From Candidatus Stammera capleta (GTDB taxonomy: Bacteria > Pseudomonadota > Gammaproteobacteria > Enterobacterales > Enterobacteriaceae): DNA of 64,000 nt. The translations under genes and the position numbers were made by a program. Under the pieces are notes generated by a model, which worked only from the letters and a program-made list of their open reading frames with translations, did not search any database and was not told the origin of the DNA. This document shows, piece after piece, positions 1 to 64,000 of the stretch (position 1 is the first letter of the stretch; each line of letters starts with the position of its first letter). Location of the stretch: contig CP144815.1 of NCBI GenBank assembly GCA_036689405.1, positions 159,073 through 223,072 on the forward strand, given 5' to 3'.

Positions 1-1583
1 GTTTAAATACTAAATTATATGTAAAAAACCCAATTAATAATAATAAAATACCATTATGAATAATAAATTTTGCAGAAGAATTATATAATACAAATGCTAT
101 ACTAATATATCCAAATAAAAATAAAAAATATGATAATTTTATAAAAAAATATAAATTTAAAAATAACAAAAATATAAAAAAAAATAAAAAAAATATAAAA
201 AAATATTTAATAAAAAATAAAATAGCAAAAAAAAAAATAATATTTAAATTAAAAGATTGAGTAATATCTAGACAAAGATATTGAGGTGTACCAATTCCAA
301 TAATAAAAAATATAAATAAAAAATATAAAACAATAGAAAAAAATAAATTACCTATTAAATTACCAAAAATAAAAAATAATAATTTTTCTATAAACTTTTT
401 AAAAAAAAATAAAAAATGAAAATATATAAAAATTAAAAATAAAATTTTTAAAAGAGAAACTGATACACTAGATACATTTATCGAATCATCTTGATATTAT
501 GCTAGATATACATCTCCTAAATATAAAAAAAATATATTTAATATAAAAAAAGCTAATTATTGATTACCTATAGATACATATATAGGTGGAATAGAACATG
601 CAACAATGCATTTAATTTATTTTAGATTTATGAATAAATTTTTTAAAAATATAGGATTATTAAAATATACTGAACCAGTAAAAAGATTAATTTGTCAAGG
701 AATAGTTTTATCTGATACTTATTATTATATTAATAATAATAATAAAAGAATATGAATATCACCTAATAATGTTAATAAAATATTAAAAAATAAAAAAATT
801 AAATTTTATTTAAAAAAAAAAAATATAAAATTAACTTATTATGGTATAAGTAAAATGTCAAAATCAAAAAATAATGGAATAAATCCAATAAATATAATTA
901 ATAAATATGGAGCAGATACATTAAGATTATTTATAATATTTTCTGCACCAATAGAAGAAAATCTATATTGAAATGAAAATAATATTAAAGGATGTTATAG
1001 ATTTTTAAATAAATTATGAAATTTAGTATTTAATTTTTCAAAAAAAAATATTAAATATGATAAAAAAAAAAAAATAAATATATATAAATACAATAAAATT
1101 ATATATTTTTTAAATAAAACTATAAAAGAAATAACATATATTATAGATAATAAAACAAATTTTAATACAATTATATCTAAAATAATGATTTTTTTAAATA
1201 TAATTAAAAAAAAAAAAATTAAAAATAAAAAATATTATAATTTAATTAAAAAATGTATAAATACTATTATTATAATATTAAACCCATTTTCCCCTCATAT
1301 TACATTTTATTTATGAAAAATAATGAAAAATAAAAAAAATATAGAAAATTATTCATGACCTAAAATAAAAAAAAAAATAAAAAATATTAAATATAATATT
1401 AATATAGCTTTACAAATAGATGGTAAAACTAAAAAAATAATAAATATAAAAAATAAATATAATAAATATAAAATTATAAAAAAAATAAAAAATAATAACA
1501 AATTAAATTATTTTTTAAAAAACAAAAATATTAAAAATATTATATATATAAAAAATAAAATTATAAATTTTGTAACAAAATAA
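1..1583 (+). CDS. leuS: Leucyl-tRNA synthetase, C-terminal ~527 codons (5' end upstream of window)
   Basis: The frame with codon starts at 3,6,9... was read codon by codon with TGA=Trp. It has no TAA/TAG until TAA 1581-1583. Motifs: KDWVISRQRYWGVPIP (from 252), [49 protein letters not shown] (KMSKS). Confidence 0.95.
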
Positions 1584-1585
1584 TT

Positions 1586-2341
1586 ATGAAAAAAATATAT
1601 TTTTATAAAATAAAAAATACAAATATAAATAAAAAATATAAAATTTTTTTTATAATAGGAAATAATCATATAGATAAACAAAATTGTAAAATATATATAA
1701 AAAAAAAAATATTATTATTTATAAAGAAAAATAGTATTATAAATATAATAATAGATAAAAAATATAATTGAAATAAATTTAAAAATATCTTAATAAAAAA
1801 AAATTTATTTTCAAAAAAAAAATTATTAATTGTAAATATAATAGAAAAAATAAACAAAATAGATAACTATATATTTAATTATATAATAAAAAATATAAAA
1901 AAAAATAATTATATTTATATAATAATAAATTATGATTTTAATTATTTAAATAAAATATATTTTAAAAAAAAAAATATATTAATTATAATATGTAATACAA
2001 ACAATATAAATAATAAAAATAATATTTTTTATTATAAATATATTAATTATAATTATATTAAAAATATAATTCTATTAATTTATAAAAAAAAGATAGAAAA
2101 AATATTATATATAATAGATAAAATTAAAAATGAAAATCATATTAAAATAATATTATTAAATATATTATTTAAATATTTTATAAAAAATTTATATAAATAT
2201 AAAAATATCGAAATTAAAAAAATATTAAATTTAATTAAAAAAAATGAAATAAATATTAAAAATCATACAAATATTGATTGAATTAATTTAAAAATATTAT
2301 TATTAATAATAATGAATAAAAATATATTATATATATACTAA
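1586..2341 (+). CDS. holA: DNA polymerase III delta subunit (short, ~251 codons)
   Basis: ATG 1586 lies 2 nt after the leuS stop, and the frame is open (TGA=Trp at 1769-1771) to TAA 2339-2341. It sits where holA follows leuS in E. coli (lptE missing). Similarity is weak but positionally matched: FFIIGNN ~ LLLGND, and IIIDKKYNWNKF..LFSKKKLLIV ~ SIDPNTDWNAIF..LFASRQTLLLL. Confidence 0.6.
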
Positions 2342-2344
2342 TAT

Positions 2345-4222
2345 TTAAAAATAAATTAATTTATTAATAATATTATTATATTTTTTATTTTTTCTACTTA
2401 TACTATTTAAAAATATATTTTTATTAGAATAAATAGTAACTTTTTTTTTAGCTCTAGTAATAGCAGTATATAATATTTCTTTACTTAATAAATAAGAAAA
2501 ATAATTTGGTAAAATTAATAAAATATGATCAAATTCAGATCCTTGAGATTTATGTACAGTAATTACTCAAGTTAATTTTCAATTAATAAAATTATTAAAA
2601 TAAATAATTTTACAATCATTATTAAAATTAGAAAATAAAATTTTTATTATATTATTATTATAAATAATAAATCCTATATCTCCATTAAATATATTTAAAT
2701 CATTATTATTTTTAGTAATAATAATAGGTTGACCAACATAATAAATTTTATTTTTTTTAAATATATATTTTTTTATATATTTATTTAAAAATAAATTATT
2801 AATATACTTATTTAAGTAATTAGTACCTAATTTTGAATTTTTAATTAAAGAAATAATTTGAAATTTATTAAAATAATATAATAATTTATTATATTTCATA
2901 TTTTTATTATTTAAATAATTAATATAATATTTATATTTTCTTAAACATAAATTAATTAAAAAATTATAATCAAATTTATCTGAATCATAAAAATTTATAT
3001 TACAATTAAAATTATTTTTAATAATAAATTCATCAATTTTATTATAATTACCACAATTTATTAAATTAGAAAATATATTTAAATATTTATTTTTTTTAAA
3101 TCTATAATTTTTTAATAAAAATGATACATTATTATTTAATTTATTAATATTTATAAAAAAATTATAAAAATTAAATTTTCTTTTAAATAAAAATTTTAAT
3201 AATTTTTTTTTTTTTTTAAACAAAGAATAATTATAATTACATATTTTATTTAATAATGAACAAGATTCTATAGGCCCTATTTGATTACTATCACCTATAA
3301 ATATTATTTTTAAAAATTTTTTTTTTAATAAAATAAAAATATAATATAATGTAACTACATCTATCATAGAAAATTCATCTATTATTAAAATACTAAACTT
3401 TAAATCATCATATTCTTTAATATTTACTTCATTAAAATTTAAATTATAATTTAACAATTTATGTATTGTTATTGCTTTATTAGGTAAATTAATATAATAT
3501 TCTTTTTTAATATTTAATAATTTATAATTTTTTTTTAATATATTAGTTAAATTAGAAGAAGATTTTCCAGTAAAAGAAACTATTTTAATAAAATCTTTAT
3601 CTTTTATTTTATATATTTTATATAAAAAAATAATTAATTTAATAATAAGAGTAGTTTTACCAGTTCCTGGTAAACCAGAAATAAAAGATATTTTATTAAA
3701 AAAAACATTAAATGTACAAATTTTTTCATATACATTAAAACAAAATTTTTTAAAATATTTAAATATATAAATAATACTTTTACGTTTTATATTTTCTTCT
3801 TTATTTAAATTTTTTTTTAAAAAATTAACTATATAATTTTCATAAATTCAAAATTTATATAAATAAATATAATCCTTATACAGTATAAAAGGAGTTATAT
3901 TATTTTTATAATATCAACTTATACAATTATATTTAAATAAAATATTTACACTATCATATATATTTATATATTTATTAAAAAAATATATTAAAAAATTATA
4001 TATATATTTAGTAAATATATCTTTACTTAAAATTTTAAAAATCGGAAGACATATATGTCCTAATCTACTAGATAAACTAATTAAAAAACTAAATAACATA
4101 ATAACAGAATAATCAAAATTATTTTTCTTAAAATAAAATTTAGAAAAATATATATCTAATAAATTAGCCTCTTTTTTTTTATAACATGATCATAAAAAAT
4201 TTTCTATTTCATTAAAATACAT
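2345..4222 (-). CDS. recD: Exodeoxyribonuclease V alpha subunit (RecD helicase)
   Basis: One frame runs from ATG 4222 to TAA (tta 2345-2347). It joins track ORFs 3914-4099 and 2579-3457. Gaps 3458-3913 and 2348-2581 were checked and contain only TGA interruptions. Motifs: RLGHICLP, PFILYKDYIYLYKFW, Walker A ISGLPGTGKTT, VHKSQGSEFDHILLILP, YTAITRAKKKV. Confidence 0.93.
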
Positions 4223-4234
4223 AATTAATATTTA

Positions 4235-7200
4235 TTATATTTTTAATAAATTATTTAATTTATAAATTAATTTTTTATTAGGTTTAATATACAAAATACC
4301 ATTATAAGATCTATAATTGTTTTCAATATATAAACCTCTTAAAAAAATATAATATATACCGCCAAAATTAATAGAATAATTATAATTTTTTACATTTAAA
4401 CTTAAATAATTATGTAAAGCTATAGAATATATATGATATTGAATATCATATCTTTTTAATATCATATTGTTTATAATATTTTCTTTATTATAATATAAAA
4501 TATTATTACCAAATCAACTTGATTTATAATCAACAATATAATATTTATTTTTATAAAAAAAAATTAAATCTATAATACCATTTAAATATCCTTTAATAAA
4601 ATTTTTTATATTTAAATTATCACATAAACATGAAATATCATCATATTTTTTTATAATATAATTAAATTTTAAAAAATTAATTTTTTTAATATATAAAATA
4701 AAATCAAATTCTTTTAATATATTATCACATTTAATATTTTTTAAACTTATATTTAATGGATATAAAACTACATTTAATAAATTAAATAATATTTTCTTTA
4801 TATTAAAAAAATATTTTTTTTTAATATTAAAATCATATATATATTTTAATAAAAAATTATTATCTATATCAATATTAAAATTTATTTTTTCCATAACTTT
4901 ATGAAAAAACAAGCCTAAATTTTTACCTTTAGGTAAATTTAAAAAAAATATATTATTATTTAAATTATTATTAATATTATTATTAGATAATATATTTTTT
5001 TTATTTAATAAAACAATTTTAGAATAATTAATTATTCTTTTTATATTTATAATATCTTTACATTTAAAATTATTCTTATGTAAAAAATATTTAATAATAT
5101 AAAAATTATTTTTTTTTATATAATTTATAATATTAATAAATTTAAAATTAATATATTTACATTTTCTAAAAATAAAAATTTTTTTATTGATCTCAGAAAA
5201 ATTAAATTTTCTATTATTACCTATAATTCTACCTATAGAACTAAAACAAAATTTAAAATTTTTATTAAATACTTTATATAAAACAATATTACAAATATAT
5301 ACAGATCTAGTAATAGATACATATAATAAACGCATTTCTTCAGAAATTAATTCTTCATTCATTAAATTATTATATTTTTTAAAATTCAAAAAATCTAAAT
5401 TAGTTCTACAATTTTTACGATTATGATATATATTATAATTATTATATTTATTTAAAAAAAATATAAAAGGCATTCAAACTATATTATACTGTAATCCTTT
5501 TGATTTATGAATAGTAGATATTTTAATTCCATCATCTTCATAAGAAAATGAACGTAAATAATATTCTTTATTATCATTATTATTATTATATATATCATTA
5601 ATCTTTTTATTTAATCAATTTAATAATAATAATTTATCATTAAATAAATAATATTTTTTTTGTAAAATTTCAGATATATGTAATATATTTACATTATATT
5701 GTTCATCTTTATAATTTAAAAAATTAGTTTTTATTTTATTTTTTAAAAAAGAATTTAATAAACAATAAATACCATTATTATTTCATATATTATCATAATT
5801 GTAAAAATCATTTATAACTTTTTCATATATAAAATCATCATTAATAATTTTATCTAAATTACTTAAATCATAATTAAATAAATTAGTAGATAAAGCATTA
5901 CGTATATTTAATTTAGAATTAGGAAAAATTATAGCTTTTAATAAAAAAAAAACTTCTTTAGCTTCTAAAGAATTAAAAATATTACTTTTATTTAATATAC
6001 AATTAACAGGTAAAAAAAACTTTTTTAAAACATCAAAAAAAATTTTTATTTCATAATTCTTATGTACTAATATACAGACATCAGAGGGAATTATTTTTCT
6101 TTTAAAATTATTATTTTTATATAAAAAAATATTATTAGAATTTAAAATTTTATATATTTTTATAGAACAAAATTTAGCTATTTTATATTTATAATTTAAA
6201 CTATTTAAATTATTTAATATAAAAAAATTAATACTATTAAATATTTTATTATTATTTTTAATAATTAAATTTTTATTTTTATAAGAAGGTAAAGTTAATA
6301 AATAATTAGCATCTTTAAAAATGAAAGGGTTATTTATTCTAGTAAATAAAAAATTTATACTTTTAACTAAGAAAAAAGAAGATCTTCAATTTATATTTAA
6401 AATATATAAAAAATCTATATTATTTTTAGATTTAATATAATTAAATATATTAGCACCTCTAAATGTATATATTGATTGTTTAGGATCACCTATAAATATT
6501 ATTTTAGTATTATTCAAAATATTATTTATATATATATTATTAAATATATTAAATTGTAAAAAATCTGTATCTTGAAATTCATCAATTAAAGATATAGGAA
6601 AATTATTTCTAATAATATTAATAAGTATATTATTTTTATCATTACTTAATATAAAATTTAATTTATTTATTAAATCATTAAAACTAATAAAATTATTTTT
6701 CTTTTTATAATAAAATATATTTTTTTTAATATATTTTAAACATTTAAATATAATAAAATTATATAAATCATTAATTCTAATATATAATTTTTCTATATAT
6801 AAAAAAATATTTTTAATATTTGAATTAAAATAAAATTTATATTTTATAATATATTTATATCTAAATTGTTTTAAACAATAAGGAATATAAAAATTAATAG
6901 TTTCCTTATTACACCATAAATTTATATTTTTAAATCAAATATCAATTATTTTTTTATTATATATATTATAAAAATTATTTAAATTAATAAAAAAAATATA
7001 AACTTTTTTATAATTTTTAATTCATATTCTTTTAAAATTATTAATATAAATAATAATTTTATTATAACAATCTTCTATAGAATTATATTTAATTACATTA
7101 ATAAACTTAAAATCTATAAAATTTAAAATAGGATATATAAAATTATATAATTTATCTGGATTAGATCAATAAGAAAAAACTATTTTACTTAAATTATAAG

Positions 7201-7714
7201 ACAAATTATAAAAATATTTACGTCAAAAAAATATTATTATTTTATAAACAAAATTATATTCATAATCTAAAATTTTTAAAGAACTATTAATATTTGAATT
7301 TAAAAAATAAGAAAATAAAATTTTTTTACAAAAACTATGTATAGTATATATAGAAAACATATCAATATTATTTTCATAATTTATTAATACATTTAATATA
7401 TTAGGAATATTTTTAATATATATAAATATTTTTTCTATATAATCATTAAAAAATATATTTTTTATAAAACAAATACGTAATTTTCTTATATTATCTAATA
7501 TTCTTTTTTTTATTTCCAAACACGCTAAATCAGTAAAAGTAACAACTAATATATTATTTATAGATAAATTTAAAAAATTACTTTCTATATTAATATTCAA
7601 TAAAAAACGTAAATATAATAATGATAAAATATTTGTTTTTCCAGTACCAGCTGAAGCTTCTATTAAATTAGATTTTCCTAAATATATATTTAAAAAATTT
7701 AAATTATCTATCAT
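4235..7714 (-). CDS. recB: Exodeoxyribonuclease V beta subunit (RecB helicase-nuclease)
   Basis: The gene runs from ATG 7714 to TAA (tta 4235-4237). Track ORFs 7223-7714, 4514-5473 and 4235-4465 share one frame. Gaps 5474-7222 and 4466-4513 were checked codon by codon and contain only TGA. Motifs: LIEASAGTGKT (motif I) and the C-terminal nuclease IVDYKSSW...RYDIQYHIYSIALHNYL...FGGIYYIFLRG. Confidence 0.93.
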
Positions 7715-7721
7715 ATTATGA

Positions 7722-10700
7722 TTAATATTTTCTATTATTAATTATTAAATTATTAAAAACTGGTAATAACCAATTTTCTATTTCAGATATTATAAATTCA
7801 ATATTTAAAAAATTATAATATTTTTTAATTACATAAGATATATAAATATCATCTATTTCCCCTTTAATAAAAAAATTTCCATACAAAGTATTAAATAATT
7901 TTTCTTTAGCTTTATTTAAACAATATTCATTTAAAATCTTTTTTTTATTAAAACCATAAGAAGAAAAAATTCATATATTAGATGATTTAGGTAAAAATAA
8001 TAATGGATAATTACAACCATTTAAATATGCATTTACATATTTATTAATATATTTTATACATATATTTTTATTTAAAGGTTTAAAACATCATATTCCATTA
8101 TATCCATATAAATAACTACAACTATTACCTTCAATATAACAATATATTAAATGATCTATTCAAAATAATAAAGCATCTATTAAATTTAATTTTTTAGGTA
8201 ATCATTTAAATAAACCAAATTTATCATATCTATATATATAACCTTTTATAAAAAAATTATTAAATTTAAAATTAATATTTATTCTATTTATTTTAAAATA
8301 ATATTTTTTAATATTATTAACTAGAAAAAAAATATTTTCTTTTTCTTTTTCTCATAATATATTACCTAAAAAACTTAATGGTAAAAAATTTAAATGTTGT
8401 AAATATAAAAAAATATTTTTATTATATTCATATTTTAATAAAATATTTATAATTTTATATCTAATTAAATAAATTCTTTTTATATTTAAATTAAAAAATT
8501 CATTTTTATTAATATAAATATCAGAAATAAAATAATTAATTTTATTAAAAAAATATAAAAAATATTTTATTGGATTTGTTCAAAAATTATGTAATTGTAT
8601 TAAATTAATAATATATTTACCTTTATATTTATTAAAATAATAATTCCTATTTACATAATTTAATATATTTAAATTATATTTTTCTTTAATTATTTTCTTT
8701 TTAATGTATATACTTTTTTTTTTATTTAATTTATAAAAATCAATTTTTTTTATAAATGTATCTATATAATTTTTAAAAAATATTAATAATATAGAAGGAA
8801 AACAAAAATTATTTTTTATAAAACAAAAATTAACATAACTAATATACAATATATTACAAAATAGAATTTTTTGTAAAAATAAATATTTATTATAACCTAT
8901 TTTATCACGATCACCTAATCTTGGATTAAAATTAATTAAATTAAAATCACAATAAACTTTATTTTTAAGAAATATATTTTCGTTCATTCCTATTAAACAT
9001 GTAATTTTAAAAAATAAAGATTCAGAATAAATAAATGAACAAAAATTTATACAATCTATAGAATAAATTTTTTTTTTATTTTTATATTTTAAAAAATTAA
9101 TTAAAATTTTTTTAAAAATATTTATATCTATATATTTATTAAATTTACATATATTATAATTTTCTAATATATTAATAAAATTTTTTTTATTTAAAAATAT
9201 ACTTTTATTAATATATTTTTTATAAAAAAAAACATTTATAAATTTTATACAAATAAAAACTCAATCATTAAATAAATATTTTTTATTCAAAATATCTTTT
9301 CAATATAATACTTTATAAATAAAATCACATATTTTTTCAATTAAATTATAATAAAAATTATTAGATAAAAAAGTATAAGGAATAATATTATTTCAAATAC
9401 AATATTCATTATTTATACAAAAACCTAATAATATTCTTCTTAAACTATTTATTCAAGTTAAATAATTAAATTTTTTATAATAAAACATATTATTTTTTAA
9501 ATTTATATTTAAACCTATATTTTTAATAATATATATTATTATTTTTAATTCCTCATAATTTATATTAAATTTTTTAAATATTATTTTTTTTTTTAAAAAA
9601 CATAATAATTCAGTAAAATTATATTCTAAATTTGATATATTTAATAAATTTAAAAATATATTTAATAATTCATTTTCATAAATATAATTATTATCTTCTA
9701 AAATTTTATACGGTAAATATTTTTTATATTTTAAATCAGAAAAAACAGAATTAATATACGAATAATATATATTAATATCAGTAACATTAACTATTATATC
9801 ATTTATATTATAATTTTTATTTATAATTAAATCTAACAAAAAATTTTTTAATTTTTTAACTTCTTCTAAATACCCACAAGATCTACTTATTACTATAGAA
9901 TTATCTTTATTTTTATAACTATATTTTTTATTAAAAACAATATCTTTAAAATTTAATATATTATATTTAATAATATTTAATTTATTATTATTATTAATAT
10001 TTAAAAAATAACTCACTTCTTTAATATTTAATTTTAATAATAATAATAAAGTTTCAGAAAAACTTTTTCCATAATTTAACAATAATGAATTATAATTATT
10101 TTTAATATTATAAAATTTATAAATAAAAGAATATTTTTTTTTTCTTTTCAAAAAAATATTTTTTTTATTATCAAAATAAAATTTTTCATATCAAAATTTA
10201 TATGATGGATTAAATAAAAAATAATAAACATTTCTATATTTAGATATTGAATATAAAATATCTAAATGAATAGGAGGTATAAATGATATATTAAATAAAC
10301 AAATATAATTAATTATATTTTTAGGGAAAATAAAATTTTTATTTTTTAATATTTTTAAAATTTTTATATAAATATCAGATTTATTTCACTTATATGAAAA
10401 ATTATTAATAAAATATTTTACTATTTTTCTTCATAATATAGATTGTCATTTTTGATGAATAAAATTATTAATATTTTTTATATATCTATAATTTTTTCAT
10501 TCATATAATCAATCTATTCTATACATTAAATATTCATCATATATATTAGAAATTTTAAAAGATAAATTAAATAATTTTTCATAATTATAATCATCTTTTA
10601 AATAATTTTTAATAAATAAAAACTCTTTTAAATCAATAACTTTAGGTAATATATTAAATATTACTCAAACTAAATTATATTTATTAAAATAATATTTTTT

Positions 10701-10949
10701 TGATATATCAGGTATAATATTTTTACAAAATTTTCATATAAAATCACCAACTAATAAAAAATTAAAGTTTGCACATATACCTAATTTTTCAGCTAAAAAA
10801 ATTTTTAAATTTAAAGATATATTTTTATTAGAAATTAATATAAATATTTTTGATAAAAAAATATTATTTATATTATTTTCTTTTTTTATAATAGATAATA
10901 TATTTCTTTTTAAAATATCTAAATTATTAGATTGATATAATGTAAACAT
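7722..10949 (-). CDS. recC: Exodeoxyribonuclease V gamma subunit (RecC)
   Basis: The gene runs from ATG 10949 to TAA (tta 7722-7724). Track ORFs 10734-10949, 9453-10151 and 8580-8987 share one frame. All gaps (7725-8579, 8988-9452, 10152-10733) were checked and contain only TGA. N-terminus MFTLYQSNNLDIL ~ E. coli MLRVYHSNRLDVL. It lies directly upstream of recB (ptrA absent). ~1075 codons. Confidence 0.88.
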
Positions 10950-11476
10950 ATATTTAAAAAAACAAATAATATATTTTTAATATAAATAAATTTATCCATA
11001 ATTATTGATAAAAATAATAAGAAAATACAAAAAAAATACTCATTTTTTTTATTAAAAAATAAAAAAAAAATAGGAATTCTAAATTTAAATTTATATGGTC
11101 ATAAAAAATTTATACCTTTATAAGTAAACATATCACATAAAATATGACTAAAATAACCTAAAAACATAATATATATTATGTTAGAATTAATATTTAAAAA
11201 AAAAAAATTTATATATAAAACAAATAAAACAAAAAAAATTAAACCAAATAAACTATGAGTAATAGTTCTATGTCCAAATAAATTATATATTATAATAGAA
11301 ATAAATTTTAATTTATTACCTAAAAAAGATTTAGGATGATCTATATCAGGTAATACACATGATAAAAAACAAAAAGGAATAATATATAATAAATATAAAA
11401 TATTAAATAAATTTAAAATTTTTAAAAAAAATATTATAAAAGATAAACAAAAAATTAAATGATTTTTTATACACAC
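10919..11476 (-). CDS. ydjM: YdjM/DUF457-family membrane-bound metal-dependent hydrolase
   Basis: Start is GTG 11476. Motifs: CVLPDIDHPKSFLG, FGHRTITHS, GYFSHILCDMFTYKGINFLWPYKFKFRIPI (E. coli: LLWPCRWRFRLPIL). The W is TGA at 11099-11101. Reading through it gives ~185 codons ending at TAG (cta 10919-10921), close to the ~196 of E. coli YdjM. The 3' end overlaps the recC start. Confidence 0.8.
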
Positions 11477-11490
11477 AAAAATTCCTTTAT

Positions 11491-11574
11491 AATATATAAT
11501 TATTATATATATATATGTAATATATACATATATATATATATATATTATATATTATATATATATAATATAATATT
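11491..11574. repeat. (TA)n-rich low-complexity tract in the divergent ydjM / thrS intergenic region
   Basis: This is nearly pure alternating TA with a few G/C interruptions (tatatatatgtaatatatacatatatatatatatatattatat...). It lies between two divergently transcribed genes, so it presumably carries both promoters. No specific -10/-35 can be singled out in this composition. Confidence 0.5.
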
Positions 11575-11609
11575 AATTTTAAAAAATACATATAATAAAT
11601 AATATAAAT

Positions 11610-12812
11610 ATGTTAAAAAATAGAGATCATAGAGTATTAAATAAAAATTTAAATTTATATCATATTAGTAATATATCTCCAGGAATGGTTTTCTGACATA
11701 ATAACGGATTAATACTTTTAGAAAATATTAAAAAAATAATAAGAAAAAAATTAAAAAAATACAAATATCAAGAAGTAAGTACAACATTTTTAATTGACAA
11801 AAATATGTGAATTAAAAGTGGTCATTGAAAAAATTATAAAAAATATATTTTTTATACAAAATATAAAAATAAAATATTATGTATAAAACCTATGAATTGC
11901 TTAGGACATATAGAAATATATAAACAAAAAATAAAATCCTATAAAGATTTACCAATTAGAATAGCAGAATTTGGAATATGTCATAGAAATGAAAATTCTG
12001 GATCTTTACATGGATTAATGAGAACAAAATTATTTACTCAAGATGATGCACATATATTTTGTATACCTAAAAAAATAGAAATAGAAGTATTAAAATGTAT
12101 TAAAATGATTTATGAAATATATAAAATATTTAATTTTAAAAATATAAATATATTTTTATCAACAAGACCAAAAAAATATTTAGGTAATAAAAAAATATGA
12201 AATATAATAGAAAAAAAAATTATTAAATTATTAAAAAAAATAAAAATAAAATTTAAAATTAAACATAAAGAAGGAGCTTTTTATGGTCCAAAAATAGAAT
12301 TTATTTTAAAAGATTTTTTAAATAGAGAATGACAATGTGGAACTATACAAATAGATTATTTTTTACCAAAAAAATTAAATATTACATATTTAAATAAAAG
12401 TAATAAAAAAAAAAATCCTATAATTATACATAGAGCAATTTTAGGTTCTTTAGAAAGATTTATAGGAATTATTATAGAAGAATATAATGGAAAATTACCT
12501 TTATGGTTAGCACCTATTAAAACAGTAGTAATAAATATTTCATTAAAAAATTTAAAATATTCAAAATATGTATTAAATAAATTAATAAAAAATAATATTA
12601 ATTCTATAGGAGATTTTGAAAATAAAAAAATAAATTTCAAAATAAGAAAATATATTTTACAAAAAATACCTTATATAATAATATGTGGTAATAAAGAAAA
12701 ATCATTAAAAAAAATAAGTGTAAGATATTATAAAAATAAAAATAATATATATATAATATCATTAAAAAAATTTATTAAAAAAATTATTTATAAAATAAAA
12801 AAATATAAATAA
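11610..12812 (+). CDS. thrS: Threonyl-tRNA synthetase, catalytic and anticodon-binding domains only (~400 codons)
   Basis: ATG 11610 gives [33 protein letters not shown], which aligns to E. coli ThrRS from about residue 241 (RDHRKIGKQLDLYH..PGMVFWHNDG). Further motifs: [53 protein letters not shown]. The upstream frame is closed by TAA 11580-11582. Stop is TAA 12810-12812. Confidence 0.93.
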
Positions 12813-12822
12813 GGATAAAACT

Positions 12823-13363
12823 ATTAAAAATTATAAAAAAAAAAGATATTTTAAAAAATATAAAATTAACAATGAAATTAAAAGTTATAAAATAAAGTTA
12901 ATAAATAATAAAGACAAAAATAAAAATATAATTTTAACAAAAGAAGCATTAAAAATAGCTAAAGATCTTAATTTAGATTTAGTAGAAATAAATCCTAACT
13001 TTAATCCACCAATATGTAAAATATTAAATTATGGAAAATATATATATAAAAAAAAAAAAAAATAATAAAAAACATAAAAACAACAAAAAAATACAAATAA
13101 AAGAAATAAAATTTAGATTTAATACAGATAAAAATGATTATAATATAAAAATAAATAATATAATAAAATTTATAAATAAAAAATATAAAATTAAAATTTC
13201 AATTATATTAAGAGGAAGAGAAATAATACATAAAAATTTAGCAATAGATATGTTAAATAATATAAAAAAAAAAATAAAAAAAAATAATAATAAAATTATT
13301 TTTATAAAAAAAATCACAGAAAATAGACAAATTTCAATGATATTAATATCTAAAAAAAAATAA
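12823..13363 (+). CDS. infC: Translation initiation factor IF-3, reading frame broken inside an A15 tract (13048-13062)
   Basis: The N-domain frame (ATT 12823, preceded by AAGGA 12811-12815) reads KINNEIKSYKIKLI...LDLVEINPNFNPPICKILNYGKYIYKKKKK and stops at TAA 13063-13065. The C-domain (IQIKEIKFRFNTDKNDYNIKINNIIKFI...ILRGREIIH...) is in the next frame, open from 13028 to TAA 13361-13363. There is no in-frame ATG/GTG/TTG ahead of the N-domain, consistent with the classical AUU start of infC. Confidence 0.85.
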
Positions 13364-13364
13364 T

Positions 13365-13562
13365 ATGTTAAAAATAAAAAGTATTAAATCAATTAAAAAA
13401 AGAATTAAAAAAACTTCTTCAGGAAAATTAAAATTTAAATGTTGTAATTTACGTCATATTTTAACAAAAAAAAAAAAGAGAAGAAAAAGAAAATTAAAAA
13501 AAAAAAAAATAGTAAATAAAACAATCAGTAAAAAAATAAAAAAAATAAATCCATATTTATAA
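13365..13562 (+). CDS. rpmI: 50S ribosomal protein L35
   Basis: [36 protein letters not shown] ~ E. coli [36 protein letters not shown]. It follows infC as in E. coli. Confidence 0.95.
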   Translation: [65 protein letters not shown]

Positions 13563-13581
13563 TAATAAATAGGTAAAGATT

Positions 13582-13929
13582 ATGGTTAGAATAAAAAGAG
13601 GCGTAACTGCACATAAAAAACACAAAAAAATAATTAAAAAAGCAAAAGGATATTATTCCTGTAGATCAAAAACTTATAAATCAGCAAAACAAGCAGTAAT
13701 AAAAGCAGGACAATATTCATATAGAGATAGAAAACAAAAAAAAAGATATTTTAGAAAAATATGAATTTTACAAATAAATGCAAAAGTAAGAAAATATGGA
13801 TTAACATACAATCAATTTATATATAAAATAAAAAAAATTTTTAATATAAATAGAAAAATATTATCTGAAATAATAAATAAAGAAAAAAAAAGTTTTAATA
13901 AAATAATATCATTAATTAAAAAACAATAA
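13582..13929 (+). CDS. rplT: 50S ribosomal protein L20
   Basis: [25 protein letters not shown]...[14 protein letters not shown](TGA)ILQINA is typical L20. Stop is TAA 13927-13929. Confidence 0.95.
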
Positions 13930-13950
13930 ATAATTTATTTTAAATAAAAA

Positions 13951-14925
13951 ATGTTAAATTTTAATAAATATATAAATAAATTTAATAAAAATATTAAAAA
14001 TAAGAATGATATAAAATCTATAGAAAAAATACGCATAAAATACTTAGGTAAAAAAGGATATATAAATATATTAATTAAAAATATTAAAAAAATATCAAAA
14101 CAGAAAAGACCTAAAATAGGTAAAATAATAAATAAAATAAAAAAATATATAAAAAATAAAATATATTTAAAAAAAAAATATATAATTAAAGAAAATATTA
14201 AAAAAAATGAAGTATATATAGATATATCTTTACCAGGAAGAAAATATTTTATAGGTAAAAAACATATTATTACTCAAACTTTAAATAAAATAGAAAAATT
14301 TTTTCAAGAATTAGGATTTTTAAATATAACAGGTAATGAAATAGAAAATAAATATTATAATTTTGATTTATTAAATGTAAACAAATATCATCCTTCAAGA
14401 TCAAAAAAAGACACATTTTGAATTAATAAAAATACTTTATTAAGAACTCAAACATCATGTTTACAAATAAGATATATGAAAAAAAATAAACCTCCTATTA
14501 AAGTAATTACATCAGGATGTGTATTTAGAAAAGATTATGATAAAACTCATACACCTGTTTTTCATCAATTAGATTTATTTTTAATAGATAAAAATATAAA
14601 TTTTTCTAACTTAAAATATATAATTATAAAATTTTTAATACATTTCTTTAACAAAAATATAAAAATTAAATTTTTACCATCATATTTTCCTTTTACAGAA
14701 CCTTCAGCAGAAATATTTATAAAAAACAAAAGCAATAAATGATTAGAAATATTAGGATGTGGTTTAATACATCCTAAAATATTAAATAATTTAAATATTA
14801 ATCCAAATATATATTCAGGAATAGCATTTGGTATAGGAATAGAAAGATTAATAATGATAAAATATAATATAAAAGATATAAAATTATTATATGAAAATAA
14901 TATTAAATTATTAAAACAATTTTAA
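13951..14925 (+). CDS. pheS: Phenylalanyl-tRNA synthetase alpha subunit
   Basis: Track ORFs 13951-14421 and 14476-14742 are in one frame, joined by TGA codons. Motifs: HPSRSKKDTFW, GCVFRKDYDKTHTPVFHQLD, FPFTEPSAEI, GIAFGIGIERL. Stop is TAA 14923-14925. Confidence 0.93.
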
Positions 14926-14940
14926 TTTTTTGGTATAAAA

Positions 14941-17166
14941 ATGAAATTTTATAAAGAATGAATTAAAAAATATATAAAAAATAATTTAAATATTAATAAT
15001 ATAATTAATTTATTAAAAAATAATGGTTTTGAAACAAATTATATTAATATAAATAAAAATAAAAATTATATAATAAAAAAAAATATACTACATAAAATAT
15101 ATTTATTAAAATGAATATGCATAAAAATAAAATATAAAAATAAAATATATAAAAAATATATAAAATATATTAAAGAAAATATAGAAAATAAATATATTTT
15201 AATAAATAAAAAAGATATTAAAAATAATTATTTTTTTTTAAAAAAAAAACAATATCATAAAAAATATATTTTTATACTCTATAAAGAAAAAAATACATTA
15301 AAAGAAAATATTAAATATTTAAATAAAATTAATTTATTAGAAATAAATATACCTTATAATAAAATAAATTGTAATAATATATATTCTATATGTAAAGAAA
15401 TATCAATATTAATAAATAAAAATATTTATTTAAATATAAAAAAAAAAAAAAAGATATATAAATCAAAAATAATTATAAAAAATAAAAATTTAGATAAAAA
15501 TATAATTAATTATAAATATATTATTATAAATAATATTAAAAATATAAATAAAAAAATTTACACAAATTATAAAAACAAACTAAATTTATTAAATATAAAA
15601 ATTAATAATAATATAAAAGATATAATAAATTATATTTTAATAGAATCAGGACAAAAAATTATATATTTAGATTTAGATAAAATAATTAAATATAACAAAA
15701 TTAATAATGAAATTATAAATATAAAAGAAAAATTTTTAATAAAAAAAAACATTGAAAAATATTATATAACACAAAATACTAAAAATTTAATTATAATTTC
15801 TCCATTATATGAATATAAATATATTATTAAAAATAATAATTGTAATAATAAAATTAATAAATATATAAGTAATAGTTATAATAATATACAAAATATATTT
15901 TTACAAAAAACAGCAGAAATAATAAAAAAAAAATATAAAGGAAATATAAATAAAATTAATATAATATATAATTTTAAAAAAAAAAAAAAAACAAAAATTA
16001 TATTAATAAAATATAAATACATAAAAAAAAAAATTGGATTTAATATTAAAAAAAAAAAAATATTAAATATTTTAAAATTAATAGGATATAAAATAATTAA
16101 AAAAAAAAAAAAATATTTTATTATTAAAATACCAAAATGAAAAAATAATATAAAAATAATAGAAAATATTATTTCTGAAATATTAAAAATATATGGATAT
16201 AATAAAATTCCAATGAAAAATTTTAGTACAAATATTATAATTAAAAAAAAAAAAAATATATCAGAAAAAATAAATAGTATAAAAAATATAGTAATAAGTA
16301 TAGGTTATAAAGAAATAATAAATTTTCAATTTATAAGTAAATATAAAGAATATTTATTTTTTAATAAATATAAAAATATAAAAATATATAATCCTTTATC
16401 TAAAAATACGAAATTATTAAGAACTTCATTAGTTCCAAATATGATAGATTCTTTATCTTTTAATATTAGAAGACAACAAAAAAGTATTAAATTTTTTGAA
16501 TTAGGAACATGTTTTAAATTAAAACAAAATAATAAAATAAAAGAAAATAAAAAATTATCTTTAGTAATATATGGATATAAAAATAAAAATAAATGATATA
16601 TAAATAATAATCATTTTGATTTTTATGATATAAAAGGAGATTTAATATATATATTTAAAAAAAAAAATAAAGAAAAATATTTAGATATAAAAAAATCTAA
16701 TAATAAAATATTAGATAAATACCAAAACGCTGATATATTTTATAAAAAAAAAAAAATAGGCTATATAGGTATGTTAAATAAAAAAATACAATATAAATAT
16801 TCTTTAAAATATCCAGTATTTTTATTTGAAATAAAAATTAAAAATATATTATTTAAAAAAAAAATAAATATAAAAAAAATCTCAAAATATCAAAATAATA
16901 TAAGAGATATAACATTAATTATAGATAAAAAAATATCAATAAATAATTTAATTAAATTATGTATATCAATAAATAAAAAAAAAATAAAAAAAATTAGTAT
17001 TATTAAAATATATAATAATAAACTAAAAAATATAAAAAAAAAAAATATAACATTAAGATTAAATATACAAGATAATAATAAAACATTAAAATCAGAAGAA
17101 ATAAATAATATTATATATAAATGTAAAGAAAAATTAAAAAAAAAATTTAATGCAATAATTAATTAA
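14941..17166 (+). CDS. pheT: Phenylalanyl-tRNA synthetase beta subunit
   Basis: Starts MKFYKEW(TGA)IKKY ~ E. coli MKFSELWLREW. The whole 14941-16213 segment was read codon by codon and is intact despite four A15-A16 tracts. Motifs: LLEINIPYNKINCNNIYSI, NYILIESGQKI, IPKW(TGA)KNNIKIIENIISEILKIYGYNKIP. ~741 codons. Confidence 0.92.
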
Positions 17167-17235
17167 TTTAAAAAAAAATATTAATAATTATAAAAATAAC
17201 AAATAAAAAGTTAAATAAAAATTAAAAAAATAATT

Positions 17236-17934
17236 ATGAATAAAAAATTATATTTTAATTCAAATAATATTAATAAATATATAAATAAAATATATAATTG
17301 AATGTTATTTAGTTTATTAATAACATTATCTATATCATGATATATAATAAAAATACCTTTCTTTTCAGAAATAATATTTCTAAATAAATTATTTTTATTA
17401 ACTTTACTAACAACACAATTATTTATTATTTTTTTAATTTCAAATTTAATAAATAAAATAAATATAAATATTATTATATTAGTATATATACTATATTCAG
17501 TATTAACAGGAATATCTATATCAAATATATTTTTAATATATACTTATTCTTCAATAATAATATCATTTTTAATATGTAATATTATATTTTTTATTATGAG
17601 TTTTATAGGTTATACTTCAAAAATTGATTTAACTAAAATAGGAAATATTTCTTTAGTATTAATAACAGGAACTATCATAAGTACTATATTAAATATAATA
17701 TTAAAAAGTTCTTTTATTGTTTTTATAAATTCATATATAAATACATTATCTTTTTATATACTTATAATATGAGATACAAATAAATTAAAAGAAATAGGAA
17801 AAAATATAATAGAAAATAATAATTATAAAAAAATAAAAAAATATTCTATATTAGGAGCATTAATTTTATATTTAAATTTTACTAATTTATACTTATTAAT
17901 TTTAAAATTATCAGGCAATAAAATAATAAAATAA
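17236..17934 (+). CDS. ybhL: BAX-inhibitor-1 / YbhL-family inner membrane protein
   Basis: KIYNW(TGA)MLFSLLITLSISWY and the C-terminal IWDTNKLKEIG...KKYSILGALILYLNFTNLYLLILKLSGNK closely mirror E. coli YbhL (AYDTQKLKNMG...RKYSILGALTLYLDFINLFLMLLRIFGNRR). Multiple hydrophobic spans are present. Confidence 0.85.
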
Positions 17935-17961
17935 TAAATAATAAATAATAAATAATAAATA
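17934..17961. repeat. Perfect tandem heptamer (ATAAATA)x4 at and after the ybhL stop codon
   Basis: Read directly: ataaata ataaata ataaata ataaata. Confidence 0.6.
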
Positions 17962-18003
17962 TTTTTTTATAAAAATATTTTTAATTATAAAAAATAAAAT
18001 ATT

Positions 18004-18546
18004 TTACTTTAAAATACTTTTTTTATATAAATTTATTGAATTAATAATAATATTTTTTGCTTCATGAATATCATATCAATTATCAATTTTTATTCATTTA
18101 TTTTTATCTAAATCTTTATAATGTTCAAAAAAATATCATATATTATTTAATATATCTTTAGAAATATCACATATATCTTGTATTGAATTATATTCATCAG
18201 TAATATTATAATTAGGTATTGCTAATATTTTATTATCTTCTCCACATTCATCTATTAATTTTAATACACCTATAGGACGACATTGTATAATTGAATTAAT
18301 ATATAATGGATATTTACAAATTACTAATACATCTAAAGAATCTTTATCTTTTGATAAAGTATTATTAATATAACCATAATTAAATGGATAAAATATAGGA
18401 ATTTTAATAAATCTATCTACTCAAATAGAATTATATTTTTTATTTTTTTCATATTTCACATAACATGTATTTAAAGGAATTTCTATAATAACATAAATAT
18501 CATTTGGAATATCTTTTCCTGAAGGAATATTATTTTTTATTAACAT
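18004..18546 (-). CDS. ppa: Inorganic pyrophosphatase
   Basis: The reverse translation [24 protein letters not shown]...[24 protein letters not shown]...[23 protein letters not shown]...[13 protein letters not shown](TGA)IKI matches E. coli Ppa almost motif for motif. 180 codons. Confidence 0.95.
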
Positions 18547-18632
18547 AATTTTTTATAAAATATTCAATTATTAAATAATTAAAACATAATATATATTATA
18601 ATATATATATACATTAAAATACAAATAAAATT

Positions 18633-19979
18633 ATGAATACTAAAAATAATATATATAAATATATAAAAAAAATTAAAAAAATATTTAAAATAATTAAAAA
18701 AAAGACAAAAACAAAAATAGAAATTAAACTAAAAATTAATAAAGAAATTAATACAAAAACAAAAAATAAAAAAATAGAAAATATAAATTTTAAAAAAAAT
18801 ATATTATTAAATATAACTTCATATTTAAAAAAAAAGAAATGTAATATTATTATAAATAATTTAAATATTAAAAATATTAAAAAATGTATTAATTATATTA
18901 ATAATACAATTAATTATATATCAATAGACAAATATAATAATTTACCAAATAAAAAAATATTTATAAAAAAACAAAAAAAAAATTTAGGAATATATTTTAA
19001 AGATAATATTAGTATTAAAAAAATGATTAATATATCAAAAAATATAGAACAAAATTCAATTAATTTAAATAAAAATATTATAAATGACAATACAATATTT
19101 AATAAATATAAAAATATATATATTATATATAATGAATATAAAAAAATAAAATTATATAAATATAATTATTATTTAATAATACATAATATTATTATAAAAT
19201 ATAAAAATATTATGGAATACGATTCTATATATTTATATAGACATAAATTATCAGATATAATTAATAATTATAAATATTTAAGTAATAAAATAGTTAAAAA
19301 TATATTAATAAAAATAAAACAAAAAAACATAAAAACTAAAAAATATTCTATAATATTTAATAATGAAACAAGTAGTGAAATATTAAAATATTTATATGAT
19401 TTAATAAATGGAAAAAATATATATAATAAAATATCTTTTTTATATAATAAATTAAATAAAAAAATATTTCCTAAATGAATTAATATTATAGAAAATCCAT
19501 ATATTTATAAAGGTATAGGTACAAAACCATTTGATAATGAAGGTTTAAATACAAAAAAATATTATATAATTAAAAATGGTATATTAAAAACATGAATATT
19601 AGATTCATATTATTCAAGAAAATTAAAAAAAAAAAATACATTTAATTCTGGTGGAATACATAATTGAGTAATTAAAAATAATAAAAATAATATATCTTAT
19701 AAAAAATTAATAAAATTAATGAATAATGGAATAATAATAGATAAATTTTTAGGAGAAGGAGTAAATATAAGTACAGGTTTATATTCAAAAGGAATATCAG
19801 GATATTTAGTAAAAAATGGAAAAATAAAATATTATATAAATGAAGCTATAATATCAGGTAATTTAATAAATTTATATAAAAATATTAAAAATATAAGTAA
19901 CGATATAAACATTAATTCTAAAATTAGAACAGGTTCAATATTAATTAATAATATTAATCTAACAAGTAATAAAAAATAA
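18633..19979 (+). CDS. pmbA: PmbA/TldE metalloprotease-family protein
   Basis: Track ORFs 18633-19478 and 19719-19979 are in one frame. The C-terminus [53 protein letters not shown]...RTGSILI ~ E. coli PmbA [50 protein letters not shown]. ~448 codons. Confidence 0.85.
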
Positions 19980-20012
19980 TTTTTTTTTAAATAAATAATT
20001 TATCAAAAAAAA

Positions 20013-21179
20013 TTATTTTATATTATTTTTTTTTTCTAAAATAGAAATAACAGGTAATTTTTTACCTTCTATAAATTTTAAAAACGAACCACCACCACTA
20101 GATATATAAGAAATTTTATCAGAAATATTAAATAATTCTGCTGCTAATATAGTATCTCCACCACCAATTATACTAAAAGAATTACTTTTTAATATAGCTT
20201 TAGCTATCATTTCAGTGCCTTTACGAAAATTTGAATATTCAAATACACCTACAGGACCATTTCATAATATAGTTTTTGCTTTTATAATTATTTTATATAT
20301 AAATCTAATAGTTTTATTTCCAAAATCTACAATTTCTTCATCATTACAAATATCATAAACATTTTTGATATAAGAATTTGAAAATTCAGAAATTTTTTTT
20401 GTTACCCTACAATCAATTGGTACAGGAATATTATATTTATTACGTAATTTTTTTGCTTTCTTAATATAAGAAGGTTCATATAAAGACTTTCCTACTTTAT
20501 TATCTATAGATATAAATGTATTTGATATACCACCTCCAACTATTAAAGTATCTGATTTTTTAGCTAAATTATTTAATACATTAAATTTAGTAGAAATTTT
20601 GGATCCTCCAATTATAGAAACTAATGGTCTTATAGGATTTAAAATTAATTTAGATAACATTTTAATTTCATTATAAAATAATATACCTATACAAGAAATA
20701 GATGCATATTTTATAATTCCATATGTAGAAGAATGTTTTCTATGAGCAGTTGCAAAAGCATCCATAACAAAAATATCACATAATTTAGCATATTTTTTAG
20801 ATAATAAATTACAATTTTTAATTTCACCAATATTAAATCTAACATTTTCTAAAACTAAAATTTCATTTTTAGATTTAAATTTTAAATTATCTATATTTAA
20901 ATAATTATTAATTAATCTAATAGATAAATTAATTTTTTTTCTTAAATATTTTACTATTGGTAATAATGAAAAATTTATATCATATTTACCCTCAATAGGT
21001 CTTCCTAAATGAGAAAATATTATTAAATATCCACCATTTTTTATAATATATTTTATAGTAGGTAAAGATAACTTTATACGTTTATTAGACATAATAATTC
21101 CATTTTTAATTGGAACATTTAAATCTAATCTAAGTAATATTTTTTTATTAAATATATTAATATTTTTAATATTCAACAT
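20013..21179 (-). CDS. pgk: Phosphoglycerate kinase
   Basis: Track ORFs 20262-21179 and 20013-20210 are in one frame, joined by TGA codons. Motifs: [45 protein letters not shown]. ~388 codons. Confidence 0.95.
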
Positions 21180-21478
21180 TATATTTTATATCCTAAAAAT
21201 AATAAATAATAATATAAATATTATATCAAAATTAATAAAATATTTTAAAAATATTTAATATGTTAAAAATAATATATTTAATTATCCTAAAATTATAATT
21301 TATAATATAACTAATATTAAATAATATAAAAAAAATAATTTTTTATATATTTAAATATTTATAAAAAAAATAAAAAATTTATTATTAATAAATACATTTA
21401 ATAAAAAATTATAAATATATAAATGATATAATAAAAATATATTTTTTTTAAAAAAATATATATAAAATAAACAAAAAA

Positions 21479-22030
21479 ATGAAAAAAATATTAATATTTC
21501 TAAATAAAAATTACTGAAATATAATATATATATTATATATAATTAATAAATTAATAGAATTTCCATTAGTGTTAATAACACATATAATTTTTATATATAT
21601 ATATATAAATAATATAAAAATTAAAAACAAATTTAAAATAATATTATTATTAATATTAATACCATTATTATCTTTATTAATAAAAAAAATTATAAAAAAA
21701 ATAATATTTATAGAAAGACCATATTTAAATATATTAAATAATATAAAAAAAAATAAAATTAAAAAAAAATACTATAAAATCCCAATTTGATTAAAAAAAA
21801 ATTGGAAAAATAAAAAAGATAGTTCTTTTCCTTCAGGACATACAATATTCTCTAATTTTTGAATTATATTATTTAAAAAAAAAAAAAAAATATATATAAA
21901 TATTATAAATAATATATTAAAAATTATTATTATAAGTAGAATATTATTATATTTACATAGATTAGAAGATATTATATTTAGTTTAATAATAAATTATATA
22001 ATAAAAAATATAATTTCAATTATATTTTAA
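21479..22030 (+). CDS. pgpB: PAP2-family phosphatase (PgpB-like; phosphatidylglycerophosphatase / undecaprenyl-diphosphatase)
   Basis: All three PAP2 motifs are present: KKIIFIERPY, NW(TGA)KNKKDSSFPSGHT (E. coli PgpB: HWQKETGFAFPSGHT), SRILLYLHRLEDI. Hydrophobic segments are present. The gene runs from ATG 21479 to TAA 22028-22030, ~183 codons. Confidence 0.65.
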
Positions 22031-22931
22031 AAATAAAAAAATCTCTAGCTATTTTTGTATTAGAAAAATATTTATAACAATTATTTAACATTAAAATAAG
22101 ATCTTTATAAGAATATCTAGAACTAAAATGAGTAATTATTAATTTTTTTACATTATATTTTCTAGCAATTATAGCTGCTTGTATATTAGTAGAATGACCT
22201 CTAGAATTAGCTTCTTTATACATATTATTATCTAATGTTGATTCATATACTAATAAATCCAAATTATATAAATAATTACATTTTTTTTTAAGAGGTGAAG
22301 TATCTCCTAAAATAGCTATTTTTTTTCCAATTATTTTTTTTCCTAAATATTTTTTACCATTAATAATTCTATTATTTAAATTAATTTTTTTACCTAATTT
22401 TAAAACCTTATATATTGGTCCAGGATATATACCTTCAAGTATTAATTTTTTTACATTTAAATGACCAGGTTTATTACATTGTTTTATATAAAAACCATAG
22501 CATTCTAAAGTATGATTTAATAAAAAACAACTTACTTTATAATTTCCATTATTAAATAAACTACCTTCTTTAATTTCAAATATTTTTAATGGAAAATTAA
22601 CACAACAATTAGTTAATTTTAAAGATAAATTAATAAATTTTTTTATACCTTTAGTACCATAAATTTCTAAAGAATCATTAGAATTATACATAGATCTACT
22701 AGTTAATAAACCAACTAAACCAAAAATATGATCACCATGCATATGAGTAATAAATATTTTTTTAATTTTATTTAACTTTATAGATGTATATAAAATTTGA
22801 TGTTGAGTACCTTCACCACAATCAAATAATCAAATTTCATTAATATTATTGTTTAAAATAAGAGCTATACTACTAACATTTCTTCTTATAGATGGAGAAC
22901 CTGCATTAGTACCTAAAAATTGAATATACAT
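22020..22931 (-). CDS. rnz: Ribonuclease Z / RNase BN (tRNA 3' endonuclease)
   Basis: MYIQFLGTNAGSPSIRRNVSSIAL...IW(TGA)LFDCGEGTQHQIL...IFITHMHGDHIFGLVGLL...ECYGFYI...GDTSP...VYESTL...NSRGHST...LIITHFSSRY parallels E. coli Rbn/ElaC throughout. 303 codons. Confidence 0.92.
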
Positions 22932-23415
22932 TATATATACCAAAATAAAAAAAATTAATAAACTATTTAATAATATAACTATATATATAAAATAATATTT
23001 TAATAAATATTATTTATATAAAAATAAATATTTTTAAAAAAAAATATATAAATATAATAATAATATTTTTAATATAAATAAAAATTAAATATTTTAAAAT
23101 ATATAAAAAATAACTACTTTAATAAAAAAATTTATAAATATAAATATATTTATAAAAAAATATAATTTTTAAAAAAAATAAAAAATATTATCATATATAA
23201 TATATATTACATATATATAAATAATATTTAAAATAAAATTAAATTATTAAATTTTTTAATAAAATATTATTAAAAATAATGTTTTTCTTAACAAAAATTA
23301 ATAAAAAATAATAAATTATTTTTTTAAAAAAAAATAAATAAAAAAATATAAATTAATTTAAATTATTAACATAAATTTTAAAATAACTAACTATTTTTAT
23401 AAATATATAAATAAA

Positions 23416-25023
23416 ATGAATAATAAAAATTTTATATATAATAAAATAAATAAAGATATAAAAAATAAAAAATATAAAAAAATTATAACACGCTTTGCAC
23501 CTGAACCAAATGGTTATTTACATATAGGACATGCAAAATCTATATTTATAAATTTTGAAATAGCAAAATATTATAAAGGAAAATGCAATTTAAGATTTGA
23601 TGATACTAATCCAGATACAATTAAAAAAAAATATATCAATTCAATAATAAAAGATATAAAATGATTAGGTTATAAATGAAATAAAAATATAAAATATGCA
23701 TCAGATTACTTTAATAAATATTATTATTATGCATTAATATTAATAAAAAAAAAATTAGCTTATATAGATGAATTATCAGAAAAAAAAATAAAAAAATATA
23801 GAGGTAACTTTAAAAAAGTTGGTAAAAATAGTCCTTTTAGAAATAGAAATATTAAAGATAATATTAATTTATTTAAAAAAATGAAAAATGGAATTTTCCC
23901 TGAAAAAAAAATGTGCTTAAGAGCAAAAATTGATATGAAATCAAAAAATATAATATTAAGAGATCCTATTTTATATAGAATAAAATATACTAAACATATA
24001 AAAACAAAATATAAATGATGTATATATCCAACATATGATTTTGCACATTGTATAGCAGATTCAATAGAAAAAATAAGTCATTCTTTATGTACATTAGAAT
24101 TTCAAAATAATAAAATATTATATAATTGAGTATTAAATAATATAAATATAAAACATAAACCAAAACAATATGAATTTTCTAGATTAAATATTACAAATAA
24201 TATAACTTCTAAAAGAAAAATTAATATTTTAATAAAAAAAAAAATAATAAATAATTGAAACGATCCACGATTAATTACTATATCGGGTATGAAAAAAAAA
24301 GGATATACTTATAAATCTATATTAAATTTTTGTAAATCTTTAGGAATAAGTAAACAAGAAAGTATTATAAATATAAACATATTAGAAAATTTTTTAAGAA
24401 AAGATTTAAATAAAATTTCTCCAAGAACTATGGGGGTTATAAATCCCATAAAATTAATATTAATAAATTTAAAAAAAAAAAAAAAAATATATATACCTAA
24501 TCATCCAAATAATAATAATTTCGGTAAAACAAAAATATATTTATACAAAAAAATATATATAGATAAAAAAGATATTAAAATTAATAAAAATTTAAAATTA
24601 AATAATTTATCAAATTATTTACTAAAATTAAAATATTCTGAATATATATATATAAAAAATATTATTTTAAACAAAAAAAATAAAATAAAATATATAATAT
24701 GTAAGTTATCTAAAAAAAAAAATATTAAAAAAAAATATAAAATAATACATTGAATATCAAAAAAAGATTCAATAAAAACTACATTTATTTTTTTTAAAAA
24801 TTTATTCATAAAAAAAAATATTATAAAATATAATAATGATAATAATTTTTTAAATTTTATAAATAAAAAATCTATAGTTAAAAAAATAGGATATATAAAT
24901 AAAAATATTATATATAAAAAAAATAAAATATTTCAATTAGAAAGAGAAGGATATTTTAAAAAAAAAAACAAAAATTATATAACTTTAAATCAAATAATAT
25001 CTTTAAAAAATAAACATATTTAA
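23416..25023 (+). CDS. glnS: Glutaminyl-tRNA synthetase
   Basis: [42 protein letters not shown]...W(TGA)LGYKW(TGA)...ASDYF is near-identical to the E. coli GlnRS motifs. Gaps 23665-24288 and 24754-25023 were read codon by codon and contain only TGA interruptions. Stop is TAA 25021-25023. Confidence 0.95.
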
Positions 25024-25065
25024 AAAAAATAATAATATATAAAGAATATTTAAAAAAAAATACAT

Positions 25066-25743
25066 ATGTATTATGACATAAATAAAAAATTAAATTTATA
25101 TATATATAAAATATATTTTTTTAAAAAAAAAAATAAAAAAAAAATATTAAAATTTTTTAATCAAAAATATAATTTTTATAATTTAAAAAAAATATTTAAA
25201 AAAATATCATTAATTATTAATAATAAAATATTAAATATATATAAAAAAAAAGAATATTATAATAATAATAAAATATTATATAACTTAATATTACAATTAA
25301 ATAAAGGTCATATATATATATATATATATTATAATTATATTAATAATAAAATTTTTATTATTAAAATAGATTTAGAATTATATATATATAATATATATTC
25401 ACCTTTAAAAGGTATAAATTACTTAATTTCAAAATTTAAATCAGATTTAATAATAATTAATTATAAAATACAAGGATATATAAAAAACAAAAAAAAAAAT
25501 TTTTTAAACTATAAAATTAATTCTTTACAAAATTTTATATCAAAAAAATATAAAAATATTTATGATATTTTAGATATAAATATATATAATGAAAATATAT
25601 TTCATACAAAAATGATAATTAAAAAAATAAATATAAAAAATAATATTTTTAATTATAAAAATAATAAATTTAATAAAAAAAAAAAAATATATATATTAAA
25701 ATTAATATGAAAAAAAATTAAAAAAATATATTATAAAAAATAA
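25066..25743 (+). CDS. Hypothetical protein (~225 codons, K/N/I/Y-rich, no motif I can recognise)
   Basis: The frame is open from ATG 25066 (one TGA at 25708-25710) to TAA 25741-25743. In DNA this AT-rich, TAA is expected roughly every 10-12 codons in non-coding frames. A 225-codon open sense-strand frame in a gap between glnS and map is therefore very unlikely by chance. No Cys, very few Gly, and no nucleotide-binding or catalytic signature seen. Confidence 0.55.
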
Positions 25744-25755
25744 TATTAAAAAAAA

Positions 25756-26499
25756 TTATAAAGTTAAAATTTTATAACCATTTTTAGTCACTAAAATAGT
25801 ATGTTCATATTGAGCTGATAAATTATTATCAATAGTTTTAACAGTCCATCCATCTTTATCAATATAAGTTTTATTACTTCCTATATTAACCATAGGTTCA
25901 ATAGTAAAAATCATACCAGTTTTCATACGTAAATTATAATTATTTTTATAATGTAAAATTTGAGGAAACTCATGTAATTTTCTTCCTACTCCATGACCAC
26001 AATAATTTCTAACTATAGAATAACCATAATATTCTATATAATTTTGTATATTTTTACCAATTAAATTAATTTTATTACCATTTTTTACATATTTAAGAGC
26101 ATAAAAAATACTATTATAAGTAATAGTACATAATTTTAAAACATTTATATTAGGTGTACCAACAAAAAACATTTTAGAACAATCAGAATAATATTTATTT
26201 TTACAAATAGAAATATCAATATTTATAATATCTCCATTTTTTAAAATACAATTATAACTTGGTATTCCATGACATACTACATTATTTACAGAAGTACATA
26301 TAGATTTAGGATAATTCATATATCCTAATACTGCAGGATAAGCCTTATAATAATTTATAATTTTATTATGACATTTATCATTTATATAACCAGTTGAAAT
26401 TCCATGTTTTATATATTTTGAAATATATAATAATAAATTTTTTACTATATTACTTACTATAATCATATTTTTAATATCTTTATTATTTTTAACTATCAT
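25756..26499 (-). CDS. map: Methionine aminopeptidase
   Basis: Single uninterrupted ORF. Motifs: VCHGIP, DIINIDIS, GHGVGRKLHE, FTIEPM, YEHTILVT. Uses TGG for Trp in DGWTV (25846-25848). Confidence 0.96.
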   Translation of the reverse strand: MIVKNNKDIKNMIIVSNIVKNLLLYISKYIKHGISTGYINDKCHNKIINYYKAYPAVLGYMNYPKSICTSVNNVVCHGIPSYNCILKNGDIINIDISICKNKYYSDCSKMFFVGTPNINVLKLCTITYNSIFYALKYVKNGNKINLIGKNIQNYIEYYGYSIVRNYCGHGVGRKLHEFPQILHYKNNYNLRMKTGMIFTIEPMVNIGSNKTYIDKDGWTVKTIDNNLSAQYEHTILVTKNGYKILTL

Positions 26500-26596
26500 A
26501 TAAATTAACCTTTTTAAAAATATTAATATATCTAAATAAAATATATGTATATAATAATATAAAAAATATATTTTTTAAAATAAACGGTAAAAAAAA

Positions 26597-27268
26597 ATGA
26601 TTAATTTTTCAATTAAAGAAATGATAAAAGCAGGTATACATTTTGGTCATCAAACAAAATACTGAAACCCAAAAATGAAACCTTATATATATACAAAATA
26701 TAATAAAATACATATTATTAATTTAAATAAAACTATTAAATTATTTAATATAGCAATTAAAGAATTAAAAAAAATGCAAAAAGAAAAAAAAAAAATACTA
26801 TTTATAGGAACAAAAAAACCTGCATCTAAAATTATTAAAAAAACAGCAATAATTTGTAATCAATTTTATATAAATAAAAGATGACTAGGAGGAACATTAA
26901 CAAATTGAAAAACAGTAAAAAAATCAATTAAATATTTAAAAAAATTAGAAAAAGAATATAAAATATTATTATTAAATAAATATATAAAGAAAAAGGAAAT
27001 ATTATTAAAAAAAAAAATATTAAAAAAACTTAAAAATAACCTAGAAGGAATAAAAAATATGAAAGGATTACCTGATGCTATATTTGTAATAGATTCAAAA
27101 TATGAAAAATTAGCAGTAAAAGAAGCAAAACAATTAAAAATAAAAATTTTTTCTATAATAGATACTGATAATAATCCAGATAATATAGATTATATTATTC
27201 CAGGAAATGATGATTCAATAAAATCTATAAAATGATATTTAAACATAATATGCAAAAAAATAAATTAA
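26597..27268 (+). CDS. rpsB: 30S ribosomal protein S2
   Basis: [23 protein letters not shown](TGA 26663-26665)NPKMKPYIY ... W(TGA)LGGTLTNW ... IPGNDDSIKSI matches E. coli S2. Stop is TAA 27266-27268. Confidence 0.95.
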
Positions 27269-28023
27269 AAGAAAATAAAATAAATTTAATTAAAAAAATA
27301 AGATATTTAACTAAAATAAGTATAATAAAATGTAAAAAAGCTTTAGAAAAAAACAATTATAACTTAGAAAAATCTTTAATATACTTAAAAAAAAAAAATA
27401 TAAATAATAAAAATAATTATCCTAAAGAAGGAATTATTTTTAGTAAAATTAAAAAAAATAATGTAATAATGATTAAACTACTTTGTGAAACAGATTTCAC
27501 AGCAAAAAATAAATATTTTAATAAATTTGCAAATAAAATAATAAATTTTTGTTTTAAAAAAAAAATAACAAAATTAAAAAAAATAAACAAATATTTTAAA
27601 AAAAAAATAAAATATTTAAAAATAAAATTTAATGAAAATATTATTATAAATAATATTTGTAATTTAAAAGGTAAATATATAAGAAATTATTTACATTATA
27701 ATAACAAAATAGGAACAATATTAAAAATAAATACAGATAAAATAAAAAATAAAAAAAAATATATTAAACAAATATGTATTCATATAACAGCAATGAATCC
27801 TAAATATATAAATATAAAAAATATACCATTAAATATAATAGAAAAGGAGAAAAAAAAAATATTAATTTATAATAAAAAAAATATTTATAATAAAATTAAC
27901 AAAAAACTTAAAAAAAAAACTTTATTAGAACAAAAATTTCTTTATAATAATAAAATTAAAGTAAAAGAATTTTTAAAAAAAAAAAATATAAAAATAATTA
28001 ATTTTTATAGATATGAAATATAA
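27250..28023 (+). CDS. tsf: Elongation factor Ts
   Basis: INLIKKIRYLTKISIIKCKKALEKNNYNLEKSLIYLKKK ~ E. coli EF-Ts N-terminal UBA-like domain ([20 protein letters not shown]). CETDFTAKN ~ CETDFVAK. ATG 27250 fits best; ATG 27232 is an alternative. Either start overlaps the rpsB 3' end. Confidence 0.88.
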   Translation: MQKNKLKENKINLIKKIRYLTKISIIKCKKALEKNNYNLEKSLIYLKKKNINNKNNYPKEGIIFSKIKKNNVIMIKLLCETDFTAKNKYFNKFANKIINFCFKKKITKLKKINKYFKKKIKYLKIKFNENIIINNICNLKGKYIRNYLHYNNKIGTILKINTDKIKNKKKYIKQICIHITAMNPKYINIKNIPLNIIEKEKKKILIYNKKNIYNKINKKLKKKTLLEQKFLYNNKIKVKEFLKKKNIKIINFYRYEI

Positions 28024-28058
28024 AAAATAGTATATTAAATATAATAATATAATAAATT

Positions 28059-28142
28059 GGAGGTATGGCCGAGTGGTTTAAGGCAACGGTCTTGAAAATC
28101 GTCAACGTTTATCGTTCGAGAGTTCGAATCTCTCTACCTCCG
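28059..28142 (+). tRNA. tRNA-Ser (anticodon UGA, reads UCN), long variable arm, no encoded CCA
   Basis: GGAGGTA acceptor pairs with TACCTCC, followed by discriminator G. Anticodon stem ACGGT/ATCGT carries loop CT-TGA-AA. Long variable arm; T-arm AGAGTTCGAATCTCT. It is a sharp GC island in an AT background. Downstream sequence is TTTAT, not CCA. Confidence 0.9.
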
Positions 28143-28351
28143 TTTATATTTTTTTTTAAAAAAAAAATAATTAAAAAATAAAAAAAAATAATTTATATTT
28201 AATAATAAAAATAATAAATAAAATATATATAAAAATTTTCAAAAATAATACTAATATATTTATATATATAAAAATATTAAAAATATAAAAAATTAAATAT
28301 TTAAATATTATAATAATAATGTAATTTTTTTTTATAATATAAATATATATT

Positions 28352-30058
28352 ATGAATATTAATAAAATTAAAAAAAAAATATTAAAAATTAAAAGAAAAA
28401 TAAAAATATTTTCTTATTATTATTTTTATAAAAATAAAAGTATTATATCAGATGAAAATTATGATATTTTATTAAAAAAATTAGAAAAATTAGAAAAAAA
28501 ATATCCATTTTTAAAATCTAAAAATAGTCCAACAAAAAAAATATATTATAAATTTATTAAAAATTTTCCAATTAAAAAACATAATATACCTATGTTATCA
28601 ATAAAAAATTTTTATTCATTTAATAAAATTTGTAAATATATAAATAGAATAAAAAAAAAACATAAAATAAAAAATTTTTGTTGTGAATTAAAAATAGATG
28701 GAATGGCTATTAGCTTAATTTATAAAAATAATATTCTATATAAATCTTTAACAAGAGGAAATGGTTTATATGGAGAAAATGTAATAAAAAATATAAAATA
28801 CATAAATTCAATACCTAAATATATAAATTCAAAAGATAAAATATATAATTTAGAAATAAGAGGAGAAATTTATATTTCAAAAAAAAATTTTTTAAAAATA
28901 AATAAAAATAAAAAATTTTCTAACAGTAGAAATATAGTTTCTGGAACAATAAGAAATTTAAATAAAAAAATAATAAGAAAAAGAAAATTATCATTTATAG
29001 CTTATGATATTATTATAAATAATAATAGAAAAAATTTTTTAACTCAATATGAAAGTTTAAAAAAAATAAAAAAATTAGGTTTTAAAATAGATAATAAAAC
29101 TAAAGTAATTGATAATATTAATAATATTAAAAAATATTATAATAAAATAAAAAAAATAAAAAAAAAAATAAAATTTGATATTGATGGAATAGTAATAAAA
29201 ATTAATAATAAATTTATACAAGAAAAAATAAAAAATAATAATAAATATATAAAATGATGTATATCATGAAAATTTAAATCAAAAAAAAAAATATCAAAAG
29301 TAAAAAATATAATTTTTAAAATGAGTAAAAACGGAACAATAATACCCATTATAATTATAAAAAAAATAAAAATACAAGGAACAAAAATTAAAAAAATTAA
29401 TTTATATAATTTAAATTTTTTAAATAAAACAAAAATAAATATTGGAGATAATGTTTTAATAGAAAGAAGTGGAAATGTCATACCTAAAATAATTAAAATA
29501 ATAAAAAAAAATAGTAAAAAATATTTAATAAAAAAATGTCCTTTTTGTAAAAAAAAAATAAATATTAATGAAAAAATACCAAAATGTTATTATAATAAAT
29601 GTTATGAAAAATTAATAAATAATATAATTTTTTTTTGCTCAAAAGAAGCATTTAATATAATAGGATTAGGTAAAAATATAATAAAAAAATTAATAAAATA
29701 TAAATGTATAAAAAATATAATAGATATATTTAAAATATCAAAATATAAATTAATAAAAATACCTAAAATTAAAGATAAATTATCAAATAAAATAATAAAA
29801 TCTATAAATATAGCAAAAAAAAAAGTAAAATTACACAATATAATAAATTCCTTATCAATTCCAAATATAGGAAAATATTATTCAATTAAAATAAGTAAAA
29901 ATATAAAATGCTTAAAAAATTTTATAAAATTAAATAAAAAAAATATTTTTTGTTTAAAAAATATAAATAAAAAAAAAAAAAAAATAATAATAAATTATTT
30001 AAAAAAAAAAAAAAATATAAAATTTTTAAAAAAATTAAATAAAATTTTATTTAATTAA
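28352..30058 (+). CDS. ligA: NAD-dependent DNA ligase (short form, ~568 codons, no BRCT domain)
   Basis: Track ORFs 28352-29257 and 29321-30058 are in one frame. Motifs: YYYFYKNKSIISDENYDILLKKLEKLEKKYP, adenylation motif CELKIDGMAISLIY, Cys4 zinc finger CPFCKK...KCYYNKC. The protein ends after the HhH region. Confidence 0.9.
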
Positions 30059-31450
30059 ATATTTTTTAATACAATATTTTATTCTTAATAATAATTTTTT
30101 TTTTTTTAGAAAAAAAATTATTTTAATAATATTTGGAGAAACTTCTTTGCCGGTTATAAAAAAATGTAAAATTTTAAATATATAACTTACTTTTAAAAAT
30201 ATAAATTCTTTAATTAAATTGTTTATACATAATTTAATATTTATAAAACTTCAAATAGATAAATTTAAAATTTTTTTATATAAATATGATAATATTAAAA
30301 AAGAATTTTTATTACTATATTTAATAATCAATAAAGAATTAAAATATATTTTTTTATTAAATATTAAACAAAAATTAACTATATCTTTAATTAAATAACT
30401 TTTAGATAATATAAAAGATATTATTTCATCTAAATTTTTAATATTATCTAAATATATTTTATTATTAATAATAAAATTTTTAAAATAAATTTTAAATTTT
30501 TTATAAGATATATTATATAAATAATATTTATTTAAAAATAAAATTTTTTTATTATCTATAATACAAGGTGACTTATTTAATTTAAATAAATTATTTATAT
30601 ATTTCATTTCATTAATATTATTAAATTTATAATTTATATTAAATCTACCTAAATTAAATAAATAATTTAATATAGAAATAGGTAAATATCCATCATAAAT
30701 ATATTTTTTTATATTAAATAAAAAATTTTTTTTAGATATTTTTTCTTTATTTGTATTTAATATAATAGGTAAATGAATATATTTAGGTATATTATAATTT
30801 AAAGATTTTAAAATATTTATTTGTTTAGGAGTATTATTTATATGATCTTCACCTCTTATAATATGACTAATAGACATATAATAATCATCAACAATTACAC
30901 AAAAATTATAAGTTGGCATTCCATTACTACGTTGAATAATAAAATCATCTAACTGATTATTATTAAAAATTATTTTTTTAAATATAATATCATTTAATAA
31001 TACATTACCATTTAATGGATTTTTAAATCTTATAACATAAGGTATATTTTTATAATTAAAAAATTTATTTCTACAAAAATTATCATATTTTGGTTTTAAA
31101 CCTTTTTTAATACATATATTACGTATATTATTTAATCTTTCAATAGAACAAAAACATTTATATGCTAAATTTTTAGATAACATATAATTTATCATATTTG
31201 TATATTTTTTAAGTCTATCAGATTGATAATATATTTCATCTCAATATAATCCTAATCATTCTAATGAATATAATATATATTCAGAATATTTTTTATTTAA
31301 TTTATTATATTCAGTATCTTCTATACGTAAAATAAATTTACCATTATTTTTTCTTGCGTATAATCAAGAATATAGCGCACTTCTTATATTACCTATATGT
31401 AAATATCCAGTAGGACTTGGAGCAAATCTTGTAATTACATTATTTATCAT
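30047..31450 (-). CDS. gltX: Glutamyl-tRNA synthetase
   Basis: [29 protein letters not shown](TGA)[17 protein letters not shown] ... AYKCFCS ... C-terminal [12 protein letters not shown]. The frame was followed through TGA 30251-30253 to TAA (tta 30047-30049). ~467 codons. Confidence 0.93.
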
Positions 31451-31538
31451 ATTTTTTATTTATAAAATTAATTTATATAATTTTATTATAATAACATTTA
31501 TTTTATAAAAATTATAATATAAAATATAATTAAAATAT

Positions 31539-33341
31539 ATGAAAAAAAAATATATAAGAAATTTTTCAATAATAGCTCATATAGATCATGGAAAATCAAC
31601 ATTATCAGATCGTATAATAGAAATATGTACTGGAATAAAAATAAATAAAAAAAATTCTAGAATTTTAGATTCTATGGAAATAGAAAAAGAAAGAGGAATA
31701 ACAATTAAATCACAAAGTGTATCTCTTAAATATAAATTAAATAATAAAAAATATAAATTAAATTTAATAGATACACCAGGACATATAGATTTTAATAACG
31801 AAGTGTCAAGATCATTATATATATGTGATGGAGCTTTATTATTAATAGATGCAACAAAAGGTATACAATCACAAACAATAACTAATTATAATATAGCTAA
31901 AAAATTAAATATAAAAATTATACCTATAATAAACAAAATCGATATATTATATAATGATATAAAAAATATAAAAAATCAAATTAAAAATATTTTAAAAATA
32001 AAAAAAAAAAAAATAATATTTTGTTCTAGTAAAAAGGGAATAGGAATAAAAAATATTATTATAAAAATTATTAATAATATTCCTTATCCAAAAGGAAATA
32101 AAAATTTACCACTACAAGCAATAATAATAGATTCATATTTCGATAATTATTTAGGAATATTTCTTTTAATTAAAATTATTAATGGAAATATTAAAAAAAA
32201 TGATATTATAAAAATAATAAATTTTAATAAAAAAAATTATCGTATAAAAACAATACATATATATATACCTAAAAAAAAAAATATAAATAAATTATATTGT
32301 GGAGAAATAGGATGAATATCATGTAATATAAAAATAACAAAATATTTTAATCCAATAGGAAAAATAATAACAAATTATAAAAATAAAGATTTAATAAAAA
32401 TATCTAAATTTAAAAAAATAAAACCACAAGTATATGCAAGTATATATCCTGAAAATAATAAAAATTTCCTATATTTTAAAAAATCAATTGAAAAACTAAG
32501 CTTAAATGATTATTCTTTTACTTTTAAACCAGAAAATTCTTATTTATTAGGAAATGGATTTAGATGTGGATTTTTGGGAATTTTACATATAGAAATTATA
32601 AAAGAAAGATTAGAAAAAGAATACAATTTAAATATAATAATTACTTCTCCAATGATATTATATAAAATAGTAACTAAAAAAAATAAAATTTTATATATAG
32701 AAAATCCAAATAAATTACCATTAAAAAATGAAATAAAAGAAATACATGAATCAATATCAATATGTAAAATAATTACTCCACAAATATATTGTGGGAAAAT
32801 AATAAATTTATGTATTAATAAAAGAGGAAAACAAAAAAAAATATTATATTATAATAATAATAATGTTTATTTAAAATATGAAATACCAACTTATGAAATA
32901 ATAACAAATTTTAGTAATATTATTAAATCAATCTCAAAAGGATATGCTTCATTTCAATATAAATTTAAAAAATATAAAAAATCAAATATTGAATTACTAG
33001 AGTTTTTAATAAACAATAATAAAATAGAAGGATTTTCTATTTTAATATATAAAAAAAATATAAAAAAATATAGCATAAATATAATAAATATAATAAAAAA
33101 AAATTTACAAAGACAACAATTTGAAATAAAGATTCAATCAAAATGTAATAATAAAATTATATTTTCATCTACAATTAAATCTTTTAGAAAAAATGTAATT
33201 TCAAAATGTTATGGAGGGGATATTACAAGAAAAAAAAAATTATTAAAAAAACAAAAAAAAGGAAAGAAAAAATTAAAAAAAATAGGAAATATAATAATTC
33301 CATCAAAAATATATTTTGAAGCATTAAAAAAAAAATTTTAA
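31539..33341 (+). CDS. lepA: Elongation factor 4 (LepA)
   Basis: IRNFSIIAHIDHGKSTLSDR, LIDTPGHIDF, NKID, GILHIEIIKERLEKEY, and the C-terminal CYGGDITRKKKLLKKQKKGKKKLK. Both track ORFs are in one frame. ~600 codons. Confidence 0.95.
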
Positions 33342-33342
33342 T

Positions 33343-34218
33343 ATGATATACAATAAAATATTATTTATATTAATATTAATTAATAGTAGTATATTACTAT
33401 ATAACAAATTATATAAAAAAAAATATTTTAATAATATAATTGATATTTTTCCTGCATTAATATTTATATTTATATTTAGATCTTTTATTTATGAACCTTT
33501 TCAAATACCTTCAGCTTCAATGTTACCAAATTTATTAATTGGAGATATGATATTAGTAAATAAAATTAAATATAATATAAAAAATCCATTTACAAATAAA
33601 ACTATATTTAATATAAGTAATCCAAAATATGGAGATATAATTGTATTCCAATATCCAAAAAATAAAAAAATATACTATATAAAACGTATAATTGGTTTAC
33701 CAAATGATAAAATTATTTATAATAAAAAAAATAAAAAAATTAGTATATATAAATATAATAAAAATAAAAAAAAATATTATAAAAAAAATATTGTAAAATA
33801 TAAAAATATAAAATTAAATAATTTAATAGAAGAAATATATATAAACAATAAAAATAATATATATGAAAATTTTTTTAATATAAAAAATATAAATTTTATT
33901 AATTTAAATAAAAAAATATTTTCAAAAATAATATTTTTAATAAAAAAAACAGAATATATAAAAAAAAAAAAATATAAAATATTATTAATTCCATATAAAA
34001 AAAAACACAATAAAAAAAATAAAATATGAATTATACCTAAAAATAAATATTTTGTTATGGGAGATTATAGAGATAATAGTAAAGATAGCAGATATTGAGG
34101 ATTTGTACATAAAAATTTAATTATAGGAAAAGCTGAATTTATATGAATGAGTATAAAAAAACAAGAAAATTGTTTACCAACAGGTATAAGATTTAATAGA
34201 ATAGGTAAAATTATTTAA
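33343..34218 (+). CDS. lepB: Signal peptidase I
   Basis: FQIPSASMLPNLLIGD (catalytic Ser), YIKRIIGLPND (catalytic Lys), W(TGA)IIPKNKYFVMGDYRDNSKDSRYW(TGA 34096-34098)GFV, IW(TGA)MS. Stop is TAA 34216-34218. Confidence 0.93.
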
Positions 34219-34225
34219 AAAATTT

Positions 34226-34906
34226 ATGACTAATAATATTAATTATTTAGAAAAAAAAATAAAATATAAATTTAATAATAAAAAAATACTATTTTTATCT
34301 TTAACACATAGAAGTTATAATAATAATCATAATGAAAGATTAGAGTTTTTAGGAGATTCAATATTAAATTTTATTATAACAAAAAAAATATATAAAAAAT
34401 TTCATAATCTTAAAGAAGGAATAATGACAAGAATAAGATCTAAATTAGTAAATAAAAAAAATTTATTTAAAATTGCAAATAAAATTAAATTATATAAATA
34501 TATATTATTAGGAAATGGAGAGATAAAAAATAATAAAAAAAACCATAAAAAATCTATTTTAGCAAATACATTAGAAGCTATAATAGGTGCTATATTTATA
34601 GATAGTAAAAGTATTAAAATAATAGAAAAAATAATAAAATATTTATTTTTTAAAAATCAAATATTAAATACAAAATATAATTATAAAGATTATAAAACTT
34701 TATTACAAGAATATTTACAAAAAATAAAATTACCATTACCTAAATATTATTTAGGTAAAATTAAAGGAAAAGATCATAAACAAATATTTACTATATATTG
34801 TAAAATAAATAATTTAAATAAAATTAATAAAGGTATAAGTTATAATAAAAAAAATGCAGAACAAATAGCAGCAAAAAATACATTAATAAATTTAGGATTA
34901 ATTTAA
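34226..34906 (+). CDS. rnc: Ribonuclease III
   Basis: Uninterrupted ORF. Motifs: ERLEFLGDSILNFII, the signature region, LEAIIGAIFIDS, and a C-terminal dsRBD (AEQIAAKNTLINL). Confidence 0.95.
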   Translation: MTNNINYLEKKIKYKFNNKKILFLSLTHRSYNNNHNERLEFLGDSILNFIITKKIYKKFHNLKEGIMTRIRSKLVNKKNLFKIANKIKLYKYILLGNGEIKNNKKNHKKSILANTLEAIIGAIFIDSKSIKIIEKIIKYLFFKNQILNTKYNYKDYKTLLQEYLQKIKLPLPKYYLGKIKGKDHKQIFTIYCKINNLNKINKGISYNKKNAEQIAAKNTLINLGLI

Positions 34907-35758
34907 ATGAAAAAAAAATGTATTTATGTTTCTATTATAGGTAGATCTAATGTAGGAAAATCTACTTTATTTAATAAATTGATAAATAAAAAAATATCTA
35001 TAATTTCTAAAAGAAAGAATACTACTAAAAAATATATTTTAGGTATAAATACAATAAAAAATAATCAATATATATATATTGATACTCCAGGTTTTAATAG
35101 CTATAAAAGTTTTAAAAAAATATTTTATAAAACATATTCTTTTTTAAATAAAAATAATTTAAAAAATAAAATAAATTTAATAATAATAATTATAGAAAAT
35201 AAAAATTTTTTTTATGAAAAAAAAATAATAAAGAAAATAAATATCAAAAATATACCATTATTAATTTTAATAAATAAAATGGATAAAATAAAAAATAAAA
35301 AAATTATACTTCCCTTTATAAAAATATTAAAAAATGATATAAAATACAAAGATATTATACCAATAACTATTAAAAAAAAAAAATATATAAAATATTTACA
35401 AAATATAATAAATAATTTCTTAATTGAATCTAAACATTACTTTAAAAAAAAAATAAAAACAATACATAATATAAAATTTATAATTAAAGAGATAATAAAA
35501 GAAAAAATTTTAAAATTTATAAGAGAAGAAATACCATATTCAGTACTAATAAAAATTAAAAAAATAATAAATTTAAAAAAAAAAAAAATAATCTTTTGTA
35601 ATATATATACAAAAAAAAAAAGACATATAAATATAATAATAGGAAAATCAGGTAAAAATATAAAATATATAAATAATTTATCTGAAATAGATATAAAAAG
35701 ATATTATAATAATAAAAAAAAAATAAAATTATTTATTCATATAAAAAATAAATGATAA
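34907..35758 (+). CDS. era: GTPase Era
   Basis: VSIIGRSNVGKSTLFNKL (G1), DTPGF (G3), INKMD (G4), and a KH-domain C-terminus. The gene ends ...IKNK-W(TGA 35753-35755)-TAA 35756-35758. The start codon abuts the rnc stop. Confidence 0.92.
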
Positions 35759-36402
35759 ACTGAAAAAATATTATAAATAAAGAAAAAAAAAAAAAATATT
35801 TTATAAAAATGAAATATTTTTTAGAAAAAGAATATAAATATAAAATAATATATCCTAAAAAAAATAAAATTTTTGAAGCATTTAAAATTACAAAATTTGA
35901 AAATATTAAAGTAGTTATTATAGGACAAGATCCTTATTGTAATAAAGGTCAATCACACGGTCTTGCATTTTCTTTATTACCTAATATAAAAATTACCCCA
36001 TCATTGTATAATATATATAAAGAAATAAAAAATGAATATCCAAATTATAAAATTCCTAAAAATGGTTATTTACTAAACTGAGCTAAACAAGGAATTTTAT
36101 TATTAAATAGTATTTTAACTGTCGAAAATAAAAAAATTTTATCTCATAAAAATATAGGATGAGAAATATTTACTGATAATATAATTAAATATATAAATAA
36201 ATATACTAATAATACTGTATTTTTATTATGAGGTAAATTTGCACAAAAAAAAAAAAAATTAATTAATAAAAATAAACATTTAATATTAATTTCTTCTCAT
36301 CCTTCTAAATACTCTTTTAAAAAAGGATTTTTAAATTGTAATCATTTTATAAAAACTAATATATTTTTAATTAAAAAAAAAAAAAACCCAATATTATGAT
36401 AA
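35752..36402 (+). CDS. ung: Uracil-DNA glycosylase
   Basis: MINW(TGA)KNIINKEKKKKYF ~ E. coli LTWHDVLAEEKQQPYF. Motifs: VVIIGQDPYCNKGQSHGLAFS, W(TGA)AKQGILLLNSILTV, FLLW(TGA)GKFAQ, SSHPSKYSFKKGFLNCNHF. ATG 35752 overlaps the era end; ATG 35809 is a possible alternative start. Confidence 0.88.
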
Positions 36403-36403
36403 T

Positions 36404-37411
36404 TTAATAATTAATACCTATATATTTATATATATTATAAATATTATTTTTAGCTATTTTTTTAGCTTTTAATTTTCCATTTAATAAAACTTTTTTTAAA
36501 AAATTTTTATTTTTTCTAAAATAAACATATTTTTTTTGTAATTTTTTTAAAAAAATATTTAATTCATAAATAAATAATTTTTTAAATTCTTTATATGAAC
36601 AATTAATAAATTTATTTTCTAATTTAGAAATAGAAATATTTTTTATACTAGAAAATATATTTAATAAATTAGATATACCAGGTTTTTTTATTTTATCATA
36701 TAATATTCTAGGAGGAAATTGAGAATCAGTTAAAGAATTATTAATTTTATTTTTTATTTCAATACTATTATCTAATAAAAAAATAACATTATTTTGATTA
36801 ATATCTGATTTAGACATTTTTTTAAAAGGATTACATAAAGACATTATTTTAGAACCATTTTTAGATAAAATATAATCAGGAATAATAAATATATTCTTAG
36901 AATATAATTTATTAATTCTTTTAGCAACTAATCTAGTTAGTTCTAAATGTTGTATCTGATCATAACCTATAGGAACATAACTAGTATTGTATAATAATAT
37001 ATCAGAAGACATTAATATAGGATAATTTAATAAACCACAATTTATATTGTTATTATTTTTACTTTTAATTTTATCTTTAAATTGCGTCATACGATTTAAT
37101 TCACCAACATATGTATAACAATTTAATAATCAATAAAGTTTCATATGTTCTATAATATGAGATTGTAAAAAAATAGCACAATTCATTGGATTTATTCCAA
37201 TAGATAATATTATAGATAATAAATCATAAACATTATTTTTAATATTAATTTTATTTTTTGTATTAGTTAATGCATGTAAATCAGCAATACAAAAAAAACA
37301 ATTATATTTATTTTGACTATATAATCAATTTTTTAATACTCCAATATAATGACCAATAGTTAATTTTCCTGTAGGTTGTATAGCACTAAAAACATTTTTT
37401 TTAATAATCAT
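36404..37411 (-). CDS. trpS: Tryptophanyl-tRNA synthetase
   Basis: [23 protein letters not shown](TGA)...FFCIADLHALT...GYDQIQHLELTR...KMSKS. The N-terminal part is joined to track ORF 36404-37090 in the same frame. ~335 codons. Confidence 0.93.
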
Positions 37412-37413
37412 AT

Positions 37414-41625
<4,212 letters not shown>

Positions 41626-41661
41626 AATTAAATATTCCTAAAAAATTATAATAAATATATT

Positions 41662-45681
<4,020 letters not shown>

Positions 45682-45702
45682 ATAATTTTATCCATATATA
45701 AC

Positions 45703-46074
45703 TTATTTTAAAATAACTTTAGCACCAACTTCTTCTAAAGATTTTTTTAATAAATTTGAATCTTTCTCTTTAATTTTATTTTTTATTAATACAGGACATG
45801 ATTCTACTAAATCTTTAGATTCTTTTAAACCTAAATTCAAAAAATTACGTATTATTTTTATTACTGCAATTTTATTATTACCTATAGAATCTAAATATAA
45901 ATCAAATTCCTTTTTTTTAATTTCTTTAATTTTAGTTTCATTAATATTACTATTTAATTGATAATTTTTAGAATCTATACCAAATTTTTTTTCTATATCA
46001 TTAATTAATTCTATAATTTCAATTAATGTCATAGATGAAATTTTATTTAAAATCTCTTTATTATTTTTTTTCAT
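45703..46074 (-). CDS. rplL: 50S ribosomal protein L7/L12
   Basis: Uninterrupted 123-codon ORF. C-terminal domain KIAVIKIIRNFLNLGLKESKDLVE...EEVGAKVILK. It lies between rplJ and rpoB. Confidence 0.95.
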   Translation of the reverse strand: MKKNNKEILNKISSMTLIEIIELINDIEKKFGIDSKNYQLNSNINETKIKEIKKKEFDLYLDSIGNNKIAVIKIIRNFLNLGLKESKDLVESCPVLIKNKIKEKDSNLLKKSLEEVGAKVILK

Positions 46075-46077
46075 ATA

Positions 46078-46578
46078 TTAAACCTTAAATTTATTATTTT
46101 TAATAATTAATAAAATATATAAAAATCTAATTATAGAAATATTCTTAATATAATTAACTAAATATTGTAATGAACTTTTAACATTATTTAATAATGAAAT
46201 TTTTTTATGAAAATTATAATCAACTATTTTTTTATTTATACAAATAGCGCTTAATTTAATTTTATCTTTATATTTTAATAAAAATTTTTCAAAAACTAAA
46301 GAAGGATAACTATAAGATTTTAAAGAATAAAATATTAATATAGAACCAATAATTTTACTTTTTAAAATTTTTAAATTTAATTTATCTAAAACTATTTTAA
46401 ATAAATTATTATGTATTACAGAAATAAAAAATCCTTTTTTATTACTATTTTTACGCAAAAAAACTAAATCATTTGATTTTAATTTATTAAAATTTATAAT
46501 TAATATAGATAAACAATTATTTATTTTATCTAACATATTAAAAATATATTTTTTTTTATTACTTAAATTTAATGACAT
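46078..46578 (-). CDS. rplJ: 50S ribosomal protein L10
   Basis: 166-codon ORF in the canonical rplA-rplJ-rplL position. The sequence is highly diverged, so the call rests mainly on synteny and size. Confidence 0.85.
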   Translation of the reverse strand: MSLNLSNKKKYIFNMLDKINNCLSILIINFNKLKSNDLVFLRKNSNKKGFFISVIHNNLFKIVLDKLNLKILKSKIIGSILIFYSLKSYSYPSLVFEKFLLKYKDKIKLSAICINKKIVDYNFHKKISLLNNVKSSLQYLVNYIKNISIIRFLYILLIIKNNKFKV

Positions 46579-46593
46579 TAATAATCCTAAAAA

Positions 46594-47241
46594 TTAATTT
46601 AAATTAATAATATAACCTTTTCCCATTGTACTAGATATACTAACTTTTTTTATAAAAATATTACTATTAATTTTATTTAATTTATTTAATAAAATAGAAT
46701 TTATTAAATAAAAAAAATTAGTAAATAATTCTTTATTAGAAAAATTAATTTTACCTATACTTAAATGAATAATTCCATATTTATCAGCTTTATATATTAT
46801 TTTACCTTTTATAAAATCAGAAACAGTATTTCTTATATCATTAGTAATAGTACCTAATTTTAAATTAGGCATTAATCCTTTAGGACCTAATATATACCCC
46901 AATTTACTTACAATATTAATATAATTATAACTACAAATAACTAAATCATATTTAATTTCATTATTTTTAATTTTATTAAACAAATCATTATTACCAACAA
47001 AAAAAGCACCAGCTTTATAAGCAATTTTAAAATTCGATTCATCAGTAAACACAACTATTTTTTTTTTACTTTTATTACTATAAGGTAATAATAAACTTCC
47101 ACAAAAATTTTGATTAATATTTTTACAATCTAATAATAGATTTATATCAACATCTATTGATTCAACAAATTTCTTTTTAGAATTTTTTTTTATTAAATCA
47201 AATATTTTTATAATTTTCTTTTTATTTTTTTTTATATTCAT
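46594..47241 (-). CDS. rplA: 50S ribosomal protein L1
   Basis: KKKFVESIDVDINL, GSLLLPYS, DLVICSYNYINIVSKLGYILGPKGLMPNLKLGTIT, YGIIHLSIGKINF, IKKVSISSTMG all mirror E. coli L1. ATG 47241 is chosen rather than the track start 47289, which would run through the rplK 3' end. Confidence 0.93.
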   Translation of the reverse strand: MNIKKNKKKIIKIFDLIKKNSKKKFVESIDVDINLLLDCKNINQNFCGSLLLPYSNKSKKKIVVFTDESNFKIAYKAGAFFVGNNDLFNKIKNNEIKYDLVICSYNYINIVSKLGYILGPKGLMPNLKLGTITNDIRNTVSDFIKGKIIYKADKYGIIHLSIGKINFSNKELFTNFFYLINSILLNKLNKINSNIFIKKVSISSTMGKGYIINLN

Positions 47242-47248
47242 AATATAT

Positions 47249-47677
47249 TTAATCTTTAATTTTAATTCCCATAGAAATAGCAGTACCAATAATTGATTTA
47301 TAAATAGAACTTAAATTACAACTATTTGTATCAAAACATTTTATTTTAGCAATTTTTAAAACAGAAGATTTTTTAATATATCCAATAATATCATGACCAG
47401 GTTTTTTTGAACCAAAATTAATAGATATTTCTTTTTTAATTAAATATGAAACTGGAGGACTTTTAATAATAAAAGTAAAACTACGATTAGAATAAACTTT
47501 AATTATAACTGGTATAGGAATACCTTTTTCTAAATTAGAAGTTTTTTTATTAAATAATTTACAAAACTCCATAATATTAACACCTTTTTGTCCTAAAATA
47601 GGTCCCACAGGTGGACTAGGATTAGCCATTCCAGATAAAACTTGTAATTTTATATATGTATATTTTTTTTTAGACAT
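47249..47677 (-). CDS. rplK: 50S ribosomal protein L11
   Basis: Uninterrupted [38 protein letters not shown] is the classical L11 N-terminus. Confidence 0.96.
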
Positions 47678-47703
47678 GTTTTTTATTTCATTTATTTAAA
47701 AAA

Positions 47704-48252
47704 TTAATAATCATTTTTTTCTACTTGAGAAAAATCTAACTCTACAGGAGTAGATCTACCAAATATTAAAACAGATACTTTTAAACGATTTTTATCATAA
47801 TCAATTTCTTCAACAGTACCACTAAAATCACAAAAAGGACCATTATTAATTCTAATTAATTCACCATATTCAAATAAAATTTTCGGTCTAGGTTTTCCAC
47901 TTATTTTATCTAATTTATCTTTTATAATTTTAATTTCTTTTTCACTAACTGGAAAAGGATTTCCTAAATCACCTCCAATAAAACCAACTATTTTAGGTAT
48001 ATTACGAATTAAATATCAATTTTTATTATTCATTATCATATTAATTAAAAAATAACCCGGAAAAAATTTTTTTCTACTTTTCTTTCTAATACCATTTTTT
48101 ATTTCAATAACTTCTTCAGTAGGAATTAAAATTTCTCCAAAATCATCTTCTAATTTATATAATTTTATATAATCTTTTAAAGATTTTATAACTTTATCTT
48201 CAAAATTAGAAAATACTTGAACCACATATCATAATTTTTTTTTAATATCCAT
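47704..48252 (-). CDS. nusG: Transcription termination/antitermination factor NusG
   Basis: MDIKKKLW(TGA)[13 protein letters not shown]...[34 protein letters not shown]...W(TGA)[15 protein letters not shown]...KPRPK...[50 protein letters not shown] is near collinear with E. coli NusG. Confidence 0.95.
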
Positions 48253-48262
48253 AATATTTTAT

Positions 48263-48610
48263 TTAAAAATTTAAATTATTAATAACAGAAATTATATATA
48301 ATATAATTTTATCAATTAATCAAATAATAATTGAAATTAGAAAACTAAATAAAAAAATTATAATAACATTTCTATTTACTTCTTTTAAAGAAGGTCAAAT
48401 AACTTTTGAAATCTCTAATTTTGATTTTTTAAAAAAAATAATAATATTTTTAATAAAATTTATTTTCTTAAATAAACAAAGAAATAAATATGAAAAAAAA
48501 AATTTTAGAAAAAAATTAAAATAAAAATTATATTTATATAAAAAAAAATTATATAAAAATAATAAAATAAATGACAAATATAAATTTGTCTTCCTTAAAT
48601 AAGTATTCAT
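48263..48610 (-). CDS. secE: Preprotein translocase subunit SecE
   Basis: Hydrophobic N-terminal part, then SKLEISKVIW(TGA)PSLKEV..., the conserved SecE segment (E. coli EVRKVIWPTRQET), plus a final TM helix. It lies upstream of nusG. ~115 codons. Confidence 0.85.
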
Positions 48611-48669
48611 TAATATTTATAAATTAAATTGTTAATAATAAATTTACTTTAAAATTATATATTATATAT

Positions 48670-49692
48670 TTAAAAAATAACTTTAATTTCTAATTCTAAT
48701 AAAATATTAAATTTATCAAATACTTTTTTTTTAATAAAATTAATTAATTTAAATATATCTTTAGGTAAAGCATTATCAATATTAACAATAATTAATGATT
48801 GTTTATCATATATTTTAGCTTTACCAATAGTATAACCTTTTAAATTACACTTATCAATCAATAAAGCAGCAGGTAATTTAATATATTTACTAAAAAAAAA
48901 ATATTTTATTTTACTAAAAATTTTATAATACTGTTTCTTTAATTTTAAAAACTTTTCTATATTTAAAATAGGATTTTTAAAAATACTTCCTACATTTCCT
49001 AATATTTTATAATTAGGTATTTTAATATTCCTTAAATTTAAAATAACATTATATATATCTATAGGATTTATATTTAAATTTTTTAAATCAAAAAAATATA
49101 ACAAATCTTTATATAATAAACAAGGTTTTCAATCCTTTTTAATTTTTAATATTACATTTATTATTATATATTTTTTATAAAAAAAATTTTTAAATATACT
49201 ATATCTATAAGAAAAAAAACATTCATAATTTTTAATATAAAATGATAATCCCGAATATATATCTAAAACTTTTACATATAATACAAAATCTTTAATCTCA
49301 CAACCATAAGCACCTATATTATTTATTACTGCAGCACCAATAGTACCAGGAATTTGCGATAAATTTTCTAATCCAAAAATACCATTATTAAACGAAAAAT
49401 CCACTATATTAGATCATAATTCACCTGAATTTATACTTAAAAATCAAAAATTTATATTTTGATAAATTTTAATACCTTTAATTCTATTTATAATAACAAT
49501 ATCATAAAAATCATTCATTAATAATACATTACTACCTTTACCTAACAATATTATTTTATTATTATTTTTAATACAAAAAAATATAATTTTTTTAAGTTCA
49601 TAAATATTATAAATTATATAAATTTTATTAGCATAAACATTAACATTAAAAGTATTAAATTTCTTTAAAGAATTATTATTATTATTAAACAT
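48670..49692 (-). CDS. murB: UDP-N-acetylenolpyruvoylglucosamine reductase
   Basis: Three track ORFs are in one frame. [41 protein letters not shown] (E. coli [26 protein letters not shown]), IPGTIGAAVINNIGAYG, GSIFKNP. ~340 codons. Confidence 0.9.
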
Positions 49693-49701
49693 AATTATTA
49701 T

Positions 49702-50157
49702 TTAATTTAAAATTAAATTTTCTTTTCAAATATTATAAAAAAAAAATCTTTCATATACTAACATAATTATATAATCATCATTTTTTTTATGATTAAAATT
49801 TAACAAATGTAAAAAACTATGTATTAAAAGATAAGAAAAATAAAATAAATATTTCATTTTTTTAAATTTAGATTTTTTATATATTTCAACTGGACATAAA
49901 ATAATATCTCCTAATAAATTATTTTTAATATTTCAATAATAAGAAAAAGATAATACATCAGTAACACAATTTTTATAATTATATTTTTTATTTAAAAAAA
50001 TCATTCTTTTATAATCTAATATAACTATACAAACAAATTTTTTAATATTAAAAAATAAATAAATTTCCCTTAAAATTTTATAAAAAAAATATTTATTAGG
50101 AACTAATTTAAAATTTTTATAAAAATAAACTATATTAAAATTTAATTTATTTATCAT
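49702..50157 (-). CDS. ybeY: Endoribonuclease YbeY (16S rRNA maturation)
   Basis: TDVLSFSYYW(TGA)...LGDIILC and the metal motif LLIHSFLHLLNFNH (H..H.LHL.G.DH type). It lies downstream of ybeZ as in E. coli. ~151 codons. Confidence 0.85.
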
Positions 50158-50169
50158 AAATACTATCTA

Positions 50170-50859
50170 TTAATTATGTTTTTCATATCTATTATATGCT
50201 TTTATAATATCTCCAACAATATTAGAACGTATAATATCATTAATATTAAAATACACAATACCTACATCTTTTAAATTCTTACAAATTTTAATAGCATGTT
50301 TTAAACCAGAATAAACATTTTTAGGTAAATCTATTTGTGATATATCTCCATTAACAACAACTTTAGAATTAAAACCTAAGCGTGTTAAAAACATTTTCAT
50401 TTGAGAAATAGTAGTATTTTGAGCTTCATCTAATATTATAAAACAATTATTAAAAGTTCTTCCCCTCATATATGCTAAAGGAACAATTTCTATAATATTA
50501 TTAAATATATATTTTTTATAAAAATTTGAACCTAAAATTTCAAACAAAATATCATACATAGGTGATAAATAAGGATCTATTTTTTGATTAAAATTTCCAG
50601 GTAAATATCCTAATTTTTCTCCAGCCTCAACAATAGGTCTAGCTAAAATAATCTTATTAACTTTTCTTTTTTTAAAAAAATCAATTGCTGAAACTGTTGC
50701 TAAATATGTTTTTCCAGTTCCAGAAACTCCCACACCAAAAGTTATAATCTTACTTAAAATATTATTTAAATATAATTTTTGTACTTTATTTTTAGGTTTT
50801 ATAAAACAAAACTTAGTTTTTAAAAAAAAATTACATTTTTTTTTTATATTATCTAACAT
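50170..50859 (-). CDS. ybeZ: PhoH-like ATPase YbeZ (short form, 229 codons)
   Basis: Uninterrupted ORF. Walker A GVGVSGTGKTYLA, ILARPIVEAGEKLGYLPG, AYMRGRTFNNCFIILDEAQN. miaB-ybeZ-ybeY synteny is preserved. Confidence 0.9.
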   Translation of the reverse strand: MLDNIKKKCNFFLKTKFCFIKPKNKVQKLYLNNILSKIITFGVGVSGTGKTYLATVSAIDFFKKRKVNKIILARPIVEAGEKLGYLPGNFNQKIDPYLSPMYDILFEILGSNFYKKYIFNNIIEIVPLAYMRGRTFNNCFIILDEAQNTTISQMKMFLTRLGFNSKVVVNGDISQIDLPKNVYSGLKHAIKICKNLKDVGIVYFNINDIIRSNIVGDIIKAYNRYEKHN

Positions 50860-50870
50860 AAATTTAATAA

Positions 50871-52202
50871 CTATAAAATAAATCCATATAATGAACTATT
50901 CTTATTCTTTAATATTTTTACATCTATTATTTTACCTATTAAATTACATCTATCACTTTTAAAATAAACAATCTTATTATTTAAACAACGACCATAATAA
51001 TAATTATTTTTTTTAGTATATCCTTCTACTAAAATTTTTTGTACAGTTTTTAACATATTTTTACTTCAATAAATAGAATTCTTATTTAATAAAGATTGAA
51101 TTTTATTTAATCTATTTTTTTTTACAAATATAGAAACATTATCTTTCATTTTATACGATTTTGTTCCTTCTCTAGGAGAATAAATAAAAACATAACTATT
51201 ATCAAATTTTATTTCTTTAATTAAATCTAAAGTTAATTTAAAATCTTTATCATTTTCAGATGGAAAACCAACTATAAAATCTGAACCAAATAACATATTT
51301 GGTCTTATACTTAATAATTTATATATAATATTTTTATAATATTTTATATTATAATTTCTTCCCATAATATTTAAAATTCTATCAGACCCACTTTGAACAG
51401 GTAAATGTAAATAATTAACTATTTTAGAAATATTTTTATAACATAAAATTATATCATCTTTAAAATCTAAAGGATGACTACTAGTAAATTTAATCCTTTT
51501 AATTCCATCAATCTCTGAAATTAAATTTAATAAATATGAAAAATTACATTTTTTACCATTAGATAAATAACTAAAATAAGAATTTACATTTTGTCCTAAT
51601 AAATTAACCTCACATATACCATTAGAAACTAAATAATTTATTTCAGAAATAATATCTTTTGGAGAACGACTTATTTGTCTACCTCTAGTAAAAGGAACAA
51701 CACAATAAGAACAAAATTTATTACATCCTTCCATAATAGTAACAAAAGTATTATATAAATAATTATTATTTTTATTTATATAAAAAATATTTTTATTTAT
51801 ATTTTTAGAAAAATTTACATTAACTATTTTTTTTTTATTTTTATAAAAATTTTTAATTAAAATAGGAATATCTTTAATATTTTGTGTTCCACAAACAATA
51901 TCTATTATTTTCCATTTTAATAATAATTTATCTTTTTCTTTCGAAGCAATACAACCACAAACAATAATTAATAAATCATTTTTCTTTTTTTTAAATTCTT
52001 TAATTTGATTTAAATAAGAATATAATTTATATTCAGCTTTTTTTCTAACAGAACAAGTATTTAAAATTATTATATCTGAATCAAATCAAGAATTAACTAA
52101 AAGATACTTTTCGGATGAATTAAATAAATATGAAATAATTTTATCAGAATCATATTTATTAATTTGACATCCTCATGTTTTTATATATAAATTTTTACAC
52201 AT
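50871..52202 (-). CDS. miaB: tRNA-2-methylthio-N6-dimethylallyladenosine synthase (radical SAM)
   Basis: LYIKTW(TGA)GCQINKYDS, ILNTCSVRKKAE, and the radical-SAM cluster motif MEGCNKFCSYCVVP. Track ORFs 51066-51734 and 50871-51056 are in one frame. Stop is TAG (cta 50871-50873). ~443 codons. Confidence 0.92.
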
Positions 52203-52234
52203 ATTATTAAATAATAAATACCAATATTTTTAAA

Positions 52235-52307
52235 TAGCTATGATGGGAATTGAACCCATGACCTCAGCGTTATGAATGCTGTGCTCTACCAACTAAGCTA
52301 CATAGCC
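52235..52307 (-). tRNA. tRNA-Met (anticodon CAU; elongator type by resemblance to E. coli metT), no encoded CCA
   Basis: Reverse complement: GGCTATGTAGCTTAGTTGGTAGAGCACAGCATTCATAACGCTGAGGTCATGGGTTCAATTCCCATCATAGCTA. It folds as a cloverleaf with a CAU anticodon. It lacks the initiator features (no 1:72 mismatch, no GGG/CCC anticodon stem). A lysidine-modified tRNA-Ile2 cannot be fully excluded from sequence alone. Confidence 0.8.
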
Positions 52308-52313
52308 TTTTAA

Positions 52314-52384
52314 CGGGGGTACCAGGATTTGAACCTGGGATCTCGGGATCAAAACCCGATGCCTTACCACTTGGCTATACCCCA
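52314..52384 (-). tRNA. tRNA-Gln (anticodon UUG), no encoded CCA
   Basis: Reverse complement: TGGGGTATAGCCAAGTGGTAAGGCATCGGGTTTTGATCCCGAGATCCCAGGTTCAAATCCTGGTACCCCCG. It is very close to E. coli tRNA-Gln, with a U1/C72 unpaired first pair. Confidence 0.9.
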
Positions 52385-52390
52385 AAAAAT

Positions 52391-52471
52391 TACGGAAGAC
52401 GAGATTTGAACTCGTATACAATTAAGTACTAGATTCTAATTCTAGTGCGTCTACCATTTCGCCACTTCCGC
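52391..52471 (-). tRNA. tRNA-Leu (anticodon UAG, reads CUN), long variable arm, no encoded CCA
   Basis: Reverse complement: GCGGAAGTGGCGAAATGGTAGACGCACTAGAATTAGAATCTAGTACTTAATTGTATACGAGTTCAAATCTCGTCTTCCGTA. Anticodon stem CTAGA/TCTAG carries loop AT-TAG-AA. This matches the leuW type, and its neighbours Gln and Met match the E. coli metT-leuW-glnU...metU cluster beside miaB. Confidence 0.88.
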
Positions 52472-52514
52472 AATATATTTTATATAAAAAATAAATATAT
52501 TATATAATAATATC

Positions 52515-53387
52515 ATGAAAAACAAACTATTTTTATATTTATTAAAATATTGTAAAAATTTATTTAAAAAAAATAATATATATTATGGTCATAATACTTA
52601 CAATTATTTATCAGAAACAATACATTTATTATATTCAATTTTAAATATTAATATAAATAAAAAATATAATAAAATAAATAATATATATATAAATAAAAAA
52701 AAAAAAAAAAAAATAATTAAATTAGCAAAATTAAGAATTAAAAAAAGAATACCTATTGCATATTTAACAAAAAATACATGATTTTGCAAAAAAAAAATAT
52801 ATATAAATAGAAATGTTATAATTCCAAGATCTCCAATTTCAGAAATAATAAATAAAAAACTAATAAAATTAAAAAAAAAACCTAAATATATTTTAGATTT
52901 ATGTACAGGAAGTGGATGTATAGCTATAGCATGTTCATATCTATATCCTAAATCTTATATAGATGCTTCTGATATTTCAACTAAAGCTTTAAAAGTAGCA
53001 AAAAAAAATATTTTTTTACATAAAAAAAATAAACAAATAAAAATAATAAAATCTAATTTATATAAAAATATAAAAAAAAAATACGATTTAATAATATCAA
53101 ATCCACCTTATTTAGGTAAAAAAGATATAAAATATTTAACAAAAGAATATTATTATGAACCTAAAATAGCATTAATAACAAAAAAAAATGGATTATATAT
53201 AATACAAAAAATAATTAATCAATCATATAATTTTTTAAATAAAAAAGGATACTTAATATGTGAAACAGGGCATCAAAAAAAAAAAATTATAAAAAATAAT
53301 AAAAAAATAAAATTTAAATGATTTAATTTAAGTAATAAAAATAGTAAAGTTTTTTATATAAAAAAAGAAAATTTAAATTTTAAATAA
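52515..53387 (+). CDS. prmB: Ribosomal protein L3 glutamine N5-methyltransferase
   Basis: RIPIAYLTKNTW(TGA)FCKKKIYINRNVIIPRSP ~ E. coli PrmB [30 protein letters not shown]. SAM motif LDLCTGSGCIAIA and catalytic ISNPPY are present. Stop is TAA 53385-53387. PrmC/HemK is a less likely alternative. Confidence 0.8.
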
Positions 53388-54179
53388 TTTAATAAAATTA
53401 TTAAAACAAATTTTTAATATATAATTAAAATTTATATTTTTTAATATAGATATTTTTTTAATTATTAAAATAATTTTACTTGGATCATTTTTTTTATTTC
53501 TATAAGGAACTGGAGTTAAATAAGGAGAATCCGTTTCAATTAATAATCTATCTAAAGGTATATATTTTATAATATTTTGTAATAAAAAATTATTTTTAAA
53601 TGTTATTAAACCCGATAAAGATATATATAAACCTAAATCTAAAAATTTACATAAAATATTTTTATCAGAATAACTATAACAATGTAATACAGCGCCAAAA
53701 TATAAAATATTAAATTTTTTAAGTATATTTAAAGTATCTAATCAAGATAATCTAGAATGTATAATACATGGCTTTTTATATTTAGTTGATAAATATAAAT
53801 GATACATAAATATTTTAATTTGTTTATTTTTATCAAAATTATTATTATTAATATCTTTATAATCTAATCCACATTCTCCAATAGCTATAACATTATTAAA
53901 TAAAATAATTTTTTTTAAAAAATATAAATCTTTTTTTTTTATATCTTTAATATATAAAGGATGAATTCCACAAGATAATTTAATTATATTTTGATTTATA
54001 TAAGATAACATAGAATATATACAAAAAAAATTTTTAATACTAACAGAAACTGATAATATATATTTAATTTTTTTTATTTTTAAAAAAAATAAAAAATCAT
54101 TTACATTTTTAAAAGAAAAATAATTAAAAATTTTATCAATATGACAATGAGAATCAAATAAATACATTAAATTATCCAT
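53373..54179 (-). CDS. ycfH: TatD-family metal-dependent DNase/hydrolase YcfH
   Basis: LFDSHCHID, SCGIHPLY, IAIGECGLDY, PCIIHSRLSW(TGA)LDT, GAVLHCYS, LGLYISLSGLITFKN, IPLDRLLIETDSPYLTPVPYR are collinear with E. coli YcfH. It follows holB as in E. coli. Stop is TAA (tta 53373-53375). Confidence 0.9.
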
Positions 54180-55185
54180 TATTATTATTATTATTATTAA
54201 AATTAATTAGTAAAAAATTTATTAAATCATATAATAAAATATTCTTATTTATATTATTAATATTTTTAATAACTGATAAACAAAAAATAATTTTATTTAA
54301 TATTAAATATATATTATTTATATTAAAATATTTCATTTTTTTTTTAAAAAAATAATATAAATCTAAATTATACAAATATTTAACAATTTTATATTTATAT
54401 TTTATAAAATCTAAAAAAAAAGTAATTAATATATATAAATTAATTTCTAAATTATTATTATTTATATTTTTTACAATACTATTTATATTTAATTTATTTA
54501 AATTTAATATTAATTTAATAATACTATTTCTAATAAAAATATTTTTTTTAATTCATATTAATGAATCAATTAAAGAATTATTACTTAATCTAATACAAGA
54601 TAAAATAATTTTTTTACATATATTATTATCATTAATAAATTTATTACATAAATATTTAAATATAATTTTTTCTTTAGGAAATTTAATTCTTAATATAAAT
54701 GATCTACTTAATATAGTATTAGGTATAATAATGTCATTTAAACAACTAAATATAAAAATAAATTTACCATTATTTTCTTCTAATATTTTTAATAAAAAAT
54801 TATTAATATAATAATTATTAAATTTAAAATTATCAAAATATACTATTTTAATATTATTAATATTAATATTAATTAATAATTTATTATATATTTCTTTTAT
54901 TAAATTAATATTTATATTATTATTATTAATATAATAATAATTAAAACAATTTTTATTTCTTAATGAAATACAATTTAAACATTTATTACATGATAAATAT
55001 TTTTTTTTATTATTACAAAAAATTCATTTAATTAAACTAAATATTAGAATATTAATATGTAAATTACATGAATATTTAAAAATAAAATTAAAAATTTTTA
55101 ATTTATTAATATTAAAAATATTTACTATATTAATATAATAATTTTTAAATCAAGAATAAATAATATTTTTATTATATTTAATCAT
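54172..55185 (-). CDS. holB: DNA polymerase III delta' subunit
   Basis: One frame runs from ATG 55185 to TAA (tta 54172-54174). Features: a Cys-rich segment CNNKKKYLSCNKCLNC (E. coli C..C..CRGC zinc module), NNFLLKILEE (LLKTLEEP), and SRSFILRIKF (SRC sensor). It lies upstream of ycfH. The sequence is very diverged. ~337 codons. Confidence 0.75.
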
Positions 55186-55255
55186 TTTAATATATTATAT
55201 ATTATATATATAATAATATATATTATTATAAATTTAAAATAGGAATTAAAAAAAT

Positions 55256-55852
55256 ATGTTAGTTACTTCAAAAGCTCCAAATTTTATAACAAAAGCAATT
55301 GATAAAAATAATAAAATTATCAATTTTGATTTATATAAAAATTCAATAAATAAAAATATATTATTATTTTTTTGACCTTTAGATTTTACTTATATATGTC
55401 CATCAGAAATATTAGCATTAAATAATAGATATAATGAATTTAAAAAAAAAAATACAAAAATATTTGGAATATCTATAGATTCTATATATACACATATGGC
55501 ATGAAAAAATACACCTATTAATAATGGAGGAATAGGATTAATAAAATTTACTATTTTATCAGATATAAATAGAAAAATACAAAAAATATACAAAATAAAA
55601 AATAAAAACTTATATAATTCATTAAGAACAACTTTTATAATAGATAATAATAAAATAATAAGACATGAATCAACTAATGATTTACAAATAGGAAGAAATA
55701 TAGACGAATTATTAAGAATAATAGATGCAATAAATTTTAATAAAGAAACTAAAATGATATGTCCTGCTCAATGAAATAATAAAAAAAAAGGAATTAAAGA
55801 AACACATAAAAGTATTTGTGATTTTTTAAAAAAAAATTATAAAAAAATATAA
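55256..55852 (+). CDS. ahpC: 2-Cys peroxiredoxin (AhpC/Tsa family)
   Basis: LLFFW(TGA)PLDFTYICPSE (peroxidatic Cys), SIDSIYTHMAW(TGA), IGRNIDELLRIIDA, and MICPAQW(TGA) (resolving Cys, VCPANW type). 198 codons, TAA 55850-55852. Confidence 0.9.
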
Positions 55853-55876
55853 TATATATATATAATATAAAATATA

Positions 55877-56044
55877 TTATCTAATTTTAATTTCATTATA
55901 TATGAAATGTTTTTTAAAAATTGGATCATATTTTTTAAGAGAAATTTTTTTTTTTGTATTATTTATATTTTTTGTAGAAGTATAAAAATGCCCACTTCCA
56001 GAAGAAGATAATAATTTTATATTTATTCTTTTTTTTTTTGCCAT
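55877..56044 (-). CDS. rpmG: 50S ribosomal protein L33
   Basis: [55 protein letters not shown] ~ E. coli [55 protein letters not shown]. Confidence 0.95.
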
Positions 56045-56274
56045 TAAATACCTCTAATATTATTATTAATTAAAATTTTTTCAATTCCAATTTTATTTAT
56101 AATTCTTATAGCTTTACAACTTACTTTTAATTTAATAAATTTATTTTTACTAGATAATCAAAAACGATGATTATGCAAATTAGGTAAAAATTTTTTTTTA
56201 GATTTATTCATAGAATAAGATCTTTTAATTCCAAATAAAGATTTTTTTTTAGTAATAAAACAAAATTTAGACAT
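56044..56274 (-). CDS. rpmB: 50S ribosomal protein L28
   Basis: [39 protein letters not shown](TGA)[13 protein letters not shown] ~ E. coli [52 protein letters not shown]. Its stop overlaps the rpmG ATG by 1 nt (TAATG). Confidence 0.95.
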
Positions 56275-56308
56275 AAAATTAAATTAATTTTAAAAAAAAT
56301 ATAAAAAT

Positions 56309-59300
56309 TTATTTCTTTACTAATTTTATATAATTAGCTAAAAAAATATTTTTATAATTATTATTTTGATATTTTAAATAACCATTAATAATAATAATAT
56401 TATATAAATCTAAAATAGAATAATATTTATTATATATATTTTTAAAAATTAATACATCTATATTATTAGTATTATCATCTAAATTTAATATACAAATACG
56501 ATTATTATTTTTAGTAGATATAAATTTTATATCAGTAATTAAACCAAATATATTAACAAAATTATTAATCTTCATAGATAATACTTTTTTTATATAAATA
56601 AAATTAATTTTATTTTTAATAATATTAATATATTTATTTACAGGATGATCGGTTAAATAAAATCCTAAAGATTCTTTTTCTTTATTTAAAATACTTTTAT
56701 AATTTAAAGATGGTATAGATTTATTAATTTTTCTATACATATAAGAATCTAAAATATCTTTTCTTTTAAATAAAAATAATTGTTTAAAATTTAAATTACT
56801 ATTATAATTTTTTATAATATATAAAATTTTTTTTATATTATCAAATAATATTGATCTATTTATATTAAAAATATCTAAAGAACCAGAAAAAATTAATTTT
56901 TCTAAAACTAATTTAGTTATTTTATTATTATATATTAATCTACAAAAATCAATATAATTTTTAAATAAACCATATTTATTTCTAATATCTATAATATGTT
57001 TTATAGAGCTTTTCCCTATACCTTTAATAGCTCCTAAACCATAAACTATTTCTCTTTTTTTATTAATAAAAAAATAATAAGAACTTAAATTAATATTAGG
57101 AGAAATTACTTTAATATTCATTTTTCTAGCTTCATTAATAACTAAAATTATTTTTTTTATATTACTTATATCAGAATTCATTATAGATATTAAAAATTCA
57201 GAAGTAAAATTAGCCTTTAATCATAAAGTTTGATATGCTAATAAAGCATAAGATACTGAATGAGATTTATTAAAACCATAACTAGCAAAATTTTTCATTA
57301 AAGAAAATATTTTTAAAGAAAAATTTCCATCTATTCCTAAAGAAACAGAACCCTTACGAAATATTTCTTCATGAATTTTCATTTGTTTATGATCTTTTTT
57401 AGTCATAGCTAATCTTAATTCATCAGCTTTTTCTAAACTATAATTAGCTAAAACTTGAGCTATTTTCATTACTTGTTCTTGATATAATATTATTCCATAA
57501 GTATATTTTAATATAGGTATTAATAATTTATGTTGTCAATCTTTATCAGGATAATATATAACTTCTTTACCATTTTTACGATTAATAAAATTATCAACCA
57601 TTCCGGATTGTAATGGACCAGGTCTAAATAAAGCCAACAAAGAAACTATATCATTAAAATTATCTGGATGTAATTTATTTATTAATTTTCTCATTCCATT
57701 AGATTCTAATTGAAAAACACCTATAGTTTCAGATTTTTGTAATAATTTAAAACTTAATTTATCATTTAATGATATTTTATTAATATTAAATTTATTAATT
57801 AAACATTTATTACTATTTATTATATTAATAGTATTACTAATAATAGTTAAAGTTCTTAAACCTAATAAATCAAATTTTACTAAACCAATATATTTTATAT
57901 CCTCTTTATCAAATTGTGTAAATATTTTTTCTGTATTTTTATCATAATATGTAGCACAAAAATTCACTATAGGAGTAGGAGATATAATTATTCCTCCTGC
58001 ATGTTTTCCTATTCCTTTAATAATCCCCTCTAATTTAGAAGAAATATCAATTAAATATTTAATATCTTTATTAGAATTATATAAAACATTAAGTTTATTT
58101 TCTAATATAAATGCTTTTTTAAAAGTTATATTTATATCTAAAGGTATTAATTTAGCTAAATAATCAACAAAACGATATGAATAACCTAATACTCTACCTA
58201 CATCTCTTAAAACAGATTTTGCTGTCATAGTACTAAAAGTTACAATTTGAGCTACAGAATTACAACCATATACATTTTCTAGATGTAAAAATACTTTATC
58301 ACGATTTTTCATACAAAAATCAATATCAAAATCTGGCATTGAAATTTTTTCAATATTTAAAAATCTTTCAAAAATTAAACCAAATTTTATAGGATCAACA
58401 TCAGTTATATATAATAAAAATGCAACTAAAGAACCAGAACCAGAACCTCTACCTGGACCAACATAAACATTATTATCTTTAGATCATTTAACAAATTCCA
58501 TAACTATTAAAAAATAATCAGAAATATTTAATTTAAATATTACATCTAATTCTTTATATATACGTAATAAATATTTATTTTTTAATTTAATATTTTTATC
58601 AAAAAATAATCTTTTATTTAAACCTATAAAAACTTTTTTTTTTAAATAATTATTAGAAGAATATTTTCCTTTATAAGGAAAATTAGGTAATATAATTTTT
58701 TTTTTTTTAATTAAAAAATTACATATATAAGAAATTTTAATAGTATTAAATAAAGAATCTTCAATATTATAAAATAAATCAAACATTTCATCCTGAGATT
58801 TAAAATAATATTGATTTGTATAATCTATTAAAGAAGACACTTTATCTAATGTACAATTATAATATATAGAAGAACGAATTTTACTTATATAAAAATCATT
58901 TTTATTAAAAAATAATATTTTATTTGTACAAACTAAAGATACTTTATTTTTTTTAGAACATAATATTGTATCTTTTAAATATATATTTTGATTTTTATGA
59001 TTTAATTTAAATACATTTAAATATAAATTATCACCAAAAATTTTTTTTAATAAAAATATATGTTTATTAACTTTACTAATATCATAGAAAAAAAATTTTT
59101 TAATATTATAAGAATAATAATTTATAGAATATATTAATATTAAACCATTACAAAATTTACATAACAATTTATAATCAATATATAAAATTTTTAATTTATA
59201 ATAATTTTTATAAGCAATAGAAATTAATTTCATTAAATTATAATATCCTACTTTATTAATTATTAATAAAGTAGAAAAATTAATACTATTAATATCTTTG

Positions 59301-59521
59301 TAATATATACTAACATCAACCCCAAATATAGGTTTTATTCCATAAAATAAAGATTTTTTATAAAATTTAATAATACCAGATAAATTAAAATAATCTGTTA
59401 AAGCTATAGAAGGCATATTAAAATAATATGCTTTTTTTAAAATATCATTTATTTTACATATACTATCTTTTATAGAATAATCACTATGTACATTAAGATG
59501 AATAAATTTAGGAGAAAACAT
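56309..59521 (-). CDS. dnaE: DNA polymerase III alpha subunit (~1070 codons; C-terminal tau-binding tail apparently absent)
   Basis: Four track ORFs are in one frame. [16 protein letters not shown]...[20 protein letters not shown] (PHP domain), [42 protein letters not shown], and an OB-fold [20 protein letters not shown]. The ORF ends about 40 codons after the OB fold. Confidence 0.95.
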
Positions 59522-59536
59522 AAATAAACAATTATT

Positions 59537-60019
59537 TTAATTAATTTTTTTAATTATATTATTTGTTATATCTAAAATATTAGAATTATGATAAATAACT
59601 ACATTAGAATCAATAATTAAATCATATTTATATTTTTTAATTAAAAATAAAATTATATTTTTAATTTTAATTAAAATTTTTTTATATATATAAATATTTT
59701 CTTTATTAAAAAATATTTTTAAATTATTTATTTTATTAAATATTTTTTTTTTTTTTAAATTTATTCTATTATTTAAATATTTAAATTTTTTATTATTATT
59801 TATTATTTTTTCCTGATTTAATAAATTATTTAATTTTATATTTAAACTTAAATATTTTTTATTAATTTTAAAATTCAAATTTTTAATAAATTTCTTATAT
59901 TCAATAGAATTTTTAATTACTTTATTAATATTTAATACAACAATATTAGAATAAGAAAAAACATAATTACTAAAAAATATCAATAAACTTAAAAAAAAAA
60001 TTTTTAATTTTTTTTTCAT
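59537..60019 (-). CDS. skp: Periplasmic chaperone Skp (OmpH)
   Basis: Signal-peptide-like MKKKLKIFFLSLLIFFSNYVFS, a Lys/Asn-rich coiled middle, and the C-terminus YDLIIDSNVVIYHNSNILDITNNIIKKIN ~ E. coli [29 protein letters not shown]. It lies downstream of bamA. ATG 60019 is preferred to the TTG at 60025 used by the track. Confidence 0.85.
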   Translation of the reverse strand: MKKKLKIFFLSLLIFFSNYVFSYSNIVVLNINKVIKNSIEYKKFIKNLNFKINKKYLSLNIKLNNLLNQEKIINNNKKFKYLNNRINLKKKKIFNKINNLKIFFNKENIYIYKKILIKIKNIILFLIKKYKYDLIIDSNVVIYHNSNILDITNNIIKKIN

Positions 60020-60033
60020 ATACAATATACCTT

Positions 60034-62493
60034 TTAATTAAAAATATTACCAATATTAAATTGAAAATAATTTATTTCATTATTATTATTATAATTAATA
60101 GGTAATCCAAATGATAAATTTAAAAGACCTATAGGAGTTATAATATTAAAATAAATCCCAAAAGATGATTTTAAAATATTTTTATAATAATTACTATTAA
60201 ATATAAAATTATTATTAATAACATTCTTAAATATTTTATTTAAATTATTATTTAATATAATACCATTATCTAAAAAAAAAGAAATACGAATAAATTTAGA
60301 ATAATAATTATTTAAAAAATAATTATTTGGAATAATAATATCTAAATTATTAGATAAAATAAAATTTCCTCCTAAATAAGTTTTTGAAAAACATATATTT
60401 TTTTTATTTTTACATTTATAACTTTTAGAATTTATAAATATTTTATTTATATTAATATTTTCATAATTAAAATTACGAATAAAATTTTTATTTTTTCCAA
60501 AATAAAAATATTCATAAAATGGTATTTTTCTATTATTTAAATTTTTAATATACCCTATATTACTATTAATAAATAATATTCATTTTCTATATTTACTTAA
60601 AGAAATATAATTAGAAAAAGAAAAATTTATTTTTAAATAATTATTATATAAATTTAATAAAGTATATTTAATATACAAATTAATATAATATCCAAAATTA
60701 GGAAAAATATTATTATCTAATTTATTAAAAGAAAAATTATTTATTAAAAATAAATTATTTATATAAAAATTATTATTTAAAGAATTTAAATTATATTTTT
60801 TATTTATAGAATTTAAATATTCTATATATAATAATTGAGATTTTATTTTATAAAAAAAATTATTACTATAATTTAAAGATAAATTATATTTAAAATTTTT
60901 ATTAAATAAAAAAATAATACTATTTTTAATAATATAATTAGAATTTAAATATCCATAATTATTAAAATTATTATTTATTAAATTATTAAATAAAAATTCA
61001 TGTTTTATATATATATTATAATTTTTATCTATTGGATAAATAAAAAATGTATTTATAGATTTATTAAATTTAGTTTTTAAAATTTTAACTAAAAATTTAT
61101 TATTATAAAACAAAAAATTTTTTTTAAATAATTTTATATTATAATTTATAATATTTTTATTCCCATAACTTATATTAACATTAAATATATTATCTTTTTT
61201 CTCTAAAACTTTATAAATAATATTTATTTTATTTGATCTATAAATATTTACAAATTTTTCTTTATATTTTATATAAACAAAAAAATCAGTATTTTTTAAA
61301 TCTAAAATTACTTTTTTAATTAAAGAAATATTATATAATTGACCTTTAATTAAAGATATTTTATTTTTTAAAAATTTTTTATTTACTTTAATATTTCCTT
61401 TAAATAAAATTTTATTAATATAAAATTTTTTATTAAAATTAATATTTATAAAAAATATAATATTATACTTATATTTTTTATATTTTATATTTATATTTAA
61501 ATTAGCATAACCTCTCTGTTTAAAAAAAATATTTATACTAGAAATAATATTTTTAATTTTATTATATTTATAATACATATTTATTTTAAAAAACTTTTTT
61601 TTTATTAAATTTAATATTTTATAAAAATTTAAAATATCACTTCTAAATATAATATTATATATTTTATATCTATAACCTTCATTAAATTTAATAAAAATAT
61701 TTAATACATTTTTTTTATAAAATTTAATTTTTATATTTTCTATAAAAAAATCAAAATAACCGTTATTAAAATAATAATATTTTATATTATTTAAATCTTT
61801 TATAAATTTATTATAATAAAAATTATTTTTAAATAAAAAATTAAATATAAAATTAGATTCTTTAATTTTCATTAAAGAAAAAATTTTATTTTTATTAATA
61901 TTAACATTACCAAAAATATTAATTTTATTAATCTTTAAAAAATTACCTTCATTTATAATTATTTTTAATAAAAATTTATTTTTATTTAAATTAATTTTTA
62001 AAATTTTTATATTAATATTATATTTACCTATTTTTTTATATTTATTAATCAAATAAATTTTAAATTTTAAAATATTATAATTATCCAAAAATTTTCCATT
62101 AGAAATATTAAATTTATTTAAAAAATATAATATTTTATAATTATTAAATATTTTATTTCCAATAAAAGATATTTTTTTAATTACAGATTTATATTTTAAT
62201 AAAAACAATAAATTACTATTTTTTAAATAAAAAAATTTAATTTTACTAAAATGATTTAATTTATATAAAAAATATTTAATTTTTATAATATTATTTTTAG
62301 ATATATAATTTCCAAATTTATTTTTTAATATTTTTTTATAATAATAAGAATTGATATTATTATTTTTAATATCTAAAATAATATTATTTATATAATATAA
62401 TTTATCAGCAAAACAATTATAATAAAATAATAATAAAATTAAAAATAAAAAAATTTTTTTAATTTTTAAAAATAAATTATAAAAAAATAACAT
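60034..62493 (-). CDS. bamA: Outer membrane protein assembly factor BamA
   Basis: A 637-codon track ORF continues through TGA 60580-60582 to TAA (tta 60034-60036), ~819 codons in all. It has an N-terminal signal-like segment and POTRA-sized repeats. The C-terminal barrel end reads PFYEYFYFG...YLGGN...RISFFLDNG...SFGIYFNIITPIGLLNLSFGLPI...YFQFNIGNIF (terminal aromatic signature). uppS-bamA-skp synteny is preserved. Confidence 0.88.
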
Positions 62494-62495
62494 TT

Positions 62496-63215
62496 CTAGT
62501 TTTTTCCAAATTTTCTATTTCTTAAAAAAAAATTATTAAGTATATTTTTAAAATTAATACAATTAAAATCAGGTCATAAAATATTTATAAAAAAAAATTC
62601 AGCATATGCAATTTGTCATAATAAAAAGTTACTTATTCTTTTTTCTCCTCCAGTACGTATTAGTAAATCTACTGGAGGTAAATTACCTAAACATAAATTT
62701 TTTTCTATTAAATTTTCACTAATATCTTTAATATCAATAATATTTTTATTATTTTTTTTAATTATTTTTTTTATACAATTTATAATATCTCATTTACCAC
62801 CATAATCTATAGCAATATTTAATTTTAATCCATTATTATTTTTAGTTAAAATTTGTATATTTTCTATATTCTTTTTAAAATTAAAACAAAAATTTTTTTT
62901 ATTACCTATAATATTTACACAAATATTTTTTTCATGTAAATTATACATTAATTTTTTTATAGTTAAAGAAAATAATCTCATTAATTCCGACACTTCTAAA
63001 TCAGATCTAGATCAATTTTCAGTACTAAATGCATATAAAGTTAATATATTTAATTTATTTTTAACAGAAAAATCAATAATTTTTACTAAAGATTGTAAAC
63101 CTTTTTTATGTCCCAAAATACGAGATAAACCTTTTTTAATTGCTCACCTACCATTACCATCCATAATAATAGCAATATGTTTAATACTACTAAAATCATT
63201 ATTATTTTTTAACAT
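62496..63215 (-). CDS. uppS: Undecaprenyl-diphosphate synthase
   Basis: HIAIIMDGNGRW(TGA)AIKKGLSRILGHKKG, LTLYAFSTENW(TGA)SRS, IAIDYGGKW(TGA), DLLIRTGGEKRISNFLLW(TGA)QIAYAEF. Stop is TAG (cta 62496-62498), 2 nt before the bamA ATG. Confidence 0.93.
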
Positions 63216-63225
63216 TTTTCTAAAA

Positions 63226-63783
63226 TTATATATTTAATATATTCTTTTTTTTATTTTTAAATAAAGTAACTAATTTTTCTATATATAAATTAGTTATTTC
63301 TTGTAATAAAAAATTAAATTCATTTATTTCATCTTTATTATTTTTAATAAAAGATTTAAATTTAATTTTAAAATATTTTCTTACATTTCTTATAGAAATT
63401 TTAGATAATTCAAATTCTTTTTTTAATAATTTAATTAAATAAAATCTTTTTTCTTCTGTTAAAGGAGGTATATATATTAATATATCATCATTATCTTCAT
63501 TAATATTTAAATCTAATTTTAAAGATAAAATAGATTTTTTAACAATATTTTTAATACTTTTATCAAATAAACCAATTCTAAAACAATTTTTTCTTTCTAT
63601 AGATATATTTGATAATTTATATAAAAATACTTTTTTATTATAATAATCTATTAATAAATTAGAAATAATATTAGTATCTAAAAAATTAATATTAAATTTA
63701 TTAATTTTTTTTTTAAAATTTATTAAACATAATTCCATTTTTTTTTTTATATGTTTTTTACTTATATTTTCTAAAATACTCAT
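63226..63783 (-). CDS. frr: Ribosome recycling factor
   Basis: Uninterrupted 185-codon ORF. IPPLTEEKRFYLIKLLKKEFELSKISIRNVRK ~ RRF IPPLTEERRKDLVK..AE.A.VAVRNIRR. It lies upstream of uppS as in E. coli (dxr missing). Confidence 0.92.
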   Translation of the reverse strand: MSILENISKKHIKKKMELCLINFKKKINKFNINFLDTNIISNLLIDYYNKKVFLYKLSNISIERKNCFRIGLFDKSIKNIVKKSILSLKLDLNINEDNDDILIYIPPLTEEKRFYLIKLLKKEFELSKISIRNVRKYFKIKFKSFIKNNKDEINEFNFLLQEITNLYIEKLVTLFKNKKKNILNI

Positions 63784-63814
63784 ATAAAATTATTATACCT
63801 TATTATAAAATATA

Positions 63815-64000
63815 TTAATCATCTAAAAAACTTTTTAATAAACAAGATCTACTAGGATGACGTAATTTACGTAAAGCTTTAGATTCTATTTGTCTTATTC
63901 TTTCTCTAGTAACATCAAATTGTTTGCCAACTTCTTCTAATGTATGATCACTATTCATATCTATACCAAAACGCATTTTTAAAACTTTAGCTTCTCTTGG
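63815..64000 (-). CDS. rpoD: RNA polymerase sigma-70 factor, C-terminal ~61 codons (5' part beyond window)
   Basis: The reverse translation [61 protein letters not shown] is almost identical to E. coli RpoD region 4 and C-terminus (...RSFLDD). Confidence 0.93.

Follow-up and report, generated by a model that had tools for sequence, protein, structure and literature searches.

Alignment evidence for UGA read as tryptophan in a 64-kb stretch of the Candidatus Stammera capleta chromosome

The DNA analyzed here, a window of 64,000 nucleotides (positions 1..64000), raises the question of how TGA triplets lying inside genes are read. Under translation table 11, the longest open reading frame in the window spans 645 codons; with only TAA and TAG taken as stops, RpoC extends to 1408 codons and RpoB to 1342. 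About 52 protein genes were identified, intact only under table 4, in DNA of 13.7% G+C. At least one in-frame TGA was present in 41 of the 52 genes (79%), and no in-frame TAA or TAG was found across them. A preliminary description made from the sequence had read UGA as tryptophan (table 4) in a Gram-negative genome of Enterobacterales-like character, a reading borne out by the tryptophan columns, the conservation of TGA between strains and the correspondence of TGA to TGG described below.

Stammera is the extracellular pectin-digesting gut symbiont of Cassidinae leaf beetles (tortoise beetles), and the work of Garcia-Lozano et al. in 2023/2024 is said to cover about 50 of its genomes. Over 10.8 kb, the window and Candidatus Stammera capleta CP144817.1 share 94.4% DNA identity; their gene order is identical, and their Frr proteins are 86% identical. 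DNA identity of the window to CP144813.1 and CP043985.1 is 90%. The window is 100% identical to contig SRR23946980_564 (Logan, beetle run SRR23946980). Exact matches to the window's proteins are on record in a 244,218-bp NCBI contig and in Logan SRR23946980. The length of this contig lies inside the 0.22–0.34 Mb published for Stammera genomes, and the G+C content of 13.7% comes close to the published 13.9–20.4%. The genes for polygalacturonase and 16S rRNA both fall outside the window. Outside Stammera, the closest ProS matches were those of Buchnera, Blochmannia, Wigglesworthia and beetle Enterobacteriaceae symbionts. The strain is absent from the species representatives of the genome collection searched. 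The preliminary description had pointed to a handful of recoded insect-symbiont lineages; Stammera is one of these, and the idea of a novel lineage still to be placed is dropped. Taken as a whole, we consider it very probable that the window belongs to a Stammera chromosome of about 244 kb in which UGA encodes tryptophan, with loss of release factor 2 (RF2) as the presumed mechanism.

The codon assignment was examined by the Codetta-style inference that the preliminary description had proposed, in which TGA was masked as X and the products were compared by blastp with E. coli K-12 ORFs. Ninety-six of the 110 aligned in-frame TGAs lay opposite Trp, against a background of 0.6–1.2% Trp among the aligned E. 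coli residues. The remaining 14 were opposite L, R, Y, H, F, V, A or gaps, nearly all of them in fast-evolving proteins. Other meanings of UGA do exist, since it is read as glycine (table 25) in Gracilibacteria and Absconditabacteria and UGA-to-selenocysteine is widespread. However, none of the 110 TGAs was opposite E. coli Gly or Cys, and the same sites are TGG in Stammera with code 11. Neither tRNA-Sec nor tRNA-Gly(UCA) turned up among the tRNAs of the window and flanking loci; the only tRNA-Gly seen has the anticodon TCC. The column test rules out glycine, selenocysteine and cysteine, and the probability that we leave to any of them is vanishingly small.

The same pattern was observed gene by gene. 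On the forward strand, the 3' part of leuS (3..1583, with its start ahead of the window) carries 11 TGAs, each aligned with an E. coli Trp, among them 282-284 in the LeuRS motif RYW-GVPIP, and rpsB (26597..27268) carries four, three of them opposite E. coli Trp, with 26663-26665 in the S2 motif YW-NPKM. The recD-recB-recC block (2345..10949, reverse strand) comprises recD (2345-4222) with five in-frame TGAs, recB (4235-7714) with nine, eight of which are opposite E. coli Trp, and recC (7722-10949) with 18, of which 17 are. Also on the reverse strand are rpoC (37414..41625, GTG start at 41623-41625), where seven of eight TGAs are opposite E. coli Trp and the TGA at 41536-41538 falls in IRSW-SYGEV, rpoB (41662..45681), with three, and uppS (62496..63215), with five including that of DGNGRW; all TGAs of the latter two are opposite E. 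coli Trp. Further examples are ydjM (11099-11101, reverse strand, LLW-P) and LepB (34096-34098, SRYW-GF). The Trp codon is likewise TGA in AhpC (CPAQW), L28 (HRFW) and NusG (LWYVVQ), as had been described from the sequence. All six coordinates given in that description proved exact, including the TGG of map at 25846-25848 (DGWTV), one of seven TGG codons still in use.

Nonsense mutations do build up in tiny symbiont genomes, and in the window a frameshift within an A15 tract truly breaks infC apart, so the in-frame TGAs might be plain nonsense mutations in the pseudogenes of a decaying genome. However, TGA alone interrupts the genes and TAA or TAG never does, although composition would make TAA by far the commonest triplet. 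Moreover, 87% of the aligned TGAs fall on Trp columns, TGAs are kept across strains that differ by 10–30% in DNA, and the essential rpoB, rpoC, leuS and dnaE all carry them. Trp-column specificity rules out the pseudogene reading, which we regard as extremely improbable.

One Stammera strain, CP144777.1, has kept the standard code and provided a closer comparison for the reading of UGA as tryptophan. It was aligned with the window strain's DNA just outside the window, which is 100% identical to the window over the 6.5 kb that they share. At 16 of 17 aligned TGA sites of this adjoining DNA, CP144777.1 has TGG. Among Stammera strains, TGA sites are kept, with TGA/TGG swaps now and then. A basal Stammera clade has been reported to use code 11 (bioRxiv 10.64898/2026.05.24.727570). 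On these alignments, UGA is shown to be a sense codon for tryptophan in the window strain.

Within the 52 genes, tryptophan is encoded by 144 TGA and 7 TGG codons. The TGA share of this pair (95%) resembles the A-ending share of other NNA/NNG pairs in the window, namely TTA:TTG (97%), AGA:AGG (96%) and AAA:AAG (97%). Because TGA:TGG stands at the mutational equilibrium of these pairs, no selection against TGA is detectable. This observation bears on the possibility that UGA is still a stop recognized by RF2 and bypassed by low-level readthrough, an intermediate condition as in Providencia siddallii PSOF and PSLP. Two features agree with readthrough: tRNA-Trp retains the anticodon CCA, and prfB is kept in some code-4 Stammera assemblies (bioRxiv 10.64898/2026.05.24.727570). 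Against it, in addition to the absence of detectable selection, TGA occurs in 79% of the genes, with up to 18 per gene (recC), such that partial readthrough would yield almost no full-length product, and no gene ends at TGA. In PSOF and PSLP, by comparison, UGA is found in only ~1% of genes (PMC10540940). Readthrough is therefore very unlikely here. An A following UGA was also considered as a reading aid, but A after TGA was not enriched in the window genes (44% vs 52% background), and the context effect of E. coli readthrough is not in evidence.

The gene ends agree with UGA as a sense codon. Among the 52 genes, 49 end in TAA and three in TAG (ydjM, miaB and uppS), the distribution of endings that had been noted from the sequence. 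Read with table 4, the ORFs have the same C-terminal ends as their E. coli orthologues, and no gene requires TGA as a stop. This earlier claim stands with one qualification, concerning the adjoining era and ung (34907..36402, forward strand), which both end in TGA-TAA: era at TGA 35753-35755 followed by TAA 35756-35758, and ung at TGA 36397-36399 followed by TAA 36400-36402. In these two genes a TGA stop and one additional C-terminal Trp are indistinguishable, an ambiguity that is harmless. The TGA of era overlaps the ATG of ung (35752-35754) in an ATGA motif, apparently the remnant of a TGA stop in the ancestor, past which translation now continues to the following TAA. Judged by these ORF ends, termination in the window strain is shown to be by UAA and UAG only.

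In contrast to the UCA anticodon that the preliminary description had expected, tRNA-Trp(CCA) was found at a conserved site in 8/8 Stammera strains, including the 94%-identical nearest relative, and no UCA-anticodon tRNA was present in the trnW loci of these eight strains. The 64-kb window itself contains neither a tRNA-Trp nor a UCA-anticodon tRNA, and the tRNA was read from the sister strains. The literature agrees: Table 2 of PMC10540940 lists Stammera with prfB absent and a CCA anticodon in trnW, and tRNA-Trp(UCA) occurs in no Stammera genome (bioRxiv 10.64898/2026.05.24.727570). A CCA-only tRNA-Trp does not refute tryptophan as the meaning of UGA, because the preliminary description had counted it as contrary evidence only together with an intact RF2; a cognate tRNA-Trp(UCA) is a common but not universal feature of code-4 bacteria. 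In the sister strains, trnW lies ~5 kb upstream of trxA, beside tRNA-Ile. The order in E. coli is rrnC-aspT-trpT ahead of trxA-rho. A position directly upstream of trxA, assumed by analogy with E. coli, was thus only loosely right, and no rRNA operon lies alongside.

Covariance-model alignment of the sister-strain tRNAs revealed a D-stem U11:A24 pair in all Stammera tRNA-Trp examined, the code-11 strain included. The D-stem sequences are GUUU/GAAC in code-4 strains, GUUU/AAAU in the code-11 strain and GUUC/GAGC in E. coli. The anticodon stem has 5 bp, with A27:U43 or U27:A43 paired in all eight strains, rather than the 4-bp stem with unpaired 27:43 of the Blastocrithidia / Zinderia type; a 5-bp stem has also been reported for Stammera tRNA-Trp(CCA) in PMC13092985. 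A G30.U40 wobble in the anticodon stem was observed in 6/7 code-4 strains and is lacking in the code-11 strain; it may represent later tuning of the tRNA. A24 as a sufficient cause of reassignment was rejected, as standard-code strain CP144777.1 carries it too. A24 is also common in bacteria, and for both reasons it would be insufficient alone for efficient UGA reading; at most, the A24 state appears permissive. No paper connecting A24 with Stammera was found in the literature searched.

Several genes of the window relate to tRNA function. The product of trpS, tryptophan--tRNA ligase (36404..37411, reverse strand, with two in-frame TGAs), charges the sole tRNA-Trp. E. coli MiaB makes ms2i6A37 in UNN-reading tRNAs, tRNA-Trp among them, and miaB (50871..52202, reverse strand) may aid UGA decoding in the window strain. 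Adjoining miaB are tRNA-Met(CAT), tRNA-Gln(TTG) and tRNA-Leu(TAG) (52235..52472, reverse strand); the same kinds of tRNA are clustered near miaB in E. coli, making this an Enterobacterales-type arrangement. The tRNA-Ser at 28058..28143 (forward strand) has a TGA anticodon that reads UCN and has no part in UGA decoding.

How a CCA anticodon might come to read UGA can be set out as a tentative scheme. The first step would be the loss of RF2. The gene prfB is missing from most code-4 Stammera (PMC10540940; bioRxiv 10.64898/2026.05.24.727570) and retained in some code-4 assemblies (bioRxiv 10.64898/2026.05.24.727570). It was not found in the 64-kb window or the retrieved flanks, and RF2 is presumably absent from the window strain, judging by the literature on other Stammera. 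Left without a terminator, UGA would then be read by the single tRNA-Trp, its CCA anticodon kept, so that C34 would have to pair with a third-position A. The U11:A24 pair would predate the code change, given its occurrence in the standard-code strain, and would have been permissive rather than a trigger. After UGA had become readable, nearly all TGG codons could have been converted to TGA under extreme mutational pressure towards A+T; today TGA:TGG matches the ratio in other NNA/NNG codon pairs. Stammera may even be a natural case in which a single tRNA-Trp(CCA), its 5-bp anticodon stem unremarkable, is a fully efficient reader of UGA, with A24 pre-existing and the trigger being RF2 loss rather than any change in the tRNA; we consider this possible but less likely than not.

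The reassignment of UGA to tryptophan in the Stammera lineage is already known since 2017 (Salem et al. 2017, as cited in PMC10540940 and PMC8629427), and it is contained in NCBI taxonomy and in the Codetta and gTranslate benchmarks; nothing novel is established here about the code itself. In practical terms, annotation of the window DNA must use table 4. The warning that a standard-code annotation would be wrong was justified, as such calling breaks ~80% of the genes. The remaining interest lies in the mechanism. Within Stammera, some strains use code 4 and others code 11, their gene order is nearly the same and their only tRNA-Trp has the anticodon CCA; the genus is therefore a good natural system for studying what flips a stop codon to sense.

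Among known recoded systems, Mycoplasmatales, Candidatus Hodgkinia cicadicola and Candidatus Nasuia deltocephalinicola use table 4 and have no RF2, but they decode UGA by a cognate tRNA-Trp(UCA). Stammera has only the CCA form, and it therefore decodes UGA by a different mechanism than Mycoplasma, Hodgkinia and Nasuia do. Candidatus Zinderia insecticola, a betaproteobacterial spittlebug symbiont, is closer in this respect, since it likewise reads UGA as Trp, has lost prfB and has only tRNA-Trp(CCA), at ~13.5% G+C compared with 13.7% in the Stammera window. However, the anticodon stem of its tRNA-Trp has 4 bp (PMC13092985), compared with 5 bp in Stammera, and Zinderia belongs to a different class, with a reassignment of independent origin. 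The leech symbiont Candidatus Providencia siddallii PSAC is Enterobacterales-derived, reads UGA as Trp and keeps tRNA-Trp(CCA), like Stammera, while retaining a prfB that itself contains UGA (PMC10540940). UGA occurs in 20% of PSAC genes, compared with TGA in 79% of the window genes, and about nine PSAC genes seem to need a UGA stop (PMC10540940), compared with none in the window. The Hirsh UGA suppressor of E. coli (G24A) combines a CCA anticodon with U11:A24, as in Stammera, and this state lets E. coli tRNA-Trp read UGA. A24 is a mutation in the Hirsh tRNA and native in Stammera, the standard-code strain included, where its suppressor activity is putative. The nearest system is published Stammera capleta itself, of the same group, with code 4 and a CCA-only tRNA-Trp, from which the window strain differs in nothing of substance.

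The window has a G+C content of 13.7% overall and of approximately 10–12% in most stretches, whereas values of 17–23% were observed over rpoC and rpoB (36001–48000) against 10–12% elsewhere, a difference that fits a tighter amino-acid constraint on RNA polymerase than on other parts of the genome. No ORF exceeds 645 codons, the longest found, when table 11 is applied. When only TAA and TAG are read as stops, ORFs of 1408 (rpoC) and 1342 (rpoB) codons appear, and about 52 genes are seen to be densely packed along the window. These include leuS, holA, recD, recB, recC, ydjM, thrS, infC, rpmI, rplT, pheS, pheT, ppa, pmbA, pgk, pgpB, rnz, glnS, map, rpsB, tsf, ligA, gltX, lepA, lepB, rnc, era, ung, trpS, rpoC, rpoB, rplL, rplJ, rplA, rplK, nusG, secE, murB, ybeY, ybeZ, miaB, prmB, ycfH, holB, ahpC, rpmB, dnaE, skp, bamA, uppS and frr. 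Four tRNAs were identified in the 64 kb (Ser-TGA, Met-CAT, Gln-TTG and Leu-TAG), with no tRNA-Trp among them.

The table-4 ORF ends match those of orthologues, and none of the 52 genes needs TGA as a stop. As the preliminary description had claimed, genes end in TAA (49) except for the three TAG stops of ydjM, miaB and uppS. Its reading of UGA as tryptophan was likewise supported: the Trp codons to which it gave coordinates lie exactly there in the window sequence, and the codon is TGA in each of the other Trp motifs it named. To assign the codon, a Codetta-style test was applied, in which nine E. coli K-12 regions with orthologues were aligned by blastp to window translations that carried X for every TGA, to keep Trp from biasing the result. 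Among 110 aligned in-frame TGAs, 96 lay opposite an E. coli Trp, a residue making up only 0.6–1.2% of the aligned E. coli residues. Conversely, E. coli Trp columns were occupied in window proteins by TGA 96 times and TGG four times, the rest being Y, I, F or L. This column test excludes glycine, selenocysteine or cysteine as the meaning of UGA. Pseudogenisation, with the TGAs as nonsense mutations, is also excluded, since TGA alone interrupts the genes, and does so specifically at Trp columns and at positions conserved across strains.

Trp is encoded in the window by 144 TGA and 7 TGG codons (95% TGA), a proportion matching those of other A/G-ending pairs (TTA:TTG, 97%; AGA:AGG, 96%; AAA:AAG, 97%), which indicates that TGA behaves as fully synonymous with TGG, the pair having reached mutational equilibrium. 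At least one in-frame TGA is present in 41 of the 52 genes, with 18 in recC. This equilibrium ratio, and the 79% of genes that carry TGA, make it very unlikely that UGA is leakily read through while RF2 is still present.

A control within the genus was provided by CP144777.1 (GCA_036689265.1, 312 kb; positions 1–21701 of the retrieved locus), a standard-code Stammera strain in which 18 genes contained no in-frame TGA, 66 TGG codons and two TGA stops. The similarly G+C-poor CP144853.1 contained 64 TGA and 3 TGG. These counts independently confirm the code-11 Stammera lineage claimed by a 2026 preprint (bioRxiv 10.64898/2026.05.24.727570). In codon-by-codon alignments to CP144777.1, TGG was found opposite 16 of 17 TGAs from the window strain's DNA just outside the window, 44 of 52 from CP144817.1 and 55 of 66 from CP144853.1. 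Together, the E. coli Trp columns and this codon alignment constitute strong comparative evidence that TGA means Trp.

The lineage was identified as Candidatus Stammera capleta. In a search covering one genome per species, the window Frr matched only MAGs of this species, besides two weak Pelagibacteraceae matches, the best being CP144817.1 (86% protein identity). Over its final 10.8 kb, the window is collinear with CP144817.1 at 94.4% DNA identity; identity was 90% to CP144813.1 and CP043985.1 and 72–76% to two remoter strains. Additionally, ten TGA-free window proteins have exact records in NCBI and Logan on a 244,218-bp contig, and a Logan contig (run SRR23946980) is 100% identical across the 6.5 kb in common with the window. 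The Enterobacterales-like background proposed from the sequence was right, because NCBI places Stammera in an Enterobacteriaceae symbiont group and the nearest ProS relatives outside Stammera belong to Buchnera, Blochmannia, Wigglesworthia and beetle Enterobacteriaceae symbionts.

The recoding in this lineage is already known. Salem et al. 2017 reported it, and a Codetta screen counts Stammera among known UGA-to-Trp cases (PMC8629427). Table 2 of a Providencia siddallii paper lists Stammera with 15.4% G+C, UGA in 62% of CDSs, prfB absent and a trnW reading UGG, i.e. CCA (PMC10540940), and code 4 was applied to every genome of a 50-genome Stammera study (bioRxiv 10.1101/2023.12.12.571295). Across 49 genomes, G+C ranges from 13.9 to 20.4% and size from 0.22 to 0.34 Mb (PMC13462651). 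According to the 2026 preprint, prfB is lost in most assemblies and present in some, and five genomes that form a basal clade have retained both code 11 and prfB. Given this literature, the finding is a correct rediscovery and not a new lineage.

Several window genes have unusual structures. infC (IF3; 12799–13363, +) is split across two reading frames, its N-terminal part in the frame of 12799–13065 and its C-terminal part in that of 13028–13363. The shift lies inside an A15 run (13048–13062), where one A fewer or two more would restore full-length IF3; rescue by transcriptional slippage, described at poly(A) tracts of other endosymbionts, and a homopolymer assembly error are both possible. 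thrS (11610–12812, +) encodes only about 400 residues, which align with E. coli ThrRS from residue ~236 through its C-terminus; the N-terminal TGS and editing domains are absent, and the 104-codon ORF upstream (11178–11492) gave no family match. C-terminal segments found in E. coli are missing from ligA (28352–30058, +; 568 aa vs 671, alignment ending 149 residues before the E. coli end) and dnaE (56309–59521, −; 1070 aa vs 1160, ending 102 residues before). The similarity of a 225-codon ORF (25066–25743, +) to E. coli-type S-adenosylmethionine decarboxylase (SpeD) is confined to the C-terminal 160 residues of SpeD and lies well under the family cut-off; this ORF may be a speD that has decayed or strongly diverged. 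rpoC starts at a GTG (41623–41625, −) preceded by AGGA, with no ATG in its first ~100 codons, and an ATG is also lacking near the 5' end of ydjM (10919–11551, −); ATG-only gene callers would truncate both.

We propose an order of events in which an already permissive tRNA-Trp was followed by RF2 loss, after which the near-cognate tRNA-Trp(CCA) would have come to read UGA and A+T pressure would have swapped TGG for TGA. Codon context in the window genes showed no excess of A after TGA. era ends in TGA-TAA within the motif ATGATAA (35752–35758), its TGA overlapping the ung ATG and directly followed by TAA, and ung ends in TGA-TAA (36397–36402). These TGAs are probably fossil stops backed up by TAA, now adding one C-terminal Trp, and such ends are compatible with the proposed order.

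The tRNA-Trp was read in eight strains, including the 94%-identical sister CP144817.1, on contigs encoding Stammera TrxA and ProS homologues. A tRNA-Ile(GAT)-tRNA-Trp(CCA) pair occupies the same site in all eight, just upstream of a HIT-family gene and proS (tRNA-Trp at 4767–4841, −, in locus L018; also in loci L020, L022, L024, L025, L027, L029 and L030). The UCA anticodon predicted from the window was not borne out: no UCA-anticodon tRNA was found in the 20-kb trnW loci of these sister strains, in agreement with the preprint's statement that tRNA-Trp(UCA) occurs in no Stammera genome (bioRxiv 10.64898/2026.05.24.727570). tRNA-Trp(CCA) is the sole tRNA-Trp seen in the lineage, and its anticodon stem has 5 bp, as published (PMC13092985). 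A G30.U40 wobble in this stem was observed in six of seven code-4 strains, with G30:C40 instead in the seventh code-4 strain, as in the code-11 strain and in E. coli; with a single sequence on the code-11 side, a link to the code change is suggestive, and comparing tRNA-Trp between code-4 and code-11 Stammera offers a modest lead. Furthermore, the D-stem pair is U11:A24 in all eight strains, unlike the U11.G24 of E. coli. A24 is the state of the Hirsh suppressor, which lets E. coli tRNA-Trp(CCA) read UGA; since A24 is widespread in bacteria and is shared by the code-11 strain, it would be at most permissive for UGA reading.

What the first reader, a model, noticed from the sequence alone, without database searches (positions are those of the whole stretch)
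13021..13066. infC (IF-3) reading frame is broken inside a 15-nt poly(A) tract in the interdomain linker
The N-terminal domain frame (ATT 12823 ... NPPICKILNYGKYIYKKKKK) hits TAA at 13063-13065, immediately after A15 (13048-13062). The conserved C-terminal domain (IQIKEIKFRFNTDKNDY...ILRGREIIH) continues in the next frame through to 13363. A tract of A14 or A17 would give one continuous IF-3.

IF-3 is essential, and every other long A-tract I checked in this window is in frame. There are four candidate explanations:
- Rescue by transcriptional slippage (or ribosomal frameshifting) on the A-run, a mechanism described for poly(A)-interrupted genes in Buchnera and Blochmannia.
- A genuinely split IF-3, with the C-domain re-initiated at ATG 13031. 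The C-domain carries most IF-3 activity.
- A homopolymer-length sequencing or assembly error.
- A polymorphic tract within the symbiont population.
Basis: partly seen in the sequence, partly recalled or inferred. Interest (0 to 1): 0.7.

Follow-up and report, generated by a model that had tools for sequence, protein, structure and literature searches.

The report
Unreliable one-base frameshift in infC
The break in the essential initiation-factor-3 gene of this beetle-gut symbiont rests on one extra A in a 15-A run, and a second assembly of the same strain (probably the same sequencing run) has 14 As and an intact gene, so it is most likely a homopolymer-length ambiguity rather than a broken or recoded gene.

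Summary
In this 13.7% G+C, UGA=Trp genome (Candidatus Stammera capleta, tortoise-beetle symbiont), the infC N-domain frame (ATT 12823) ends at TAA 13063-13065, directly after A15 (13048-13062). The C-domain continues in the +1 frame to 13363. A14 or A17 restores one IF-3.

The frameshift is not reproducible. The Logan assembly of run SRR23946980 matches the window at every other base over 11561-13291 but has A14 in the tract. That gives a 179-aa IF-3 that aligns without gaps to the closest relative's protein.

All seven related Stammera chromosomes examined have single-frame infC. The four closest carry 14 bases here (A8-T-A5 in three, A8-T-A4-G in one), so one T>A change yields A14, not A15. 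Both halves show dN/dS of 0.18-0.30, like intact relatives. Among 22 runs of at least 10 nt compared between deposited and Logan assemblies, this is the only disagreement.

Best reading (about 0.75): in-frame A14 templates exist, and A15 is a miscalled consensus or a co-existing slippage variant. A fixed A15 rescued by transcriptional slippage, as in Buchnera and Blochmannia, remains possible (about 0.15). A split IF-3 or a pseudogene is unlikely. Interest is low.

The parts
12823..13363 (+). infC (translation initiation factor IF-3). It is one 179-codon gene if the A-tract is 14 nt.
   Evidence: Pfam IF3_N and IF3_C. Gene order thrS-infC-rpmI-rplT-pheS-pheT matches the relatives. The A14 version aligns without gaps to the 179-aa IF-3 of CP144817, 91.6% identical.
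12811..12825 (+). Shine-Dalgarno-like AAGGA (12811-12815) and the non-canonical ATT start codon (12823-12825).
   Evidence: GGA and ATT are invariant columns in the alignment of four Stammera loci. An AUU start is the classical infC feature (own knowledge). IF3 discriminates against AUU starts (PMC9723500).
12823..13065 (+). N-terminal-domain reading frame as deposited. It ends at TAA 13063-13065.
   Evidence: Translation. IF3_N 79.5 bits.
13048..13062 (+). Poly(A) tract in the Lys-rich interdomain linker. It is A15 in the window and in the NCBI deposit, and A14 in the independent Logan assembly.
   Evidence: Close relatives have A8-T-A5 (CP144817, CP144813, CP043985) or A8-T-A4-G (CP144769), which is 14 nt in each case.
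13056..13056 (+). Approximate position (within 1 nt) of the window-lineage T>A substitution (AAT Asn to AAA Lys) that fused an A8 run and an A5 run into one long tract.
   Evidence: Codon alignment polarised with CP144813 and CP043985 as outgroups. At alignment column 82 the window has AAA and all three relatives have AAT.
13028..13363 (+). C-terminal-domain reading frame (+1 relative to the N frame), with ATG 13031-13033 and stop 13361-13363.
   Evidence: IF3_C 72.2 bits. On record from the NCBI contig as the 110-aa ORF P0001.
11610..12812 (+). thrS (400 aa, code 4), the upstream neighbour. It served as the handle for finding the same-strain Logan contig and the close relatives.
13365..13562 (+). 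rpmI (L35), the downstream neighbour. Its start lies 1 nt after the infC stop.
   Evidence: Pfam Ribosomal_L35p for the orthologue in relatives.

Best explanation
This is the ordinary infC gene of a Candidatus Stammera capleta strain. It has an AUU start, an N domain, a Lys-rich linker and a C domain.

In this lineage a single T>A change (Asn AAT to Lys AAA) fused an A8 run and an A5 run in the linker into a 14-nt poly(A) tract. A tract of this length slips easily during replication, during library PCR and during transcription.

The deposited chromosome carries one A too many (A15), which splits the gene on paper. In-frame A14 templates also exist. A15 is therefore either a miscalled consensus (about 0.45) or a length variant co-existing with A14 in the symbiont population (about 0.30). 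Either way, full-length IF-3 is made conventionally from A14 copies, and no recoding mechanism has to be invoked.

Shown: the A15 versus A14 discrepancy, the in-frame state of the relatives, the ancestral 14-nt state and the intact domains.

Inferred: which length is the majority in the reads, and whether the variation arose in vivo or in vitro.
For: 1. Logan contig SRR23946980_2937 (L010, 1,730 nt) equals window 11561-13291 except for one base. The tract is A14, which gives one open frame through both domains.
2. The 110-aa C-half ORF P0001 is recorded only from NCBI, not from Logan. Other proteins of this strain (thrS P0242, rplL) are recorded from Logan.
3. The closest relatives, CP144817, CP144813, CP043985 (thrS at least 90% identical, 93% for the cluster representative CP144817) and CP144769 (about 86%), all have single-frame infC with exactly 14 nt where the window has A15. 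One T>A substitution therefore predicts A14. The more distant CP144780, CP144785 and CP144810 are also in frame.
4. With A14 the protein is 179 aa and aligns without gaps to the 179-aa protein of CP144817.
5. Neither half has any other lesion. dN/dS against CP144817 is 0.18 for the N part and 0.30 for the C part, within the range seen between intact relatives (0.07-0.38).
6. Deposited and Logan assemblies agree at every other position compared: 10,550 nt in five pairs, 22 runs of at least 10 nt. The single disagreement is this tract, the longest run compared.
7. The Stammera study that published the related chromosomes used PCR-amplified Illumina libraries and MEGAHIT (10.1101/2023.12.12.571295); the Logan run number sits in the same series as one of its runs, so this genome probably comes from it. 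Such libraries give length stutter at A/T homopolymers of 15 nt and more (PMC11878640).
Against: - PCR stutter is biased towards deletions (PMC11878640). A true A15 giving many A14 reads is therefore easier to picture than a true A14 giving an A15 consensus.
- The deposited genome probably belongs to a study whose authors curated their assemblies against reads.
- I could not see reads, so which length is the majority is not established.
- I could not prove that the NCBI chromosome was built from SRR23946980 rather than from another individual of the same host. Identity is 4,101 of 4,102 positions compared.
Confidence: 0.75

Rival explanations
1. The genome really is A15, fixed or nearly so. 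Full-length IF-3 is made because RNA polymerase slips on the T15 template. A fraction of the mRNAs then carry A14 or A17, as shown for poly(A)-frameshifted genes of Buchnera and Blochmannia. The AUU start of infC, which IF-3 itself represses, would raise initiation when IF-3 is scarce and so partly offset the low yield.
For: - The deposited chromosome has A15.
- Stutter bias towards deletion could explain a spurious A14 in the k=31 Logan assembly.
- Both halves are intact and under constraint.
- There are precedents in essential information-processing genes. dnaX, dnaG and pth are frameshifted in poly(A) tracts in Blochmannia vafer, and about 30% of transcripts are in frame (PMC3017870). Similar frameshifts occur in Providencia siddallii (PMC10540940).
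- The ATT start is conserved, and IF3 discriminates against AUU.
Against: - An independent assembly of the same strain has A14.
- None of the seven relatives shares the frameshift, so it is not a conserved feature.
- The ancestral 14-nt state predicts A14 from one substitution, whereas A15 needs a second event.
- All the other ~100 long coding runs in the window are kept in frame. This shows that selection notices DNA tract length, so slippage is only a partial rescue.
Confidence: 0.15
2. The genome is A15 and the frame is restored on the ribosome. This would occur by a +1 slip of tRNA-Lys within the AAA repeats, or by a -2 slip at the last AAA before the TAA stop. Either event is a form of ribosome sliding on poly(A).
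For: Perfect AAA to AAA re-pairing is possible anywhere in the tract. A stop codon directly follows the tract, and a stop could pause the ribosome. The idea of sliding on lysine-encoding A runs comes from my own knowledge and was not checked here.
Against: - The site is not conserved in relatives.
- No Shine-Dalgarno-like element was seen by eye upstream.
- No RNA structure lies downstream: the minimum free energy is 0 kcal/mol for 13040-13140, no better than shuffles.
- There is no Rfam hit in 11000-15000.
- The A14 assembly applies here as well.
Confidence: 0.04
3. IF-3 is really split or decaying. Either the N domain is made from ATT 12823 and the C domain separately from ATG 13031, or only one piece is made, or the gene is a young pseudogene.
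For: The C-terminal domain alone can sustain slow growth of E. coli (PMC9723500). A gene caller did call the 110-aa ORF.
Against: - ATG 13031 is the out-of-frame overlap of the conserved Tyr-Gly codons (TAT GGA). It is present in all relatives, where it opens only a short dead-end frame.
- No Shine-Dalgarno-like sequence precedes it.
- The N domain remains under purifying selection (dN/dS 0.18).
- infC is intact in all related Stammera chromosomes examined.
- The A14 assembly argues against any split.
Confidence: 0.03

Closest known systems
Poly(A)-tract frameshifts in Buchnera aphidicola and Blochmannia genes rescued by transcriptional slippage (Tamas et al. 2008, as cited in PMC3017870; also Providencia siddallii, PMC10540940)
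   Same: The host is an extremely AT-rich, reduced insect-symbiont genome. A 1-nt length change sits inside a long A-run in an otherwise intact, essential information-processing gene. The run is long enough for RNA-polymerase slippage.
   Different: In those cases the frameshifts were confirmed in genomic DNA, and several are conserved between strains or species. Here the frameshift is absent from an independent assembly of the same strain and from all seven relatives. No transcript data exist for this host.
Homopolymer-length ambiguity in PCR-amplified Illumina libraries (PMC11878640)
   Same: The tract is an A/T homopolymer of about 15 nt, and the related Stammera genomes were sequenced from PCR-amplified libraries. 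Two assemblies of what is probably the same data differ by exactly one repeat unit.
   Different: Published stutter is biased towards n-1. On that basis the in-frame A14, not A15, would be the expected artefact. The direction of the error is therefore not settled.
Canonical gammaproteobacterial infC with AUU start and IF-3 autoregulation
   Same: The gene shares the ATT start after a Shine-Dalgarno-like AAGGA, the IF3_N-linker-IF3_C architecture and the thrS-infC-rpmI-rplT operon order.
   Different: The linker here is almost pure Lys and Asn codons, and it includes the 14- or 15-nt A run. Autoregulation has not been tested in Stammera.
Programmed frameshift genes (prfB +1, dnaX -1, Thermus dnaX transcriptional slippage)
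   Same: A slippery homopolymeric site is followed by a stop codon in the zero frame.
   Different: The site is not conserved, no stimulatory element was found, and there is no evidence that two products are needed.

Membership tests
infC / IF-3 | IF3_N and IF3_C domains in that order | tested here: met
   PF05198 scores 79.5 bits and PF00707 72.2 bits. Both are found in the A14-fused protein.
infC / IF-3 | Non-canonical AUU start and position between thrS and rpmI-rplT | tested here: met
   ATT 12823 follows AAGGA and is invariant in four Stammera loci. Gene order is shown.
infC / IF-3 | One continuous reading frame | tested here: inconclusive
   The frame is broken in the window and in the NCBI deposit (A15). 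It is continuous in Logan contig SRR23946980_2937 (A14) and in seven relatives.
Symbiont genes with poly(A) frameshift rescued by transcriptional slippage | Single indel inside an A/T run of at least 9 nt in an otherwise intact gene | tested here: met
   A15 at 13048-13062, with no other lesion in either half.
Symbiont genes with poly(A) frameshift rescued by transcriptional slippage | Frameshift reproducible in genomic DNA | tested here: not met
   An independent assembly of the same strain has the in-frame A14. Reads could not be inspected.
Symbiont genes with poly(A) frameshift rescued by transcriptional slippage | Frameshift shared by related strains or species. This is typical of the selected cases but is not obligatory. 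| tested here: not met
   CP144817, CP144813, CP043985, CP144769, CP144780, CP144785 and CP144810 are all in frame.
Symbiont genes with poly(A) frameshift rescued by transcriptional slippage | mRNA pool containing frame-restored transcripts | not testable with these tools
   No RNA-seq reads are available here.
Programmed ribosomal frameshift site | Conserved shift site with a stimulatory element (Shine-Dalgarno-like sequence or downstream structure) | tested here: not met
   The tract is interrupted in all relatives. The downstream 100 nt are unstructured, and there is no Rfam match.
Split two-polypeptide gene | Dedicated start signal for the downstream half | tested here: not met
   ATG 13031 arises from the conserved TAT-GGA codons. 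It is present out of frame in all relatives and has no Shine-Dalgarno-like sequence upstream.

The most novel reading that the evidence does not exclude
The A14/A15 disagreement reflects real length heteroplasmy, or a fixed A15, in the Stammera population. An essential translation factor would then be carried partly or wholly on out-of-frame templates. It would be kept functional by three things acting together: slippage at the tract (replication and transcription), complementation between genome copies, and the IF-3/AUU autoregulatory loop that raises infC initiation when IF-3 runs short. This would be the first such case in Stammera, an extracellular symbiont that reads UGA as Trp. It would also be a natural test of how far a feedback-controlled gene can tolerate a frameshifted tract.
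Probability: 0.3. Interest if true: 0.4.

Novelty: not a real feature. Interest (0 to 1): 0.15.

Why it matters
The main value is as a caution. In genomes with 13-15% G+C there are about 100 A/T runs of at least 10 nt per 64 kb. A single miscounted A can therefore turn an essential gene into an apparent pseudogene or recoding case.

In this clade infC is easy to lose from annotation for a second reason. It starts with ATT, and in several genomes there is no in-frame ATG, GTG or TTG for a gene caller to use.

If the A15 allele proved real, it would add Stammera to the list of symbionts that tolerate poly(A) frameshifts in core translation genes. That mechanism is already well documented, so the gain in knowledge would be modest.

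Tried and rejected
- I first took the window for Zinderia (13.7% G+C, UGA=Trp). This was rejected because the nearest loci are Candidatus Stammera capleta chromosomes.
- Exact-protein look-ups for rpmI and for the 110-aa C-half ORF found nothing. Repeat look-ups of rplL with a 10-kb flank also failed. I therefore could not obtain the 21.7-kb Logan contig as a larger baseline of long runs, nor the accession of the 244,218-bp chromosome.
I worked around this with a homology search, which returned the exact protein P0242.
- The IF-3 homology search had missed the close relatives, because their infC is not called by gene finders (ATT start). They were recovered through thrS instead.
- The genome-contig scan with the fused IF-3 returned only five loci, and the window's own genome was not among them.
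- A search for a frameshift-stimulating RNA element gave no Rfam hit and no structure.
- Lineage-specific substitution counts downstream of the tract (3 synonymous, 3 nonsynonymous) are too few to carry weight by themselves.

Full report
**1. What is in the sequence**

The window has 13.7% G+C. Its genes are continuous only under genetic code 4 (UGA=Trp). In the region of the finding, the frame that starts at ATT 12823 encodes an IF3_N domain (79.5 bits). An AAGGA at 12811-12815 precedes the ATT and overlaps the thrS stop codon. This frame reads ...NYGKYIYKKKKK and stops at TAA 13063-13065.

The run of A is exactly 15 nt, at 13048-13062. The +1 frame is open from 13028 to the stop at 13361-13363 and encodes an IF3_C domain (72.2 bits). 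Setting the run to A14 or A17 in silico gives a single protein of 179 or 180 aa with both domains. A13, A15 and A16 do not.

The tract is one of many. The window holds 108 A/T runs of at least 10 nt, and 36 of them are at least 12 nt. Of the 108, 105 lie inside long code-4 ORFs, and none of the others coincides with a frame break.

**2. Whose genome it is**

The C-half ORF is on record as a 110-aa protein (P0001) from a 244,218-bp NCBI contig. The nearest loci are chromosomes titled 'MAG: Candidatus Stammera capleta' (CP144780, CP144785, CP144810), and they share the gene order recC-ydjM-thrS-infC-rpmI-rplT-pheS-pheT.

Stammera is the extracellular pectinolytic symbiont of cassidine leaf beetles and is known to read UGA as Trp (PMC8629427; PMC10540940). 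The study that published these related chromosomes assembled fifty such genomes with MEGAHIT from PCR-amplified Illumina libraries (NEBNext Ultra II; HiSeq 3000 or NextSeq 2000). The authors then curated them by hand (10.1101/2023.12.12.571295). The Logan run number for this strain falls in the same series as a run from that study, so this genome probably comes from it, but I did not obtain its accession.

Genome-size arithmetic against their Table S2 suggests the host is Chelymorpha gressoria. That is only an inference.

**3. The decisive comparison**

A search with the window's ThrRS found its exact sequence (P0242) in both NCBI and Logan, the independent assemblies of public sequencing runs. 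The Logan contig SRR23946980_2937 (L010, 1,730 nt) corresponds to window 11561-13291. It is identical at every position except one: the infC tract is A14. With A14 the gene reads straight through both domains.

Two further observations fit this. P0001 is recorded from NCBI only, whereas other proteins of this strain are recorded from Logan. A second Logan contig of the same run is identical to the window over 2,372 nt.

As a baseline I compared deposited and Logan sequences for three other Stammera strains. They are identical over 3,011, 1,453 and 1,984 nt. Across all five pairs that makes 10,550 nt and 22 runs of at least 10 nt. The only disagreement is the infC tract, which is also the longest run compared.

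**4. Relatives**

The first IF-3 homology search appeared to show no close relative, with at most 66% identity. This was misleading. In the close relatives infC is simply not called by gene finders, because it starts with ATT and has no early in-frame ATG, GTG or TTG.

Reading the DNA downstream of thrS shows single-frame infC in all four close relatives: CP144817, CP144813 and CP043985 (ThrRS at least 90% identical; 93% for the cluster representative, CP144817) and CP144769 (about 86%). Where the window has A15 they have A8-T-A5 (three genomes) or A8-T-A4-G (one genome). That is 14 nt in each case, followed by the same TAAT.

Polarising the differences with outgroups shows a window-lineage T>A change (Asn AAT to Lys AAA) at this spot. 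That single substitution creates A14. A15 needs an additional insertion.

The A14 protein is 179 aa, has no gaps against the 179-aa protein of CP144817, and is 91.6% identical to it. The three more distant chromosomes are also in frame and have interrupted A-runs.

**5. State of the two halves**

Neither half carries any other lesion. Pairwise dN/dS against CP144817 is 0.18 for the part before the tract and 0.30 for the part after it. This lies within the range found between intact relatives (0.07-0.38). The window-specific changes downstream of the tract number 3 synonymous and 3 nonsynonymous. Neutrality would give about 5 nonsynonymous per synonymous change, but these counts are too small to carry weight alone.

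**6. Interpretation**

Two assemblies of one strain, probably built from one read set, differ by one A. Both lengths must therefore be present among the reads. Three situations could produce this:

- (a) a true A14 and a wrong consensus in the deposit;
- (b) a real A14/A15 mixture in the symbiont population;
- (c) a true A15 with heavy n-1 stutter that misled the k=31 assembly.

The 14-nt state of the relatives, the one-substitution route to A14, the essentiality of IF-3 and its intact domains all favour (a) or (b). In both of these, normal in-frame templates exist. I put them together at about 0.75.

The known deletion bias of PCR stutter (PMC11878640) and the authors' curation keep (c) alive, at about 0.15-0.2. 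In case (c) the most likely rescue is RNA-polymerase slippage on the T15 template. The precedent is dnaX, dnaG and pth of Blochmannia vafer, where about 30% of transcripts from frameshifted genes were in frame (PMC3017870). The conserved ATT start, against which IF-3 itself discriminates (PMC9723500), would give a compensating feedback. This last point is inference.

Selection clearly still cares about DNA tract length. All the other ~100 coding runs of at least 10 nt in the window are in frame. Slippage can therefore be only a partial rescue.

**7. Rejected readings**

- Programmed ribosomal frameshift. The site is not conserved, the 100 nt downstream are unstructured (minimum free energy 0 kcal/mol), and Rfam finds nothing in 11000-15000.
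- Split IF-3 re-initiated at ATG 13031. This ATG is the out-of-frame overlap of the conserved Tyr-Gly codons TAT-GGA. It occurs in every relative, where it opens only a short dead-end frame, and no Shine-Dalgarno-like sequence precedes it. The C domain alone can sustain slow growth of E. coli (PMC9723500). Even so, the N domain here is still under constraint.
- Pseudogene. This is unlikely for a gene that is kept intact in all related Stammera chromosomes examined.

**8. Verdict**

The sequence observation is right. The frameshift is not reproducible and is most likely not a fixed feature of the organism. At most it would be a new member of the well-known class of poly(A) frameshifts in symbiont genes. 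Interest is low. Inspection of reads across 13048-13062, with neighbouring in-frame tracts as stutter controls, would settle the question.

Noticed in passing
window 11610-12812: ThrRS is only 400 aa and has just the catalytic and anticodon-binding Pfam domains (PF00587, PF03129). The N-terminal TGS and editing part found in the 642-aa Buchnera enzymes is missing. Some other Stammera strains have 580-631-aa versions, so the N-terminal region seems to have been lost within the clade.
   Followed up: partly
L009 3714-4253 (CP144817), L013 3711-4256 (CP043985), L014 about 3710-4240 (CP144769): infC is intact in these chromosomes, but it is not among the gene calls held for them. It starts with ATT and has no early in-frame ATG, GTG or TTG. 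This is an annotation gap that could make infC look absent or non-core in pangenome tables.
   Followed up: partly
L009 5832-6203 (CP144817): pheT is recorded as 613 aa in this genome. It is 742-748 aa in CP144813, CP043985 and CP144769, and 746 codons in the window. This may be another truncation or homopolymer problem. The locus held is too short to check.
   Followed up: no
whole window: There are 108 A/T runs of at least 10 nt in 64 kb, the longest being A19 at 52695-52713. Of these, 105 are inside ORFs, and 95 of those are poly(A) on the sense strand (Lys AAA repeats). All except the infC tract are in frame.
   Followed up: yes
whole window: UGA is used as a sense (Trp) codon in most genes, for example 18 times in the recC-like ORF at 7725-10976. 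This fits the published code change in Stammera. infC, rpmI, rplL, rplJ, rplA and rplK contain none.
   Followed up: partly
window 11459-11602 and 13264-13291: The Logan contig of this strain breaks in two places. One is the TA-rich low-complexity spacer between ydjM and thrS. The other is the A11-T-A9 stretch inside infC. These are spots where short-k-mer assembly of this genome fragments.
   Followed up: no
window 52235-52472 and 28058-28143: A cluster of tRNA-Met(CAT), tRNA-Gln(TTG) and tRNA-Leu(TAG) lies on the minus strand, and a tRNA-Ser(TGA) on the plus strand. Both stand out as G+C-rich islands.
   Followed up: no
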